DNA from: a virus
Lineage: Duplodnaviria > Caudoviricetes
Reading direction: 5' to 3' (one strand)
Virus record (IMG/VR): IMGVR_UViG_3300042557_000196
Location: 1 to 54,915 of that record
Length of the DNA stretch: 54,915 nt
The notes under the pieces were generated by a model. The model was given only the letters and a program-made list of their open reading frames with translations, did not search any database and had not been told where the DNA came from. Shown one piece after another: positions 1 through 54,915 of this stretch. A program made the translations under genes and the position numbers. Within the stretch, counting starts at the first letter, position 1. Each line of letters opens with the position of its first letter.

Positions 1-72
1 TACGCCCCGGGGACGTGACGAGGGGTGGACACGGGCGATTGCCAGCGAGGGGGGTCCGACGGGGGGCCGGAG
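1..72 (+). repeat. Imperfect terminal direct repeat (left copy)
   Basis: Bases 1-72 match 54845-54915 (tacgccccgg..gtgacgaggggtggacacgggcgattgccagcgaggggggt..) with a few mismatches and indels. Confidence 0.85.
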
Positions 73-113
73 GCTGCTACACGCCCAAACAGAATGCGAT
101 TCTGCGACCCAAG

Positions 114-187
114 CTCTGATTTATTTCTGGGGGACACGCAGCACGATCCACGTTTAGAGGCTGCGGAACGCTGTCTCTGATTTATTT
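114..187 (+). repeat. 13-bp direct repeat CTCTGATTTATTT x2 in the gene-free end region
   Basis: Exact copies at 114-126 and 175-187; GAGGCTGC and TTCTGGG also recur three times within 70-242. Confidence 0.7.
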
Positions 188-352
188 GGTGGCGGGATTC
201 TGGGAGAACACCCGTGGTTGGAGGCTGCGTTTCCTTTCTGGGATGATCTGGGTACCCTTCACGGCTGATGGGGAGGCAGGCACCGGGTTGTCTCCGAATC
301 CCCCCAGTGTTCAACCACGGCAACCCGGTGCAGCCTCCACTAAGGTTCGGTT

Positions 353-913
353 ATGGAGTACCCAATCCTTCGCCCAACGGGGAGTTCGGTCGTTCCGTAC
401 CTGCACGTCCCCTATGCGTTCTGCGACCTTGCCGAAGAACTGCCAGAGAAGGGGACGCGCTTCGTGCCGCACTCCTCCTTCGACGGGATCGACCGGCACA
501 TGGGACTCTTCGACCTTGACCAGAACGACTACCGGCACGTCTACAACCGGGTGGAGGGCACGATCCTGCACCTTCAGGAAGCGGTATGGGGCTTCAACCT
601 GTACTCGTGGCATCAGGAGCTGCGGATCAACCGCTACAAGGCCGGGGACGGCTTCCCTCTGCACACTGACCTTGGCGGCGTCGACCACACAAAGCTCATC
701 GCAGTCGTTGAGCTTGGCGAAGGCGACTACGACGGTGGGGAGCTTTCGTTCGTGACCAACCACAACGAGGGTGACGCTGCGGTCAGGACCGTGCGAATGA
801 AGAAGGGCGACCTCGTTCTGCTTCCGGGCTGGACGACGCACCGGGTTGAGCCGATCACGAGAGGCACGCGCTACTCACTGACGGGGTGGTTCGCGGGTCC
901 GAGCTTCGTATGA
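353..913 (+). CDS. 2OG-Fe(II) oxygenase (prolyl-4-hydroxylase-like)
   Basis: H-x-D (LHTD), GGEL, distal H and R-x-S (HRVEPITRGTRYSL); ATGA overlap with terL. Confidence 0.85.
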   Translation: MEYPILRPTGSSVVPYLHVPYAFCDLAEELPEKGTRFVPHSSFDGIDRHMGLFDLDQNDYRHVYNRVEGTILHLQEAVWGFNLYSWHQELRINRYKAGDGFPLHTDLGGVDHTKLIAVVELGEGDYDGGELSFVTNHNEGDAAVRTVRMKKGDLVLLPGWTTHRVEPITRGTRYSLTGWFAGPSFV

Positions 914-2298
914 GCCAGCTCATCCTCCGCCCACCGCAGGACGACGACGAACTGCACGAGGCAATCCTGACCTTGTGCGGGTTCGACATTCCACGAGAGA
1001 AGGTCTGCCGGAACCACGTCGCACCGTTCGACGCATTCTCCGACGCCTTCTTCAGTCGGCACCCCGTGTCCATCTGGAAGGCGTCACGCGGCTTCGGAGG
1101 CAAGTCCACGCTGCTCGGCACCCTTGTCTGGGCAGAGGCGGTCCTACTGTCCGCTCAGGTGACCGTGCTGGGCGGCTCGGCGGCTCAGTCGCAGCGCGTC
1201 CACGAAGTGACGCAGGAGGTCTGGTACTCGCCGCTCGCCCCGACGGGCCTGCTGGAGTCTGATCCGACCACGTTCAAGACACGCCTCAAGAACCGTGCGT
1301 GGATCATCGCACTAATGGCATCGCAGAAGTCAGTCCGAGGCCCGCACCCGCAGCGCCTTCGACTGGACGAGATTGACGAGATGGACCTTGATATTCTGGA
1401 AGCCGCGCAGGGGCAGCCGCAGGAGGCGCGCGGAATCGAATCGCAGACGGTCATGTCCTCAACGCACCAGTACCCGGACGGCACGATGACCACGATGATG
1501 AACCGTGCCGGGGAGAAGGGCTGGCCGATCTACGAATGGTGCTGGCGGGAGTCGATGGGCACCGCTGACAACCCCGGATGGCTGAAGGAGTCGATGGTCC
1601 TTCGCAAGCAGGCTGAAGTCTCCAAGCAGATGTGGGACACCGAGTACGACCTTCAGGAACCGTCGTTTGAGGGTCGTGCCATCGTGACCGAGTTCGTGGA
1701 CCTCTGTTTCGATCCTGCGCTCGGTGAGTACGACGGCGAGCCTGAGTACGAAGTCATCGCAGAAGAGCCGGTGGAGGGCGTCCCATACGTCACTGGCGTG
1801 GACTGGGCGAAGGAGAACGACTGGACGGTCATCCGCACGTTCCGTGCCGACGGCCCGGTCTGGCAGGAGGTCGCCTTCATGCGAATCCAGCGCAAGACGT
1901 GGAGCTACATGGTCCACCTCGTCAACCGGCGCTGGAACAAGTACGGCGGCATCGTCGTCCACGACTCCACCGGCTTGGGTTCTGTCGTCAACGACTTGCT
2001 GGAGATTCCACGCACTCAGGTCAAGCCGTTCGTTCTCGTCGGGCGTGAGCGAGAGTCTGCGTTTATCGAATACATCGCAGCGATTGAGCATGAGTCGATC
2101 AAGTGCCCACGCATCACGTTCGCCTACAACGAACACAAGTACGTCCGGTCCAGCGACCTCTTCACGTCCAGTGGCCACGCCCCCGACTCGTTCGTGGCTG
2201 GGGCGCTGGCGTGGTCCGTCCGCAGGAGGGCAGTGCTGGACCCTGTACGCATCCACTCCGCTCTCAAGGACGGCGGATCGCAGTGGCAGATCGCATGA
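910..2298 (+). CDS. terL: Terminase large subunit
   Basis: Walker A-like ASRGFGGKST, Walker B LRLDEID, nuclease-domain motifs GVDWA..D and C-terminal APDSF; start taken at ATG 910. Confidence 0.85.
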   Translation: MSQLILRPPQDDDELHEAILTLCGFDIPREKVCRNHVAPFDAFSDAFFSRHPVSIWKASRGFGGKSTLLGTLVWAEAVLLSAQVTVLGGSAAQSQRVHEVTQEVWYSPLAPTGLLESDPTTFKTRLKNRAWIIALMASQKSVRGPHPQRLRLDEIDEMDLDILEAAQGQPQEARGIESQTVMSSTHQYPDGTMTTMMNRAGEKGWPIYEWCWRESMGTADNPGWLKESMVLRKQAEVSKQMWDTEYDLQEPSFEGRAIVTEFVDLCFDPALGEYDGEPEYEVIAEEPVEGVPYVTGVDWAKENDWTVIRTFRADGPVWQEVAFMRIQRKTWSYMVHLVNRRWNKYGGIVVHDSTGLGSVVNDLLEIPRTQVKPFVLVGRERESAFIEYIAAIEHESIKCPRITFAYNEHKYVRSSDLFTSSGHAPDSFVAGALAWSVRRRAVLDPVRIHSALKDGGSQWQIA

Positions 2299-2975
2299 CT
2301 ACTCCGTACTACCAAGACGACAACGTGACGATCTATCACGGAGACTGTCGAAGCGTGACACACGACTCTGGAAGGTGGGCTGACCTGCTGGTGACTGACC
2401 CCCCATACGGGATCGCCTACAAGTCAAGAGGCAGGCACGACATGATCGCTGGAGACAAGGATGGCGAGTGGGTGTCTGAAGCTATCAAACACTGCCTTCG
2501 CTCACTCAAAGTTCACCGCCACTTCTATGTATTCGGGCCGGACGTTGTTTCGGAGCACACTGTCTGCCCGACAGTCGAACTCATGTGGGACAAGGAGCGC
2601 ATGGCTGCTGGTGGTAGGAGTGATTACCCTTGGTCACCGGGACACGAGCGCATCACGTTCGGGATGTTCTCTCCTTACAAATCGCACAAAAACACAGGCA
2701 GCGGCCTAGCCCGACTTCGACGCTCTACGGTGCTGCGCTTCCCGAAGCAGAACAACGGAAGAGGGTCGTTCACGCATCCGAACGAGAAGCCCGTCGGGCT
2801 GATGAGAGTAATGATCGAAGCATCGTCGCAGTTTGGGGAGTTGATCTACGACCCGTTCATGGGTTCTGGCACGACTCTTGTTGCGGCAGTGCTAGAAGGC
2901 CGACGAGCTGTGGGTGTCGAAGTTGGCGAGAAGTATTGCGAGATAGCAGCGCAAAGGTGCGAGAAGCTCGCATGA
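2295..2975 (+). CDS. DNA N6-adenine/N4-cytosine methyltransferase (beta class)
   Basis: Catalytic DPPY precedes HPNEKP and the SAM-binding DPFMGSGTT; start at ATG 2295 (ATGA overlap). Confidence 0.92.
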   Translation: MTTPYYQDDNVTIYHGDCRSVTHDSGRWADLLVTDPPYGIAYKSRGRHDMIAGDKDGEWVSEAIKHCLRSLKVHRHFYVFGPDVVSEHTVCPTVELMWDKERMAAGGRSDYPWSPGHERITFGMFSPYKSHKNTGSGLARLRRSTVLRFPKQNNGRGSFTHPNEKPVGLMRVMIEASSQFGELIYDPFMGSGTTLVAAVLEGRRAVGVEVGEKYCEIAAQRCEKLA

Positions 2976-3514
2976 CGCGCAGAACTCCGTGGCCAATCCG
3001 GTCCTACCGTGCAGACAGGTACAGAGAGTTCGCCTTGGAGCGGGGGCAGCACCTCCTGAACCTGAACGACTACTACACGGCATACGACCGATACGGAGAT
3101 GTCCGTGACGGCAGAGAAGGTGCCGTACCTCGGTACATCGACCTGCCCATGAGCGACTACAAGTGGCTCTACACCAAGGCCGAAAGGCTAGTGCGGAAGG
3201 CGAACACTGCGCTCTGGGGCTTCAAGCTGACCGGCTGGAACCAGCCTCTACGCCTGAACGTCTACCCGACGAACTCCAGCTTCGTCGCCCATAGCGACCA
3301 CTGCGCCCACGACCGCTCCAAGGTCGCATTCGTCATGCCCATCACGATGGCGAAAGACGGAGGCTCTACGTTCCTGCTGGACGTTGACCTACCTCGTGTC
3401 ATGCCGGGGGACGTACTCATCTTCCCGGCGTTCCACCCTCACGGGGTCTACCCGGTCAAGGCAGGCACGCGCGTGAGCCTTGCTGGCTGGGCTACTGGGC
3501 CAAGGTTTACCTAG
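2972..3514 (+). CDS. Second 2OG-Fe(II) oxygenase, paralogue of 353-913
   Basis: HSD, GG, HGVYPVKAGTRVSLAGW; shares the LWGFxL..W.Q.LR and GW..GP.F motifs with the first oxygenase. Confidence 0.8.
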   Translation: MTRRTPWPIRSYRADRYREFALERGQHLLNLNDYYTAYDRYGDVRDGREGAVPRYIDLPMSDYKWLYTKAERLVRKANTALWGFKLTGWNQPLRLNVYPTNSSFVAHSDHCAHDRSKVAFVMPITMAKDGGSTFLLDVDLPRVMPGDVLIFPAFHPHGVYPVKAGTRVSLAGWATGPRFT

Positions 3515-3558
3515 ACCGGCTCCCAATATCGCCACCCGCACGGGTAAAGTTCACACTC

Positions 3559-3831
3559 GTGATCGCCGACAACCAGTTCTTTGAGGTATTCGCGACCGTT
3601 ATTGCGGCGGTTTCTGGCGTCACCGCAATCCTCGTGCTTGGAGAAAAGACGACGGGCATCCTCGGGCGATGGTTCCAGCGTCAGTACCGTGAGGCGTCGC
3701 AGCAGGCTGACGCACTGGTCCGCTACCATCTCGGACCGAACGGCAGCACCATGCCGATGCACGTTCGCATCCAGAACCTTGAGAGCGACGTGACCTACCT
3801 GAAGCAGCTAGCCGACGAGAAGGACGACTGA
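3559..3831 (+). CDS. Small membrane protein upstream of the lysin (possible lysis accessory)
   Basis: One N-terminal hydrophobic helix; translationally coupled to the endolysin. Confidence 0.55.
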   Translation: MIADNQFFEVFATVIAAVSGVTAILVLGEKTTGILGRWFQRQYREASQQADALVRYHLGPNGSTMPMHVRIQNLESDVTYLKQLADEKDD

Positions 3832-4628
3832 TGGGCACCGCCGCTGGAATGCTGGACCTCGCTCGGCAGCAGGTCGGATACGTCGAAGGCCCTCGCAACA
3901 ACCAGACGAAGTACGGCGCTTGGAGTGGCTACAACTTCCAGCCTTGGTGTGGCTCGTTCGTCAACTGGTGCCTTCACTTCAGTGGAACTGGAGGCGAGCC
4001 GAGCGTTGTCTGGACCCCCGGTGGCGCTCAGTCGTACCAGAGGCTCGGTCGTGCGATCCCCCGCAACGGCGAAGTGCGACCCGGAGATGTTGTGTTCTTC
4101 GATTGGGGCGGCTCGCTCCTCGCCAGCAACGTGGATCACGTCGGGATTGTCGAAGCACCTCTCCCTGACGGGCGCATCCAAACCATTGAGGGCAACACCA
4201 GCCCTAGCGACTTCGGCTCCCAGTCGAATGGCGGTGGCTGCTACCGGCGAATCCGCAGCAGAGGCACCATCGCCATGTTCGGGCGTCCCCTCTACGCCCC
4301 CGACCCGGCTTCTCCGTGGACGCCGCCTCCTGCCAACGTGGACTGGGCTGCACTCCGTAGGTTCGTCGCAGCCGCCCTCAGGAACGATCTGCGGGCCGTT
4401 GGGACCGTCAAGCTCGGCTCCCGTGGGAAGGCCGTAGAAACGGTCCAGAAGGCCCTGAACCATGTCTCCGGGGCTGCCTTGCAGGCTGACGGGTCGTTCG
4501 GCCCTCAGACGCACGCAGCGGTCGTGGCATTCCAGAAGTTCTTTCGCCTCGCTGGCGACGGAGTGGTCGGTCCGCAGACCAAGGCGATGCTGGACCTCTG
4601 CCTCGCCAAGATTGCGGCTGGCCAGTAG
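3831..4628 (+). CDS. Endolysin: CHAP amidase plus C-terminal peptidoglycan-binding domain
   Basis: PWCGSFV, HVGIV and IEGNT CHAP motifs; DGSFGPQT..FQ..L..DGVVGPQT peptidoglycan-binding repeat. Confidence 0.9.
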   Translation: MGTAAGMLDLARQQVGYVEGPRNNQTKYGAWSGYNFQPWCGSFVNWCLHFSGTGGEPSVVWTPGGAQSYQRLGRAIPRNGEVRPGDVVFFDWGGSLLASNVDHVGIVEAPLPDGRIQTIEGNTSPSDFGSQSNGGGCYRRIRSRGTIAMFGRPLYAPDPASPWTPPPANVDWAALRRFVAAALRNDLRAVGTVKLGSRGKAVETVQKALNHVSGAALQADGSFGPQTHAAVVAFQKFFRLAGDGVVGPQTKAMLDLCLAKIAAGQ

Positions 4629-4629
4629 C

Positions 4630-5523
4630 TCACACTGAGCGATCCACGACACGCCGCAGCTTGCTGGGCGTCATGGAGTTGGGGTCCTTGACCTTGGCCG
4701 GGTACTTGAGGCGAGCAGTGGTCATCAGTCGCTGACCAATCTCGTCCTCTATCTGGTCGGCCAGCTTGTGGCCAGCGTCGTCGTTGTCAGCGGCGATCAG
4801 CACCACCTTCGGGACGAGAGACATGAGCGCCTTTCGCTGGTCGCTGGACATTGAGGACCCGTAGACCGACACGGCAGGCACTCCAATGTTCCAGAACGCC
4901 AGCGCATCGAAGCACCCCTCTGTCACCGCCACGACCGGCGACCCCATAGGAACCCGGTGATACGAGAAGAGGGTGGACTTGCGGGGGAAGCCCTTGGGGT
5001 AGCGGTACTTGACGCTGGAGTCCATGAAGCGTCGGTTGACCCCGAGCAAGCGACCTCGTGAGTCGTGCAGCGGGATCGTTATGGCCTTGGCAACTCCATC
5101 CCACCCGATCCTGAATCGCTTGGTGGTGATGCGAGTCAGATGCCGGTCGTTCCGCAGGTAGTCCCTGATCCTTGGAGGCAACACTGTGAACTGCTCCAGC
5201 CACTCCTCTGGGTAGACCTTGGGTTGCGCGCTCTGTCTGCCGCCGAGAGTGCGTTCGGTATGGTCCCGAAGCTCACTCAGACTGGGCATCGGCACGCTTC
5301 CCGCACCGACTTGCTTGACCAGCTTGCTGATCCCTCCTGACTCGCCGCAGCCGTAGCAAACGAAGAGTCCCTTGCGGACGTTGAACGCCATAGAGGGTCG
5401 GGAGTCATCGTGGAAGGGGCAGGTGCAGTACAACTCATCACCGCCGTCTATCCGCACGTCCAGATAGGTTTGAGCGAACTTGCGGTACCGCACCTGACCC
5501 CTCCCACTAGCTACCCTGCCCAC
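4630..5523 (-). CDS. dnaG: DNA primase (CHC2 zinc finger plus TOPRIM)
   Basis: CPFHDDSRPS..CYGC zinc finger; EGCFDA and DNDDAG TOPRIM motifs; exact start uncertain. Confidence 0.9.
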   Translation of the reverse strand: MGRVASGRGQVRYRKFAQTYLDVRIDGGDELYCTCPFHDDSRPSMAFNVRKGLFVCYGCGESGGISKLVKQVGAGSVPMPSLSELRDHTERTLGGRQSAQPKVYPEEWLEQFTVLPPRIRDYLRNDRHLTRITTKRFRIGWDGVAKAITIPLHDSRGRLLGVNRRFMDSSVKYRYPKGFPRKSTLFSYHRVPMGSPVVAVTEGCFDALAFWNIGVPAVSVYGSSMSSDQRKALMSLVPKVVLIAADNDDAGHKLADQIEDEIGQRLMTTARLKYPAKVKDPNSMTPSKLRRVVDRSV

Positions 5524-5815
5524 CGGCAGGAAGAGTGTGCTTTCGCACGAACTGGCGACGGTTGGCCCGAGCTTGCATCAGGTCGGCGTCGATTGGACAG
5601 AGCCTTGTGTCAGGCCCGTAGTGCATCAGTGGCTCACCCTCATGCTGCGGGGTGTACCAGCGGCAATCGGCGCTAAGAGTGTCTGCCAAGCAGAGCGGGC
5701 AGGTTTCGTCTGGATGCTCGTCCTCTGTCTGGATCGCCAGTAGGTAGGTTTCGATCCAGCGAGCAGCGTGGTACTGCTCCTCGTCGTCGTAGATGTTCGG
5801 GTCGAATGGCCGCAT
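5507..5815 (-). CDS. Hypothetical protein between helicase and primase
   Basis: Start overlaps the helicase stop codon; contains CxxC. Confidence 0.55.
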   Translation of the reverse strand: MRPFDPNIYDDEEQYHAARWIETYLLAIQTEDEHPDETCPLCLADTLSADCRWYTPQHEGEPLMHYGPDTRLCPIDADLMQARANRRQFVRKHTLPAGGQGS

Positions 5816-7092
5816 CAGTAGTCCTCCTTTGCGGCAATGTCCTGCTCACGGATCTCTTCGGCACGTTCCTTGGTGATCTCTTCATACCCGCCAGTGTTCG
5901 GCGTGAAGTGCGTCCACCAATCGACTCCATCACGACCGTGGCGGTACTTGGCCAAGCGGAGTCGCATAACGTGGTCCGATTCCTTCCGCATCGTGAGGAC
6001 AGCATCAGCGTCGTGGCCGATGGCATCCGAACCAGCCAAGTGCTCAACTCCGGGTGCCTTCCCCCCGACGCCCATGCGGTTGATCTGAGATGCCGCCACA
6101 ATCGGAATCTGATACCGCATGGCGAGGCCCTTGAGTTCTGCCGAGAGCTGGGCCATGTTCTGCCACTGCTCTCTTTGTGCCGACCCGCCTGATCCCATGA
6201 GTCCCAAGTAGTCCACGAACACGACGTTGGGGTTGTTCCTCTCAATCTGGGACGCAATGGTCAGTGGAGTGACCCGCCCAGTGCTGGCGTCGTTGATGAA
6301 CAGAGAGCCATCCAGCTTGTCCTTCATGGACTTGAGGTATGCCCGGTACTTCCGAAGGTCAACACTCCCCTTCTGCATGTCGCTGGCCCGGAACACTTGC
6401 TCCCCGTACTTGGACGAGAGGAACGCATGGACCCGAATGGCGATCTGGAGGCGTGACTGCTCCATTGCGTCGTACTGGACCCGGTACCCGCCGAAGAGGG
6501 CAGCACAAGCCATGCGGATGAGAGTCCACGTCTTTCCCTGACCGAGCCGAGCAGCGACTACCCAGAACTCTCCGGGTTCCATGCCCCCGGTGATCTCGTC
6601 CAGAGTCTCAAACCCCGTCGGGATACCCGGCATCCCATTGTCCTGAGAACGCTTGGCCCGGTTCTGAATGTCTCTGTAGATCGACTGCCAGTCATCGTTC
6701 AGCTCTTTCTCTGAGCCGCTGCCGTCTACCTGAGACTGAACCTTGATGATGTCCCGGTGCATTGACCCGAGAACCTTGGCGGGGTCCAGACCTTCCTGAA
6801 GAGAGTCATTCGCTTCCAGCATGATGGAAACCAGAGACTTCTCAACGTGATGCTTGGAAAGCTCTTCGACTCCGTATTCCACGTCATCGACTGCTAGGAG
6901 AGCTTCACCGAACTTGGACTTGTAGAGAGACTTACTAGGGACCCTTCCATGTCTCCTGTAGTAGTTGTCGATCCATGACCATTCCTGCGAGTAGTCGTGG
7001 AACCAGTCAGTCTCTACGCCTGATGAATGAACATGAGCCATGTTGCCTGTACGCAGCACGGCTGAGATGAGGAATCTTTCCGGGTTGGCCAT
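5815..7092 (-). CDS. dnaB: Replicative DnaB-like helicase
   Basis: GIPTGF, Walker A ARLGQGKT, VDYL, SQINR and K.RHG motifs; AGGA ribosome-binding site. Confidence 0.92.
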   Translation of the reverse strand: MANPERFLISAVLRTGNMAHVHSSGVETDWFHDYSQEWSWIDNYYRRHGRVPSKSLYKSKFGEALLAVDDVEYGVEELSKHHVEKSLVSIMLEANDSLQEGLDPAKVLGSMHRDIIKVQSQVDGSGSEKELNDDWQSIYRDIQNRAKRSQDNGMPGIPTGFETLDEITGGMEPGEFWVVAARLGQGKTWTLIRMACAALFGGYRVQYDAMEQSRLQIAIRVHAFLSSKYGEQVFRASDMQKGSVDLRKYRAYLKSMKDKLDGSLFINDASTGRVTPLTIASQIERNNPNVVFVDYLGLMGSGGSAQREQWQNMAQLSAELKGLAMRYQIPIVAASQINRMGVGGKAPGVEHLAGSDAIGHDADAVLTMRKESDHVMRLRLAKYRHGRDGVDWWTHFTPNTGGYEEITKERAEEIREQDIAAKEDY

Positions 7093-7185
7093 GAATCCTT
7101 CCTGAGTGGTGGGCAGTTGGGTAGCTGCCGGACAATAGGCCCAGAGAGCGGCGATCCGTTCCGAAATCTTTGACGACTTCTAATA

Positions 7186-7256
7186 CACGACATAGATGTC
7201 TGGTATGCCCCACGCCAGTGCTGGGGTCTGGCCCAAAGCACGACATTCGTGTCGTG
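7186..7256. promoter_or_regulatory. Two operator-like palindromes CACGACA-N4-TGTC(G)TG
   Basis: Perfect copy at 7239-7256 and imperfect copy at 7186-7203, between divergent operons. Confidence 0.5.
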
Positions 7257-7285
7257 TATCCAAAGTCCATTGAGTGTCGAAAGAC

Positions 7286-7314
7286 TTGACTATCGTGAAA
7301 GTAGAGGGTAGGCT
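7286..7314 (+). promoter_or_regulatory. Sigma-70/SigA-type promoter TTGACT-N17-TAGGCT
   Basis: Near-consensus -35 and -10 with a 17-bp spacer at the head of the rightward early region. Confidence 0.7.
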
Positions 7315-7320
7315 GGTGGA

Positions 7321-8160
7321 CGCCCCACGGGCCGCGCAGCGGTCGCGGTGGGGTGGCCACCCGGCCCAAGACTCCCGGGTGGCCGGGGGTCCCCGGCTAA
7401 AACCTCGGGGACAGCATCCCGGCGGCTGGCCTCGGTGGCTGGTCGTGGAAGGAACCCCGAATCAGACCGGCCTCCGGGTTGGGTGGGTGGATAGCCAAGC
7501 CCCACCTCGGTTCTGATTCAGGGTCCGGGCCTCCCCCATAGGTACCAACCGAAACCGGGAAGGAGTACTTGGCCCACGGGCCATGACTGACCCGGCCTCA
7601 GGTTGGTAGCCACTAACGGTGACCTCTCAGTCAGCGGCATTCCTGTCAACGACCTGATCCTCTACGCCCGTCGGTCGATGCGACCGCCCGGACGGGCCTC
7701 AAGTAGGGCAGTCAGGCAACGGTGGCAGGCATCGTACTCAACGATGAACCCATCCCGGTTGTACGGGGCGAGATCAGTCACCAGCAAGCTGCAACCTCCA
7801 CTGAGCGTGGCGGGCCTTGGAAATGGCCCTCAAGGTTGTGTTCCTACCGTACAGCTTGACCACCTTCACCCCGCCCTCGGACTGCGAGCGACTGGCGGGG
7901 ACTAACCCCACCCTCTCATCGGGCACCGTTAGTTCTCCAAGCGGACACCGCTTGGCATGGTCCTCTTCGGCCTCATCGCATTCGACGTTCATGGAACGGC
8001 ACCAGCGAACTCGCCGCACGACCTTGCACAAGCCCCGCAGCGGAGAATGCGACGGACGTGGCAAACGGCTTGGTCATGCGACGACCTCGCCGGGGTGCGA
8101 ATCCCATAAGCGGTTCGACTGAGAGTTCGGGGCAAACGCCACCCGGTGCTTCGGCACCCT
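7321..8160 (+). ncRNA. Candidate large structured non-coding RNA or structured leader
   Basis: More than 12 local and long-range helices visible (see findings); no convincing CDS; starts just after the promoter. Confidence 0.55.
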
Positions 8161-8193
8161 CAACCAACAACCAACCAACAAGGAGAACAACCA

Positions 8194-8535
8194 ATGGCCA
8201 AGCTCACCAAGTGTCCAGACCACCTCCGGTTCCGTTCGCTGCGGGACTTCGGTGACGCCATCGACAACGCAACCCTCCCCACCGACAACATCCTCCTGAG
8301 CTGGGGAGGTCGGCACTCACTCGTCGTCAAGGTGTCACGGACTCGCGACTGCGGATGGCGGCTGACGTTCATCGACGCGCCAGACTCCATCCGCCCGGAA
8401 CGCTTCGTCGCCTTCATGCAGCGGAGGTTCAAGGGATGGGACGGCGCATCCCTCGTCACCGCCAAGTCCGTGGCAGGCAACCCGAAGGCAACCGGCCTCA
8501 AGCGGTGGACCGAACACACGGTCATCGTGGACTGA
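8194..8535 (+). CDS. Early hypothetical protein
   Basis: ATG 8194 follows a CA-rich leader and AAGGAG. Confidence 0.75.
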   Translation: MAKLTKCPDHLRFRSLRDFGDAIDNATLPTDNILLSWGGRHSLVVKVSRTRDCGWRLTFIDAPDSIRPERFVAFMQRRFKGWDGASLVTAKSVAGNPKATGLKRWTEHTVIVD

Positions 8536-8650
8536 CCATCCTCTACGCCCGCCAGTGCGGGCCAACCTCGTGGGGCCGGGACGCCCCTTCCTCCAACCCC
8601 TTGTCCCGGCCCCACGCAACGCCCAACAACCAACAAGGAGTACAACCAAC

Positions 8651-9070
8651 ATGGCAAAGCTCACCGCAACCACCTACGACGACCTCTACAACGTCCTGAC
8701 CGACGAGAACGTGGAAGAGGCTGTCATCGGCAACAACACCACGGCCTTCCTCAACCAGCGTAGTTGTGAAATCGAAACGGTGAAGGTGGCTCTCCACGGC
8801 AGCGTGATCGCCGTCCTCTACGCCAACGACAAGGTGGCGTTCTCGCTGGCTGGCTACCCCACGGTCACGACTCGTGAGCGGATCAACCAGTTCTTGCCCT
8901 CTGGCTACAAGGTCGTCCAGCGTGGCGGGGTTCAGTTCGTGTCTCTGCCTGACGGCACCTACAAGGAACTCAACCCGCTGCGGACCTACACGATCTACGG
9001 GACTCACCGGGTCAATGGCTACACCGTCCCGGCCCGCATCGCCATGACCACTTCGGTCAACGACCTCTGA
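8651..9070 (+). CDS. Early hypothetical protein
   Basis: ATG 8651 follows a CA-rich leader and AAGGAG. Confidence 0.8.
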   Translation: MAKLTATTYDDLYNVLTDENVEEAVIGNNTTAFLNQRSCEIETVKVALHGSVIAVLYANDKVAFSLAGYPTVTTRERINQFLPSGYKVVQRGGVQFVSLPDGTYKELNPLRTYTIYGTHRVNGYTVPARIAMTTSVNDL

Positions 9071-9114
9071 CCAACCAACCAACCAACCAACCAACTACCA
9101 AGGAGACAACCAAC

Positions 9115-9327
9115 ATGGCAAAGGCAACCGAACTCACCAAGGATCAGGAGATCGAGCGGCTCAAGGAGCAGCTCGCTTGCGTGGAAGGTATCGCAGTCGA
9201 AGCGATCGGAGGCTTGCAGGCTGGCGACGGCTGGACCTACGACCTCGGATGGGACCTTTCTCGCCAACTGGACGACTTGCTCGGACGGGTCCACTTCGGA
9301 CCGGACGATGATGAGAACGACGACTGA
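9115..9327 (+). CDS. Early hypothetical protein
   Basis: (CCAA)n leader and AAGGAG. Confidence 0.75.
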   Translation: MAKATELTKDQEIERLKEQLACVEGIAVEAIGGLQAGDGWTYDLGWDLSRQLDDLLGRVHFGPDDDENDD

Positions 9328-9356
9328 CCAACCAACCAACCAAGGAGTCAACCAAC

Positions 9357-10229
9357 ATGCCCAAGGCAACCCGCAAGGCTGGGACCTCCAGCCCCAAGTC
9401 CACCACCACGACCACCAGCGGCACTCGCAAGCCCGCCGCACGACGCAAGGCAGCATCCTCTACGCCCGCCGAGCAGCACGTTCCCGAATCGACTGAGCCG
9501 AACCCTCGTGCGGCTCACCGTGAGCGGATGGCTGCCAAGGAGGCCATGACCAAGGCGGTCACGGAATCCGCCAAGGTGCCGATGGAGTACAGCGACTTCG
9601 CCAAGCTGGACGACGCCCTCAAGGCGGCGCTCATCACTGGGCTGGACGCCGACTCCAACGGTGGCCAGTCCCGCAACGAAGTGGGCGAAGAGTACTTCGA
9701 CACGTTCATGGACGAGTTGGTCGACGGCCAGATGGACTTGGACATTGACTCGTTCATCGTCGCCTTGCTCGTTCGCCGTCGCAACCTCATCCTCCACGCC
9801 ACTGGCGACCCGGAGGCGCACGAAGAGTACAGCGACTTCAACGGCACGGGCGCTGGCCTCTTCGTCAAGGGCATGTACGAAGCGTTCGGCCTCAGGGCCA
9901 CCAGCGATGCTTGGGAGGCACCCAAGCCTGCCGCCACCAGTGGCAGCAAGGACGGGCCAATCTTCTCCGTCAGGGAAGTCACTGACGGCGAGGCCAACCC
10001 AACCGAACCTGCGTATCGCTCGGTGTACGAGGCCATCAACGATGGCGTTGGCCGTGGCACTCGCATCGCCATCCTGTACTCACGAGGCAACACCAACCGC
10101 CGCAAGTACCACGGCGAGATGGGGACCGTCCTCAACGTCAACCGGACGACCATCACCGCCAAGCTGGACTCCAGCGGCATCAAGGCCCGTGTCTCGCCCC
10201 AGCTTCTCTTCAAGGTGGTGGACGTTTGA
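9357..10229 (+). CDS. Early hypothetical protein with basic N-terminal tail
   Basis: (CCAA)n leader and AAGGAG; strongly biased codon usage. Confidence 0.8.
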   Translation: MPKATRKAGTSSPKSTTTTTSGTRKPAARRKAASSTPAEQHVPESTEPNPRAAHRERMAAKEAMTKAVTESAKVPMEYSDFAKLDDALKAALITGLDADSNGGQSRNEVGEEYFDTFMDELVDGQMDLDIDSFIVALLVRRRNLILHATGDPEAHEEYSDFNGTGAGLFVKGMYEAFGLRATSDAWEAPKPAATSGSKDGPIFSVREVTDGEANPTEPAYRSVYEAINDGVGRGTRIAILYSRGNTNRRKYHGEMGTVLNVNRTTITAKLDSSGIKARVSPQLLFKVVDV

Positions 10230-10285
10230 TGACCACCTCAACCACCCGCCAGTCAACCAACGCAACCAACAACAAGGAGGGCCGT

Positions 10286-11338
10286 ATGGCCACGACCACC
10301 ACCACCTCGCGGAAGGCCACCAAGCGTTCCGCCTCTACGCCCGCTGCTGCGCCGGTCCACCCGCTGGCCAGCCTCATCCCCGATCCCGCCACCTACTTGG
10401 ACGGGTACGTTCACCGCACCATCCGTGGAGTCAACGACTTCGACTACATGGATCAGGTCTGGGAGGGTGACGGCAACGCCGCCTACAACCTCCTGATCGA
10501 AGGCCCGACGGGTGCGGCCAAGACGTCGCTCTGCTACGCATGGGCGGCATCCCGTGGCATCCCCCTCCTGCCCATCAGCGGCACCAAGGCCATCGACATG
10601 GAGCAGCTCGTCGGAGGCCCCGGCATCATCGGCAGCGAACTCAAGTCGTTCGTGCCGGGTGTTCTCGTTCAGGCCATGCAGTACGGCGCACTCGTGCTGC
10701 TGGACGAGAAGAACTACATCCCGCAGAAGGCGATGGGCCGCCTCAACTCGCTGCTGGATCGCCGCAAGTCGCTGGAAGTCAAGGAGGCCGAAGGTTCCGG
10801 CTGGTGCGCTTCCTGCGGCCTCTACAACGACGTGGAAGCGATTGCCAAGGCGCAGGAGGCAGTCATCCTGCACCACCTCGGCAAGCGCAAGGCTGCGGCC
10901 AAGCCGCCAGTGTGCAAGCACTGCGGCGAGGTGTACCAGTCCACCATCGTGACCGCCCTCGCTGGCAAGTTCATGGTCGTGGCGACGCAGAACCCCGGCT
11001 ACGAGGGGGTCTACGACGACAACGAAGCCCAGCGCAACCGCTTCCACGAGGTGGTCACTTTCGACTACGACGTGGAAGTGGAGAAGGACCTCTTGTGGTC
11101 CGACGGACTCATGGCCCTCGCTGCGGCGATCCGGGGACGCTACGGCATGGACTTTGAGACACCCCTCGGCACCAACCGGCTCATGCACTTTGAGGCGGTC
11201 GCACTCAACGAGAAGCTGGGCATCGGTTTCGCCTGTGAGGGCTTGGTCGATTACTTCCAGCCCTCCGAGCGTGCTGCCGTCAAGGAACTGCTGGAGATGC
11301 ACCTCTCGCAGATCGAAGCAGAGCTGGCGGAGGTCTGA
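10286..11338 (+). CDS. MoxR/CbbQ/CobS-like AAA+ ATPase with zinc-ribbon insertion
   Basis: Walker A GPTGAAKT, Walker B LLDE, sensor TQNP and NRF; CASC..CKHC insert; start at ATG 10286 after AAGGAGG. Confidence 0.85.
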   Translation: MATTTTTSRKATKRSASTPAAAPVHPLASLIPDPATYLDGYVHRTIRGVNDFDYMDQVWEGDGNAAYNLLIEGPTGAAKTSLCYAWAASRGIPLLPISGTKAIDMEQLVGGPGIIGSELKSFVPGVLVQAMQYGALVLLDEKNYIPQKAMGRLNSLLDRRKSLEVKEAEGSGWCASCGLYNDVEAIAKAQEAVILHHLGKRKAAAKPPVCKHCGEVYQSTIVTALAGKFMVVATQNPGYEGVYDDNEAQRNRFHEVVTFDYDVEVEKDLLWSDGLMALAAAIRGRYGMDFETPLGTNRLMHFEAVALNEKLGIGFACEGLVDYFQPSERAAVKELLEMHLSQIEAELAEV

Positions 11339-11421
11339 CCGCCACGCTGACCGGGGTATGACTCGCTCTGCCCCGGTCAGCACCCACCCTCTACGCCCAA
11401 CCAACCAACAAGGAGAACAGC

Positions 11422-13515
11422 ATGCCGTCTACAGTCGAAGAACGCGCTACGGCGCACGCAGAGGTCACTTCATTCTGCCAGCGAGTTCTGGCCAGCCTCG
11501 TGCAGTCGCAGGGCAAGGTTGTCCGATCCATCCTCGGCAACGACACCCCGGTGACATACCACTACCAGTTCAACTCAAGCTTCTCCGCACCGTCCATCGC
11601 ATGGACTGATATGAAGAGTGTCTACATCAGCTTCGACAAGGCTAGCGAGGGGCTGGAGAAAGCGATCAGGGACTCCAAGGTGGACACCGAGCTGGTGACC
11701 CTCTCGGCAGTCGTGAAGCACGAACTCGCTCACCTCATGTTCAGCCCCGGCATGGACTCGCAGTTGATGGATGAGGTTCGTCGTTGCGGCGTTAGCACCG
11801 CGTTCAACATCCTTGAGGACAGCAGGATTGAGCGACTCTTCATCGCCAAGTACCCCGTGATGGCCAAGCTGTTCTCCATCATGGTCAACCGCTGGGTTGT
11901 CAGCGGGAACGCAAGGGCCCACCAAACCTCTTGGACTTTGCTGGCTGGAAGGCGCTACCTCAGCAGCGCAGTGAGGGACGCCTCGCGGGCCTCATTCGTC
12001 GGCTGGGCAAGGAACATGGGCATGGCCTCGGTAGGTCAGGTTGCCGACAGGGTGCAGCAGATTCATGACGCCTTCTACCGACTCGTGCCGTCGAACGACA
12101 AGCGCATCCTCTCTACCGACGATCATCAGATGATTCTGCTGGCCAAGGAGTTGGCAGACATTATCGCGTGCGGCGCCAATATGTCTGAAAGCACTGGGCA
12201 CTCTGATCCGAGCCAGTCCGGCATGGCCAACGATAGCCGTGGTGATGCACCCTCGGAGGCTTCCAAGGACGCCTTGGAAGAGGGGGACGCTCAGGCCAGT
12301 CAGGATGGGGATGGCAGCGACTCCACTGGTGGCGACGACGCTGCCTCTACGCCGAGCGACGCCGACGATGATGCCGATGCTGATGCCGATGCCGATGCAT
12401 CCTCCGCTGGCGACAGTGACGGCGACGCCGCCTCCAGCGACGGCGAAGGCGACGGCGAAGGCGACGGCGAAGGCGACGGCGACTCCAGCGAAGGCGACGG
12501 CGGATGCGGCGGCGACTCCACTGGCAGCGGCGATGCAGGTGGTTCCAAGGACGGAGAGGTGGCGAACGAACATGGCCACGGCGGTTACTCCAAGGGCAGT
12601 GGCAGCGACGCCTACGACCCTGTAAGCCTCGGTAAGGCCGCTCAGGAGTCCATCGACGCTGCGATGCAGTCCTCCGAGATTCAGAATGAGGTCCAGTCGT
12701 ACCGGGACCTCATGAACGACGGGTCGGGGCTGCGCTCGTTCTCCAAGCGCATCGGGCCAGCGAATGTCAAGCCCAACCCCGAACACTCGGTTTACGGTGC
12801 GAGCGAAATCCGGGCTAACGCCAAGGCGGCAAGTTCCAAGGTCGCCAAGGAGTTGGGTCGCCTTCGGTCGGCGGTTGAGGAAGAGCTGCTCACGAAGGAG
12901 TCTCGTGGCCGACTGGACGTTTCGGAGATCGTGCGCCGAACCATCAAGGACAAGCCTCTCGTCAACATCTACCGCCGCTTCGACGACGGGCAGGAGGACG
13001 AGGCTGGCATCGACATGGTGGTGATGGTGGACGGTTCTGCCTCAATGGGCTACGGCCATTCGTACAAGGCTTGTGCTGCCGCTTGGGCACTCAAGCACGC
13101 GATGGATCGCATCGGGCAGCCTTGCGGGGTGGTCAGTTTCTCCAACGTCTGCCGGACGATCTACGACTCCTACGAGAAGGCGGGGTCGGAACCAGTGTGG
13201 TCCTATGACTCGCAGAACACCGACCCCTTCATTGGCGCCGTTGCGGCACGGGACTTCTTCTCTCGCCCCAACGCCAACAAGGTGCAGGTGTTCGTTCTCC
13301 TCACTGACGGTTCGTTCGATGCAGAGACTGACGTGGTGGTCAAGCAGATGAACGACGCTGGCGTCATCACCGCCCTCTTCGGCTTGTCTAATGCCGTCCT
13401 CAAGCACGGCGATCACTCGTGCGCCATTTCCAGCGACATTCAGAACTCTCTGGAGATGGTGGCGATCGTCCGCAAGATTGTCCTCGCTGCCCAGCGAAAG
13501 GTGATCGAAGGGTGA
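11422..13515 (+). CDS. vWA-domain partner of the MoxR ATPase with N-terminal HExxH domain (CobT-like)
   Basis: HELAH and NILEDSRIE motifs; acidic Gly/Asp/Ser linker; MIDAS motifs DGSASM and LTDG. Confidence 0.85.
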   Translation: MPSTVEERATAHAEVTSFCQRVLASLVQSQGKVVRSILGNDTPVTYHYQFNSSFSAPSIAWTDMKSVYISFDKASEGLEKAIRDSKVDTELVTLSAVVKHELAHLMFSPGMDSQLMDEVRRCGVSTAFNILEDSRIERLFIAKYPVMAKLFSIMVNRWVVSGNARAHQTSWTLLAGRRYLSSAVRDASRASFVGWARNMGMASVGQVADRVQQIHDAFYRLVPSNDKRILSTDDHQMILLAKELADIIACGANMSESTGHSDPSQSGMANDSRGDAPSEASKDALEEGDAQASQDGDGSDSTGGDDAASTPSDADDDADADADADASSAGDSDGDAASSDGEGDGEGDGEGDGDSSEGDGGCGGDSTGSGDAGGSKDGEVANEHGHGGYSKGSGSDAYDPVSLGKAAQESIDAAMQSSEIQNEVQSYRDLMNDGSGLRSFSKRIGPANVKPNPEHSVYGASEIRANAKAASSKVAKELGRLRSAVEEELLTKESRGRLDVSEIVRRTIKDKPLVNIYRRFDDGQEDEAGIDMVVMVDGSASMGYGHSYKACAAAWALKHAMDRIGQPCGVVSFSNVCRTIYDSYEKAGSEPVWSYDSQNTDPFIGAVAARDFFSRPNANKVQVFVLLTDGSFDAETDVVVKQMNDAGVITALFGLSNAVLKHGDHSCAISSDIQNSLEMVAIVRKIVLAAQRKVIEG

Positions 13516-13593
13516 CCGTGCGGTGCCTCGGTAGCTATCCGCTGCCGGGGCACCGCTGTTCTCTACGCCTACCAACCAACCAAAGGAGTGCAA

Positions 13594-14064
13594 GTGGCGA
13601 AGAAAAGAATGAAGCCTCTCATCGACCGATTCATCGAAGCGGTTGACGACGGAGAGTACGACGAACGACTGGAAGAGCTGATCGAAGTGATCGCCACCCG
13701 GTTCGCTTGGCTGGAGTCCGACGACGACGGCGACGACGACAGTGAGCGACCCTCGCTGCTGCCCGACTACCGCTACTGGTGGATCGTGTCCAAGGCAGAG
13801 TGGGGCCGGGAAGGGTACGACGGTGAGCTGATCCACCTCATCGGAGCGCCTTCGCTCGCCTACTACGCAGAGTTGGATGGCGAACATACGGTGCTGGCGT
13901 TCCCGTCGCTGGAGTCCAGCCCGTCCGACGAAGAGCTGGCCGAAGGCAAGCAGCCTCTGATGCCCTACTGGGACCCGGACGGAGAAGGCTCTGAGCTGGA
14001 ATGGGCCAGCGATGCACGACTCACTGTCAGCGACACGCCACTAAGGACGAACGATGACTCGTAA
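13594..14064 (+). CDS. Acidic hypothetical protein
   Basis: CA-rich leader and AAGGAG; GTG 13594 gives better spacing than 13588. Confidence 0.65.
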   Translation: MAKKRMKPLIDRFIEAVDDGEYDERLEELIEVIATRFAWLESDDDGDDDSERPSLLPDYRYWWIVSKAEWGREGYDGELIHLIGAPSLAYYAELDGEHTVLAFPSLESSPSDEELAEGKQPLMPYWDPDGEGSELEWASDARLTVSDTPLRTNDDS

Positions 14065-14244
14065 GCGTCATTCCGCCCGACTCTACGCCTACCAGTGGGT
14101 TGCAGAGACACCCAAGAAGGACCGGACCTACATCTGGCTGATCTCCAAGAACAAGTCGATGTACCAGTCCGACGACCTTGCGAGGCTTGCCATGTCTCGC
14201 TTGTTCTCGTTCATGACCAACCAACTCAGGTGAAAGGACTCTAA

Positions 14245-14544
14245 ATGACTGTCGAAGAATGGCTCACAACCCCGGTTCCCTACATCATTCTCGGATGGCT
14301 AGTCGTGTCCATGCTGGTCGTCAGGTTCCTTGAGAAGGAGGAAGAAGCCCGCGTTGAGCTGGAACTGCGGATCGAAGAGCGACGCAACCGCCTTGCCCAG
14401 CAAGTGCGGGAGAAAGAAGAGCGAATCGCCCGTGCCTATCGGGCGCCAGACAACTCCCGTGAGCGAGCGGACCTTGCCGTTTGGTACGCAGAAATGGTCC
14501 GCTCAATGGATGAGTACAAGCAGAAGAAGCAAGAGGAGGACTGA
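14245..14544 (+). CDS. Membrane protein with coiled-coil tail
   Basis: N-terminal hydrophobic helix; AAGGA ribosome-binding site. Confidence 0.65.
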   Translation: MTVEEWLTTPVPYIILGWLVVSMLVVRFLEKEEEARVELELRIEERRNRLAQQVREKEERIARAYRAPDNSRERADLAVWYAEMVRSMDEYKQKKQEED

Positions 14545-14990
14545 TGCAGACGTTCCTTCCGTGGATGAGTTTCAGGGACTCCGCTGCCGACCTAGATCGC
14601 CAGAGGCTGGGGAAGCAGCGTGTCGAAACCCTCCAGATACTCCAAGCACTTGCCAGACAGTCTGGCGGTTGGAGCAAACACCCAGCAGTCCGAATGTGGG
14701 AGGGCAGCGAGCTACTGCTGGTCAACTACGGAATCGCCGTGTGCGATGAGTGGATCAGTCGTGGATACGCCGATACCTGCCGGGAGAAGATCGCAGCGAT
14801 GGCTGGCGAGTTCTCCAGCAAGAAGAGCGGCGAATGGCCGCGGTGGCTTGGCGACACACGCCTCCACCAGTCCCATCGCTTCATGCTCTACGCCAAGGAC
14901 CCCGAGCATTACCGCCAATACAGAGGTAGCTGGGACCCCAATACCGACGGTTACTTCTGGCCAACCCAACAAGGAGAAGAAAGTGTTTGA
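14544..14990 (+). CDS. Pyrimidine-dimer glycosylase/endonuclease V-like protein (MSMEG_6728 type)
   Basis: MQTFLP..LD..RLGKQRVE.LQIL..GW..HPAVRMW and H.SHR signature. Confidence 0.8.
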   Translation: MQTFLPWMSFRDSAADLDRQRLGKQRVETLQILQALARQSGGWSKHPAVRMWEGSELLLVNYGIAVCDEWISRGYADTCREKIAAMAGEFSSKKSGEWPRWLGDTRLHQSHRFMLYAKDPEHYRQYRGSWDPNTDGYFWPTQQGEESV

Positions 14991-15183
14991 TCCAGATACA
15001 GACGAGGATGTCTACCGGGAGCACTCCGACGTGACGTGCCCCGAATGCGGGCACACCGAGCCGGTCGTCCCCGACGTGCTCGGCTTCTACAGCAGCCGCC
15101 GCCCCCACAAGATCGTCTGGTCGTTCCTCTGCGAGAAGTGCGACCACGACTGGGAGTGGGATGAGGATCTGCGGGACGACTGA
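14983..15183 (+). CDS. Small zinc-ribbon protein
   Basis: GTG after CCAACCCAACAAGGAG; CPEC..CEKC. Confidence 0.7.
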   Translation: MFDPDTDEDVYREHSDVTCPECGHTEPVVPDVLGFYSSRRPHKIVWSFLCEKCDHDWEWDEDLRDD

Positions 15184-15185
15184 CC

Positions 15186-15494
15186 ATGAGAATCAACGCC
15201 AACGCGCTCAATGAGGACGTGAGCACCTCGCCACGACTGGACCGGACGTACATGGCAGGGGAGAGCGTCCACGCCAGCGTCCACGACATTCAGGCGTGGG
15301 ATATCGGCGCCCACGCCGAGGGGCTGCTCCGCACCGAGCCGACCGACACGGCCCGCACCATCGCCAGCAACGGCTCCATCGTCGTCAACGTCGGTGACGT
15401 GCGGCTCTACTTCGCCACCCCGGACGCTCTCCGGGCACTGGCCGATTACGCGACCGCTGCGGCAGACGCGGCAGAGGAGGTGCTGGACCGATGA
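15186..15494 (+). CDS. Hypothetical protein
   Basis: Closely packed ORF with coding-like codon usage. Confidence 0.65.
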   Translation: MRINANALNEDVSTSPRLDRTYMAGESVHASVHDIQAWDIGAHAEGLLRTEPTDTARTIASNGSIVVNVGDVRLYFATPDALRALADYATAAADAAEEVLDR

Positions 15495-15700
15495 GCCACC
15501 GAACGCGAGTGAGGGGGCTGATTGTCCGTAAGGCAGAGCGTCACGGAGTCGACTCCAGCACCCCCGACACCGTGATCTCTACCGTCACTGAGTGGCTGGT
15601 GGAGTGTGACAAGTGCGGTCGGATCGACAAGGCCGCAGACGAGCAGACTGCCCGTGCAAGGGCGGCACGACACGAGGAGATGCCACACCGATTGCGCTAG
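15491..15700 (+). CDS. Small CxxC/His protein
   Basis: ATGA overlap, GGAGG ribosome-binding site, CDKC. Confidence 0.55.
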   Translation: MSHRTRVRGLIVRKAERHGVDSSTPDTVISTVTEWLVECDKCGRIDKAADEQTARARAARHEEMPHRLR

Positions 15701-15750
15701 GCACCACGCACCATGTACCGTTTCCGTATCAGCCATGAAGTGGAGGCCAA

Positions 15751-15888
15751 GTGACAGACAACGAATACACCCAACTGACTCTGTTCGACACCGAGCAGAA
15801 CCAAGAGAGTGACGACGCTGACGAGCTGCGGCTCAACTCAGAGCTGGAATGGGCAGACGCCCAAGAAGAGCGGCTCTACAGGTCGTGA
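15751..15888 (+). CDS. 45-aa acidic protein (not in the ORF track)
   Basis: GGAGG then GTG; reads MTDNEYTQLTLFDTEQ...LYRS and fills the gap between genes. Confidence 0.5.
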   Translation: MTDNEYTQLTLFDTEQNQESDDADELRLNSELEWADAQEERLYRS

Positions 15889-15929
15889 CGACAACCAACC
15901 CAACCAACAACAACCAACAGGAGACAACC

Positions 15930-16322
15930 ATGAACGGACGCACCAAGGCGTCGCTCAAGTCGCTGCTGCTCAAGGCAATGCAGCTCAAGGCAACCGCAGA
16001 CAAGGCCCAGCGTGACTACCGAGAGGCCCACGACAAGCTGATGCTCAAGATGCAGGAACACGGCGTCACGAAGTTCCCAGTGGAGTTGGACGCCGGGGAA
16101 GTCGTCACCGGGACCCTCGTGGAGAGTTCCACGTTGTCCGTGGACATGGCGGCGCTGGAAGAAGCTGTCTCTCGGGAAGTGTTCGACCGGGTGACCAAGA
16201 GGTCAGTGGACATGACGGCGTTTCGCAACGCTGTCGCAGAAGGAGCGATCTCGCTGGACATTGCAGAAGAGATCGTGGTCGAAACACCACGCCAGCCCTA
16301 CCTCAGAATCTCCGAGAAGTGA
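15930..16322 (+). CDS. Hypothetical phage protein
   Basis: ATG 15930 after a long CAAC leader and AGGAG. Confidence 0.75.
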   Translation: MNGRTKASLKSLLLKAMQLKATADKAQRDYREAHDKLMLKMQEHGVTKFPVELDAGEVVTGTLVESSTLSVDMAALEEAVSREVFDRVTKRSVDMTAFRNAVAEGAISLDIAEEIVVETPRQPYLRISEK

Positions 16323-16786
16323 TGGAGTTTCAGGAGGCGCTCGCACGCATGGACAAGCGGATCAGGGTGGCCTGCCAAAGAGACAGGCTGCCCGGTCTGC
16401 TTCCCAGTGAAGTCAGGTCAGAAATGCTGGAGTGCTTGTGGCGAGCGGCTCAGACCTACGAGCAGGACAAGAACGACTCGTTCGACGCTTGGTACTTCCT
16501 GCTTTGGAATCAGCACAAGGCCCGCCACCTCAGATCGTTCTTCGCGCAGAAGCGTGCCCAAGGGCATGAGGTTCTGACCAACTTTGAGATGGAGGCGTTC
16601 CACCCACTGATCGAAGGGCCAGAAGCGTCCGACTCTACGCCGCCCAGCTTCGTTGCTGGAGTGGTGCAGCGCCGGGTGTGGGCCATGCTGGCAGCGGGCT
16701 ACAAGCCGTCAGAGGTGCGGTCGATGCTCAACCTGTCGCTTCGCCGGTACTACGGCATCATCCATGAATGGAGGTCGGCGTGGTGA
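16322..16786 (+). CDS. Sigma-70-like factor (region 2 plus C-terminal HTH)
   Basis: EMLECLWRAAQTYEQDKNDSFDAW resembles sigma region 2; GYKPSEVRSMLNLS is HTH-like. Confidence 0.6.
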   Translation: MEFQEALARMDKRIRVACQRDRLPGLLPSEVRSEMLECLWRAAQTYEQDKNDSFDAWYFLLWNQHKARHLRSFFAQKRAQGHEVLTNFEMEAFHPLIEGPEASDSTPPSFVAGVVQRRVWAMLAAGYKPSEVRSMLNLSLRRYYGIIHEWRSAW

Positions 16787-16865
16787 TCTAGCGGAAAGGA
16801 GTGTGATAGAACCGTCTATCAGTAGTCAGTAGTCCCCATACATCAGCCAAGAACAGGAGGCAATC

Positions 16866-17831
<966 letters not shown>

Positions 17832-17903
17832 CACAAGTTCGCTGGGCGGGGGAGGTTGTTGGTTGCTTCCCTCGCCCAGCCCCGTCGATCAGAAGGAGTC
17901 AAG

Positions 17904-18203
17904 ATGACTGCAAAGAAGCCATACAAGGGTGACCTCACTGAACTGAACCCCTACGACCAGAGGATCTACCCGAAGCACTGGGCAGTTGCCCAAAGCCTCT
18001 TGTCAGGCGAGCCAGTCCTTTGGGCTGACGTTTACGAAGAGACTGGCGCTGGCAACCGAACGCTGGGCATCGTGAAGAAGCACCTCGCAGACTGCGGTGT
18101 CGAACTACGTCGCCTTCGCAACGAGGACCGTGAGATTGTCTACATCGCTTCGGCAGGTGCTTCTGCCAAGAAGGTTGAGGCAATCCCTTTGGCGATGGCC
18201 TGA
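17904..18203 (+). CDS. Small putative winged-helix protein
   Basis: ATG 17904 after AAGGAG; fold is inferred only. Confidence 0.55.
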   Translation: MTAKKPYKGDLTELNPYDQRIYPKHWAVAQSLLSGEPVLWADVYEETGAGNRTLGIVKKHLADCGVELRRLRNEDREIVYIASAGASAKKVEAIPLAMA

Positions 18204-18277
18204 CGCCGGACCCTCCTGCTGGACTGCCAGAAGCCCGTTCTCTACGCCCAGCGTTCGTCTGCGGCATCTGCAAGAGG

Positions 18278-18544
18278 GTGAGCTACCCGCACGACCCGGA
18301 GTCGGCTGACTGGCTTGTTGGCTACCGTGTCAGGTCCCGTGGCTACCAGCGTGCTGATCCGACGCAGCGCCCACTCCAGATGCGCTGCCCCCAGCACGTC
18401 ACTCGGTGGTCGCTGGAATCTGTAGGCATCCCGGTCAGGCAGGAAACACTCATCCGTGTCGCCCAAGCCAAGCGGCGTGACGCAGAGAGGCTCAAGCACA
18501 ACCCAAACCACGGCATGGACTCGCCGTACTTCCTGCCGCCGTAG
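18278..18544 (+). CDS. Hypothetical protein (start uncertain)
   Basis: The frame is open upstream of GTG 18278 and includes CGIC, so the true start may be earlier. Confidence 0.5.
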   Translation: MSYPHDPESADWLVGYRVRSRGYQRADPTQRPLQMRCPQHVTRWSLESVGIPVRQETLIRVAQAKRRDAERLKHNPNHGMDSPYFLPP

Positions 18545-18696
18545 GGCGGAAAGGTTGCATCGGCTCCGGTCTATTACCTAGGTAACCAGTTCGCCGCCCC
18601 CACCACCTTCACTCAGGGTGCCCACCCTTCCCTTCCTCTCCCCGGGCACTTTGACGTGAAGCGTGGTGGGGGCGGTTCCTTCGTTTAGGAGAAGGC

Positions 18697-21375
18697 GTGA
18701 CGTTCTTTCATACCCACGTCCATAGCCACTACTCGGTTCTGGACGCCATGACCCCGGTTGCTGATCTAGTTCACAAGGCGCATCGTTACTCGCACCCGGC
18801 AATGGGCCTGACCGACCACGGAGTCATGTCAGGTTCGTTCCAGCTCTACAAGGAGTGCCGCAGTCTGGACATGCTCCCGTTCCCCGGCCTTGAGGCATAC
18901 GTCGTGGATGACGTGGACGACAAGACTGCGAAGCGATACCACCTCACGCTCCTGTCGTTCACGACAGAGGGCTACAAGTTCTTGGTCAGGCTCTCCTCGC
19001 TTTCGCACCAGCGTGGCCACTACCACTTCAAGCCACGACTCGGGATTCTGGACCTGATCCAAGCGGCGGGTGCTGATCCCAAGGGTGCCGCTGGAGTCGC
19101 CTGTCTGACCGGGTGCTTCTTCGGGTGGCTCATGCAGCACTACGGCGACCAGTCAGAAGGCAAGAGAGCCGTTGACCAGCTTCGTGCCATCTTCCCGGCG
19201 ACCTACGTTGAGTTGCAGCACCACAACACCCAGCAGAAGGAAGGCCCCGACGATGACGAGGCGCTCGGCTGGTTGATGGACGTTGCCGAAGCTTCGTCCT
19301 CTCCCGTGATTCTGACGCAGGACTGCCACTACTGCGACAAGAGCGAAGGCAAGCTGCACGACCGTATGAAGATGCTCGCCTATGGAGGTGCGGACCCCGG
19401 CGATGTTGGTTTCCCCGGCGACTCTTATCACTTGTCCACGGCAAGCTGGGTTAGGTCGCACGTCAGTGATGCAGTGTGGGAGGCGGCGCTCCCGGCTTAC
19501 GACGACCTGATGAGCAAGCACACTCTGTCCATCCCGACGCTGGACAACTACTCGTTCCACGTTCCGCAGCTTGGCAAGGCGGACCCGCAAGCCGCACTGG
19601 CGAAGGAGTGCGACCGTGCGCTCAAGGATGCGAACCTTGCCTCTACGCCGAAGTACGTCAAGCGGCTGGAGTATGAGCTTGACGTGATCCAGCAGCTCTC
19701 GTTCGCACCGTACTTCCACCTCGTGGCCGACTATTGCCAGTGGTCACGGGATCAGGGAATCAGCATCAACGCCCGCGGGAGTGCGAACGGGTCACTCGTC
19801 TGCTGGCTCATGGGGATCACTGACGTTGACCCGATTGCATGGAGGCTTTCGTTCGACAGGTTCCTAACGATCGACCGTGAGAGGCCACCGGACATTGACC
19901 TTGACGTTGAGGACACAAGGCGTCACGAAGTCATCGACTACCTCAAGGCCAAGCACGACGTGGTGCAGATCGGCACCTACCACGCCATGTCTGCGAACGA
20001 AGAGGGCGGCGGGTCAATCTTCGTGTCGTGGATCAGCAGCAGGCGTCGCGCTCTGGATCACGAAACCTTCCAGCGTGAGTACGGGGGTGTCCGCAACTTG
20101 TGGGACATGAAGAGCAGGCACCCGGAGGAGCTTCGTGAGCTGGACGAGCTTGCGGAGATGAACCTCCTAAAGTCGCCTTCTGCCCACGCTGCCGGGTTCG
20201 TTATGTCTGCCCCGACTCTCAAGGTGGGCGACTGGATTCCGACCATGCTGATCCCGTCGTCAGACACGACCGTGACTCAAATGACGATGGACGACGTGGA
20301 GGACGCAGGGTTCGTCAAGATTGACTTGCTCGGGCTGCGCTCTCTCACAACGCTGCGGATGGCGACGCAGCTTGTTGCTGATCGGGAGAACATGAACCCT
20401 GATGAAGTCATCGAACGTATGCCTCTCAACGACGCCAAGGTGTTCACCTTTCTCCGCAAGGGCATTCCTGACAACGGCGTGTTCCAGATGGAGGGCAAGG
20501 CTGCGGCGCAAGGCTGCCGCCAGCTTGGCGTGAGGCGGATTGAGGACTTGGTACTGGTCAACGCTCTCTACCGCCCAGCGGCCCGTGACGCCGGATACAC
20601 GGAGTCGTATCTCAAGCGGCGCAAGAAGCTGGAGCCAGTGCCGACGTTCCATCCAGTGTTCGACAAGCACCTCAAGCCAACGCTTGGCGTTCCTGCGTTT
20701 CAGGAGCAGGTGCTGGACATTATGCGCGACCTTGGTATGCCAGCCGCAGAAGTCAATAGCGTTCTCAAGGCGATCAAAGGCAAGCACGGCGGTGCTGATT
20801 CCTCTACCTACTTCGACGCCGCCTACTCCAAGTTCGTCACGTCCTGCGCCGAAGCTGGGTTGGACGAGGATCAGACAGACCATGCATGGGACTTGGTAGA
20901 AGGCTTCTCTCGCTACGGGTTCAACCGTGCCCACGCCGTTGCCTACTCCTTGCTCGGGTACAGGCTTGCTTGGCTCAAGGTCAACTTCCCGCTGGAGTTC
21001 CACACTGCGCTGCTGGCCACCACTGCGGGCACGAAGAAGGAAATCCTCTACGCCAAGGAAGCCCGTAGGTCAGGAGTTCGACTGCTGCCACCTGACGTGA
21101 ACATCTCTGGGATGACGTGGACCATCGACCGCCAGCGCAATGCAATCCGCCGTGGCCTCGTGTCCATTGACGGGGTTGGCATGAACGCAGCAGAAGAGGT
21201 TTGGGGGTCCGCACCATACGAGTCAATGGATGACCTCATCGAACGCACCCATTCCCGCATCGTCACTGGCGGAAAGGAGTGGGCCAAGTCCGGTCTATTG
21301 AAGGGAGTGCTAGTGAAGCTTCGTGAAGCTGGGGCCTTGAGGTCCCTTGGTGTCAAGCCGGAAGGAGAGTCATGA
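18697..21375 (+). CDS. dnaE: DNA polymerase III alpha subunit (phage family C polymerase)
   Basis: PHP domain HTHVHSHYSVLD and TDHG; RGSA, PDIDLD, KIDLLGL and YGFNRAHA; ends shortly after the HhH region. Confidence 0.96.
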   Translation: MTFFHTHVHSHYSVLDAMTPVADLVHKAHRYSHPAMGLTDHGVMSGSFQLYKECRSLDMLPFPGLEAYVVDDVDDKTAKRYHLTLLSFTTEGYKFLVRLSSLSHQRGHYHFKPRLGILDLIQAAGADPKGAAGVACLTGCFFGWLMQHYGDQSEGKRAVDQLRAIFPATYVELQHHNTQQKEGPDDDEALGWLMDVAEASSSPVILTQDCHYCDKSEGKLHDRMKMLAYGGADPGDVGFPGDSYHLSTASWVRSHVSDAVWEAALPAYDDLMSKHTLSIPTLDNYSFHVPQLGKADPQAALAKECDRALKDANLASTPKYVKRLEYELDVIQQLSFAPYFHLVADYCQWSRDQGISINARGSANGSLVCWLMGITDVDPIAWRLSFDRFLTIDRERPPDIDLDVEDTRRHEVIDYLKAKHDVVQIGTYHAMSANEEGGGSIFVSWISSRRRALDHETFQREYGGVRNLWDMKSRHPEELRELDELAEMNLLKSPSAHAAGFVMSAPTLKVGDWIPTMLIPSSDTTVTQMTMDDVEDAGFVKIDLLGLRSLTTLRMATQLVADRENMNPDEVIERMPLNDAKVFTFLRKGIPDNGVFQMEGKAAAQGCRQLGVRRIEDLVLVNALYRPAARDAGYTESYLKRRKKLEPVPTFHPVFDKHLKPTLGVPAFQEQVLDIMRDLGMPAAEVNSVLKAIKGKHGGADSSTYFDAAYSKFVTSCAEAGLDEDQTDHAWDLVEGFSRYGFNRAHAVAYSLLGYRLAWLKVNFPLEFHTALLATTAGTKKEILYAKEARRSGVRLLPPDVNISGMTWTIDRQRNAIRRGLVSIDGVGMNAAEEVWGSAPYESMDDLIERTHSRIVTGGKEWAKSGLLKGVLVKLREAGALRSLGVKPEGES

Positions 21376-22166
21376 AGTGCCCGCACGGTATGAGTTCGGC
21401 TTCGTGGTGTCGCCAGTGCAAATCCGCACTGATGGTCGCCGCAGAGCTGGCCAAGGAAGAGAAGAAGAAGGAGCGAAAGGCAAGCCGCGAAGAGCTGCAC
21501 GAAATCAGGAAGCGAGTCAGCGACCACTTGAGCGTTCTCTCTAACGCCATTGGCGTGAGCATCAGTGGACAAACCGCTGAGTCGTTTGTCAGGGCAACTA
21601 GCACGCAGCTCAAGTCCCAGAAGGCAGAGGAAGTCATCAAGTCGCTCACCAACCAAGACGGCTATCTCAAACCAAGCGGCCAGCCGCTCAGTGGCGAGGC
21701 AATCATCCGTGCGGCCAGCGATGCTGACAGAATCGCGACGCCTGAGCTGGCTGCGGTGACCTGCAAGTACGACTCCACTTGTCCAATGTGCCCGACTGGC
21801 ACGGCCCCGAGAATCAAGAAGGGGCTCTTCATTGGGCGCTTCTCACCGCCGTTCTTCCCCTCGCAGACTCACTTTGACAAGGCTGACCAGCATATGCACA
21901 GGAGGGTCATGAACCGTGACGCACCGTGGCTCTGCACGACGTGTTTCGTAGCCTGTCTGTCGGCTCACATCGACGCTGTACACAAGAACCTTGCCCACCC
22001 AGCGTCGTTCTCTATCGGAACCGTTGTTCCCGAATGGATCATCTACCTTGCGGGCGACCTCTGTGAGAGCAGGCCGCTGCTGGAGGTCCGTCAGGGGAAG
22101 CACCAGTCAAGTCGATCCCGCTGGATCACCGTTCCTCGCACGCTCGTTTCTACGACCGGCAACTAA
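21372..22166 (+). CDS. Cys-rich hypothetical protein
   Basis: ATGA overlap with dnaE; CPHG..CRQC, CPMC and CTTC clusters. Confidence 0.6.
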   Translation: MKCPHGMSSASWCRQCKSALMVAAELAKEEKKKERKASREELHEIRKRVSDHLSVLSNAIGVSISGQTAESFVRATSTQLKSQKAEEVIKSLTNQDGYLKPSGQPLSGEAIIRAASDADRIATPELAAVTCKYDSTCPMCPTGTAPRIKKGLFIGRFSPPFFPSQTHFDKADQHMHRRVMNRDAPWLCTTCFVACLSAHIDAVHKNLAHPASFSIGTVVPEWIIYLAGDLCESRPLLEVRQGKHQSSRSRWITVPRTLVSTTGN

Positions 22167-22178
22167 CAGGAGGCATAC

Positions 22179-23240
22179 ATGCCATCGAAAGCAGCGGAGA
22201 TTGCTGCCGAACTGAACAAGCAACTTGGCTCTGAAACCGTCAAGCTTGCAAGCGACCCGTCATTGCAGATCAGCTACCTGCGAACTGGCGTCCTCCCAAT
22301 GGACGTGCTGCTACAGGGTGGCCTGCCAAGAGGCAGGTTCGTGGAAATCTACGGCGACTACTCCACGCTCAAGTCGTATGTCGCACTCCGGGCAATCGCC
22401 ACGACCCAAGAAGCTGGCGGGGTTTGCGCGCTGGTGGACACAGAGCATTCCTTCGATCCCGACTGGGCGTCGTCGCTTGGGGTGGATGTTGGCTCGCTCA
22501 TCTTGCAGCGACCGCCTACCGGAGAGGACGCCGTTGACGTGTCCGAACTGCTGATCCGTCAGGACGTTGACCTCTTGGTTTGGGATTCTGTCGCCGCAAC
22601 TCTTCCGCAGGACGAAGCGAAGAAGCGTCTGGCCAAGGAGAACATTCAGCCTGCAAGGCTGGCTCACCTCATGTCTGCTGCGTCACGCAGGCTCACCGCT
22701 GCGAATGACAAGACTGCGGTTCTATTCATCAACCAGACGAGGCTCAACGTCGGCCAGTTGTTTGGTGATCCGACCGTGGTTCCCGGTGGCAAGTCGCTCC
22801 CGTTCTATGCCAGCTACCGGATCAGTCTCCGCAAGGCTGGCGCAGTCAAGAAGGAGATTGACGTATTCCAGCCCGGTGACGAGAAGGGCAAGGTCAAGAA
22901 GGCGAAGGGCAAGGAGGTGGTCGCATACAAGATCAAGGCGACGGTGGAGAAGTCCAAGCTCTCCAAGCCGTTCCGTGATACCTACCTCATCTACGACTTG
23001 GAAACGGCACGCATTGACGAAGTTGGTTTCGTCATCGCACACGGATTGGAGCAACGGTGGATCGAACAGACGGGAGTGGGGACGTACAAGGTCGGGGACC
23101 AAAGCGTAAGAGGAATCGACAACCTGCGTGGCTTGATTCAGAGCACCCCGCAGTTGCTGGAAGAACTGACCGCAAAGGCTCTAGGTGGCGAGCCAGAACC
23201 CGTCAGCAAGAAGGTCGTGCGACGGAGAAAGAAGTCCTGA
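22179..23240 (+). CDS. recA: RecA recombinase
   Basis: GGLPRGRFVEIYG, DTEHSFDP, DSVAA, FINQTR and PGGKSLPFYAS motifs. Confidence 0.93.
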   Translation: MPSKAAEIAAELNKQLGSETVKLASDPSLQISYLRTGVLPMDVLLQGGLPRGRFVEIYGDYSTLKSYVALRAIATTQEAGGVCALVDTEHSFDPDWASSLGVDVGSLILQRPPTGEDAVDVSELLIRQDVDLLVWDSVAATLPQDEAKKRLAKENIQPARLAHLMSAASRRLTAANDKTAVLFINQTRLNVGQLFGDPTVVPGGKSLPFYASYRISLRKAGAVKKEIDVFQPGDEKGKVKKAKGKEVVAYKIKATVEKSKLSKPFRDTYLIYDLETARIDEVGFVIAHGLEQRWIEQTGVGTYKVGDQSVRGIDNLRGLIQSTPQLLEELTAKALGGEPEPVSKKVVRRRKKS

Positions 23241-23503
23241 CTTCGATGGGAGCAAGAGTGCATCCAATGTCAGGCGCTGGGCGCATCAAAGCCGACGGCT
23301 CTGACGACGACTACCTGTACGAAATCAAGGACGCCAACAAGAGCTTCACGCTCAAGTCTGACGACCTTCGCTTCCTCTACGCCGAAGCGGTCAAGCAGAT
23401 GAGGCAGCCAGTCATGCTGGTGAGCTTCCAGCACGGCGACCTCACTGCGGTCATTCAGGTGGTGCCAACCACGTCACTGAGCAACTGGAGGGACAACAAG
23501 TGA
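23057..23503 (+). CDS. PD-(D/E)XK Holliday-junction resolvase-like nuclease
   Basis: G..TE..GARVHPMSGAG..D..YEIK pattern; start uncertain because it overlaps recA. Confidence 0.6.
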   Translation: MDRTDGSGDVQGRGPKRKRNRQPAWLDSEHPAVAGRTDRKGSRWRARTRQQEGRATEKEVLTSMGARVHPMSGAGRIKADGSDDDYLYEIKDANKSFTLKSDDLRFLYAEAVKQMRQPVMLVSFQHGDLTAVIQVVPTTSLSNWRDNK

Positions 23504-24276
23504 GCACTAGCGACCTGCGTAAGCTGATCGGCTCTCAGAACGTCATCACGCCACGACTGACCCAGTGGCTCGTATCCAATGGCGAAGTCAACCTGACAAA
23601 CCCAGAGGTCCGTGAGCGCATGGTGGAAATCATGTCTGCGGATCACCACAGAGCCAAGGGCTGGCACCCGTCAACGATCATGTCGTGCAAGCGGGCGCAA
23701 GTGTTTGAGTGGCTTGGCGTGCCGAGCGAGCAGAACCACTCCGTTGAGCTGCTCAACATCTTCGCTGATGGGACGTGGAGACACTTGCGGTGGCAGACGA
23801 TGTTGCTCACCGCTGGCATCCTGACCGACGTGGAAATCCCCGTCAGCGACGAGGCCACTGGCTTGGTCGGTTCGATGGACGGCGAGGGAGAGTACAAGGG
23901 CGACAAGTTCATGTTTGAGCTAAAGGGCATCTTCCAGCTCAACGACTCTCTGCCCTACTCAACCCACTTGTGGCAGGTCAACGCTTACCTCTTGATGCGC
24001 CCGGACCTTGACTACTGCGTCATGGTCTATGAGGACAAGCGGACCCAGAACTGGCGTGAGTACAAGGTCACCCGATCAGCCCAGCACCAGAAGTCTCTTC
24101 GCCGTCGCTGCGAATCACTCAACAACCACGTTGCAACGAAGGAGCTACCAATTGTCCAGCCAGAGTGCGTCAAGGAAACCGGCCCGGAGTGGAAAGGTTG
24201 CCCGTATCAGTCAGTCTGCAAGTCGTTCGGTAGCTGGGGGGAGGCAGAAGAAGCGGCTGGCGCGGACCCCTTCTAG
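23500..24276 (+). CDS. Cas4-like/RecB-family exonuclease
   Basis: HPS..CKR, D..ELK, QVNAY and C-terminal C..CPY...C cluster ligands; no CRISPR nearby. Confidence 0.8.
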   Translation: MSTSDLRKLIGSQNVITPRLTQWLVSNGEVNLTNPEVRERMVEIMSADHHRAKGWHPSTIMSCKRAQVFEWLGVPSEQNHSVELLNIFADGTWRHLRWQTMLLTAGILTDVEIPVSDEATGLVGSMDGEGEYKGDKFMFELKGIFQLNDSLPYSTHLWQVNAYLLMRPDLDYCVMVYEDKRTQNWREYKVTRSAQHQKSLRRRCESLNNHVATKELPIVQPECVKETGPEWKGCPYQSVCKSFGSWGEAEEAAGADPF

Positions 24277-24646
24277 CATCAGCACTGAGGATGATTCGCT
24301 CCGCAAGTTCCGTTTGGATGCAGGGCTTCCGACTCTTGCAGAATGCAGGCGTGAGCTGGACGACTACCTCCGTGTCCTGATGGGCAATGAAGAGCCGCCG
24401 ATCCAGAACGGCGTTATGTCGCTGCTGGAGGTGGCAAACGCGTACCTTTCTCGGGCACTTGAAATGACCATGCTGATCCAGCGTGCCGAGTCGGAGGGGT
24501 ATGTCACGAAGGGGTCAGCCTTCTACAAGTTCAGGACTGGGGAACTCAGGACGTTCACTGAGCTTGCCAGTAAGGCGGCAGAGCTTGGCTCTCGCCGTGT
24601 CACCGCAGCCCAAATGGAGTACCAGATGCAGGAAGGGCCAGCATGA
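24008..24646 (+). CDS. Hypothetical helical protein (true start probably well downstream of 24008)
   Basis: The 3-prime ~360 nt fill the gap after the exonuclease and look coding. Confidence 0.5.
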   Translation: MTTASWSMRTSGPRTGVSTRSPDQPSTRSLFAVAANHSTTTLQRRSYQLSSQSASRKPARSGKVARISQSASRSVAGGRQKKRLARTPSSISTEDDSLRKFRLDAGLPTLAECRRELDDYLRVLMGNEEPPIQNGVMSLLEVANAYLSRALEMTMLIQRAESEGYVTKGSAFYKFRTGELRTFTELASKAAELGSRRVTAAQMEYQMQEGPA

Positions 24647-24831
24647 GTGTCTGCAACAACGTCATGAGTACCTCAAACGTCACGCTGGCGTGCGACAAGC
24701 CGAAGGGTCACAACGGCTCGCATTCAGAACACGTCGTCCCAGTCAAGGGAAGGCCCTTCATCATCTGCTGGAACGGCTCTGGCGATAGTTACTGGATTCA
24801 TGGCGAGGAGCCTGCCGGTGGCACCCAGTAG
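24643..24831 (+). CDS. Small Cys/His protein
   Basis: ATGA overlap; C..C..GH.G.H pattern. Confidence 0.5.
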   Translation: MSVCNNVMSTSNVTLACDKPKGHNGSHSEHVVPVKGRPFIICWNGSGDSYWIHGEEPAGGTQ

Positions 24832-25027
24832 GTGGGAGACTGTCAGATTGGCCGAACTGCGGGCTGGCGACGTGGTGAAGCACAAGCGCAGAGTCGGAGA
24901 AGTGTGCCGGGTCTACATGGAGCAGGGCGGCAAGTGCTGGTTTGACGTAAGGTGGCGCAAGCCCAGCACTGTCGCCGTCGGTCGTGGTGATCCGCAGTCA
25001 ACGATTGTGAGGAAGGCGAGCAAGTAG
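24800..25027 (+). CDS. Small basic beta-rich protein
   Basis: Fills the gap at the end of the operon; start uncertain. Confidence 0.45.
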   Translation: MARSLPVAPSRWETVRLAELRAGDVVKHKRRVGEVCRVYMEQGGKCWFDVRWRKPSTVAVGRGDPQSTIVRKASK

Positions 25028-25087
25028 TTCCCGCCTCTACGCCGGGGTCGCCTACGCTGGGGCGGTTCGACCACCTAGGAGTGCCTG

Positions 25088-25354
25088 ATGAAGAACCTCT
25101 GGAACCGCGAGCCAGCCCTTTGGCTTGGCCTCATCACCGCAGCGGTCAACCTTGCCACGGCGTTCGGCCTGAACCTTGACGCTGCCCAGCAAGGAGCTAT
25201 CGGTGCGTTCTCGGTTGCGATCATGGCTCTGGTCACTCGCAGTGTCGTCACTTCTCCTGCTTCTGCTGCGGTCCTTCTGGACGATAACGCTGCCCTTGAG
25301 GCTTCGCTTGGTCAGGCGCTGGATCAGCTCCAGCTCCCGATGCCAGAGGAGTGA
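25088..25354 (+). CDS. Holin-like membrane protein
   Basis: REPA..two hydrophobic helices..RSVVTSP pattern seen in actinophage holin-like proteins; AGGAG ribosome-binding site. Confidence 0.6.
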   Translation: MKNLWNREPALWLGLITAAVNLATAFGLNLDAAQQGAIGAFSVAIMALVTRSVVTSPASAAVLLDDNAALEASLGQALDQLQLPMPEE

Positions 25355-25355
25355 C

Positions 25356-25553
25356 GTGGCTTCGGCAGGCAGGCGAGCGACTTCGTTCGACCGGAGCGTT
25401 GCTCAGGATCGCTTTGTCTGCCAGTGGTGCTACTCGCTTCACGAAGCCATCATCGTCCCAAGTGAGCAGTCCAAATCAGGCTTGCTCATGTTCCTTCTCT
25501 GCCCAATCTGCGATGACTTGCCAGAAAAGCACACCCGTGCGGGAGGCCGTTGA
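25356..25553 (+). CDS. Small zinc-ribbon protein
   Basis: GTG 25356 after AGGAG; CQWC..CPIC; stop overlaps the portal start. Confidence 0.5.
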   Translation: MASAGRRATSFDRSVAQDRFVCQWCYSLHEAIIVPSEQSKSGLLMFLLCPICDDLPEKHTRAGGR

Positions 25554-27004
25554 TGCCAGCCATGCCCTCTAGGTCGCCAAACTTCAACCCGATGGACGAG
25601 CTTGGTGCGACCGGGCTGAACATCTACGCAGGTCAGGTGCGGGAGGAGTTCCTCAAGCAACTGAGCGGCATTCGGGCGATCCGTGTCTACACAGAGATGC
25701 GTGACAACGACCCGCTGGTTGGGGCGGTTCTGTTCGCCGTCGATCAGCTCCTCAAGCAAGTTGAGTGGAAGGCTTACCCCTCCAAGCAGTCGCAGGATGA
25801 GGATGACGAAGAGTCTCCGCTGCGAGAAGCTGCCGAGAAGGAAGCTGAGTTTCTCCAGTCGTGCCTGTACGACATGAACTCCTCATGGTCAGACACCATC
25901 TCGGAAGTCCTCTCCATGCTGGTGTACGGGTGGTCCTACCACGAGCTGGTCTACAAGAAGCGTGACACTGAGAACTCCAAGTACCCGGACGGGCGGATTG
26001 GCTGGAAGAAGTGGCCCATTCGCTCGCAGGAGTCGTTGCTGGATTGGGTCGTGGATGACTCTGGAACGATCCGTGGGCTGGTGCAGAACCCACCCCCTCG
26101 CTTCGGCAACGTGTTCATCCCGATTGAGAAGGCGCTGCTGTTCCGTACCTCGGTGTACAAGAACAACCCGGAAGGACGCTCGCTTCTCCGCAACGCCTAC
26201 CGCCCTTGGTACTTCAAGAAAACGATTGAGGAAATCGAAGCCGTAGGCATCGAACGTGACCTCGCTGGTCTGCCAGTCATGTATCTGCCAGTGGACGTGA
26301 TGAAGGCTGACGCTCCTGACTGGATGAAGGCGATTTACAACGACGCCAAGGAGTTGGTGGTCAACATTCGACGGGACGCTCAGGAAGGCGTGATCCTGCC
26401 GTTCCTGACTGATCCTGACACCTCCCAGCAGTCGATCCGGCTCGAGCTCTTGTCCAGCGGTGGGTCGCGTTCGTTCGATACGAGCAGCATCATTGAGAGG
26501 TACGACAAGCGGATCGCCATGACGGTGCTGGCCGACTTCATCCTGCTCGGTCACTCCAACGTCGGATCGTTCGCGCTGTCCTCTGACAAGACAGATATCT
26601 TCGCCGTCACGCTTGGCTCCATCATGCGTTCCATCCGTGACGTGGTGAACGACCACGCCGTGCCTCGCCTGATGAAGCTCAATGGCGTCAGGCAGGAGCT
26701 GTGGCCATACCTTGACTTTGGCGACATTGAGACACCGCCACTGGCTGAGATTGCCTCCTACGTTCAGGCGCTCGTTGCTTCCGGCGTTCCTCTGTTCCCC
26801 GATGAAGGTCTGTCGGAGCATTTGCTCAAGATTGCTGGCCTGCCCAAGCCAGAGCATTCCTTGGACAAGCCTGCGACGCCACCCGGCGCAGAAGGCATGG
26901 AATCAGCACCAGCCTCCGAGGAAGAGGATGAGGACGCCGACGTGGAGGCCGAGCTTGAGTCCATCCTGTCTGGCGAGGAACCGCAGGCTGATGGGGAATC
27001 GTGA
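25553..27004 (+). CDS. Portal protein (Mu gp29-like)
   Basis: YGWSYHELVY, NPEGRSLLRNAY, GIERDLAGLP and GSFALS motifs; size and position before the MuF gene. Confidence 0.88.
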   Translation: MPAMPSRSPNFNPMDELGATGLNIYAGQVREEFLKQLSGIRAIRVYTEMRDNDPLVGAVLFAVDQLLKQVEWKAYPSKQSQDEDDEESPLREAAEKEAEFLQSCLYDMNSSWSDTISEVLSMLVYGWSYHELVYKKRDTENSKYPDGRIGWKKWPIRSQESLLDWVVDDSGTIRGLVQNPPPRFGNVFIPIEKALLFRTSVYKNNPEGRSLLRNAYRPWYFKKTIEEIEAVGIERDLAGLPVMYLPVDVMKADAPDWMKAIYNDAKELVVNIRRDAQEGVILPFLTDPDTSQQSIRLELLSSGGSRSFDTSSIIERYDKRIAMTVLADFILLGHSNVGSFALSSDKTDIFAVTLGSIMRSIRDVVNDHAVPRLMKLNGVRQELWPYLDFGDIETPPLAEIASYVQALVASGVPLFPDEGLSEHLLKIAGLPKPEHSLDKPATPPGAEGMESAPASEEEDEDADVEAELESILSGEEPQADGES

Positions 27005-27864
27005 GTCCGGCGACCATCGCACCGCGCTTTCGCCCACGAGAGGTTGAGTCTGTCGTTGACAAGTTGTGGGCCAAGTACGACTCAGAGCTTGACGCCGCCT
27101 TCCTTGCGTCAGTCCGCAAGACGCTGAGTACCAAGGACGCACGGCGGGCAAGGGACTACCTCGCAGAATCGGCAGTCGTCCCTAGCGTGCTGATCCGACG
27201 CCTGCACGTTGAGATCACGCCGCTCGCCCGTGTCTTTGCCAAGGCGGCGAGGGACGCCCACGTCGCCACGATGAATGCCTACGGGCAGCTCTCCAAGGCA
27301 GCCATGCCGCCAGACCTGTCTGAATCGCTGCTAGCGGTGATCGCAGAGCTTTCGGATGACCTTGACGCCACGGCACGAGAGGCGGTCGTGGTGGCGCTTA
27401 CAAAGGCCATCAGGGGCAACCTCTCACCGGCAGAGCTGCGGGAAGTGTTCGACAACTCCATGTTCCTGAACCCGCAGCTTGCACTGGCGGTGGAGAATCT
27501 CCGTGCTGGGCTGGTGGCCAAGGACGTTGCGCCGGGATCAGCACGGTCCTCTGCCAACCAGTACGCCCTGTCTCTACGCCGATCACGCGCAGCTACCGTC
27601 GCCAGAACAGAGCTTGCCAAGGCCGTCGAAGCCGGGAAGATGACTGCCTACGACGAGATTCTCTCCAACGTGGGGATGCCCACTGGGTACGCAGAGCTTG
27701 AGTGGCTGGTCACGAAGGACGACCGGCTCTGCCGCAAGTGTGTGGCAATGGATGGCGACCGCACGAGCTACGACTCGCCAGCGTGGTCGGCACCTCTCCA
27801 CCCGAACTGCCGATGCACCACGCTTCTGGTGTTCCCTGACATCTCTAAGGGTGACTACTCATGA
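27001..27864 (+). CDS. MuF-like minor head protein
   Basis: ARTE, W..D.R.C..C..MDG and PLHPNCRC motifs. Confidence 0.88.
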   Translation: MSPATIAPRFRPREVESVVDKLWAKYDSELDAAFLASVRKTLSTKDARRARDYLAESAVVPSVLIRRLHVEITPLARVFAKAARDAHVATMNAYGQLSKAAMPPDLSESLLAVIAELSDDLDATAREAVVVALTKAIRGNLSPAELREVFDNSMFLNPQLALAVENLRAGLVAKDVAPGSARSSANQYALSLRRSRAATVARTELAKAVEAGKMTAYDEILSNVGMPTGYAELEWLVTKDDRLCRKCVAMDGDRTSYDSPAWSAPLHPNCRCTTLLVFPDISKGDYS

Positions 27865-29099
27865 TTCTTCAGTACATCGCCAAGGCCGGTACGACCTACG
27901 CAGGCGTTCCTATCGACTGTGAGTTCGACCAGAACCTGAGCGTTCTCGTCCTCTCGGCCAACGGGAATGTTGAGCTGATGAAGTGGTCGCACTTCGACGT
28001 TCTCTATCACTGGGTTCCATCCACCGGCATGGCGGCAGTCAGAGACAGCGTGGTTGATTCGCTGATCTCCAAGGGTGACTACCCCGGTCATCCGTTCCGG
28101 GGGAACCAGTGGACTGGAGGAATCCGTGGCGGGTTCTTCATGGCTCCTGATCGTGGCGCTGGTACTGGCGGCGGGATCGTGGGACGCGCAAAGGGCAAGG
28201 AGGTCACTACGTCGCTGGGCAAGGTCAGAAAGCTGCCCGATGCTGATTATGAGATCACCCGTGGCACGACGACCAAGGATGCGAAGGCTCAGTTGGCCAA
28301 CACGCGTGGCTCGTTCTCTCAGGCGATCAACCCTGCGACTGGGCACCGAATGTCGAACACAGAGCTTGGCGACACGATGGAAGCACTGCTCGTGGCAGAG
28401 CTACCCAAGAATGCTCAGGCCACCAAGGTGCTTGGCGGAAGCCTCACTTCACTTGTTGGCCCGTCTGGGCCGGACGGTGGAGCGAGCAGGCAGGGTGCCA
28501 TCGACTTGGTGACCTCTGGGCGTGGCAGCAAGCGTGGCAAGGCGCTGGAAGCCAAGACACTCTCAATGCAGGCTGCTGATCCGAAGGTGTCGATCAAGCC
28601 TGATGAGGTCAGGTCGAAGGCCAAGGCCGCAAGGGAGATGGAGAAGGACGGCGGCATTCTCGTGTCCTTGTTCGACAACGACACACAAGCAATCCGAGTG
28701 TTCCTCTACGACGGGAACCCTGACTTCCTGCCAACCACTCGTGAGGGACGCATCCAGATCAAGATGAACCAGTCAGGTTGGCAGAACCTCCCAGTTGGTA
28801 CGATGGTCCCGGTTGCAGAGGTAAAGGTCACGAAATCCAACTGGACGAAGGCTCAGAAGCAGGCCGGGTGGCATCGTGACAAGGACGGAAAGCTCCCGGC
28901 GTCGTCGGGCAGCGCAAAGGTTGTCAAGCAGGAGCCTGAGATGAGCGACGAGAACGACATTGAGGAAGGCGACATCGTGATCGGGCTTGCCGGTGACGGA
29001 ACTCCATACGTCGCTTGGGCTGGCGAGCCGACAGAGGACATGAAGGTGCTGGAAGCGGACTCGCTCAACCGGCTCTCTGAGATGGAGGACGAGGCGTGA
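27861..29099 (+). CDS. Head-module protein with KGDYPGHPFRGNQW motif and a possible PD-(D/E)XK nuclease domain
   Basis: ATGA overlap; GDTME..AIDLV..LEAKT pattern. Confidence 0.65.
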   Translation: MILQYIAKAGTTYAGVPIDCEFDQNLSVLVLSANGNVELMKWSHFDVLYHWVPSTGMAAVRDSVVDSLISKGDYPGHPFRGNQWTGGIRGGFFMAPDRGAGTGGGIVGRAKGKEVTTSLGKVRKLPDADYEITRGTTTKDAKAQLANTRGSFSQAINPATGHRMSNTELGDTMEALLVAELPKNAQATKVLGGSLTSLVGPSGPDGGASRQGAIDLVTSGRGSKRGKALEAKTLSMQAADPKVSIKPDEVRSKAKAAREMEKDGGILVSLFDNDTQAIRVFLYDGNPDFLPTTREGRIQIKMNQSGWQNLPVGTMVPVAEVKVTKSNWTKAQKQAGWHRDKDGKLPASSGSAKVVKQEPEMSDENDIEEGDIVIGLAGDGTPYVAWAGEPTEDMKVLEADSLNRLSEMEDEA

Positions 29100-29992
29100 G
29101 CCAGACAGTCCAGAACTTCTATGTCTCGTCCCCAGAAGAGGCCAGCACCATCGCTGACCTTGTGAAATCAGCATCGGCCCCGGCAGAGGGCAACACTGGC
29201 GTCATCGTGTCGAAGGACGACGACAAGCGGCTCGTGTTCGGCTGGGCCAACATTGCCAAGGACAGTGACGGGCGAGTCGTGGTTGACCGGCAGGGCGACT
29301 GGACCACGGTGGATGAGCTTGAGAAGGCCGCATACCACTACGTTCTCAATAGCCGTGACGGTGGCGAGCAGCACCTCCGCACTGGGGTGGCCACGGTTGT
29401 TGAGTCGATGGTGTTCACCAACGAGAAGCTCTCCAAGCTTGGAATCCCCGAGGGAGCCGTGCCCGAAGGCTGGTGGGTCGGATTCAAGATTCACGACGAG
29501 GAAGTCTGGAATGGCGTGAAGAAGGGCAACTACCCTGACTTCTCCATCCACGGTTCTGGCAAGCGGATGCCTCGCAAGGCCGTGGGCGACACAACGACGC
29601 CAGAGCTGGCAAAGGGCCAGCCGACTTCCACCGACGTTCACCAAGGAGGCAGCTCCATGCCCGGTTACCCGACCGCCGACCAAACCGACGAACTCGCCAA
29701 CAAGAAGCGCAAGAAGAAGCGCAAGAAGGTGATGACTGTCGCTGACGTTGAGGAGACAGTGGCCAAGCGTGAAGTTGGCATGGAAGAGCGGGAGAAGCTT
29801 GCTGGCAAGGGTAAGGCCCTGCCTGACGGCTCGTTCCCCATCGCCAACGTCAGGGACCTCATGAACGCCATTCGTGCGTTCGGTCGTGCCAAGGACAAGG
29901 CCGCTGCCAAGACTCACATCATGCGTCAGGCCAAGCGGCTTGACCGTGAGGATCTCATCCCTGAGGACTGGATGAGCGACGAGGAGGAGTGA
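29096..29992 (+). CDS. XkdF-like putative prohead serine protease with C-terminal extra domain
   Basis: RLVFGWA..D.QGD..LEKAAY..H..VVES..GWWVGFKI.D..W..VK.G..FSIHG. Confidence 0.85.
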   Translation: MSQTVQNFYVSSPEEASTIADLVKSASAPAEGNTGVIVSKDDDKRLVFGWANIAKDSDGRVVVDRQGDWTTVDELEKAAYHYVLNSRDGGEQHLRTGVATVVESMVFTNEKLSKLGIPEGAVPEGWWVGFKIHDEEVWNGVKKGNYPDFSIHGSGKRMPRKAVGDTTTPELAKGQPTSTDVHQGGSSMPGYPTADQTDELANKKRKKKRKKVMTVADVEETVAKREVGMEEREKLAGKGKALPDGSFPIANVRDLMNAIRAFGRAKDKAAAKTHIMRQAKRLDREDLIPEDWMSDEEE

Positions 29993-30435
29993 TGGCCACC
30001 CGTGGCCGGATCATCACCGTTGCTGATGTAGAGAAAGCTGCGGGCAACTACACCAACCCCAAGCTGCGAGAGCGCCTGAAGAACAAGATTCTCGCCGGGA
30101 GCAGAGGGGGCAAGCCGGGGCAGTGGTCCGCTCGCAAGGCCCAGCTTCTGGCTCAGGAGTACGAAGCCAAGGGCGGCGGCTATCGAGGCAAGAAGGGCAA
30201 GGCCCAGCGCAGCCTCAGTCGGTGGACCAAGGAGAAGTGGACCACCTCCAGTGGCAAGCCGTCGGAAGGTAAGCGGCGCTACCTTCCAGAACGTGCGTGG
30301 TCAGAGCTAACCGAAGCTCAGGTGAAGGCGACAAACTCTAAGAAGGCCGCTGGCAACAAACGTGGCAAGCAGTTCGTCCCCAACACAGAGGCTGCGGCTG
30401 AAGCTGGCAAGCGTGCCCGTGGCAAGAGGTCCTGA
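29992..30435 (+). CDS. Basic head-module protein (resembles DUF5872-type phage proteins)
   Basis: YTNPKLRERLK..GGKPGQWSARKAQLLAQEYEAKGGGY; family name recalled, not verified. Confidence 0.7.
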   Translation: MATRGRIITVADVEKAAGNYTNPKLRERLKNKILAGSRGGKPGQWSARKAQLLAQEYEAKGGGYRGKKGKAQRSLSRWTKEKWTTSSGKPSEGKRRYLPERAWSELTEAQVKATNSKKAAGNKRGKQFVPNTEAAAEAGKRARGKRS

Positions 30436-31946
30436 TGCCCGAGAAGAAGCCACTGAAGGACCCCAAGGGTGGCCTCACTGCGGCTGGACGCAAGGCGTTC
30501 GCTGCTCGTGACGGCGCGAACCTGAAACCGGGGGTCAAGAACTACGAGAAGGCTTCCACCGCTGACAAGAAGAGGTGGATTAGCTGGGCGCTGCGGTTCT
30601 ACGGCCAGAAGGACTACCCACCTCTGGTCAAGCCCAACGGCGAGCCGACTCGCTTCGCCCTCACCGCTGCGGCGTGGGGCGAGCCAGTGCCCAAGACAGA
30701 GAAGGCCGCACGGGCCATCGCTGCCAAGGCCCGCCGCCGCCAAGCAGAGATCGACCGCATGGAGAAGTCGTCCTCTACGCCCAAGCGCCCAATCACGGTT
30801 GCTGATGTTGAGGAATCAGTCGCTAAGGGCGACTACCCCGGACACCCGTTTCGAGGCAACCAGTGGACGGGCGGAGTCCGTGGCGGCATGAGGACTGTTG
30901 TCGGCCCTGACAACGTGGAAATGCAGCTCGCTAACCCGATTGGGTCGCTCGCTGCTGAACATGGAGTCAGTAAGGACTGGCACAAGGTCACTGCCGTCAC
31001 TCCCTCTAAGCGTGCGGCTATTGCTAAGGCATACGACGACATGCCCGAGAGAAGCCGTGATCCGAAGGTGATCGCTTCGTGGGACTCTGCTGCTCGTCAG
31101 ATTGACAGCCAGTTTGAGAAGCTCACTGGAGAACTTGGGATCAGGGTTCAGTTTGTAACGAGAGATCCATACAGGGACTTTCACAACATGCGAGAAGAGG
31201 TTGAAAGAACCGGGACGCTCAAGGTTCTGCGAACCTCGTCAACAGGTGGGCACCCATACTGGTCGGACGAAACTAACGACAGGTTTAGAGCAGTTCACGA
31301 TGCGTTCGGCCACCTTGGCACTGGTAGAGGTTTCGACCGTCACGGCGAAGAAGCTGCTTACCAAGCTCACAGGTCAATGTTCAGTAGAGATGCTCACCTA
31401 GCTCTAGCCACGGAGCTTCGTGGTCAGAACAATGCTCTTATTCAGACTGGCGAGTTTCAGGTTCAGAAGATTGGTGCCCTGCCAGAAACACTCCGCAAGT
31501 TCTTTGCCATTGCAAAGAGTAATGGGCGCATCACTTCTGATGACGATAACGCCTATGAGGTTGGACGAAGCCACCATGTAAGTGGTGGGCGACACTTCGC
31601 TAACACCTCTACGCCGAAGCGCCCAGTCCCCGTCGCGGACGTGGAGGAGTCAGTCACCAAGGCAATGACGCCCATGCAGCGGGAGCAGCGACGCAACGCT
31701 GGCCGGTCGTCGGCAGCACGCCGCACCAAGGGAGTCGGCGGCAACGGGTCCAAGAAGAAGTCAGGCCCGCCTCAGGCTACAAAGAAGCGGCGTGGTGATC
31801 GTAAGGTTGTCGTGAGTGAGCAGAAGGCCAAGCGCCTGATGGACACTGCACGAAAGCGCGGCCTCAAGATTGACAGTCGTGGGGCAGAAGGAAGAGCCGA
31901 CATTGTTCTCCCAAGCGGGAGGCGCATCAAGGTCATGGTCAAGTAG
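30435..31946 (+). CDS. Multi-module head-associated protein
   Basis: Three segments separated by STPKRP..ADVEESV.K repeats; the central segment has an FRAVHD..GH..GEE..RGQN motif. Confidence 0.75.
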   Translation: MPEKKPLKDPKGGLTAAGRKAFAARDGANLKPGVKNYEKASTADKKRWISWALRFYGQKDYPPLVKPNGEPTRFALTAAAWGEPVPKTEKAARAIAAKARRRQAEIDRMEKSSSTPKRPITVADVEESVAKGDYPGHPFRGNQWTGGVRGGMRTVVGPDNVEMQLANPIGSLAAEHGVSKDWHKVTAVTPSKRAAIAKAYDDMPERSRDPKVIASWDSAARQIDSQFEKLTGELGIRVQFVTRDPYRDFHNMREEVERTGTLKVLRTSSTGGHPYWSDETNDRFRAVHDAFGHLGTGRGFDRHGEEAAYQAHRSMFSRDAHLALATELRGQNNALIQTGEFQVQKIGALPETLRKFFAIAKSNGRITSDDDNAYEVGRSHHVSGGRHFANTSTPKRPVPVADVEESVTKAMTPMQREQRRNAGRSSAARRTKGVGGNGSKKKSGPPQATKKRRGDRKVVVSEQKAKRLMDTARKRGLKIDSRGAEGRADIVLPSGRRIKVMVK

Positions 31947-31955
31947 GGAGACACC

Positions 31956-32315
31956 GTGCCAGAAGAATCAGAACTCACGGACATGGAGCTTGACGAGATC
32001 AGTCTTGTCACTCGTGGTGCTAATCAGCACGCCAAGGTCGTTCTCTACAAGGGCGACAAGCAGGGCGGCTGCTCTACCAACCACATGCGGATGAAGAGCG
32101 GGAACGAGTGCAAGGAGTGTGGTTACGTCAAGAAGAACATGGGCGGCGGTGAATGCCCCAATGGTGGCGCTATGGCCGACTGCCCCTACGGGAGCAAGGC
32201 CAAGAAGGGCGAGGCGTGTTCCAAGTGCGGGGCTATCCGCAAGGGCGTCGCTGTCTCCATCAAGCCCGTTGCCACGGTCAAGTCTGTCGAAGAGGCAGTC
32301 GCCAAGGGCTACTGA
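31956..32315 (+). CDS. Cys-rich head protein with scaffold/protease-type N-terminus
   Basis: LTDMELDEISLVTRGANQHAKVVLYK N-terminus; several CxxC; ends VEEAVAKGY. Confidence 0.7.
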   Translation: MPEESELTDMELDEISLVTRGANQHAKVVLYKGDKQGGCSTNHMRMKSGNECKECGYVKKNMGGGECPNGGAMADCPYGSKAKKGEACSKCGAIRKGVAVSIKPVATVKSVEEAVAKGY

Positions 32316-32518
32316 TGGCTTGGACACCGCAGAACGGCAACACCTCTATCCGTTACAAGTCTGCTAGCGGAGTCGTGTCTCCAGCAGTCATCGTGTCTGT
32401 CACGAACCCGACGACAGTGACTCTCCGCATTGGTAGGCCGGGTACCAACATCACCAGTGTCTCCAAGATTGCGAGCCGCACTGCCGCTGGCCCCGGTTGG
32501 TACCACGCTGGCCGGTAA
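32315..32518 (+). CDS. Small beta-rich protein
   Basis: TGATG coupling; reads MAWTPQNG... Confidence 0.6.
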   Translation: MAWTPQNGNTSIRYKSASGVVSPAVIVSVTNPTTVTLRIGRPGTNITSVSKIASRTAAGPGWYHAGR

Positions 32519-32533
32519 GCCATGCTCTAGGCC

Positions 32534-32767
32534 ATGCCCTCCAAGGAGAAGTCCCTAGAGGACTTTGCATCCGAGCTGAGTGCCAAGCGCGTTCTCGGGT
32601 ACGCAGACACCTTGCCAAAGGACGTGCAGGACCAAATCCTCGCAAGCAAGGCGAGCGCAAGGGTTGTGGTGAAGTGGCTTCACTCCCTCGGTTATGAGGA
32701 TGCGACCTACTCAAAGATCGACCACTGGCGAAGGCAGGAGCGAAATGCCCGACAAGGAGAGCCTTGA
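32534..32767 (+). CDS. Small hypothetical protein upstream of the phosphoesterase
   Basis: Closely packed ORF. Confidence 0.6.
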   Translation: MPSKEKSLEDFASELSAKRVLGYADTLPKDVQDQILASKASARVVVKWLHSLGYEDATYSKIDHWRRQERNARQGEP

Positions 32768-33770
32768 CGGGTTTGAGGAATCCGTCGCTCATCATTCGAT
32801 TCGTAGGCAGAACGACCGGCTCAAGGCAGAACTGAAGCAGCGCGACGATCAGCTCGCGCAAGCTCTTGGTCGCATCTCTGTCCTAGAAGGAATCGACAAC
32901 CTCAACCCCAAGCCGCCCAAGTGGGCGCTTCCTAAGAAGAGGAAGCCAAACGCTGCGGTGGTATGCGCCATCCTGTCCGACACTCACTGGGACGAAATCG
33001 TGCGCCAAGAGGACGTGGCGGGGGTCAACGCCTACGACCGCACGATTGCTACCAAGCGACTCAAGGAGTGGGCGACCAAACTGGCCGCAGTGCCTACCGA
33101 CGGTCCTTCTGCTGATTACGAGGGGCTTGTCCTGATGCTCGGCGGCGACCTCACTTGCGGGTTGATCGACACGCTGCACTTGGTGGAGAGCAGCGACACG
33201 CTAATGGGGTCGCTTCTCTACTGGACTGAGCAAGCGGCAGCAGCGATCAGCTTGCTGGCCGACTCGTATGGCCACGTCCACGTTCCTGTCGTAGTCGGCA
33301 ACCACGGGAGAATGACTGCGAAGAAGCGCACCCACCTGAAGGCAAGGGACAACTCTGACTGGCACCTAGCCCACCTGATCCGTCGTCAGCTCTCTCACGA
33401 CGACCGGGTGACGTGGCAGATTGACGAAGCCAGCGACGCAGAGTTCGACGTGCTTGGCCATCGGATGCTGCTTACCCACGGTGATTCCGTAAAGGGAGGC
33501 GGCGGGATCGGCGGCGTATTCCCTCCGATCATGCGAATGGTCGCCAGAAAGCAGCAGCGCCAAGCCTCACTGGACAGGCCGTTCTCACACCTCTGGCTAG
33601 GCCACTTCCACCAAGCGATCTATGGGCCGGGGTGGACGTGCAACGGCAGCCTCAAGGGCTACGACGGGTACGCAGCAGAGTTCTCTTTCCCCGCTGATCC
33701 ACCATGTCAGGTTGTGTCTCTCGTGTCGAAAGAAGGCATTGAGTGGCGGACTGCGATTAGAGTGAAGTAG
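32745..33770 (+). CDS. Calcineurin-like metallophosphoesterase
   Basis: SDTH, GGD, GNHG, HGD and GHFH motifs; ATG 32745 after AGGAG. Confidence 0.88.
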   Translation: MPDKESLDGFEESVAHHSIRRQNDRLKAELKQRDDQLAQALGRISVLEGIDNLNPKPPKWALPKKRKPNAAVVCAILSDTHWDEIVRQEDVAGVNAYDRTIATKRLKEWATKLAAVPTDGPSADYEGLVLMLGGDLTCGLIDTLHLVESSDTLMGSLLYWTEQAAAAISLLADSYGHVHVPVVVGNHGRMTAKKRTHLKARDNSDWHLAHLIRRQLSHDDRVTWQIDEASDAEFDVLGHRMLLTHGDSVKGGGGIGGVFPPIMRMVARKQQRQASLDRPFSHLWLGHFHQAIYGPGWTCNGSLKGYDGYAAEFSFPADPPCQVVSLVSKEGIEWRTAIRVK

Positions 33771-33837
33771 CGGCGGGCTAACACCTTGCCTCTACGCCGC
33801 TTGTACGCTGGCCAACATCCGTTCATGGAGGACTGAG

Positions 33838-34470
33838 ATGCCCGAGATGACTGACGATGTTGTGGAGCTTCCCGAAGAGGTTTCCACCTACATCGACGAA
33901 CTTGAGAAGGCGAACCGAGAGCTGTCGGATCGTCTGACCGAGGAGCTGGTCAAGAGCGCCGACGCTGCTGCTGACGAGCTTGACGAGGACGACGATCTGG
34001 ACGACGAGATGGAGTCGGCTCTGGAGAAGGCCGATCCTGCCGTCAAGGCTCTGATTGAGAAGCAGCAGGCGATTCTGGATCAGGTGACTGGTCGGATGGC
34101 CGCTGCCGAGGAGATCGCCAAGGCGGAGCGCGACGCTCGCCTCACTCGCGAGTTCATCTCCAAGGCTGCTGACTACGAGGCTCTCCCCGGCGTCACCGCC
34201 GACGGGTTCGGGCTCTTCCTGAAGTCGGCCAGCGAGAAGCTGGACGAGCAGGAGTTCGGCGTGCTGACGCAGGTTCTGGACGGAGCTTCGGAGCTTGCCA
34301 AGTCCAGCGTCGCCTTCACTGAGGTCGGTGCGACCGGGGCCGGTGCGCCTAGCTCGGACATTGAAAAGGCTGCGGCCAAGCTGATGGCCGAGAACCCCTC
34401 TCTCAACAAGTTTGAGGCAATCGCCAAGGCGGTTGACCTTGATCCGACGCTCTGGCAGAAGGAGGCCTGA
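33838..34470 (+). CDS. Capsid scaffolding protein
   Basis: Acidic coiled-coil protein upstream of the capsid genes; many x-[AES]-K-[AS] motifs. Confidence 0.7.
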   Translation: MPEMTDDVVELPEEVSTYIDELEKANRELSDRLTEELVKSADAAADELDEDDDLDDEMESALEKADPAVKALIEKQQAILDQVTGRMAAAEEIAKAERDARLTREFISKAADYEALPGVTADGFGLFLKSASEKLDEQEFGVLTQVLDGASELAKSSVAFTEVGATGAGAPSSDIEKAAAKLMAENPSLNKFEAIAKAVDLDPTLWQKEA

Positions 34471-34473
34471 GTC

Positions 34474-34878
34474 ATGGCTTACGAAGGGCAGCAGCCTCTC
34501 AAGCTCGGGGAGTTCACGGCGGCAGCCGACCTCTCGGGCAAGCAGTACTACTTCGTGAAGCTCGCATCGGCCACCACGGTCGATGTTTGCTCCGCAGTGA
34601 CGGACATTCCGATTGGAGTGCTCCAGAACAAGCCCACGTCGGGTCAGGCGGCAGAGGTCGTGACCATCGGTCAGACCAAGATCAGTGCCGACGCCAATCT
34701 CGGGCAGGGCGACCTGATCGCCACGTCGTCCGACGGTCAGGCTCAGACCTTCACCGCTGGTACTGACACCACGGCCTACTGCGTTGGCCGAGTCATCACC
34801 GATCCGGCTGCGGCTGGAGAAATCCACACGGCCATCGTCAACTGCGTCAACCCGTTCCGCGGGATCGCTGGCATCTGA
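34474..34878 (+). CDS. Capsid decoration/cement protein (DUF2190-like)
   Basis: AAADLS..QYYFVK..IGVLQNKP..G pattern; position before the major capsid gene. Confidence 0.75.
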   Translation: MAYEGQQPLKLGEFTAAADLSGKQYYFVKLASATTVDVCSAVTDIPIGVLQNKPTSGQAAEVVTIGQTKISADANLGQGDLIATSSDGQAQTFTAGTDTTAYCVGRVITDPAAAGEIHTAIVNCVNPFRGIAGI

Positions 34879-34893
34879 CAAGGAGTCTGAACC

Positions 34894-35844
34894 ATGCCCC
34901 AGCCCACTGCCTCCGACGTGCATGTTGATGCGATCCTGACCTCCATCTCGGTCGCATACATGCAGGCTGCGACTGACTTCATTGCGAGTCAGGTGTTCCC
35001 GGTCATCCCGGTGGACAAGCAGAGCGACAAGTACTTCACCTTCACCAAGGGTGACTGGTTCCGTGACGAGGCCGCAGTGCGCGCCCCGAACTCGGAGTCG
35101 GTCGGTTCTGGCTTCAACATCAGCACCGACAACTACTCGGCGCTGACGTATGCCATCCACAAGGACATTGACGACCAGACTCTGGCGAATGCGGACATTC
35201 CGCTGAACCCCCGCCGTGAGGCTGCCCAGTTCGTCACCCAGCGGATGCTGCTCCGTCGTGAAATCCAGTTCGCGACCGACTTCTTCACCACCTCGGTGTG
35301 GGGAACCGACGTCACCCCGTCGAACCTCTGGTCGGACTACGCAGCGTCTGATCCCATCGACAACATCGAGACTGGCAAGCAGACCATCCTCACCAACACG
35401 GGCTTCATGCCCAACACGCTGGTGCTCGGGTATCAGGTGTTCCGCCAGCTCAAGCACCACCCCGACATCATCGACCGCTTCAAGTACACCTCCTCCAACA
35501 ACGTGACGGCTGACATTCTCGCCCGTCTGTTCGAGGTGGACCGGGTGCTTGTGACCCGTGCGATCAAGAACACTGCGGTTGAGGGCGCTTCCAACAGCTT
35601 CAGCTTCGTCCACGGCAAGCACGCCCTCCTGTGCTACGTCCCGGCTTCCCCGAGCCTGATGACCCCGGCTGCTGGCTACACCTTCGCTTGGCGGGGTGTC
35701 TCCGACGGCATGGGTGCCACCATCGGTACCTCGTCCTTCCCGATGCGCCAGCTGCGCTCGGAGCGGATTGAGTCGCAGATGGCTTGGGACAACAAGGTTG
35801 TCTCCTCCGACCTCGGGTACTTCTTCAACGGCGCCGTTGCCTGA
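34894..35844 (+). CDS. Major capsid protein (lambda gpE-like)
   Basis: VDAILTSISVAY..FIA..VFP.IPVDKQSDKY; W.DY..SDPI; strongest codon bias in the window. Confidence 0.9.
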   Translation: MPQPTASDVHVDAILTSISVAYMQAATDFIASQVFPVIPVDKQSDKYFTFTKGDWFRDEAAVRAPNSESVGSGFNISTDNYSALTYAIHKDIDDQTLANADIPLNPRREAAQFVTQRMLLRREIQFATDFFTTSVWGTDVTPSNLWSDYAASDPIDNIETGKQTILTNTGFMPNTLVLGYQVFRQLKHHPDIIDRFKYTSSNNVTADILARLFEVDRVLVTRAIKNTAVEGASNSFSFVHGKHALLCYVPASPSLMTPAAGYTFAWRGVSDGMGATIGTSSFPMRQLRSERIESQMAWDNKVVSSDLGYFFNGAVA

Positions 35845-35856
35845 TCTGACTAGGGA

Positions 35857-36321
35857 GTGACCATGCCAGTGTCCGACCCCCTTGCTCTTCCCATCGACAC
35901 TTCACCGCTCATCATCGTCACTCGTGACTTCAACGGTGGCGGGGTGCAGCGTTTCCGTGGGGAGATCGTTGACACGACCGGGTGGCTCTTCACGCACACC
36001 CTCATCAACCGGCGTTATGCCAGCATCGTGCCCTACGGGTACGACATGGACGCCTCTGTGGTCGTGAAGATTGACGGTGAGGACCGCAGGTTCACGCACA
36101 AGGACTACGCAGACCACGCAGTTGCCACCAGTGCTGATCTGCCGCCCTCCAGCGAGCCGGAGCCTGTAACACCTGCCTCTACGCCTGCCGAGCCGCAGGA
36201 AGCCGCTGAGGAGGAGCAGGAGCAGCCTGCTGCTACCACGGACGACGAGATCAAGGCGGAGCAGCCCAAGCAGGCTCCCCGCCAGACCACCCGCAAGCGC
36301 ACTCAGGGAGCGAAGGCATGA
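35857..36321 (+). CDS. Hypothetical protein after the capsid gene
   Basis: GGAG ribosome-binding site; low-complexity C-terminus. Confidence 0.7.
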   Translation: MTMPVSDPLALPIDTSPLIIVTRDFNGGGVQRFRGEIVDTTGWLFTHTLINRRYASIVPYGYDMDASVVVKIDGEDRRFTHKDYADHAVATSADLPPSSEPEPVTPASTPAEPQEAAEEEQEQPAATTDDEIKAEQPKQAPRQTTRKRTQGAKA

Positions 36322-36671
36322 GCTACAACCGTCTGACCAAGGGCACGGCAATCGTTGGTGATCTCATCATCGACGGTGGCGGTGCAGTCACCTCGTCGCC
36401 CATCAAGGCAGTTCAGGCTGGAACGGCCTCTCTTGATCCGGGTTCCATCTCCACGGTTTCCCGTGGCTCGGTGACCTTCACGCTGACGGGTGCTGCCTCG
36501 GGCGATGCCATCGTGATGATGCCGCCGTCGGCACTGAACGATGACCTCATCTTCTGCGGTGCCGATGTCACTTCTGCCAACACGGTGACGGTGTACCTCT
36601 ACAACCCCACTGCTGGCTCGATTGACGACACGGCTCGCACTTGGAAGTACGTCTGGCTGGACCTGACCTGA
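36318..36671 (+). CDS. Putative virion structural protein
   Basis: ATGA overlap; Thr/Ser/Gly beta-rich composition. Confidence 0.65.
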   Translation: MSYNRLTKGTAIVGDLIIDGGGAVTSSPIKAVQAGTASLDPGSISTVSRGSVTFTLTGAASGDAIVMMPPSALNDDLIFCGADVTSANTVTVYLYNPTAGSIDDTARTWKYVWLDLT

Positions 36672-36706
36672 GGTAGCTGCGGCTACGGAAGGCTTCGGCA
36701 CTCTCC

Positions 36707-38644
36707 ATGCCCTACGACATTCCGAACTACGCAGACGCCAACTACCCCGACCAGTCTGAGCTGCAATCCGGCAGTCTGAACGATCTCGTCAAGGCTCACA
36801 ACGGCGACGGGGTGACCAGTGGGTGCGCCGTCACGGTGTCCTCTGGGATGAGCCTGTCTGTCGCTTCGGGCGCAGTGACCGTGGCGGGATCGCCTGCCAA
36901 TGTCTCAAGCGGCACTGTCACGATCACCACTGCCAACGCATCCAATCCTCGGATCGACGTTGTGCGTGCCAGCTCCGCTGGCGTTCTGAGTGTCGTTGCT
37001 GGGACTGCTGATCCCAACCCGGCAGAGCCAAAGGCTGGCGACGGATACGTCAAGCTGGCTGCGGTCTACGTTCCCACTGGAGCTACGGCCATCACGTCAG
37101 CGATGCTCTCTGACCGCAGGGTCAACATCACCAGCGCAGGCGGAGGAACAAGCGATCACGGGGCGCTCACTGGCCTCACTGACGACGATCACCCGCAGTA
37201 CCAGCGGGCTGACTCGGTGTTCACGACGACCGACCCGTACACGATCACCGACGAGTCACTTGTGATTACAACTGGAGCTGCGGTCACGCTGCCTGATGCC
37301 GCCACAAATGTTGGACGGATGGTGTCGATTGGCTCCGCTGCACAGTTCGTTACGATCAGCCCCGCAGGCACCGACCTGCTAAATGGAGCTTCCGGCGATT
37401 ACATTCTGCCGACTGGTTCCGGCGTGTCGCTCATCTCTGTGAACATCGGCGGTTGGGGCTGGGGGATCAACAACGAGCAGGGTGCTGTAGCCAACCTCCC
37501 CACTTGGTATGACGTGACCACCGGGCTGAGTCTCGGTACAGAAGGAAATGTTCTCCGTCTTGAACCAACCGGCGGCGGGCTGATTATTCCAACGTGGACG
37601 AACGGCACTCGCACCGAACACGAGTTCCTGTCCGGCACCGGCTGGACTTCCGACGTGCCAGTTCTCGTCCCGGTCAAGAACACGAGCGGCAGCACGATCG
37701 CCAAGGGAGTGCCGGTCTATGCGACTGGCACGGTCGGTGCCACGTCCACCATTGAGATCGCACCGGCCGACGCCGACGATGCCGCCAAGATGCCAGCGAT
37801 CGGCCTCACCGAATCGTCGCTGAACGTCAACGCCACCGGGTTCGTGGTCGTCGTCGGGACACTGCGAGGCGTCAACACGAACGCCTACAGCATCAACCAG
37901 CCGCTCTACGTTTCGACCACGGCAGGCCAGTTGACCGGCACGAAGCCGACCGGGACCTCCGATGCGGTGCAGATGATCGGACTGGTCACTCGGGTCAACA
38001 CGAACAGCGGCGAGATCCTCGTGTTGGCGCAGGGCGCGGACGAGGCTCCGAACGCCATCGACGCCGGGAAGATCACGTCCGGGACGCTCGCCACCGCACG
38101 CCTCGGCAGCGGCACCGCCAGCAGCGGCACGTTCTTGCGTGGCGATCAGACGTGGGCGAGCCCGACCCCGTGGACCGTCATCACGGACACGACGCTCGGT
38201 TCGGCAGCAGCGACGTTCAGCGTCACGGTGACTGGCTACAGCGTGGTAGAGGTCTACCTCACGGGTCGATCAACCGACACCGGGTTCGCAGCCCTCGGGA
38301 TGCGAATGCTGTTCAACTCCGACAGCGGGACCAACTATCTGCACAACAACTCTTCAGCGCAGACCGTCCTCGCACCGGGGTCCGTCCCCGGTTCCCTAAC
38401 CAATACGGACCGGACGGGAATCTGGCAGGCGAGCATCTCGCTAGGTGGTGTCGGGAAATACACGTCGCTCGTCTACCGCAACGCATACGTCACGTCGACA
38501 GGGACAACTGGACTCCCAGCGTCCAGCACCTCTGGGTCGGGCCACTACATCAACACGTCCGCTGCGATCACCTCAATGACCCTCTACCCGTCGTCTGGAA
38601 ACTGGGCGGTCGGGACGAGCCTCCTAGTCCTCGGGAGAGTGTGA
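36707..38644 (+). CDS. Fibre/spike-like structural protein
   Basis: NPRID, DHGALTGLTDDDHPQY and TFLRGDQTWA modules typical of phage fibres. Confidence 0.7.
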   Translation: MPYDIPNYADANYPDQSELQSGSLNDLVKAHNGDGVTSGCAVTVSSGMSLSVASGAVTVAGSPANVSSGTVTITTANASNPRIDVVRASSAGVLSVVAGTADPNPAEPKAGDGYVKLAAVYVPTGATAITSAMLSDRRVNITSAGGGTSDHGALTGLTDDDHPQYQRADSVFTTTDPYTITDESLVITTGAAVTLPDAATNVGRMVSIGSAAQFVTISPAGTDLLNGASGDYILPTGSGVSLISVNIGGWGWGINNEQGAVANLPTWYDVTTGLSLGTEGNVLRLEPTGGGLIIPTWTNGTRTEHEFLSGTGWTSDVPVLVPVKNTSGSTIAKGVPVYATGTVGATSTIEIAPADADDAAKMPAIGLTESSLNVNATGFVVVVGTLRGVNTNAYSINQPLYVSTTAGQLTGTKPTGTSDAVQMIGLVTRVNTNSGEILVLAQGADEAPNAIDAGKITSGTLATARLGSGTASSGTFLRGDQTWASPTPWTVITDTTLGSAAATFSVTVTGYSVVEVYLTGRSTDTGFAALGMRMLFNSDSGTNYLHNNSSAQTVLAPGSVPGSLTNTDRTGIWQASISLGGVGKYTSLVYRNAYVTSTGTTGLPASSTSGSGHYINTSAAITSMTLYPSSGNWAVGTSLLVLGRV

Positions 38645-38892
38645 TGGAACGCACCGACGAGTTCGGTACATGGCAGAGCGACGACGGGTCGTGTTGGGTT
38701 CTCACCCAGCCATCGCAAGCGTTTCGTGATCTCCAGATCCCCGACCCGCTCTACCCACCGCTGGACTCCACCGGGGCGCTGGCGACCCTTCTCGTCGTTG
38801 TTGGTGCGCTTGACCTTGAGGACGCAGCAAACGCTATCCACGAAGAGCCAGCGCACCTTGAGCATGAAGCTCTCGCTTGGGGGCTGGGGTGA
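38644..38892 (+). CDS. Small protein, possible fibre chaperone
   Basis: TGATG coupling to the fibre gene. Confidence 0.55.
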   Translation: MERTDEFGTWQSDDGSCWVLTQPSQAFRDLQIPDPLYPPLDSTGALATLLVVVGALDLEDAANAIHEEPAHLEHEALAWGLG

Positions 38893-39062
38893 AGCTGAAC
38901 TACACCAGCAATCTCAATCTTCAGGCGTTCTTCAACGCGCTCCCTGAGCCTGACGTTGGGTACGTCGCCAAGCTCTCTGAGGACGTTTACTCGGCCAAAC
39001 TGTCGTCCGGGCTTGCAGTCAAGGTGTCAGAGAGTGGCGCCTACAAGGTAGGCGTTTCCTAG
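38889..39062 (+). CDS. Small hypothetical protein
   Basis: GTGA overlap. Confidence 0.45.
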   Translation: MKLNYTSNLNLQAFFNALPEPDVGYVAKLSEDVYSAKLSSGLAVKVSESGAYKVGVS

Positions 39063-39148
39063 CCTTGTGCTGATCCTGACGCTCACGCCCTCTGATCGGC
39101 CAGCGTTAGTCTTGTCTCTACGCCCGGTGACGACGAAGGAGGGCGAGC

Positions 39149-39988
39149 ATGGCCATCGACACCTCTAACTCGTTCATCACCCACGACGCCAATACGACCA
39201 CGTTTCGCTACGTCAGCGGGCGGGAGTTCCCGAGCATCAGGTTGTGGTGGGTTGACGATCAGGACACCCTCATCAACTTTGCGTCTGGCTACACCTTCTC
39301 GCTCACGGTGTCGCGAGGGTCAACGACGTACATCACCAAGACAACCGGCTTTACAGGAGCCGCTGGTTCTGGCACCCCTGACTCTGGCACCCCGAACCTG
39401 ACCATCGCATGGAACTCAGGCGAGCTGGACAGTGGCGTTCTCAACGCTGGGGTCTACCGCATCGACCTTGTGGCCACGTTCACGTCGTCGTCCAAGGAGC
39501 GGTTCCAGACGTTCACGCTGGTGATCGACTCGCCCTCTGACGTGACATGGAACTACACGGGCAACCCTGCTGATTCCAACCGTGACGCCGTGAGGTACTT
39601 GCTTGGCGACACTGACTACAGCGACCAACTCCTGAGCGATCAGGAAATCGACTGGTTGCTCACTGAGAACGGGACGGTCAGGTCAGCCGCCGCCGAAGGT
39701 GCCCTCTCCATCGCCGCTCGGTTTGCGCGGTGCATGGATCGTTCGATTGGCTCTCTTTCGTTCAGCTTCACGCAGCGTTTCGAGCAGTATCAGCGGCTGG
39801 CTGAGGAGCTTCGGCGCAATGTCCGTGCAGAACCGGCAGCCGCATGGTTCTCTGGTTCTAGCCGCAGCGAGAAGCGAGCGCGTGACGAGAACACTGACCG
39901 GGAGCGGACCTTCGCCACCAAGGGAATCCACGACTACTACGGGACCTCTACCTACAACCCGGATGACCCAGTGGACTACGGGCGATGA
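39149..39988 (+). CDS. Head-tail adaptor with extra N-terminal beta domain
   Basis: C-terminal WNYTGNP..RDAVRYLLGDTD..LLSDQEI adaptor-like motif. Confidence 0.7.
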   Translation: MAIDTSNSFITHDANTTTFRYVSGREFPSIRLWWVDDQDTLINFASGYTFSLTVSRGSTTYITKTTGFTGAAGSGTPDSGTPNLTIAWNSGELDSGVLNAGVYRIDLVATFTSSSKERFQTFTLVIDSPSDVTWNYTGNPADSNRDAVRYLLGDTDYSDQLLSDQEIDWLLTENGTVRSAAAEGALSIAARFARCMDRSIGSLSFSFTQRFEQYQRLAEELRRNVRAEPAAAWFSGSSRSEKRARDENTDRERTFATKGIHDYYGTSTYNPDDPVDYGR

Positions 39989-40296
39989 AGTGCTCTAGCG
40001 GCGTTTGGCCCCATCGGGTGACGCTCAAGAAGCGAGCCAGCCTCAACACGTATGGCGAGACTGCGACAGTCTCCAACGTCAGGGTGGTCAATGCATACAT
40101 TGAGCCTGCCGATTCAATCGACCGAAGCACCCAGACCAGTGATGAGAACTACCCTACTCGGGTTATCGTTCAAGACGTTTCTGTAAATCCAGAGGACACG
40201 ATTGTCCTTCCCGATGGTAAGGAACGGATCATCCGTAACGTAGAGCGTTACGACTTCTGGGCCGACCTAGAGCATTCAGTCTTGAGCATCGCATGA
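39985..40296 (+). CDS. Head closure/stopper protein
   Basis: Position and size; N.YGE and D.IVLPDG motifs. Confidence 0.6.
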   Translation: MKCSSGVWPHRVTLKKRASLNTYGETATVSNVRVVNAYIEPADSIDRSTQTSDENYPTRVIVQDVSVNPEDTIVLPDGKERIIRNVERYDFWADLEHSVLSIA

Positions 40297-40655
40297 GCAT
40301 CAGCATCGACATCAAGATTGACAAGTTTGACTCTGTGAAGGGTCAGGCCCGCCAGTACCTCCCTGCTGCCGTGTTTGCAGAGGCGGTGAGGATCATGAAC
40401 GACTCTCAGGCGAACTACGTCCCGGTCCAGACTGGTGAGCTTCGTAGGTCTGGGAAGGTGGAAGAGCCACGAGAGACAGGCTCTGGCTTTGAGGTTACCC
40501 TGAGCTACGGCGCTGATTATGCGCTGTACGTCCACGAAGCTCCACCGGGGTACGGGCAGGGCAAGCGCAAGTTTCTGGAGACACCAGTGAACGCTGCGGC
40601 CCGTGGTATGGACAGTAGGGTTGCTGCACGGCTCAAGCAGTTGTCCGGCTGGTGA
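40293..40655 (+). CDS. HK97 gp10-like tail-completion protein
   Basis: VPVQTGELRRSG, YALYVHE and KFLE motifs. Confidence 0.8.
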   Translation: MSISIDIKIDKFDSVKGQARQYLPAAVFAEAVRIMNDSQANYVPVQTGELRRSGKVEEPRETGSGFEVTLSYGADYALYVHEAPPGYGQGKRKFLETPVNAAARGMDSRVAARLKQLSGW

Positions 40656-40658
40656 TCC

Positions 40659-41057
40659 ATGATTCTGGACGAGGTTGCCACCTACCTTGACACCCAGCTT
40701 GTGACGCTCACTGCTGGCACCAACTTGTTCGCTGGGACGCTGCCTGAGACACCGATTGAGTGCGTCGCCTTGTTTGAGAACCTGTCGATGCCACCAGTGG
40801 AAACGCATGGCGACGGCACGAGGCCGGTCATTGAGAAACCGCGCCTACAGGTGATCGTTCGGTCAACCAACTATTCCTCTGGTCGGGTTCTGATCGACAG
40901 TGTGTGGGAGCAGCTACAGGTTGTTTCCAACGACACGTTGAGTGGGGTCAGGTACTTTCGTATTGCAAGCAGTGACTCCCCGACGTTGCTGAACCGCGAT
41001 GCCAACCAGCGACCTCTCTTCTCGTGCAACTTTGATGTCTGGAAAGAGCTGTCGTGA
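40659..41057 (+). CDS. Tail terminator protein
   Basis: P.LQVIVRS..Y and L.RD.N.RP.FS.NF motifs; position. Confidence 0.75.
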   Translation: MILDEVATYLDTQLVTLTAGTNLFAGTLPETPIECVALFENLSMPPVETHGDGTRPVIEKPRLQVIVRSTNYSSGRVLIDSVWEQLQVVSNDTLSGVRYFRIASSDSPTLLNRDANQRPLFSCNFDVWKELS

Positions 41058-41245
41058 CCGGGCTGTACGGCGACCAGTCGCTACCCGCTGCTGATTCACC
41101 AGTCAGGTGCTACTCGTGCAACAAGATGCTGGCCGAGCTTGTGACGCGGCCTTGGTCGATCCGCTGCCCACGGTGCAAGTCAGTCAACTCTGGTGAGCTA
41201 ACGCAGCAACATGAGAACGACCTACGATCTAGTGAGTTGATCTAA
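41054..41245 (+). CDS. Mu Com-like zinc-ribbon regulator
   Basis: VRC..CNKMLAE..IRCPRCKSVN. Confidence 0.7.
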   Translation: MTGLYGDQSLPAADSPVRCYSCNKMLAELVTRPWSIRCPRCKSVNSGELTQQHENDLRSSELI

Positions 41246-41342
41246 TCCCCCGACGTGCCCTGCTGCGGTGGCCCGGTGCAGCCCTCTGTGACCTTGTGTC
41301 CCGAAGGATCACCACGCTGGCGCAGCTCGTTGCAGGAGCCTC

Positions 41343-41507
41343 ATGCCAGCGAAGAAGCCAGCAGCAACAAAGAAGAGCCAGTACCGGGTGACCTGCGAGT
41401 ACCTCGTCGTTGCTGGCGAGCGTGTGGAGCAGGGAGAAACGGTTGAGCTTCCACTGGCTGTTGGCACTGAGCTTGTTGAGCGTGGTCGTATTGAGGAGGC
41501 TCAGTAA
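41343..41507 (+). CDS. 54-aa protein before the tail tube genes (not in the ORF track)
   Basis: AGGAG then ATG; reads MPAKKPAATKKSQYRVT..GRIEEAQ; TAATG coupling. Confidence 0.65.
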   Translation: MPAKKPAATKKSQYRVTCEYLVVAGERVEQGETVELPLAVGTELVERGRIEEAQ

Positions 41508-42250
41508 TGCCTTTCATCCACGGCAAGTTCACCAACGTCTACTACGACGACAAGAACCTCTCTGCGTACTTCAACACCGCGAGCCGGAACTCGTCAGTCG
41601 AAACTGCCGAAACTACTGTGTTCGGCAAGAGCCACAAGACGTACATCAGTGGACTCAGGGACGGCACTGCGTCCCTGTCCGGTCTGTTCGATGGCGCTGC
41701 TGGAGCTGTTGACGAAGAGCTGGCTGCGAGCCTTGGCTCCTCTTCGTACTACCCGCTGACCATCCTGCCTTCCTCTACGCCTGCCAAGGGCGACACGCTC
41801 TTCCTTGGTCGTGCGATCACCACCAGCTACGAAGTGTCCGCTCCGGTTGGCGACGTGGTGTCCACCAGCGCAGAGTTCCAGTCTGACCTTGGGATGCACA
41901 CTGGCGTGCTGCTTCTGGCTTCCTCCACGAGCATCACCGCCACGGCGTCCACGACGAGCCATGACTTCGGCACGTCGCCCACCCCTCCCACTGCTGGCGG
42001 CTGGGTAGCCTGTCTGCACGTTCTGACCAACACTCGTTCCGCCAACGTCGCGTTCGCCCTTGAGGACTCGTCCGACAACTCAACGTGGGCGAACCTTGGG
42101 ACGTTCACCACTGTCTCGGCTACATCAACTGTCGGACAGACACTGACCATCGTGCCCGACTCTGTGGCCCGCTATGTTCGCGTCACCTACACGGTGTCAG
42201 CGGGAACCGGAGCGATGACCGCAGTGGTCAGCTTCGCACGCATCCTGTAA
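41507..42250 (+). CDS. Tail tube protein paralogue with C-terminal extension
   Basis: N-terminal half is clearly homologous to 42263-42691. Confidence 0.75.
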   Translation: MPFIHGKFTNVYYDDKNLSAYFNTASRNSSVETAETTVFGKSHKTYISGLRDGTASLSGLFDGAAGAVDEELAASLGSSSYYPLTILPSSTPAKGDTLFLGRAITTSYEVSAPVGDVVSTSAEFQSDLGMHTGVLLLASSTSITATASTTSHDFGTSPTPPTAGGWVACLHVLTNTRSANVAFALEDSSDNSTWANLGTFTTVSATSTVGQTLTIVPDSVARYVRVTYTVSAGTGAMTAVVSFARIL

Positions 42251-42262
42251 GGAGGATCAGTC

Positions 42263-42691
42263 ATGCCATTCGTTCACGGCAAGTCCGCATACGTTCTCGT
42301 TGAGGATGGCTCGGGCAGCACCGGCACCGACCGGGACATCTCGGCTTACTGCGACAACGTGTCGCACCCGTTCAGCGTGGAGACTGCCGAAACCACGACG
42401 TTCGGCAAGAGCCACAAGACCTACATTGGCGGTCTGCGAGACACCACGGTGTCGATCAGCGGCAAGTGGGACGCCACTCTGGACGGCTACCTTGCTGGCT
42501 CGTCTGGCATCCTCGGGTACAACGGGACCCGGACGATGGCGGTCGGCCCTGCTGGGAGTACCGCTGGCAACATCAAGTACACCTTTGAGGTCATCATGAC
42601 TTCGTATGAGGTGAGTGCCCCGGTTGGCGACGTGGTGACCTTCTCTGCGGAGTTTCAGGTGAGCGACACGCCGACCCGTGGCACCTTCTAA
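42263..42691 (+). CDS. Major tail tube protein
   Basis: ETAETTTFG..KTYIGGLRD and SYEVSAPVGDVVTFSAEFQ; directly upstream of the chaperone. Confidence 0.8.
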   Translation: MPFVHGKSAYVLVEDGSGSTGTDRDISAYCDNVSHPFSVETAETTTFGKSHKTYIGGLRDTTVSISGKWDATLDGYLAGSSGILGYNGTRTMAVGPAGSTAGNIKYTFEVIMTSYEVSAPVGDVVTFSAEFQVSDTPTRGTF

Positions 42692-42714
42692 TCCAACCTG
42701 ACAAGGGAGACATA

Positions 42715-43107
42715 GTGTCCAATCTTCGTGACCAGATCCTCGCAGCAGATGACCTGACTGCTGAAACCATGACCATCCCTGAGTGGGGTGATGCAGTCAT
42801 CGAAATCCGCACCATGACTGCGGAGGAGCGCACCAACTTCATGGGCCTTGCCTATGACTCCTCAAGTGGTGATCTGAACTTCTCCGTCCTCTACGCCGCC
42901 ATCGTCATCGCTTCGGTCTACGACCCGGAGACTGGCCTTCAGCTCTTCACTCAAGAGGACGGCCATGCCCTTGGCCAGAAGAACGGTGCGATCATGGAGC
43001 GGATCGCCACCAAGGCAATGGAGATGTCCGGGCTGACTGAAGCCGCCGTGGATGATGCGGGAAAAGGCTTCTCCACCGACCCGACCGACGATACCTCTAC
43101 CAACTAG
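42715..43107 (+). CDS. Tail assembly chaperone (G)
   Basis: IPEWG..EIRTMTAEER; lies before the tape measure; contains the slippery site. Confidence 0.85.
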   Translation: MSNLRDQILAADDLTAETMTIPEWGDAVIEIRTMTAEERTNFMGLAYDSSSGDLNFSVLYAAIVIASVYDPETGLQLFTQEDGHALGQKNGAIMERIATKAMEMSGLTEAAVDDAGKGFSTDPTDDTSTN

Positions 43108-43259
43108 CCGAACGACTTGGCAGGACTGTTGAGGAACTACTGAAGGGGTCACCAGCGCACCGCCCGCTCTCTGCGATGGAGCTTGTTGAGTGGATGGCGC
43201 ACGACAAGCTGACCGCTTGGGAGCAGGAGCAGGAAATGAAGAAGGCGAAGAGGGGCTGA
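43059..43259 (+). other. Programmed -1 frameshift G GGA AAA producing the chaperone GT extension
   Basis: Slippery heptamer at 43059-43065; the -1 frame reads RLLHRPDRRYLYQLAERLGRTVEELL..ELVEWMA..KRG to TGA 43259. Confidence 0.9.
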
Positions 43260-43260
43260 C

Positions 43261-46200
43261 GTGATAATCGCAGACCTCGTTGCCAAGCTTCGTGCTGATC
43301 CGTCCGACTTCATCAAGGGTACGGAGCGTGCCCGTGACGAGCTTGGCAGGTTCGTTACTACCGCCAAGACTGCCACTGGCTCTTCTGGCGGCGGTGGCGT
43401 CGTCGGGATGCTCGGGCCTCTCGGCAAGATTGGTGGCCTCGCAGCTACAGCTTTCGCAGGCTTTGGCGCTGCGAGCTTCGCCAAGGAAGCAATCTTCGGG
43501 TTCAACTCCCAGCTTCAGAACGCAGAAATGGCGTTCACCAGCATGATGGGGTCGGGAGAGAAGGCCCAAGCGTTCCTTGGCGACCTCAAGCAGTTCGCCA
43601 TCGCAACGCCGTTTGAGTTCACTGACTTGGTATCTGCGTCGCAGCGCATGACGGCGCTTGGGTTCAGCGCAGAGGACATTCTGCCAGCCCTTCAGAAGGT
43701 TGGAGATGCTTCTGCCGCTATGGGTGGCTCCAAGGACGTGCTGGACGGCGTGATCCGAGCAATGGGCCAGATCAAGATGAAGGGCAAGGTTCAGGCAGAG
43801 GAAATGAACCAGCTCGCAGAACGTGGTATCCCCGGCTGGGAGATGCTTGCCGAGAAGATTGGCGTGAGCATCCCCGAAGCTATGGAGATGTCCAGAAAGG
43901 GGGCTATCGACGCTGACACTGCCATCGCTGCGCTCCTTGAGGGGATGGACAAGCGTTACGGCGGGCTTATGGAGAAGCAGTCGCAAAGCTTCACAGGAGC
44001 TATGTCCAACATCAAGGACGCTGCCATTCAGACCATCGGCGGTGGCTTCAAGCCTCTGTTCGACATTCTCACCAAGGCTGGCGTGGCCTTCGCTGCGTTT
44101 CTTGGCTCAGAGAAGGTCAAGTCGTTCGTTGAGGCCTTTGCCTCTGGCTTCGCCACGGTGATCCAGTTTCTCCTTGACGCTGGCGGCAAGGTCATAGAGT
44201 TCATCAACGGGTTCGGTGGCGTTGGCGCAATCATGGAGTACGTCATCCCGATTGCTGCGGCACTGGCTGGGTATCTCGCCATGACAGGTGCCATCGCTGG
44301 CATCGGGAAGCTCGTCGGGGTCATCTCCAACATTGGCAAGGCGCTCGCTGGGATCATGACTGCGAACCCGATTCTGCTGATCGTGGCTCTCATCATCGGC
44401 GGGTTGGTCCTTGCCTACCAGAAGGTTGAGTGGTTCAGAGATGGGGTCAACACTGCGTTTGCCTTCCTCAAGGACACGGTGATCCCTGCGGTAGTCACGG
44501 GGTTCAAGACGTTCATCGACACGTTCGTTAGTGGCTCCAACTCAATCACCCAGTCAGGCTTTCTCCAGTTCATCCAAGAAGTGGCTATTGGAGCGCGCGA
44601 CTTCTGGGACGCCCTCTACGCCGCTGGGCAGACTGCCGTGAGTTGGGTCAAGGACACTGCATGGCCAGCAATGCAGACGGCGTTTGACGGGATCAAGAGC
44701 GCCATCGAAGCGGTCAAGGGTCCTCTTGAGGACTTTGGCAACTTCTGGACGGAGCGATGGGACGCCATCAAAGAAGCCACAACCAACGTGGTGAACGTCC
44801 TCAAGCCCATTCTTCTTGTTCTCACAGCTCCGTTGTGGCTGCCGATCATCGCTGGCATCAAGATGTTCCAGTGGATTTGGGAGAACGCTGGCGACAAGGT
44901 GATGGAGATTGTTCGCACGCTTGTTGACTTGGTGAAGAACCAGTTTCAGGCGTTCGTCCGAGTGATCGGCGGCGTGATTGACGTGGTGCTTGGGCTGCTG
45001 ACTCTTGACTGGGACCGCATCAAGTCAGGCTTTGGCAACATCGTCGGAGGAATCATCGACGGGTTCAAGAACCTCATTCCTTCGTTGTTCCGCATCTTCC
45101 AGAGCGTGCTGACAATCGTTATCCGCGCCTTCGGTTCCATTGGCGGCTGGCTCCTTGGCTGGCTTGGTGATGTAGCAGGCTGGCTGCTGGAGAAGGGCGC
45201 TGGGCTAGTCACGGGAATGCTCAGTGGGATGCTTGGAGCAATCGGCGGGATCAGGGACTTCTTCCTCAGCCTTCCCGGCACGATCCTTGGCCTGATTGGC
45301 GACGCTGCTTCGTGGCTGCTGGAGAAGGGCAAGGACATTCTCACTGGCTTGTGGGATGGGATAGAGGAGCTTGCGCCAAAGGTTTGGAGCTGGTTCTCTG
45401 ATCTTCCGGGCAAGGTGATCGACCACATCGGCTCTGTAAACCGAACGCTGCGCGAAAAGGGCATCCAGCTCATCACTGGTCTGCGCGACGGAATCGTTGA
45501 GTGGGTGCCGAATATTTGGAACTGGCTCAAGTCTTTCCCCGGTAACGTCCTCGCCTTCATCGGCAACCTTGGCTCGACTTTGCTGAATAAGGGCATTGAC
45601 CTCGTGACTGGATTGGTCAGCGGATTGCTCAATGCGGCTCCCCGTGTCTGGAGCTTCATCTCTGGCATCCCCGGCAACGTGCTGCGCTTCATCGGAAGCC
45701 TTATCTCAACGCTGCTGGACAAGGGTAGCGACCTCATGACTGGCCTGAAGAATGGCATTACATCTGCTTGGGAGAGCGTCAGGAGCTGGGTGGCAGACAT
45801 ACCAGACAAGCTCTCAAAGGCCGTCGGCAGCTTGTCCAGCGTTCTGTATGGAGCTGGTCGCAATCTTGTAGACGGGCTCAAGAACGGCATTTCCGCCGCT
45901 TGGAGTGGTGTTTCAAGCTTCGTTCAGGAGCAGATCAACAAGATCCCTTCAATCATCCGCCGCCTCATGGGCATCGACTCGCCCTCCAAGGTGATGATGA
46001 AGATTGGCACCCAGATTGGAGATGGCCTATTCCTTGGCCTTCAGGACGGTTTCTCCAAGGTTGACGGGCTGGTCGGCACTGCTTCAGCTAGCCTGACGCC
46101 TTCGATCACCGGCAGCCTCATGGCCAGTGCTGGGCAGGCAGTTGCCGCTGGCTCTACGCCGGGGTGGGCTGGCGCTGGCTCTGCTACCTACGTCATCAAC

Positions 46201-46302
46201 GTCAACACTGGCGTGGGGGACGGGGTTGAGATCGGCAGGACCGTGGTGGACTACATCACCACCTACGAGCGAGTGAACGGGAAGGGCTGGCGAGCAGCAT
46301 GA
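43261..46302 (+). CDS. Tape measure protein
   Basis: 1013 aa; FAIATPFE and GKVQAEEMNQLAERGIP; periodic Trp/Phe repeats; GIDSPSKV. Confidence 0.95.
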   Translation: MIIADLVAKLRADPSDFIKGTERARDELGRFVTTAKTATGSSGGGGVVGMLGPLGKIGGLAATAFAGFGAASFAKEAIFGFNSQLQNAEMAFTSMMGSGEKAQAFLGDLKQFAIATPFEFTDLVSASQRMTALGFSAEDILPALQKVGDASAAMGGSKDVLDGVIRAMGQIKMKGKVQAEEMNQLAERGIPGWEMLAEKIGVSIPEAMEMSRKGAIDADTAIAALLEGMDKRYGGLMEKQSQSFTGAMSNIKDAAIQTIGGGFKPLFDILTKAGVAFAAFLGSEKVKSFVEAFASGFATVIQFLLDAGGKVIEFINGFGGVGAIMEYVIPIAAALAGYLAMTGAIAGIGKLVGVISNIGKALAGIMTANPILLIVALIIGGLVLAYQKVEWFRDGVNTAFAFLKDTVIPAVVTGFKTFIDTFVSGSNSITQSGFLQFIQEVAIGARDFWDALYAAGQTAVSWVKDTAWPAMQTAFDGIKSAIEAVKGPLEDFGNFWTERWDAIKEATTNVVNVLKPILLVLTAPLWLPIIAGIKMFQWIWENAGDKVMEIVRTLVDLVKNQFQAFVRVIGGVIDVVLGLLTLDWDRIKSGFGNIVGGIIDGFKNLIPSLFRIFQSVLTIVIRAFGSIGGWLLGWLGDVAGWLLEKGAGLVTGMLSGMLGAIGGIRDFFLSLPGTILGLIGDAASWLLEKGKDILTGLWDGIEELAPKVWSWFSDLPGKVIDHIGSVNRTLREKGIQLITGLRDGIVEWVPNIWNWLKSFPGNVLAFIGNLGSTLLNKGIDLVTGLVSGLLNAAPRVWSFISGIPGNVLRFIGSLISTLLDKGSDLMTGLKNGITSAWESVRSWVADIPDKLSKAVGSLSSVLYGAGRNLVDGLKNGISAAWSGVSSFVQEQINKIPSIIRRLMGIDSPSKVMMKIGTQIGDGLFLGLQDGFSKVDGLVGTASASLTPSITGSLMASAGQAVAAGSTPGWAGAGSATYVINVNTGVGDGVEIGRTVVDYITTYERVNGKGWRAA

Positions 46303-46955
46303 CCTACTCAAGCAACTACACGAACCGGACCTCAATCTTCGACACTGGCGACGTGATTGAGGGCGATCACGTCAAGTCGCTGTACGACGAGCTTGGTCAG
46401 TCGCCCGGAAACCTGCTGGACAACCTGTCTCCCTATGTCTCTGGCTGGTGGGTTTCCTCGGCTGGCGGGGCGAATGGGAGCGTTACTGCTACTGCTGCAA
46501 GGATGACCCTCACCCCGCTTGTTGTAGCGCAGTCCAGTGCGTCGATTGACAGAGCAGCAGTCCAGATCATCACCACTGCTGGCTCTGCTGGCTCTGTCAT
46601 CAGGCTTGGCATCTACGGCAGCTCCTACGGAATGCCAAGTGGGGCGCCCATTGCTGATTGGGGCACGGTATCTGGCACCTCTATCGCAGTGCCTGAGCTG
46701 TCAATCACCACGCTCAGCCTGACTCGTGGGCTGTACTGGCTTGCAGCAGCAACTCAGGGCGCACCTGCAACCGAGCCAACGGTTCGATACTCCACGTCAT
46801 CGAACTGGCCACTGGCAATCGGGAACACGGCTACGACAGGAATCTCTGCCGCTACCGGGCTGTACTTGTCTGGCGTTACCGGAGCATTGCCAACCATCAC
46901 TTCGGTCACTGGGTCGATCGCTACTCCAACCTTGGTCGCAGTCAGGTACGTCTGA
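46299..46955 (+). CDS. Minor tail protein
   Basis: ATGA overlap with the tape measure; beta-rich. Confidence 0.65.
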   Translation: MTYSSNYTNRTSIFDTGDVIEGDHVKSLYDELGQSPGNLLDNLSPYVSGWWVSSAGGANGSVTATAARMTLTPLVVAQSSASIDRAAVQIITTAGSAGSVIRLGIYGSSYGMPSGAPIADWGTVSGTSIAVPELSITTLSLTRGLYWLAAATQGAPATEPTVRYSTSSNWPLAIGNTATTGISAATGLYLSGVTGALPTITSVTGSIATPTLVAVRYV

Positions 46956-46956
46956 C

Positions 46957-48630
46957 ATGAGCCGGTACGGTGACGCCTACGGTGGTGATTCCACCTACGG
47001 CTTTGAGTTCAACTCTGCGTGGCCAGCGTTTGAGGTACGAATCGGAACCAGCCTTGGAGCCAACAGCTTCGTGCTAGATGATGTCCAGCGTGGAGTGCTT
47101 GACGGCATCTACACATTGAGCGACTCGCTTGGCTTCGTATGGACCAACATCACCCCAGACATTCGTGACAGCTCTGGCATCAACGTCAGCCGTGGCAGTA
47201 CTCGTAATCAGGGTCCGTACTATCGCTACGAGGCAGGAACTTGCACGTTCACGCTGGAGAACCGGACTGGGCGCTACGACCCGCTCAACCTCTCCGGGCC
47301 GTTTGTGGTCAGCAACGTAACGCTTCTCCGTCCGAGTATGCCGGTGTCAGTCAGGATTGAGTACGACGACGTATGGCACGACCTCTTCACTGGGTACGTC
47401 GAATCGTGGAACGTGCAGTACTCCAACAATGGCAATGACTCAGTAGCCGTGGTTTCATGCGTCGATGCAGCAGGCACTCTGTCGCAGACTGACCCGCTGG
47501 AAGCTCCGGCCCAAGGTAGCGGCGAAAGTGCATCAGCACGCATCACTCGGATTCTGGACAACGTGAAATGGCCAGCAGAGCAGCGGTCTATTGCAGTCGA
47601 TACGTCCTCGTTCCTCCCGACGACTTTGGCCCAGCCAGCGTGGACAGAGATGCTTCTGACTGCTGATTCGGTCAACGGGTATCTCTGGGTGAATGCTTCC
47701 GGCGACGTTGTGTTCCAGACCAAGCAGTCGTTTGAGCGCAACGCCTCGTTCTCGTTCGGCCCGACCGCTGGAGACATCCCCATCGCTGACATTCAGGCAA
47801 GTGGTGATGCGGAGCAGGTCATCAACACGCTGAAGCTGGCTCGTGAAGAGGGCATCCAGCTCGCTGCCTTCAACGAAGAGTCGATTGGCCTGTATGGCCA
47901 GCGTGCGTACCAGAGAAACGACTTGCAGGTGTCCAGCGACACTCTGGTGCAAGAGTCAATCGACTACATCATCAGCCAGTACGCAGACCTTGAGTTTCGC
48001 GTCGAAGGATTCAACGTCTACCCGCAGCCCGAATGGAGTTCTGACCTTTGGAACAAGGTGTTGAACCTAGAGCTGCTCAGGCACGTCAAGGTGCTGTTCT
48101 CTACGCCTGACGGAAGAACGGTTGAGGTAAGCAACTTGATCCGTGGGATCAAGACCTCAATCAAGTCTGGTCAGTGGTCAATGTCGATCTCTACAGCGCA
48201 GGTACCTGACCGGGGTGGCGACTTCACCTTGGATGATCCTGAGCTTGGGCCACTGAGCTACTTCACTGAAGTGGAGCGTGAAGTTCTGCTTTCGTGGTAC
48301 CACGGAATGCTCGGAAGGTTTGGTGAAGCGACGGCTCGTGGCTACCTGCTGAATGGGTACTTGTTTCACGACTCTGTGTATGGTTGGACTAGCTGGAATA
48401 CTTATTGGGGCGCAGTAGAGGCAGGGTGGACTTTCGTAATGCCCATCACTCCGGGCTACGCGTTCGTGTTCGCTGACCAGATTTCTGGAGTAGACGAGAT
48501 AGCCACTCTTCTAAAGATGTGGGCTTGGTTCGTTGACCAGTCGGTCGCTTGGGCGAGCTTGCAGGTCACCCCCGAGAAGCTTGAGGCATGGGATGACTAC
48601 TATGCCTACGAGCGGCTGGCATTGTTCTAA
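46957..48630 (+). CDS. Minor tail/baseplate hub protein
   Basis: Start at ATG 46957; AGTCTFTLEN..GRYDPLN and LFTGYVESW motifs. Confidence 0.75.
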   Translation: MSRYGDAYGGDSTYGFEFNSAWPAFEVRIGTSLGANSFVLDDVQRGVLDGIYTLSDSLGFVWTNITPDIRDSSGINVSRGSTRNQGPYYRYEAGTCTFTLENRTGRYDPLNLSGPFVVSNVTLLRPSMPVSVRIEYDDVWHDLFTGYVESWNVQYSNNGNDSVAVVSCVDAAGTLSQTDPLEAPAQGSGESASARITRILDNVKWPAEQRSIAVDTSSFLPTTLAQPAWTEMLLTADSVNGYLWVNASGDVVFQTKQSFERNASFSFGPTAGDIPIADIQASGDAEQVINTLKLAREEGIQLAAFNEESIGLYGQRAYQRNDLQVSSDTLVQESIDYIISQYADLEFRVEGFNVYPQPEWSSDLWNKVLNLELLRHVKVLFSTPDGRTVEVSNLIRGIKTSIKSGQWSMSISTAQVPDRGGDFTLDDPELGPLSYFTEVEREVLLSWYHGMLGRFGEATARGYLLNGYLFHDSVYGWTSWNTYWGAVEAGWTFVMPITPGYAFVFADQISGVDEIATLLKMWAWFVDQSVAWASLQVTPEKLEAWDDYYAYERLALF

Positions 48631-48649
48631 CCACTGCTAAGGAGATACC

Positions 48650-49276
48650 GTGGCTAACCAGTTCAAGACTTTCACCGCAGGCTCTGTCCTGACGGCATCT
48701 GAGGTGAACTCCTACCTGATGAAGCAGACTGTCATCGTCTGCGACTCATCTGCTGATTACCCGTCGTCGCCCAACGAGGGAATGTTCGTGTATGACAAGG
48801 CGCTTGACGCCTTCCTCCAGTACACGACTTCCACCACGACTTGGAGGCCACCGTGGAACCTGCCGTGGGGGCGTGTCGCCTCTGCAACCGGCAGCGCAAC
48901 CACCAACATCGGCACAACCTATGTCGATCTCAGTGGCATGTCCGTTTCATGGACGGCAGTGCAGAACCGGAGGTACCGGGTCAAGGTGCAGGCGAACATC
49001 CTCGCTCCTGCATCCGGCACCTCTGACTGCAACGTCTTCCTCAGGATCGTTGACGCTGGGGCCGTCCAGAAGGCCGAGAGCACGCAGACTGCTGCGCTCA
49101 CCTTGTCGTACACGGAGTTCACGCTCGTTGAGCTTCTGGACTACACCTCTGCCGGGGCTTCGATCAGCAGAAGGGCTCAGGCCAAGGTGTCTGCATCCAG
49201 CAACAACTCGCTGGTGACGACCAACCCGCCGCTCATCATGGTCGAGGACATTGGCCCCGCAGCGGCACCGGCCTAA
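48650..49276 (+). CDS. Tail fibre/receptor-binding-like protein
   Basis: FKTFTAGSVLTASEVNSYLMKQ N-terminus and VEDIG C-terminus. Confidence 0.7.
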   Translation: MANQFKTFTAGSVLTASEVNSYLMKQTVIVCDSSADYPSSPNEGMFVYDKALDAFLQYTTSTTTWRPPWNLPWGRVASATGSATTNIGTTYVDLSGMSVSWTAVQNRRYRVKVQANILAPASGTSDCNVFLRIVDAGAVQKAESTQTAALTLSYTEFTLVELLDYTSAGASISRRAQAKVSASSNNSLVTTNPPLIMVEDIGPAAAPA

Positions 49277-49285
49277 GGTAACCTC

Positions 49286-49362
49286 GCGCCTCTAGCTCAA
49301 CTGGTTAGAGCAACTGACTCTTACTCAGTAGGTTCCGGGTTCGAGTCCCGGGGGGCGTACCA
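49286..49362 (+). tRNA. tRNA-Lys(CTT)
   Basis: Cloverleaf: acceptor GCGCCTC/GGGGCGT, D arm GCTC/GAGC, anticodon arm ACTGA-CTCTTAC-TCAGT, T arm CCGGG-TTCGAGT-CCCGG, encoded CCA. Confidence 0.93.
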
Positions 49363-49920
49363 ATGCAAGACATTCAGCAGCTTGGCCACGAGTGTGTCGT
49401 CGGCATCGACCCATCATCGAAGAAACTTGCATGGACCGTGCTCACTAGCGGTTCGTTGTGGTGCGGATCAGCACGGCTCCCGCTCAAGAAGGCCGACCCA
49501 TACACTCCAAACAACGCAGCGGTGGCTATGACTGTCGCAAGGGAGCTTGTTGGCTACGCTGCCGACCTTGCAAGGGAGCCGGTGTTCTTCATCGAAATGC
49601 CAGTGGTCGGACGTGGTGGCGTTTACTCTTCGCTCAGTCAGGCATATGTCAATGGAGTGGTGCAGGCCGTTGTTTCAGCTCAAGGGCATGAGATAGTCCT
49701 TGTCCATCCCAGCAAGTGGAAGAGTCGTGTCGTTGGCAAAGGATCAGCAACTAAGCCCGACGTGGCTGAGTATCTTCGACTTCGATGGCCGGATCTCTAC
49801 GCCGCCGCCAATGGTGACGAGGACATCATCGACTCAGCAGCGATTGCACTTTACGGAGCTGCCGTTGTCTGCGGTGGACCGGAGGTGGATGCGCCACGCA
49901 GAGTGCGAAGGTCTGACTGA
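49363..49920 (+). CDS. ruvC: RuvC-like Holliday-junction resolvase
   Basis: VVGIDPS, FIE, P..WK..V.GKG.ATK and DSAAIA motifs. Confidence 0.85.
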   Translation: MQDIQQLGHECVVGIDPSSKKLAWTVLTSGSLWCGSARLPLKKADPYTPNNAAVAMTVARELVGYAADLAREPVFFIEMPVVGRGGVYSSLSQAYVNGVVQAVVSAQGHEIVLVHPSKWKSRVVGKGSATKPDVAEYLRLRWPDLYAAANGDEDIIDSAAIALYGAAVVCGGPEVDAPRRVRRSD

Positions 49921-50182
49921 CCTCTTCTTCTCGCATGAATGCAAGAGCAACTGCACTGACAAGAAGCCGTGCGACCGTGATCCGAGAGTTGTCGAAGCCA
50001 AGGCACTATGCTCCGAGTGCCAAGTCATCGGCCAGTGCAGGTTCTGGTCTATCGTGACTGCTCTCCCATCTGGAATCGCTGGTGGGCTCACCGTGAAGGA
50101 ACGACGCCGCATCCGCCGTCAGCTCAGGCTTGAGAACTTCCCGTTTGACGACTACAGGAGAGAAGATGGCCAAGAAGGCTGA
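49865..50182 (+). CDS. whiB: WhiB-family transcription factor
   Basis: W...AEC..LFF..AKALCSECQV..QC..GIAGGLT..ERR; start uncertain (49865, 49874 or 49889). Confidence 0.85.
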   Translation: MSAVDRRWMRHAECEGLTDLFFSHECKSNCTDKKPCDRDPRVVEAKALCSECQVIGQCRFWSIVTALPSGIAGGLTVKERRRIRRQLRLENFPFDDYRREDGQEG

Positions 50183-51500
50183 AATCTTGGACAAGATGGT
50201 TGAGGACGTGCCGGTGTCCAAGCTCAAGACTTATCCCGGCAACCCTCGCAAGGGTGACGTGGATGCCATCGCTGAGTCGCTTGAGTACCACGGCCAGTTC
50301 CGCCCCATCATCGTGCAGAAGTCAACGAGCTATGTCCTCGGTGGCAACCACACCTTCATGGCTGCCAAGAAGCTCAAGTGGCCCACCATCAAAGCGGTCT
50401 ACCTTGACGTGGACGACGAGGAAGCCAAGCGGATCGTCCTTGCTGATAACAAGCTGAGTGATTCCGCTGGGTACGACTCGCAGCTCCTTGCGGAGCTTCT
50501 GGCGTCCGTTCCCGACACTGCTGGCACTGGGTACGATCAGCAAGAGCGTGACGCCCTGCTGGCGGTGCTGGAGACAGCTACTGAGGAAGCGTCAATGTCT
50601 GTCTTTGAGTCGAACCTCGACGCCTTGAGCAGCGTTGATGACCCGCTTATGTCGCTCCCTGACCTTGACGAGTACGAAGGCGGCGAAGAAGAGGACACTG
50701 GTAGGCCGTTCCTTGACGCTTCTGATGAACTCAAGGGTCCGTTTCAGCTCTCGGACGACATTGACATTCCTCTAGTCACTGACTGGCAGATGCCTGCTCT
50801 TCGTCAGGACATGATGGTTGAGTACATTCCAGACAACTTGCAGACGTGGGCTGGATCAGCAACTAGAGACATTGACGACGACACGATCTGGTGGCTCTAC
50901 AACTTCGGCGTGGATTCCACCTCAGGTATGCGTGACGTGTCGAAGATGATCCTCTCGTTCTACGCATGGGACGAATACTTTGAGAACTGGTGGTGGGACA
51001 CTGCGAAGTACATGAGCCGTGCGCTCAACAGCGGCGTAAAAATGGCCATCTGCCCGAACTACACGCAGGGAGATATGAGCCGGGTGCTGTCGCTCTGGAA
51101 CCTGTACCGCTCCCGGTACATCGGGCGCTACTTCCAAGAGATCGGCATTCGGGTCATGCCTGACTGCGAGATCCTTGACGACAAGCTCTTCTACCAGCTC
51201 TGTCAGGCCATCACCCCGAAGAACGTGCCGTGGGCCTCCGTTCAGGTTCAGAACATCACTGGGTCAACCCGTGGTGGTGATCGCAAGACGAGTGACGACG
51301 TTGATCGGTGGAAGGCTCAGATGCTTCGCACCTACGAAGCACTCAACAAGCCACACAACCTGATCGTGTACGGCAACTCCAACGGCTTTGAGATGATCGA
51401 AGAGATGAAGCTGCCCGTGGATGAACTGCGGTTCCTTGAGTCACGGGTGTCGAAGTTGTCCGAGCGTGCCAAGGGCCGAGAGCGAAAGACGACGCTGTAG
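50166..51500 (+). CDS. ParB/Srx N-terminal domain fused to a DUF4417-like domain
   Basis: YPGNPRKGDV..IAESL..GQFRPIIV..GNHT..LADN; C-terminal PNYT..WNLYRSRYIGRYFQE.GIRVMP recalled as DUF4417-like. Confidence 0.75.
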   Translation: MAKKAEILDKMVEDVPVSKLKTYPGNPRKGDVDAIAESLEYHGQFRPIIVQKSTSYVLGGNHTFMAAKKLKWPTIKAVYLDVDDEEAKRIVLADNKLSDSAGYDSQLLAELLASVPDTAGTGYDQQERDALLAVLETATEEASMSVFESNLDALSSVDDPLMSLPDLDEYEGGEEEDTGRPFLDASDELKGPFQLSDDIDIPLVTDWQMPALRQDMMVEYIPDNLQTWAGSATRDIDDDTIWWLYNFGVDSTSGMRDVSKMILSFYAWDEYFENWWWDTAKYMSRALNSGVKMAICPNYTQGDMSRVLSLWNLYRSRYIGRYFQEIGIRVMPDCEILDDKLFYQLCQAITPKNVPWASVQVQNITGSTRGGDRKTSDDVDRWKAQMLRTYEALNKPHNLIVYGNSNGFEMIEEMKLPVDELRFLESRVSKLSERAKGRERKTTL

Positions 51501-52225
51501 TGCTGGTCGCATACGAGTACGAAGCTGACCAGCGTTTCAGCGGTGCGAGCCGTGGCCCTGCCCAGCTTGACCAGTGGGCTGGCGGTATTGAGTGGGGGCT
51601 GCGCTTCACCTACCCGTCAACGGCGTCGTCCGAGGAAGCCATGACGGCTTTCGCTGATCGCTTGTCGAAGGTCAGCCGCAAGGAGCGGGTTGTGGTGATC
51701 GGCGGGTGCCATAGCGGCAGCTACTCGGCAGTTCTTGCTGCCCACAGACGTGCTGGCCAGAAGGTTGGCGTTCTCTGCTTCGACGCCCATCTGGATGCAG
51801 AGCCGCTGGGTGACTTCGATGGTGATTCGCTCTACACCAACGCCTCAATGTGGCGCCTGCTTGCCAGCAAGGGAGCCGCAGTGGTCAGGGTTGTTGGCGT
51901 CAGAAGCGCAGCGACCCAGTACGAGAACGACAAGGTTCGGATCAGCAGAACGGTTGGCGAAGCTCTGTCTGACCTTGCAGACATGCCGCTCTATGTCTCC
52001 ATTGACATTGACGCATTCGACACCGCCTCTACGCCTGCAACGTCGTGGCCAGTGCCGGGTGGGTTGGAGCTACAGCCGGTGATCGACGTGGTGTCTGCGC
52101 TCGCTTGCTCCAGCCGGCTTGTTGGCGGCGACATTATGGAGTTCAACCCAGCGGTGGCAGCCGGAACGCACGGCGTCACTGAGCAGAGCATCTGGTCGCT
52201 GGTAAATGCGTTCGATGCTCTTTGA
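51500..52225 (+). CDS. Arginase/agmatinase-family ureohydrolase
   Basis: GGCHS, DAHLD, SIDIDAFD, PGGL and E-FNP metal-binding motifs. Confidence 0.88.
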   Translation: MLVAYEYEADQRFSGASRGPAQLDQWAGGIEWGLRFTYPSTASSEEAMTAFADRLSKVSRKERVVVIGGCHSGSYSAVLAAHRRAGQKVGVLCFDAHLDAEPLGDFDGDSLYTNASMWRLLASKGAAVVRVVGVRSAATQYENDKVRISRTVGEALSDLADMPLYVSIDIDAFDTASTPATSWPVPGGLELQPVIDVVSALACSSRLVGGDIMEFNPAVAAGTHGVTEQSIWSLVNAFDAL

Positions 52226-52285
52226 GCTAGACACACAAGTGTGTCAGGGTTTAGTTACTCAACTCATTTGAGAGGAGGTGACAAC

Positions 52286-52558
52286 ATGGACGAGATCATC
52301 GTTGATGACGAGCTGATCGCTGAAGGCGAGATGCCGACTCGTGCTTCTGGCGGAGGCACCACCAAGAAGGGTGGAGGCCGTAAGGGCGGAGGCACCAAGA
52401 AGGGCGGCGGCCGAAAGGGCGGCGGCACCAAGAAGGGTGGAGGCCGGAAGGGTGGCGGCACCAAGAAGGGTGGCGGCACCAAGGGCGGCGGCACCAAGAA
52501 GGGCGGCACCAAGAAGGGCGGAGGCCGGAAGGCTCCCCGCTCGCGGGCCAAGAAGTGA
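52286..52558 (+). CDS. Small protein: acidic leader plus (TKKGGGRKGGG)n basic repeat
   Basis: AGGAGGTG ribosome-binding site and ATG 52286; synonymous variation between repeat units preserves the peptide. Confidence 0.8.
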   Translation: MDEIIVDDELIAEGEMPTRASGGGTTKKGGGRKGGGTKKGGGRKGGGTKKGGGRKGGGTKKGGGTKGGGTKKGGTKKGGGRKAPRSRAKK

Positions 52559-52576
52559 GCTGACCTCACTCATGAC

Positions 52577-52630
52577 AGGCCACCTAGTTGGGCGAGCATC
52601 ACTCACCAGCTAGGTGGCCTTGTCGTTTCT
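52577..52630. terminator. Hairpin between convergent genes (possible terminator)
   Basis: AGGCCACCTAG 52577-52587 pairs with CTAGGTGGCCT 52610-52620, followed by TGTCGTTTCT. Confidence 0.5.
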
Positions 52631-52998
52631 ATGGACAGGCGCACGCCAAGCTCCTTGCCACGGACGTACCATCGCTGATCCTCTCCAGCGACGACCATGC
52701 CCAGCCACTTCGGCGGGATTCCACGCAAATCAGCACGAGATGGTTCTGGCACTTCTTGGCAGTGTGAGTGGGCCACCCCAACGATGCTGGCTAGGTCGTC
52801 CACGTCACTGCGGTAAACGGAGAACCTCTCTGCCGGGTCATCTGCACGGTTCGGCACGTGGAGCAGCGACCTGATGATGTAGAAGTATCTCCACCTGACG
52901 CCAACCATCAGGGCTACCATCTCGGCGTCGTCGTACCACAATGGCGGTGGCCACTCGGCCTGCCACAACACGCGAGGAGTGTCCTTCAGTGACCGCAC
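52603..52998 (-). CDS. Hypothetical protein (start probably internal)
   Basis: Best ORF filling the 52.6-53.0 kb gap. Confidence 0.4.
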   Translation of the reverse strand: MRSLKDTPRVLWQAEWPPPLWYDDAEMVALMVGVRWRYFYIIRSLLHVPNRADDPAERFSVYRSDVDDLASIVGVAHSHCQEVPEPSRADLRGIPPKWLGMVVAGEDQRWYVRGKELGVRLSIETTRPPSW

Positions 52999-53816
52999 AA
53001 GAAGTCCCAGTCTCTATCCGTCAGAAGCACGAAGGCGACAACTACCGCTGGCGTCAGCGCAAGAGCGCAGTTGAGATGGTGGACATTGAGATCGCCACCC
53101 CGGATGGCGTCACGATCTACCGCTGGGACGTGACGTTCATGCTCTCCACGTTCACTTGCGTCTACGGGAACGGGTGCAAGGGTTCTCATGGGCATCCTGA
53201 TGTTGGGTGCTGCACTCGGGGTGCGTGGTTCAGTTCCGATCAAGAGATCGACAGGGTGTTTGAGCATGTCAAGCGCCTGCCTGACTCTATGTGGCAGAAG
53301 AAGCCCAAGGGTGAGATCGACAAGTCCACGGTGTTCGCCATCTCTGGCAAGGACGACGACGGGAACCTTGAGTACAAGACAAGGGTGAAGGGTGGGGCGT
53401 GCATCTTCGCCAACAACGGTGACCACGAGTACCCCGGTTGCTCGCTGCATTCCACCGCACTGCTCAATGGTGAGGACCCGATTCCTGCCAAGCCTGACAT
53501 CTGCAACCTCTACCCGGTGCGGTGGCTTGAGGACTACGACGACGAGCTTGACGTGACCATCCTGACGATTGCTCCAGTGGATTCCCACTACTGGAACCCC
53601 GATCAGGAGTGGTGGTGCGTTGAGGACCCGAGTGCCTACAGCAAGGCCACTGGCCCGTTCTACCTGCGGTGGCGCGATGAGCTTGTGCAGACCGTCGGTA
53701 TCGAAGCGTGGGAGGCATTCCATCGGTGGGTCACTGCCAACCGTTCGGCCATTGCAGGGTCACCCTCACTGCTTCCAGAACGGTACACAACGGAGCCGTT
53801 TGACTACCCTGAATGA
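52989..53816 (+). CDS. Cys-rich DUF3109/YkgJ-like metal-cluster protein
   Basis: FTC..GC.G..GCC..GA, ACIF, GCSLH and KPDIC.LYPVR; GTG after AGGAG. Confidence 0.7.
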   Translation: MTAQEVPVSIRQKHEGDNYRWRQRKSAVEMVDIEIATPDGVTIYRWDVTFMLSTFTCVYGNGCKGSHGHPDVGCCTRGAWFSSDQEIDRVFEHVKRLPDSMWQKKPKGEIDKSTVFAISGKDDDGNLEYKTRVKGGACIFANNGDHEYPGCSLHSTALLNGEDPIPAKPDICNLYPVRWLEDYDDELDVTILTIAPVDSHYWNPDQEWWCVEDPSAYSKATGPFYLRWRDELVQTVGIEAWEAFHRWVTANRSAIAGSPSLLPERYTTEPFDYPE

Positions 53817-53912
53817 CGTTCAGTAGGCACGCTCTCAATCCACCTAGCCTACTGACGCAGTACCCCCAGAGTACCGGAATCGGCCCCTAGTAGTGGCAGA
53901 CTGAACGGCAGC

Positions 53913-54518
53913 ATGGCACCAGACCCCGCAGGACGCCCCGTAAAGCCCGATCTCGCCATCGACCCTGACGGTGTACCCATCGAGCTCTCCGACCCGTCAG
54001 AAGGCCACCTAGACGATGGTGCCGAAGGGTCCGGGGACGTGGGGAGCGTGATCCTGTCAGACATTCAGGACAAGCTGGCCAACGATGTACCACTAGCCCC
54101 GGCTGAGAAGCAGCGCATGGCAGTGACCCTGCGCCTATCGGGAGCTACCTACAAGCAGATCGCCGGGTCAATCGGGATCAGTGTGAGCTATGCCCACCAG
54201 CTTGTGCAGACAGCCTTGCGGGATACTGCCCATGACAGTGTTGAGGATCTAAGGCGTATGCAGTTCGCCCGGTTGGAACACATGCTCATGATGGTCTGGC
54301 CAAGCGTTGCACAACGGGACCTAGCGAGCATCCACACTGCAATGTCCATCATGCGTGACGAGAATGCACTGATGGGGGTGGACAAGCCAACGACGGACGG
54401 GGACGGACTGATGGATGCAGGCCCCACCATTGTGGCTACTGGGGACAAGGCTGAGTACCTGAAGGCACTGCGTGAAGCTAGGGAGCGTGCCCTAGAACCC
54501 AAGCCTGACACTGACTGA
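53913..54518 (+). CDS. Probable terminase small subunit (HTH)
   Basis: LRLSGATYKQIAGSIGIS HTH; lies upstream of terL across the genome junction. Confidence 0.6.
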   Translation: MAPDPAGRPVKPDLAIDPDGVPIELSDPSEGHLDDGAEGSGDVGSVILSDIQDKLANDVPLAPAEKQRMAVTLRLSGATYKQIAGSIGISVSYAHQLVQTALRDTAHDSVEDLRRMQFARLEHMLMMVWPSVAQRDLASIHTAMSIMRDENALMGVDKPTTDGDGLMDAGPTIVATGDKAEYLKALREARERALEPKPDTD

Positions 54519-54700
54519 CAGTGCAGCGCAGTGCATGGCGGGTGCAGTAGTGCGGCGGGTGCAGTGTCTACCTAGCAGTAGGTACCCCTAGTACCCATAG
54601 GGGAGCAGTGCCACTGTCCCTATCGGTAGTGCATGGCAGTGCAGTGTGCAGTGACAGTCATGCAGTAGAGCAGCATCCATGCAGTGTGCAGTACCTGTAC
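54519..54700 (+). repeat. Cluster of short GCAGT(G/A)/GTGCA repeats
   Basis: More than ten degenerate copies in the non-coding DNA after terS. Confidence 0.6.
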
Positions 54701-54844
54701 CGCTCCATGACCCCCCTGCCCATGCTGCAAATACCAGCCTCGTCCCCACCCAGCATGTGGCTCCCGCACAATGCGCGCGGCTGGAGGCCGGCCCGTGGGG
54801 GCGGTACTTCCCCCTCGGGGCATGGGGGGTGGGGGGTGGTCCTC

Positions 54845-54915
54845 TACGCCCCGGTGAGGTGACGAGGGGTGGACACGGGCGATTGCCAGCGAGGGGGGTG
54901 CCGACGGGGGTGGAG
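54845..54915 (+). repeat. Imperfect terminal direct repeat (right copy)
   Basis: Matches 1-72. Confidence 0.85.

Follow-up and report, generated by a model that had tools for sequence, protein, structure and literature searches.

A nine-nucleotide motif tiled along one strand of an uncultured lake-water phage genome, and its possible role as a strand-specific nick site

The window analysed here, the whole 54,915-nt stretch, belongs to an uncultured lake-water phage and is labelled 'linear' and 74% complete in IMG/VR. It encodes a Mu-like portal, Mu F-like proteins and a 1013-aa ORF (43261-46302) presumed, given how long it is and where it lies, to be the tape measure, and the nearest cultured relatives of its capsid protein are from Arthrobacter phages. 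Along its + strand lie copies of the 9-mer CTCTACGCC, listed here with reading frames and intergenic calls from our own GC3-based ORF picking:

3246..3254, +, motif copy in frame 1, 2OG-Fe(II) oxygenase-like ORF 2630-3514
4290..4298, +, motif copy in frame 0, CHAP/PG-binding lysin ORF 3831-4628
7012..7020, +, motif copy antisense in the minus-strand DnaB-like gene 5815-7092, read GGC GTA GAG
7660..7668, +, motif copy, intergenic by our ORF picking
8541..8549, +, motif copy, intergenic, right after the stop of ORF 8146-8535
8816..8824, +, motif copy in frame 0, ORF 8555-9070, spanned by an X4 contig
9458..9466, +, motif copy in frame 2, ORF 9357-10229
10333..10341, +, motif copy in frame 2, AAA_5 ATPase ORF 10226-11338
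11389..11397, +, motif copy, intergenic, followed by a CAACCAACCAAC leader, AAGGAG and start codon 11422
12345..12353, +, motif copy in frame 2, VWA-domain ORF 11422-13515
13561..13569, +, motif copy, intergenic, between a 16-pair hairpin (13520-13556), 4 nt away, and start 13588, 19 nt away
14081..14089, +, motif copy in frame 0, small ORF 14054-14233; an X2 contig starts at 14084
14886..14894, +, motif copy in frame 2, ORF 14620-15183
16633..16641, +, motif copy in frame 2, ORF 16319-16786 (weak Sigma70_r2 match)
18240..18248, +, motif copy, intergenic, 30 nt before start 18278
19641..19649, +, motif copy in frame 2, DnaE-type polymerase gene 18697-21375
21046..21054, +, motif copy in frame 0, same DnaE-type polymerase gene
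23375..23383, +, motif copy, intergenic by our ORF picking, between RecA 22179-23240 and the Cas4-like exonuclease gene 23500-24276
25035..25043, +, motif copy, intergenic
27572..27580, +, motif copy in frame 1, Mu F-like ORF 27001-27864
30773..30781, +, motif copy in frame 2, ORF 30435-31946
31607..31615, +, motif copy in frame 2, same ORF 30435-31946
33790..33798, +, motif copy, intergenic, after exonuclease ORF 32694-33770
36177..36185, +, motif copy in frame 2, ORF 35857-36321
39116..39124, +, motif copy, intergenic, 25 nt before start 39149
41773..41781, +, motif copy in frame 2, ORF 41507-42250
42889..42897, +, motif copy in frame 0, ORF 42715-43107
44614..44622, +, motif copy in frame 0, 1013-aa ORF 43261-46302
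46152..46160, +, motif copy in frame 2, same 1013-aa ORF
48099..48107, +, motif copy in frame 2, ORF 46726-48630
49795..49803, +, motif copy in frame 2, WhiB-like ORF 49700-50182
52027..52035, +, motif copy in frame 2, arginase-family ORF 51500-52225
54842..54850, +, last motif copy, spanning the putative end-forming cut

An exact count over the whole window gives 33 copies on the + strand and none on the - strand, at precisely the 33 starts, all +, that a preliminary description had found by eye; the one-strand tiling is thus confirmed. That description had put the chance expectation at well under one copy, in line with dinucleotide-preserving shuffles (n = 100; mean 0.32, maximum 3). Under a synonymous-codon null (300 shuffles across our own ORFs, which did not alter the 9 intergenic copies), the + strand averaged 10.2 copies including those 9, that is, about one coding copy as against the 24 observed. 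The - strand averaged 0.07, so the absence of the reverse complement, which had also been remarked on, is uninformative by itself. The 7-mer core CTACGCC likewise occurs 33 times on the + strand and never on the - strand, and so is never found outside the full 9-mer, while one-mismatch variants (8 on +, 2 on -) stay at about chance level, so that recognition looks all-or-none. Weaker preferences flank the core, extending to -5 and +2: the upstream pattern is C-N-K-C, and T is disfavoured at +2. Independent Logan contigs of other studies cover the copies at 8816 (X4), 14081 (X3), and 16633 and 18240 (X2) with 0 differences, so that the motif copies are real sequence.

As the preliminary description had it, the motif falls in different reading frames and also between genes: frames 0, 1 and 2 hold 7, 2 and 14 copies, one copy is antisense and 9 are intergenic. 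Coding DNA holds 24 of the 33 copies; as it makes up a fraction of 0.912, intergenic copies are enriched about 3-fold. Start codons follow five copies at a distance of 19-40 nt, and one of these five comes right behind a hairpin that resembles a terminator. For eight others, the next + strand start is more than 900 nt downstream, examples being copies in the DnaE and presumed tape-measure genes. The copy at 7012 does keep its + orientation within a minus-strand helicase gene (5815-7092; Pfam DnaB_C, 5.8e-33), and the claimed independence from transcription does hold, on the thin evidence of this one + copy, with 0 reverse-complement copies, in the sole multi-gene minus-strand block. That block coincides with the longest early gap (4290 to 7012), a long gap being expected there, as the motif would give TAG in one of its three antisense frames.

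The copies are also far more evenly spaced than a random layout would place them. Their mean spacing is 1612 nt (1210 nt up to 25 kb and 2129 nt beyond), with a coefficient of variation of 0.49 versus a random mean of 0.97 and a largest gap of 3201 nt versus a random mean of 6531 nt; none of 5000 random layouts was as even, and none had as low a largest gap. The early spacing of 0.3-1.2 kb given previously was slightly too narrow, as early gaps of 2722, 1747, 1607, 1401, 1405, 2329 and 1660 nt also occur. The codon-shuffle null and this sub-random variation in spacing support the core of the preliminary description, a directional DNA signal along the chromosome rather than a codon artefact; its interpretation as a whole is partly supported.

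The ends of the contig bring the motif together with the packaging genes:

1..6, +, first bases of the contig, TACGCC, the 3' six nucleotides of the motif
1..71, +, left-hand unit of an imperfect direct repeat at the termini; identical to 54845-54899 at 53 of its first 55 positions, with indels in G runs after that
886..2298, +, terminase large subunit-like gene (TerL; phrog_2, 1e-09)
53913..54518, +, HTH / sigma-70 region 4-like ORF, read as the terminase small subunit
54528..54693, +, array of 11 GCAGT[A/G] repeats (TGCAGT array), right downstream of the TerS-like gene
54845..54915, +, right-hand unit of the terminal direct repeat, about 71 nt, repeating the contig start

Because the contig starts with the last 6 nt of the motif, its left end appears to derive from a cut at CTC^TACGCC; a random contig start would fall at this exact phase with a chance of 33/54915 = 6e-4. 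The bases from 54845 onwards repeat the contig start, which suggests that the copy at 54842 spans this cut. The putative end sits between the TerS-like gene, the repeat array and a G-rich tract on one side and TerL on the other, where a packaging cut would be expected. Here TerL has one weak match in the phage collection, the TerS-like assignment is suggested by position and fold class, and the array is probably the terminase recognition region. A second sequence end has the same phase: an X2 Logan contig from a different study (2016) begins at 14084, within the copy at 14081, against a chance expectation of about 0.04 for the 24 listed X2-X4 pieces with their 48 ends. Both coincidences were spotted after the fact, in assembled contigs, with 32 of 1404 pieces listed. 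An X1 Logan contig (12545 nt, 12466 aligned) seems to extend 79 nt past window position 1, which fits a short terminal repeat collapsed at k=31 and, equally, a circular or permuted molecule. Among the options that the preliminary description had listed, a packaging signal comes closest, given that the contig starts inside a copy beside the terminase genes.

The explanation that we prefer, tentatively and at somewhat less than an even chance, is that CTCTACGCC is a site-specific + strand nick or cleavage site, one copy of which forms the chromosome end. From the motif and the two ends we infer the break, the strand broken and any purpose. A sequence-specific enzyme would recognise the motif and break the + strand only, between CTC and TACGCC. 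At the copy about 150 nt downstream of the repeat array, the break would produce the chromosome's left end together with a short direct repeat at the termini, in the manner of the T7-type model, where a nick is followed by strand-displacement copying. The other 32 copies would become localized single-strand interruptions every ~1.2-2.1 kb on the + strand of replicating or packaged DNA, comparable to those of phages T5, phiKMV, tf and Rembedalsseter; they might relieve torsion while DNA is packaged or ejected, or serve as entry points for RecA-dependent replication. A search for a nickase-like gene (HNH, GIY-YIG, HUH or similar) returned none in 50 ORFs scanned with Pfam and 20 with PHROGs.

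A more distant IMG/VR relative, G001, carries its own one-strand 9-mer, ATGCGAYTG (33 copies on one strand, 0 on the other), with one copy inside a Pfam-confirmed minus-strand methyltransferase gene. Among relatives that are 90-91% identical, the columns of this motif are 96-97% identical versus 90-91% elsewhere. No copy of it was found in the 8-kb stretch of G001 that holds a TerS-like ORF (Sf6_terminase match, E 0.0014, below cut-off) and a 538-aa ORF that we take to be TerL, with no Pfam match. Another relative, G002, has TerL-like, DnaE-, DnaB- and primase-like genes in common with our phage (46-63% identity; primase ~31%), and no tiled motif was found in it; this and the copy-free stretch of G001 count against the nick reading.

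Could the motif instead be a polar signal of the Chi or KOPS kind, one that a recombination nuclease/helicase or a DNA translocase reads, be it a host enzyme or the phage's RecA/Cas4-like/SbcD-like set? Copies in one orientation would then stop degradation, or orient movement, from the single DNA end left exposed in rolling-circle replication or packaging. Chi and KOPS are short, oriented, over-represented words, independent of frame and read by DNA-tracking enzymes, and the strictly polar, frame-independent and even tiling here, with no stretch above 3.2 kb lacking a copy, fits that description, as do the RecA (1.2e-58), Cas4-like and second exonuclease genes; the motif also differs between lineages, as expected if hosts or enzymes differ. 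We nevertheless consider this unlikely. Chi and KOPS are properties of host chromosomes, but in 5 + 201 Actinomycetota genomes the 9-mer reaches at most ~100 copies per strand per 3-5 Mb, at most ~3x a reversed-sequence control; over both strands together this makes one copy per ~16 kb or more, whereas the phage has one per 1.7 kb on a single strand. This comparison covers the genomes searched, and the option, raised in the preliminary description, is disfavoured in that none of these 206 genomes comes near the phage's density. Moreover, known Chi sites are 5-8 nt rather than an exact 9-mer with flank preferences, and the two assembled sequences starting at CTC^TACGCC would go unexplained. It is distinctly unlikely that the copies mark lagging-strand priming or replication restart, with the + strand as lagging-strand template for a fork moving left to right and a DnaG-type primase plus DnaB, or another initiator, starting an Okazaki fragment at each. 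The spacing (1.2-2.1 kb, CV 0.49) has the scale and regular coverage of Okazaki fragments, the phage has its own DnaG-like primase, DnaB and DnaE, and an unsealed fragment junction opposite the motif could also yield the end at 14084. However, DnaG-type primases recognise trinucleotides, and no exact 9-nt site is known for that family; G002 lacks a tiled motif even with primase, DnaB and DnaE genes in common with this phage, whereas G001 has a one-strand 9-mer and none of these genes detected. GC skew is non-uniform along the genome, and priming leaves the copy at the chromosome end beside the terminase genes unexplained.

We rate as quite improbable a binding site for a phage protein, be it a repressor or elongation block of the stoperator kind, a promoter element for a sigma-like factor, or the place where the ParB_N-DUF4417 fusion loads. 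In number and asymmetry the 33 copies are reminiscent of the stoperators of Cluster A mycobacteriophages, which number 20-30, are asymmetric and measure 13-14 bp (PMC6550527). The intergenic enrichment, the five copies close before start codons and the flank preferences would suit such a site, and WhiB-like and sigma-like ORFs are present along with the fusion. Yet most copies are inside genes, eight are far upstream of the next + strand start, all 33 cores are identical, with no graded variants, and the copy in the minus-strand block is anti-oriented, with no reverse-complement copies. No repressor, integrase or parA gene was found in 50 ORFs (Pfam) and 20 ORFs (PHROGs), and with the coding location of 24 copies and the lack of the expected orientation this tells against the stoperators proposed in the preliminary description. 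Its ParB loading site fares no better, since among relatives the fusion and the motif do not go together: G004 and G005 carry ParB_N genes and lack a tiled motif, and G002 has no ParB_N gene. Least probable, and very unlikely in our estimate, is that the motif marks a base modified or exchanged on one strand only, the ParB_N-DUF4417 protein being one possible enzyme; a bulky base there could stall polymerases and mimic DNA ends. The C-terminal domain of this protein is modelled as an alpha/beta barrel with weak aldolase/TIM-like matches, and one DUF4417 cluster in the Atlas bears the automatic name 'queuine tRNA-ribosyltransferase'; the ParB-like DpdB and the TGT-like DpdA together insert 7-deazaguanines into DNA. 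A modification site, however, has no need to lie on one strand or at even intervals, the ORFs scanned showed no genes for deazaguanine synthesis, and the fusion is common in environmental phages (380 hits), quite apart from the relatives with ParB_N genes and no tiled motif.

The closest published precedent, absent from the options in the preliminary description, is provided by the nick-associated one-strand 9-mers of tf-like Pseudomonas phages (PMC3517423, PMC11780129). All 14 nicks of phage tf are in TACT/RTGMC on the top strand, 17 of 17 near-consensus sites are on one strand, related phages have variant motifs, and the termini lie away from the nick motif (PMC3517423). Rembedalsseter and 60 relatives have a net ~9 copies of WACTRTGAC per genome on one strand, versus 0.7 expected, 88% of them within coding sequences (PMC11780129). 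These LUZ24/tf-like phages and ours share a many-fold enriched 9-nt motif on one strand only, copies mostly within coding sequences, in any frame and sometimes antisense to the gene, unused near-variants, and related lineages with variant motifs. The cut is inside the motif in both (after base 4 in tf; after base 3 here, as the contig ends suggest), and both have short direct terminal repeats (186 bp in tf; ~71 nt suggested here). They differ in copy number (9-14, as against 33 here), in distribution (bunched towards one end, as against even, CV 0.49) and in the chromosome end, which is at another sequence in tf and apparently within a copy here. Ours is, besides, a WhiB-carrying, probably actinobacterial virus with putative rather than mapped nicks.

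Other systems share fewer features. In T5 (5 major and many minor nicks, with a loose consensus) and phiKMV-like phages (4 nicks), one-strand interruptions at a consensus sequence again go with direct terminal repeats, and their function is still unexplained (PMC3517423, 10.1101/619015); here, one exact 9-mer stands at 33 places. The haloarchaeal pleolipovirus HRPV-3 also has interruptions that are polar in strand and tied to a motif, at many positions along its small genome (27 GCCCA sites, 13 of 19 tested discontinuous), but its motif is a 5-mer whose polarity switches with transcription direction, and it is an archaeal, non-tailed virus with a circular genome (PMC3384331). Cluster A stoperators are likewise asymmetric sites, 20-30 over ~50 kb actinophage genomes, mostly in one orientation and with a lineage-specific consensus, but they are 13-14 bp long, vary between copies, follow transcription on both genome arms and need the immunity repressor of a temperate phage (PMC6550527, PMC9283540), none of which features was found in this phage. 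Compared with the 4-14 unevenly placed sites of the known nicked phages, the even tiling of 33 sites and a terminus apparently inside the motif set this phage apart.

The 9-mer CTCTACGCC occurs 33 times on the + strand of the window and not once on the − strand by exact search of both, versus a mean of 0.32 and a maximum of 3 in 100 dinucleotide-preserving shuffles of the window. This pattern is real and statistically extreme. All 33 starts listed in the preliminary description were recovered at exactly those positions, its remark that no reverse complement lies on the + strand holds (0 found), and its reading of a directional signal tiled along the chromosome is borne out by the statistics of coding context and spacing given below. 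The 7-mer core, CTACGCC, has the same 33/0 distribution and is never found outside the full motif, and one-mismatch variants number 8 on the + strand and 2 on the − strand, which is about chance. Four copies (8816, 14081, 16633 and 18240) are spanned without difference by contigs from other studies, which rules out an assembly artefact.

The window comes from a lake-water metagenome. For annotation, 50 ORFs were scanned with Pfam and 20 with PHROGs, with about 20 mostly structural ORFs falling outside the Pfam scan.

Gene content of the window, from Pfam and PHROG matches
Left part: 2OG-Fe(II) oxygenase, TerL, second oxygenase, CHAP lysin
Minus-strand block: DnaG-type primase, DnaB
Early genes, including: AAA_5 ATPase, VWA protein, DnaE-type polymerase, RecA, Cas4-like exonuclease
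Structural genes: Mu-like portal, Mu F-like protein, protease, major capsid protein
Right part: WhiB-like protein, ParB_N-DUF4417 fusion, arginase-family protein, JAB protein, HTH/sigma-70 region 4-like ORF
50130-51500: the ParB_N-DUF4417 fusion (380 matches; common in environmental phages)

We infer that the HTH/sigma-70 region 4-like ORF is TerS. No integrase, repressor, RNA polymerase or recognizable nicking nuclease was found among the 50 Pfam-scanned and 20 PHROG-scanned ORFs. A single tRNA-Lys (anticodon CTT; 49286-49362) lies just upstream of the WhiB-like gene.

By our ORF picking, the motif copies are read in frames 0, 1 and 2 in 7, 2 and 14 cases, with nine more between ORFs and one antisense: copy 7012, inside the minus-strand DnaB-like gene (Pfam DnaB_C, 5.8e-33). 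In 300 codon shuffles, in which synonymous codons were permuted across genes and the nine intergenic copies were left untouched, the + strand carried a mean of 10.2 copies, so that coding needs account for about one copy versus the 24 observed. Because the same null predicts only 0.07 reverse-complement 9-mers, finding none is uninformative alone. The other reverse counts are also small and below expectation (0 versus 1.2 for the 7-mer core; 4 versus 9.1 for TACGCC, p 0.03; 2 versus 5.7 for the one-mismatch variants, p 0.06), and avoidance of the motif on the minus strand is not established.

The copies are far more evenly placed than random: gaps average 1612 nt with a CV of 0.49, versus 0.97 for random placement (0 of 5000 trials were as low), and the longest gap is 3201 nt, versus a random mean longest of 6531 nt (0/5000). 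Mean spacing is 1210 nt up to 25 kb, where the replication genes sit, and 2129 nt (CV 0.33) in the structural part; density is about 1.8 times greater in the left 25 kb than in the rest. The DnaE gene, the 1013-aa ORF at 43261-46302 and the ORF at 30435-31946 each hold two internal copies, with the spacing kept. Non-coding DNA is about threefold enriched in copies (9 of the 33 versus 8.8% of bases), as would be expected of any selected word forced to coexist with coding sequence. For eight of 32 copies the next + strand start is over 900 nt downstream; the pattern therefore tracks distance rather than gene organization. The flanks favour C at −4 (22/33), G or T at −2 (28/33) and C at −1 (22/33), with T absent at +2, giving a footprint of about 14 bp for motif and flanks together.

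Other local sequence features accompany these genes. A second + strand-only word, CAACCAAC (25/1), occurs in 17 runs within 8161-15918 and also at 40864 and 44780. Early-region leaders of the form (CAAC CAAC)n-AAGGAG-N-CAACCAAC-ATG stand immediately before start codons and look like a common 5′ leader/translation-initiation module of the early genes; their positions indicate that some of the ORF starts we picked (e.g. 8555) are too far upstream. Directly 3′ of the stop of the VWA-domain gene is a 16-pair GC-rich hairpin (13520-13556), followed after 4 nt by motif copy 13561 and then by a CAACCAACC leader. Further on, an acidic, GAC/GAG-rich coding repeat (17450-17700), within an ORF with a C-terminal Rho_N/SAP-like domain (16866-17831), draws many unrelated metagenome contigs: summed depth there is 93-390 versus about 15 elsewhere, and spurious joints are many.

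Close relatives for a synonymous-site test were not found in the searchable records, which may leave out those nearest to the window: megablast of 20 kb matched none of 50,697 phage records, the capsid-protein scan of IMG/VR reached at most 71% amino-acid identity, the TerL scan gave five loci at 42-64%, the DnaE scan of metagenome contigs reached at most 53%, and an exact search of IMG/VR for the 36-nt terminal sequence returned 0. CTCTACGCC was either missing or no commoner than chance in 80 IMG/VR capsid loci, in five whole IMG/VR relatives (G001-G005) and in the cultured phages Ottawa, Kovu, Salgado, ValentiniPuff and RDJL Phi 1. G002 has TerL-like, DnaE- and DnaB-like genes in common with the window at 46-63% identity and a primase-like gene at about 31%, and no dispersed one-strand word was found in it. 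For G001 the common genes are only the structural ones and the ParB_N domain (tblastn, 1e-5). No gene emerged as a candidate for tracking the motif; the motif-free G004 and G005 share the same structural and ParB_N genes.

G001 (47,362 nt; the IMG/VR record behind locus L073, with loci L089-L091) has a one-strand word of its own, ATGCGAYTG, at 33/0, with GATGCGA at 74/6. The copies are dispersed but uneven (CV 1.16, with no copy for 8.3 kb between 12648 and 20910), and one lies inside a minus-strand methyltransferase gene (Pfam-confirmed). Two loci that are 90-91% identical to G001, L071 and L079, retain the word, and the motif columns are 96-97% identical versus 90-91% elsewhere (3 of 99 columns and 2 of 54 are changed, one change being the allowed T/C). 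This comparison is modest evidence that the word is under purifying selection in the G001 group. Other products of G001 include a C5 DNA methylase, a type IB topoisomerase-like protein (PF01028, 1.6e-19), an amidoligase with GATase, and WhiB.

Several other words were considered as tiled signals and rejected. GCCAGCATCA in G002 and CGCCACCGCC in G005 are local tandem coding repeats; the words at loci L064, L027/L028, L031, L009, L032, L019 and L036 have few copies and resemble in-frame peptide or codon bias; and GATTTCAGCA at L108 is a local 2-kb cluster. In that locus, nine + strand TTTCAGC copies (six of them GATTTCAGCA) lie at 179-2188, upstream of a TerL relative of 60% identity. Arthrobacter phage Ottawa (W01, OQ938580.1) carries a different and much sparser 12-mer, AACCCCCGTTAG, at 8/0 in 63.5 kb. 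In the literature, no phage paper was among the listed matches for the CTCTACGCC string, and searches on nicks and stoperators gave none on this phage group or on an evenly tiled one-strand motif.

The left end of the contig falls inside the motif: the contig starts TACGCC, the last six bases of CTCTACGCC. Near its right end, after the full copy at 54842, about 71 nt repeat this start imperfectly (53 of the first 55 positions are identical, followed by indels in G runs). IMG/VR classes the window as 'linear' and 74% complete. The end junction has the TerS-like gene on one side and TerL on the other, the expected place for a packaging cut. Downstream of the TerS-like gene come 11 GCAGT[A/G] repeats (54528-54693, about 165 nt), probably the terminase recognition region, and then a G-rich tract. 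In the run from the source sample, a Logan contig of 12,545 nt, 12,466 of them matched, apparently extends 79 nt past window position 1. A short repeat would stay double if the assembler word length exceeds it and collapse at k=31, and the overrun fits a terminal repeat collapsed in this way; the molecule may instead be circular or permuted, with local variants.

The chance of an arbitrary contig start at this exact motif phase is 33/54915 = 6e-4. In addition, a contig from another study (X2, 2016) starts at 14084, which is the CTC^TACGCC phase of copy 14081; the chance expectation for such a coincidence is about 0.04, counting the 48 ends of the 24 listed pieces from runs X2-X4. Both coincidences were noticed post hoc, among 32 listed pieces of 1404, and come from assembled contigs (five runs, all as Logan contigs, with X2-X5 contributing small shares); the two ends at one phase are hints only.

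Because the motif has a signature like that of phages tf and Rembedalsseter, and because two sequence ends fall at one phase, we tentatively interpret CTCTACGCC as a site of + strand nicking or cleavage, one copy of which would form the chromosome end; on our analysis this is somewhat short of an even chance. The break itself, the enzyme and its purpose are all inferred. A more ambitious form, which we regard as doubtful, is a grid encoded by the phage itself, in which a cut signal, exact and confined to one strand, would recur every ~1.2-2 kb under selection for even coverage, with the terminus formed by the same enzyme. Such an enzyme would make the chromosome end at one copy and segment the + strand at the other 32, and the resulting 3′ ends could be regular start points for strand-displacement or RecA-dependent replication, or else swivels for packaging. 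On this view one 9-mer would connect terminus formation, replication restart and genome architecture.

Of the other readings, a Chi-like or translocase signal would fit the polarity and tiling. The WhiB-like gene points to an actinobacterial host. The nearest cultured capsid proteins belong to Arthrobacter and Microbacterium phages (47-56% identity), with Pseudomonas RSP/KPP23 and Roseobacter RDJL phages next at 45-46%, and TerL had one weak match in 50,697 phage records. A genome-contig scan with RecA gave no match, and the DnaE profile found 80 loci at only 27-33% identity, mostly in Actinomycetota with a few other phyla, the best (33%) being an Acidobacteria bin. The 5 + 201 Actinomycetota genomes searched included bins of lake Ilumatobacteraceae and Microthrixaceae (8 of the 201 carry an unpublished flag; none of these stands out, and leaving them out changes nothing). 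In these 206 genomes, no strand holds more than about 100 motif copies in 3-5 Mb, and the count is at most about threefold that of the reversed-sequence control; the motif is at least 10-fold sparser than in the phage, and not one-stranded. The host enrichment that the Chi/KOPS-like option of the preliminary description would call for is thus not seen in this set, outside which the true host may lie, and the result lowers this kind of reading. Fitting neither the host counts nor the sequence ends, a Chi-like or translocase signal seems unlikely to us. A protein-binding site (stoperator, promoter or ParB-loading site) is decidedly unlikely. Stoperators are 13-14 bp long, differ between copies, are oriented with transcription and require a repressor (PMC6550527), and CTCTACGCC has none of these features. 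Compared with those of Cluster A, its core is 9 bp and identical in 33/33 copies, with only partial flank preferences; copy 7012 runs against the DnaB-like gene that holds it, and the minus-strand genes have 0 reverse-complement copies (a small test, the window having a single multi-gene minus block); and neither an immunity repressor nor integrase/parABS is among the 50 Pfam- and 20 PHROG-scanned ORFs. T7-type promoters agree poorly with the copies far upstream of starts and with scanned ORFs that include no RNA polymerase.

A priming signal would account for the spacing, but G002 has the replisome genes and no motif, and DnaG-type primases read trinucleotides rather than a 9-mer; we find it quite improbable. 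We consider it highly unlikely that the motif is a base-modification target. In favour of this are the C-terminal domain of the ParB_N-DUF4417 protein, modelled as an alpha/beta barrel, and one Atlas DUF4417 cluster that is auto-named queuine tRNA-ribosyltransferase; the protein may be a DpdB/DpdA-like DNA base-exchange enzyme. Nothing, however, connects DUF4417 to the motif: in the fold model (pLDDT 83.7), Foldseek matched ParB/Noc for the N-terminal domain and gave only weak aldolase/TIM-like matches for the rest, a PDB profile search gave ParB-type chains only, and we dropped the protein as a motif-linked candidate. A preprint lists the fusion as frequent in phages and of unknown function (10.1101/2025.10.10.680097). 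To explanations outside those listed we give a small probability. If CTCTACGCC is not a nick site, an exact, even, one-strand 9-mer still needs explanation, and no other known system fits well.

To our knowledge, all described nicked phages infect Proteobacteria and have few, clustered sites. Should the 33 copies in the window prove to be nicked, the phenomenon would reach into a distant phage group, with sites under selection for even spacing and a nick site linked to chromosome-end formation, which would give a testable idea of the enzyme's role. Strand-biased k-mer scans of metagenomic phage contigs could then find such systems, and G001 is a second lineage with its own one-strand 9-mer. 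Phage nicks at specific sites were described some 50 years ago, and a recent study still gives their function as unknown (PMC11780129).

The closest likenesses are with tf and Rembedalsseter. In tf, 14 nicks in TACT/RTGMC are all on the top strand and 17/17 near-consensus sites share one strand; its relatives have a variant of the word (PMC3517423). In Rembedalsseter and 60 relatives, WACTRTGAC is enriched on one strand at a net ~9 per genome versus 0.7 expected, with 88% of copies in coding sequences and nanopore coverage of one strand falling to zero at the motif (PMC11780129). The window is the same in that its 9-mer is exact, confined to one strand, found in any frame and lineage-specific, and it shares with T5, phiKMV and tf the enrichment of a consensus on one strand (33/0 versus 0.32). 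It differs from those three in having 33 evenly placed sites, whereas theirs are few (4-14), uneven and toward one end, and its group is unrelated to them by sequence. The nicks of known nicked phages are unrelated to termini, and a grid linking the two is not described there: tf ends at another sequence, whereas the terminus of the window appears to lie inside the motif.

What the first reader, a model, noticed from the sequence alone, without database searches (positions are those of the whole stretch)
7321..8160. Candidate ~840-nt highly structured phage RNA as the first product of the early promoter
Seen: no credible CDS between the promoter and ATG 8194, but a dense set of complementary segments. 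These are CCCCAC 7323/GTGGGG 7348; GGCCACCCGG 7355/CCGGGTGGCC 7375; GTCCCCG 7389/CGGGGAC 7406; GAATCAGA 7459/TCTGATTC 7512; TACCAACC 7543/GGTTGGTA 7601; and a long-range ACTAACGGTG 7612/CACCGTTAGT 7924. The last encloses GCCCGTC 7666/GACGGGC 7691, CATCGT 7730/ACGATG 7741, the multibranch CAAGCTG 7785/CAGCTTG 7852 with CAACCT 7792/AGGTTG 7833, and CCCCGCC 7869/GGCGGGG 7894. Further helices follow: CCAAGCGG 7937/CCGCTTGG 7948, TCGCATTC 7976/GAATGCGA 8045, and a C-UUCG-G hairpin at 8145-8158. The helices nest without conflict. Established: phages carry large ornate ncRNAs such as GOLLD and ROOL. I cannot assign this one to a known class. Inference: a possibly new large ncRNA (decoy, scaffold or ribozyme) or a cis-acting antitermination leader.
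Basis: partly seen in the sequence, partly recalled or inferred. Interest (0 to 1): 0.85.

Follow-up and report, generated by a model that had tools for sequence, protein, structure and literature searches.

The report
Hairpin-rich untranslated leader in a lake phage
A 1.1-kb stretch without genes between the helicase gene and the first rightward genes of an uncultured lake phage is most likely a long, hairpin-studded untranslated RNA leader, but nothing yet shows it to be a large folded RNA machine.

Summary
The observation largely holds. All 13 quoted complementary word pairs sit at the stated coordinates. No frame of 7120-8140 shows coding signal, and this is the longest non-coding stretch of the window. 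Short-range hairpins are about three times denser than in shuffles (16 vs 5.1±2.8, 0 of 300).

The large ornate RNA is not shown:
- Long-range pairs are at chance level. Six of 14 proposed helices, including the 7612/7924 closing helix, have pair probability ≤0.18.
- The reverse strand folds equally well (z -4.6 vs -3.8).
- No Rfam match.
- No alignable homologue in 160 related loci, so covariation cannot be tested.
- No RNA data.

Context favours a rightward transcript. The only promoter-like site in 7000-8300 (TTGACT-17-TAGGCT, 7286-7314) recurs in relatives' gaps. There, the downstream non-coding stretch often carries a strand-specific tRNA acceptor/T-arm minihelix (28 of 75 stretches vs 1 on the other strand). 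The window lacks it.

Best reading (about 0.5): an ~870-nt hairpin-rich early leader or non-coding RNA, functionally like the L5/D29 Pleft RNA. Rivals: replication origin or control DNA, neutral spacer, true ornate ncRNA.

The parts
5815..7092 (-). dnaB-like replicative helicase gene, left border of the gap; dnaG-like primase lies further left at 4630-5523
   Evidence: 425-aa ORF. tblastn best hit is a DnaB-like helicase of Brevibacterium phage Cantare, 39.3% identity. Precomputed Pfam PF03796. Primase domains Toprim_2 and Zn_ribbon_DnaG.
7175..7267 (.). Operator-like region upstream of the promoter. Three copies of ACACGACA(T/C) at 7185-7193 (+), 7238-7246 (+) and 7249-7257 (-), within 26-nt imperfect inverted arms 7175-7200 / 7242-7267
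   Evidence: (D3, I1). The motif is not enriched genome-wide (10 matches vs 12.6 expected), so only the local clustering is notable. Relatives carry their own 3-5 palindromic repeats at the same relative place.
7286..7314 (+). Promoter-like site TTGACT - 17 nt - TAGGCT
   Evidence: Only match in the whole window to TTGACN-N16-18-TANNNT on either strand (1.13 expected by chance, so position, not count, is the argument). Only match in 7000-8300 even to TTGNNN-N16-18-TANNNT. Same -10 hexamer and 17-nt spacing in relatives' gaps: L013, L019, L050.
7321..7353 (+). Stem-loop at the predicted 5' end of the transcript
   Evidence: 51-nt fold of 7315-7365: -35.1 kcal/mol, z -2.17, 7 of 200 shuffles as good. 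Formed in the span-limited fold but only 0.18 probability in the global ensemble. 6 of 6 promoter-proximal stretches examined in window and kin begin with a hairpin, individually weak.
7355..7412 (+). Two strong GC hairpins: GGCCACCCGG/CCGGGTGGCC (7355-7384) and GTCCCCG/CGGGGAC (7389-7412)
   Evidence: Pair probability 0.98 each and in the MFE. The perfect 10-bp stem is listed.
7454..7608 (+). Two longer local stem-loops: 7454-7524 (GAATCAGA/TCTGATTC core) and 7543-7608 (TACCAACC/GGTTGGTA core)
   Evidence: Pair probabilities 0.94 and 0.95; I16.
7612..7933 (+). It contains well-supported local hairpins 7666-7697, 7730-7746 and 7869-7900; the closing helix and the 7785/7852 multibranch are not supported
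   Evidence: Local hairpins 0.95-0.99. Closing helix 0.00, 7785/7852 0.00, 7792/7833 0.02. Long-range repeats at chance level. A direct repeat of ACTAAC at 7901 gives an alternative 6-bp partner for the 3' strand (D8).
7850..8000 (+). C-rich, G-poor segment of the leader
   Evidence: GC skew -0.28 to -0.22 in 100-nt windows. That it could serve as a Rho loading site is inference only.
8145..8193 (+). Gene-start module: GGTGC-UUCG-GCACC hairpin, then CA-rich leader CAACCAACAACCAACCAACAAGGAG with Shine-Dalgarno site
   Evidence: Hairpin probability 0.97. The module recurs at 8596-8649 (D1). CAACCAACAAGGAG has 7 matches with up to 2 mismatches vs 0.48 expected. 3 of 6 such sites examined are preceded by a strong hairpin: 8172, 8627, 11402. 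The same CA-rich leader is the only part alignable to relatives L005 and L029.
8194..8535 (+). First rightward gene, 113 aa, no family match
   Evidence: Positive coding score. No Pfam or PHROGs hit. No close relative in viral contigs.

Best explanation
Window 7321-8160 is the untranslated body of an ~870-nt leader transcript. It is started by the single sigma-A/sigma-70-type promoter at 7286-7314, in the 1.1-kb divergent control region between dnaB (leftward) and the first rightward gene (ATG 8194).

The RNA is not one ornate global fold. It is a chain of stable GC-rich local stem-loops: a 5'-terminal one plus at least eight of high probability.

Proposed mechanism (inferred):
- The 5' stem-loop and the hairpin chain make a long untranslated RNA resistant to 5'-end-dependent RNases and to Rho.
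- The transcript therefore accumulates early, as a stable non-coding RNA and/or as a regulated leader of the early operon.
- The last hairpin with the CA-rich Shine-Dalgarno module (8145-8193) marks where the translated mRNA part begins, possibly after processing.

It is the positional counterpart of a non-coding locus kept across a wide clade of dnaB/dnaG/dnaE siphoviruses. [quoted passage not shown]

Shown: non-coding status, hairpin excess, promoter match and its recurrence in kin, and strand-specific RNA elements in kin.
Inferred: transcription, stability, and any function of the RNA.
For: Non-coding in all six frames and the largest such stretch of the window.

No protein remnants.

The only promoter-like site on either strand in 7000-8300 points rightward at 7286. 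The same TTGAC(T/A)-17-TAGGCT occurs in the gaps of L013 and L019, and TTGATT-17-TAGGCT in L050. No second promoter match lies before ATG 8194, so the first gene's mRNA should include the leader.

Local hairpins: 16 vs 5.1±2.8 (0 of 300 shuffles). MFE z -3.79 against 20 genomic tiles with mean -0.80 and minimum -3.02. 8 of 14 helices have probability 0.94 or more.

A long non-coding stretch (about 0.6-1.7 kb) beside or near dnaB is seen in most of 33 kin lineages, over GC 0.34-0.62.

In kin the rightward non-coding stretch carries a tRNA acceptor/T-arm minihelix: 30 hits in 28 of 75 distinct stretches on the rightward strand, 1 on the other strand, 0-3 in shuffles. All 81 cells are paired and 3 pairs are compensatory in the 7-sequence class.

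The nearest kin L005 (DnaB 55%) has the same layout: three operator repeats, a promoter-like site, an ~800-nt leader, a hairpin, and a CA-rich SD. Its leader folds far better on the rightward strand (z -6.94 vs -2.94).

Precedent: L5/D29 Pleft RNA, about 500 nt, no ORF over about 30 codons, most abundant early transcript, processed to 100-400 nt (PMC5712189, passages and section 11).
Against: No transcript evidence of any kind: none of the 10 listed runs is on record as RNA.

In the window the reverse strand folds as well or better (z -4.64 vs -3.79; G-U pairs 22-23 vs 20-29). The hairpins are equally compatible with a DNA-level role or a leftward RNA.

No alignable homologue, so no covariation.

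The promoter match alone is not significant (1 found, 1.13 expected in the window).

Four of 20 coding tiles have z below -2.5, so the fold excess is moderate.

The kin leaders that are truly homologous to each other (L013, L019, L014, L009, L086) have unremarkable z of -1.5 to +0.2 on the rightward strand. Hairpin richness is lineage-specific: 8 of 22 gaps are clearly enriched.

The window lacks the kin minihelix.

In the cultured kin Cantare and DalanDe the promoter-like site lies about 40-70 nt from the first gene, and the gap upstream is AT-rich. The gap is therefore not a transcribed leader in every lineage.
Confidence: 0.5

Rival explanations
1. DNA-level element. The gap is the phage replication origin and/or a divergent control region. 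The GC-rich palindromes act as DNA (cruciforms, protein-binding or helicase/primase loading sites), or the promoter's transcript primes replication through an R-loop, as at ColE1 or phage T4 origins.
For: It lies directly beside dnaB and dnaG. The stems are perfect Watson-Crick palindromes that fold equally on both strands. A non-coding gap at this junction is kept across the clade. In many kin the gap holds 3-5 copies of a sequence-conserved palindrome (AAACCCTTA-n-TAAGGGTTT in L009, L013, L014, L015, L019, L021), and in cultured kin it is AT-rich (GC 0.41-0.49), as expected of origins or operators. The first 200 nt after the promoter are GC 0.67-0.77 with positive GC skew of +0.09 to +0.16.
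Against: Within 7321-8160 there are no iteron-like direct repeats and no AT-rich unwinding stretch (GC 0.65, above the window's ~0.60). The repeated motifs of the window lie upstream of the promoter (7185-7257), not in the hairpin region. Kin carry a strand-specific RNA element in the corresponding stretch. R-loop priming is a recalled analogy and was not tested.
Confidence: 0.2
2. Neutral or decaying spacer. The stretch is leftover sequence, for example eroded genes, whose GC-rich hairpins are incidental or merely act as scattered terminators or stabilisers without a joint function.
For: No sequence conservation with any of 160 related loci. Gap content differs strongly between lineages. Moderate fold z-scores also occur in coding tiles. 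A pseudo-RBS, AACCGGGAAGGAGTAC at 7553-7568, resembles the real one at 8628-8643 (D10).
Against: Phage genomes are compact, and this is the only gap over 480 nt in 54.9 kb. A gap of similar size is kept in lineages of GC 0.34-0.62. Hairpin density is 3 times that of shuffles. No protein remnant is detectable.
Confidence: 0.15
3. One reading: a discrete, about 840-nt, globally folded ornate ncRNA of a new class (decoy, scaffold or ribozyme), comparable to GOLLD or ROOL.
For: Size, phage origin and lake habitat resemble GOLLD. The helices can be nested without conflict. Fold z -3.8. Three lineages (window, L005, L007) have leaders of about 814-902 nt from predicted start to first ATG despite no sequence similarity. 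The L007 leader ends in a tmRNA-type tRNA-like domain.
Against: No Rfam match, even at E up to 10. Long-range and multibranch helices have probability 0.02 or less and are at chance level. No strand asymmetry. No covariation is obtainable. There is no terminator-like site to define a 3' end (0 found).
Confidence: 0.12
4. Hidden small protein genes or a recoded gene occupy the gap.
For: ORFs of 80-120 aa exist in several frames.
Against: All six frames score below zero for codon usage. No PHROGs hit for 6 of 6 gap ORFs. No Shine-Dalgarno site at proper spacing from a start codon, from reading the sequence. At 65% GC, ORFs of this length are expected by chance.
Confidence: 0.03

Closest known systems
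Pleft early non-coding RNA of mycobacteriophages L5, D29 and StarStuff (Dedrick et al. 2017, PMC5712189; passages and section 11 read)
   Same: It is the first product of the early lytic promoter of an actinobacteriophage. It spans several hundred nt without an ORF over about 30 codons. It lies between the promoter and the first early genes, is poorly conserved in sequence, and is reported as very abundant, stable and processed.
   Different: No sequence similarity: blastn of 7100-8200 against 50,697 phage records found nothing. It is about 500 nt at the genome's right end, versus about 870 nt at an internal dnaB-divergent junction. Expression, stability and toxicity are shown for L5/D29 and unknown here.
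GOLLD, ROOL and OLE large ornate RNAs (PMC12286853 and PMC5737381, search listing and abstracts only)
   Same: Length class of 600-800 nt. Phage or prophage association. GOLLD was first seen in lake metagenomes (recalled).
   Different: No match to any of 4227 Rfam models at gathering score, nor at E up to 10 apart from a 13-bit chance hit to sX2. No conserved multi-domain architecture and no covariation. Long-range helices are unsupported.
tRNA-like modules of non-coding RNAs: the tmRNA tRNA-like domain, bacterial and phage YrlA Y RNAs (PMC4201824, passages read), and phage-encoded tmRNA downstream of an early promoter (phage Melnitz, PMC9004378, passages read)
   Same: Relatives of this phage carry, at the corresponding place and strand, an acceptor-stem plus T-arm minihelix. 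One (L007) scores 64.7 bits on Rfam tmRNA and one (L019) 24.8 bits on tRNA. In Melnitz the tmRNA also follows an early promoter.
   Different: The window has no such element. A pattern scan allowing 1 acceptor-stem mismatch and covariance model R1 with filters off (best E 0.17, in coding sequence) found none in the gap. Only a 13-nt GGGTGCGAATCCC at 8093-8105 resembles the L009 T-arm. No Ro60/TROVE protein was seen: the 697-aa neighbour has only a VWA domain.
Processive antitermination or long regulatory leaders (lambda nut, HK022 put; recalled)
   Same: A structured RNA between an early promoter and the early genes.
   Different: No Rfam cis-regulatory family matched. No terminator-like sites that would need overriding were found (0 in 6900-8700). 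Not otherwise tested.

Membership tests
Any described RNA family (Rfam 15, including GOLLD, ROOL, OLE, tmRNA, tRNA, group I/II introns, riboswitches) | Covariance-model match at or near the family's gathering score | tested here: not met
   Whole window at gathering score: only tRNA at 49286-49359. 7000-8300 at E up to 10: only sX2, 13 bits against a gathering score of 40.
Evolutionarily conserved structured RNA (generic criterion) | Compensatory base changes in homologues | not testable with these tools
   No alignable homologue. The best DnaB relative is 57% identical. Of 160 related loci, none matches the gap by blastn, nhmmer or Smith-Waterman beyond the CA-rich SD leader. Other lake runs hold only near-identical fragments.
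Evolutionarily conserved structured RNA (generic criterion) | Folding energy below shuffled and genomic background, specific to one strand | tested here: inconclusive
   + strand z -3.79 (0 of 40), below all 20 genomic tiles (minimum -3.02). But - strand z -4.64.
Clade-specific tRNA acceptor/T-arm minihelix RNA (found here in relatives) | 7-bp acceptor stem, 5-bp T stem, TTCRANN loop, A then CAA tail, on the rightward strand of the dnaB gap | tested here: not met
   The strict scan and the scan allowing 1 acceptor-stem mismatch find none in the window's gap on the + strand. Model R1, filters off: 28 hits at E up to 10, the best 0.17 in coding sequence, and only an 8.5-bit hit at 7211-7238 in the gap. 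The model's reach is limited: it missed L007, L034 and L046.
L5/D29-type Pleft early non-coding RNA | Lies directly downstream of the early lytic promoter and lacks ORFs | tested here: inconclusive
   ORF-free status is met. The promoter is only predicted and its timing is unknown.
L5/D29-type Pleft early non-coding RNA | Abundant, stable, processed transcript | not testable with these tools
   No RNA holder listed for this sequence.
L5/D29-type Pleft early non-coding RNA | Sequence homology to the Cluster A RNA | tested here: not met
   No blastn match in 50,697 phage records.
Phage replication origin | Iterons or repeated binding sites plus an AT-rich unwinding region | tested here: not met
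   For 7321-8160: no multi-copy direct repeats, and GC 0.65. Three ACACGACA copies lie outside, at 7185-7257. Origin activity itself is not testable here.

The most novel reading that the evidence does not exclude
The window's ~870-nt leader may be the GC-rich, minihelix-less member of an undescribed class of phage early non-coding RNAs of about 450-900 nt. These occupy the dnaB-divergent junction throughout a broad clade of aquatic and soil siphoviruses.

In many lineages the RNA ends in a tRNA acceptor/T-arm minihelix. Some carry the G3:U70 alanine identity pair, and one matches the tmRNA tRNA-like domain. This points to hijacking of RNase P, CCA-adding, AlaRS or trans-translation machinery, or to RNase P-made 3' ends as in MALAT1/mascRNA.
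Probability: 0.2. Interest if true: 0.8.

Novelty: new variant of a known kind. Interest (0 to 1): 0.42.

Why it matters
If transcribed and stable, this would be a second, unrelated example of an actinophage-type virus spending its first transcription on a long non-coding RNA. The function of that behaviour is still unknown even for L5 and D29.

The comparison made here also shows that the dnaB-divergent junction of a large, mostly uncultured phage clade is a hot spot for non-coding RNA elements, including tRNA and tmRNA mimics. That gives concrete, testable targets.

If it is only a spacer or origin, the result is ordinary.

Tried and rejected
Homologue searches
- DNA homologue search in phage records: no match.
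- Single-protein searches of viral contigs with DnaB and the 113-aa first gene: no relatives.
- Alignment-based DnaB searches gave 80 + 80 loci. None is closer than 55% in full-length DnaB, and none aligns with the gap.

Rfam
- Searched on the window.
- Searched on 28 kin loci at gathering score.
- Searched on parts of L007, L019 and L005 at relaxed E.
- Only L007 tmRNA and a sub-threshold tRNA hit in L019 came back.

Other scans
- ARAGORN: only tRNA-Lys in the window, and nothing in the kin gaps except tRNAs in L058 and L059.
- Shared k-mer motif search across 15 gaps: nothing above shuffles except the T-loop word.
- A profile HMM of six homologous kin leaders finds L086 and L009 but not the window.
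- Terminator scan: 0 sites.

Other tests
- Strand test by G-U counts: no asymmetry.
- Clade-wide test of rightward-strand fold bias: negative in 7 further leaders.

Sequencing runs
- No RNA holder listed.
- Contigs of 4 other lake runs cover only fragments, with 2 substitutions and 1 insertion inside the region. These were uninformative for compensatory change.

Tools and literature
- Five literature searches found no description of this gap, of the GMA6 gap, or of the minihelix. These searches were not exhaustive.
- Supplementary tables of PMC4524720 (repeat lists for GMA6) and the alignment file of PMC5712189 could not be seen and may bear on these points.

Ideas considered and dropped
- Group I/II intron, retron, CRISPR array, MITE, attP tRNA fragment (both acceptor strands are present in kin, so it is not a 3' fragment), permuted two-piece tmRNA (the strand order is not permuted), and Ro60/Y RNA (no TROVE domain).
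Full report
WHAT THE WINDOW IS

The window is a whole IMG/VR virus record of 54,915 bases, estimated 74% complete, with about 60% GC. Its genes include:
- a tape-measure protein (43261-46302);
- a DnaE-type polymerase III alpha subunit (18697-21375);
- a MoxR/CobS-like AAA ATPase (10226-11338) followed by a VWA/CobT-like protein (11422-13515);
- a DnaG-like primase (4630-5523, minus strand);
- a DnaB-like helicase (5815-7092, minus strand).

The nearest cultured relatives are distant. tblastn of DnaB against 50,697 phage records gave 2691 records, all under 60% identity. The best were Brevibacterium phage Cantare (39.3%) and Gordonia phages of the GMA6 type (about 38%). Among 5.8 billion proteins the best non-self DnaB is 57% identical. 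Near-identical DNA is held only by lake and freshwater metagenome runs, plus one marine run with a small share.

CHECK OF THE OBSERVATION

Coordinates. Every one of the 13 complementary word pairs is at the stated coordinate and is an exact reverse complement. The GGTGC-TTCG-GCACC hairpin is at 8145-8158.

Non-coding status.
- I trained a codon log-likelihood score on 24 long genes of the window.
- It is below zero in all six frames in most 180-nt windows starting 7120-8080 (highest -0.01), and +0.2 to +0.6 in dnaB and in the genes from 8194 on.
- The stretch about 7081-8281 is by far the longest low-coding stretch of the window; the next longest are 480 nt.
- The six gap ORFs of 73-120 aa have no PHROGs match (0 of 6).
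- tblastn of 2380 ORFs taken from relatives' upstream regions against the gap gave only noise (best per-query E 0.003).

Is the pairing more than chance? For short-range hairpins, yes.
- Perfect 7-nt inverted repeats with loops of 60 nt or less number 16, against 5.1±2.8 in dinucleotide shuffles (0 of 300 reach 16). Only 1 of 129 tiles of the same size elsewhere in the window reaches it.
- The minimum free energy of the 840-nt + strand is -401.6 kcal/mol, z -2.84 with 20 shuffles and -3.79 with 40 (0 of 40).
- Twenty other 840-nt tiles of the window have mean z -0.80, sd 1.18 and minimum -3.02, and four of them are below -2.5.
- The region is therefore the best-folding tile, but not by a wide margin.

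For long-range pairing, no.
- 9-mers pairing within 350 nt number 4, against 2.0±2.0 (62 of 300 shuffles reach it).
- In the partition function of the isolated 840-nt RNA, eight of the 14 proposed helices have mean pair probability 0.94 or more. These are 7355/7375, 7389/7406, 7459/7512, 7543/7601, 7666/7691, 7730/7741, 7869/7894 and 8145/8154.
- Six have 0.18 or less: the closing helix 7612/7924 (0.00), the multibranch 7785/7852 (0.00), 7792/7833 (0.02), and also 7976/8045, 7937/7948 and 7323/7348.
- Some of these six do form when the pairing span is limited to 120 nt, as would happen co-transcriptionally.

Strand. The reverse complement folds at least as well (-416.7 kcal/mol; z -3.71, -4.64). 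G-U pair counts are alike on the two strands (22-23 vs 20-29). The fold signal therefore says hairpin-rich DNA or RNA. It does not say + strand RNA.

KNOWN FAMILIES

- Rfam 15 (4227 models) gives only the tRNA at 49286-49359 at gathering score.
- For 7000-8300 at E up to 10 it gives only a 13-bit hit to sX2, whose gathering score is 40.
- ARAGORN finds only tRNA-Lys(CTT) at 49286-49362.
- The stretch is therefore not GOLLD, ROOL, OLE, tmRNA, an intron or a riboswitch by these models.

HOMOLOGUES AND COVARIATION

- blastn of 7100-8200 against phage records found nothing.
- Single-protein scans of IMG/VR found no close relatives.
- With an alignment of 28 DnaB relatives I fetched 80 loci from IMG/VR (101 of 137 candidates confirmed). 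I fetched 80 more from metagenome contigs (114 of 463 confirmed).
- The closest with context is L005 (DnaB 55%).
- Neither blastn nor nhmmer nor Smith-Waterman with shuffle controls (9 kin gaps) aligns anything in the gap.
- The one exception is the CA-rich Shine-Dalgarno leader next to ATG 8194. It beats all 40 shuffles for L005 (35 vs a maximum of 27) and L029 (37 vs 31), and for none of the other 7.
- Contigs from four other lake runs cover fragments at near identity. They show 2 substitutions and 1 insertion inside the region, which is uninformative.

THE SURROUNDINGS

Promoter.
- The only match in the whole window, on either strand, to TTGACN-N16-18-TANNNT is TTGACT-17-TAGGCT at 7286-7314, pointing rightward.
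- One match is what chance gives in 55 kb (1.13 expected). The argument is its place in the divergent gap.
- It stays the only site in 7000-8300 even under the loose pattern TTGNNN-N16-18-TANNNT.
- The simple TTGACA/TATAAT scanner found none.

Upstream of the promoter are three copies of ACACGACA(T/C) within an imperfect 26-nt inverted repeat at 7175-7267.

Downstream, at the far end, the 8145-8158 UUCG hairpin is followed by CAACCAACAACCAACCAACAAGGAG and the ATG.
- This module recurs at 8596-8649.
- CAACCAACAAGGAG has 7 matches with up to 2 mismatches, against 0.48 expected.
- Three of six such sites examined (8172, 8627, 11402) are preceded by a strong hairpin.
- The last hairpin of the finding is therefore part of a gene-start module, not of a large RNA body.

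WHAT RELATIVES SHOW

A per-locus coding-potential map of 33 kin lineages shows a long non-coding stretch of about 0.6-1.7 kb at or near the start of dnaB in most of them. Their GC content runs from 0.34 to 0.62. The cultured phage GMA6 has an unannotated 1054-nt gap there, Cantare 661 nt and DalanDe 403 nt. The content of the gap differs between lineages.

(a) Nearest kin L005 has the same layout as the window:
- three GAGAACCATTCTC repeats;
- a TTGACT promoter-like site;
- about 800 nt of hairpins;
- a terminal hairpin and a CA-rich SD.
Its leader folds much better on the rightward strand (z -6.94 vs -2.94). This is the one case with the strand asymmetry expected of RNA.

(b) L013 and L019 carry the window's promoter hexamers with the same spacing (TTGACT or TTGACA - 17 - TAGGCT), and L050 has TTGATT-17-TAGGCT. 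All six promoter-proximal stretches examined (window, L013, L019, L050, L007, L005) begin with a stem-loop. Individually this is weak: z runs from -0.06 to -2.58, and only L005 beats all 200 shuffles.

(c) Many kin carry a tRNA-like minihelix downstream of that promoter, on the rightward strand. It has a 7-bp acceptor stem, a linker of 18-111 nt, a 5-bp T stem with a TTCRANN loop, the 3' acceptor strand, and then A and usually CAA.
- A strict pattern scan gives 30 hits in 28 of 75 distinct upstream stretches on the rightward strand. It gives 1 hit on the opposite strand and 0-3 hits per full set in 20 shuffles.
- Acceptor stems differ completely between lineages yet stay paired.
- In a 7-sequence class, all 81 cells are paired and 3 of 12 pairs show changes on both sides (2 of 500 shuffles reach this).
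- The L007 copy scores 64.7 bits on Rfam tmRNA (gathering 47). It is a tRNA-like domain with the 308-nt body replaced by 15 nt, and it has G3:U70.
- The L019 copy scores 24.8 bits on tRNA (gathering 29).
- A covariance model of the short class (R1) also finds L009 (30.9 bits).

(d) The leaders of L013, L019, L021, L014, L015 and L119 are homologous to each other over about 450-620 nt. RNAalifold suggests that a distal strand also pairs with the 3' acceptor strand, with two covarying positions.

(e) Upstream of the promoter these kin carry 3-5 copies of a sequence-conserved palindrome, AAACCCTTA-n-TAAGGGTTT. That looks like protein-binding DNA.

THE WINDOW DOES NOT SHARE THE KIN ELEMENTS

- It has no minihelix by the scan allowing 1 acceptor-stem mismatch or by R1 with filters off (28 hits at E up to 10, the best 0.17 and in coding sequence). 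R1 has limited reach, since it missed L007, L034 and L046.
- The profile of the homologous kin leaders does not hit it.
- Only a 13-nt GGGTGCGAATCCC at 8093-8105 resembles the unusual T-arm of L009 (GGGTGCGAAGCCC). It has no acceptor stem.
- L005 also lacks the minihelix and any Rfam hit.

HAIRPIN RICHNESS IS NOT CLADE-WIDE

- 8 of 22 gaps tested reach 1 or fewer of 200 shuffles for hairpin count.
- The mutually homologous kin leaders have ordinary fold z on the rightward strand (-1.49, -0.26, -1.40, +0.20, -0.92).
- In Cantare and DalanDe the promoter-like site lies about 40-70 nt from the first gene, and the gap upstream is AT-rich. There the gap is not a leader.

INTERPRETATION

Shown:
- a 1.1-kb non-coding divergent region;
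- a single, kin-conserved promoter match at its left part, pointing right;
- a threefold excess of stable local hairpins downstream of it;
- a gene-start module at its right end;
- in relatives, strand-specific RNA elements in the corresponding stretch.

Inferred: the window's 7321-8193 is transcribed as an ~870-nt untranslated leader whose hairpins matter at the RNA level. I put this at about 0.5.

The most likely mechanism is stabilisation. The 5' stem-loop would protect against 5'-end-dependent decay, and dense structure would protect against Rho on an untranslated RNA. This would give either an abundant early non-coding RNA or a regulated leader.

The closest functional analogue is the Pleft RNA of L5, D29 and StarStuff. 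It is about 500 nt, has no ORF over about 30 codons, is the most abundant early transcript, and is processed to 100-400 nt. Its function is unknown, and the region that encodes it is toxic to the host (PMC5712189). That is a likeness of behaviour, not membership, since there is no sequence similarity.

Rivals:
- a DNA-level origin or control element (0.2), favoured by the lack of strand asymmetry and by the dnaB/dnaG neighbourhood;
- a neutral spacer (0.15);
- a true globally folded ornate RNA (0.12);
- hidden small genes (0.03).

NOVELTY AND VERDICT

As it stands, this is a new, orphan variant of a known kind of thing: a long non-coding early leader in a phage. Its RNA-level function is unproven. 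The ornate ncRNA claim is not supported by the tests that could be run.

The more interesting result lies outside the window. The dnaB-divergent junction of this phage clade repeatedly houses tRNA and tmRNA mimics and a homologous leader RNA family. I found neither in Rfam nor in five literature searches (not exhaustive). Phage tmRNAs next to early promoters and tRNA-mimicking Y RNAs in phages are in print (PMC9004378, PMC4201824).

Interest for the finding itself is moderate.

Noticed in passing
L007 3766-3847 (minus strand of locus; same in L006): An 82-nt match to Rfam tmRNA (64.7 bits, gathering 47). It spans model positions 1-374, but the 308-nt mRNA-like and pseudoknot body is replaced by 15 nt. 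It is a tRNA-like-domain-only mini-tmRNA with G3:U70 and an ACAA tail, followed by a strong hairpin. It sits about 700 nt downstream of a TTGATA-17-TAGAAT promoter-like site in the dnaB gap. ARAGORN does not call it.
   Followed up: partly
Kin loci, for example L013 2785-2845, L014 3898-3964, L019 2351-2408, L034 4566-4650, L046 4580-4664, L031 3260-3374, L032 2225-2332, L086 200-271, L009 3558-3613 (all minus strand of locus): A tRNA acceptor/T-arm minihelix with a conserved A-CAA tail on the rightward strand of the dnaB gap. There are 30 hits in 28 of 75 distinct stretches, against 1 on the other strand and 0-3 in shuffles. Acceptor stems covary between lineages, and the L034 and L046 types also carry G3:U70. 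No Rfam family reaches its gathering score.
   Followed up: partly
Alignment A5: L013 2784-3230, L019 2350-2916, L021 383-938, L014 3897-4442, L015 3028-3647, L119 2441-2984 (minus strands): The 450-620-nt non-coding leaders of these low-GC kin are homologous, with conserved blocks from the promoter to the minihelix. RNAalifold pairs a distal copy of the 5' acceptor strand (columns 234-241) with the 3' acceptor strand (668-675), with G-C to U-A and C-G to U-G changes. This hints at an alternative, tmRNA-like closure. Their overall fold z is ordinary.
   Followed up: partly
Kin upstream stretches, window orientation, numbered from 30 nt inside dnaB: L009 480-690, L013 380-590, L019 400-560, L014 360-470: Three to five copies per gap of a sequence-conserved palindrome, AAACCCTTA-n-TAAGGGTTT, upstream of the promoter. 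It is shared between lineages of GC 0.40-0.56 and looks like an operator or iteron for a DNA-binding protein.
   Followed up: no
L005 about 3937-4720 (minus strand; leader of the nearest relative): The leader folds with z -6.94 on the rightward strand but -2.94 on the reverse, with equal shuffled baselines. This is the only clear strand-specific fold signal seen in this study.
   Followed up: no
window 8093-8105: GGGTGCGAATCCC resembles the atypical T-arm (GGGTGCGAAGCCC) of the L009 minihelix and lies at a similar distance from the first gene. No acceptor stem could be found, so it may be a relic or chance.
   Followed up: partly
window 8569-8649 and 11346-11415: Strong perfect hairpins (14-bp and 11-bp stems), each followed by CAACCAACAAGGAG and a start codon. 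This repeats the module seen at 8145-8193 and suggests RNA processing or stabilising signals between early genes.
   Followed up: partly
window 10226-13515: A MoxR/CobS-like AAA ATPase (AAA_5, E 6.5e-13) followed by a 697-aa protein with a C-terminal VWA domain. The pair is syntenic with genes annotated as porphyrin biosynthesis and CobT-like in GMA6, Cantare and DalanDe.
   Followed up: no
window 7612-7629 and 7901-7918: A direct repeat, ACTAACGGTGACCTCTCA / ACTAACCCCACCCTCTCA. It gives the 3' strand CACCGTTAGT (7924) two possible partners, distal (10 bp) and proximal (6 bp). This loosely echoes the distal and proximal acceptor strands of the kin RNA and could be chance.
   Followed up: no
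L003 3480-4533 (Gordonia phage GMA6 46979-48032): A cultured relative has an unannotated 1054-nt gap (GC 0.49) at the same junction, partly similar to L053 (nhmmer E 5.7e-08). It has no minihelix or consensus promoter. It is a possible experimental handle on the clade's gap.
   Followed up: partly
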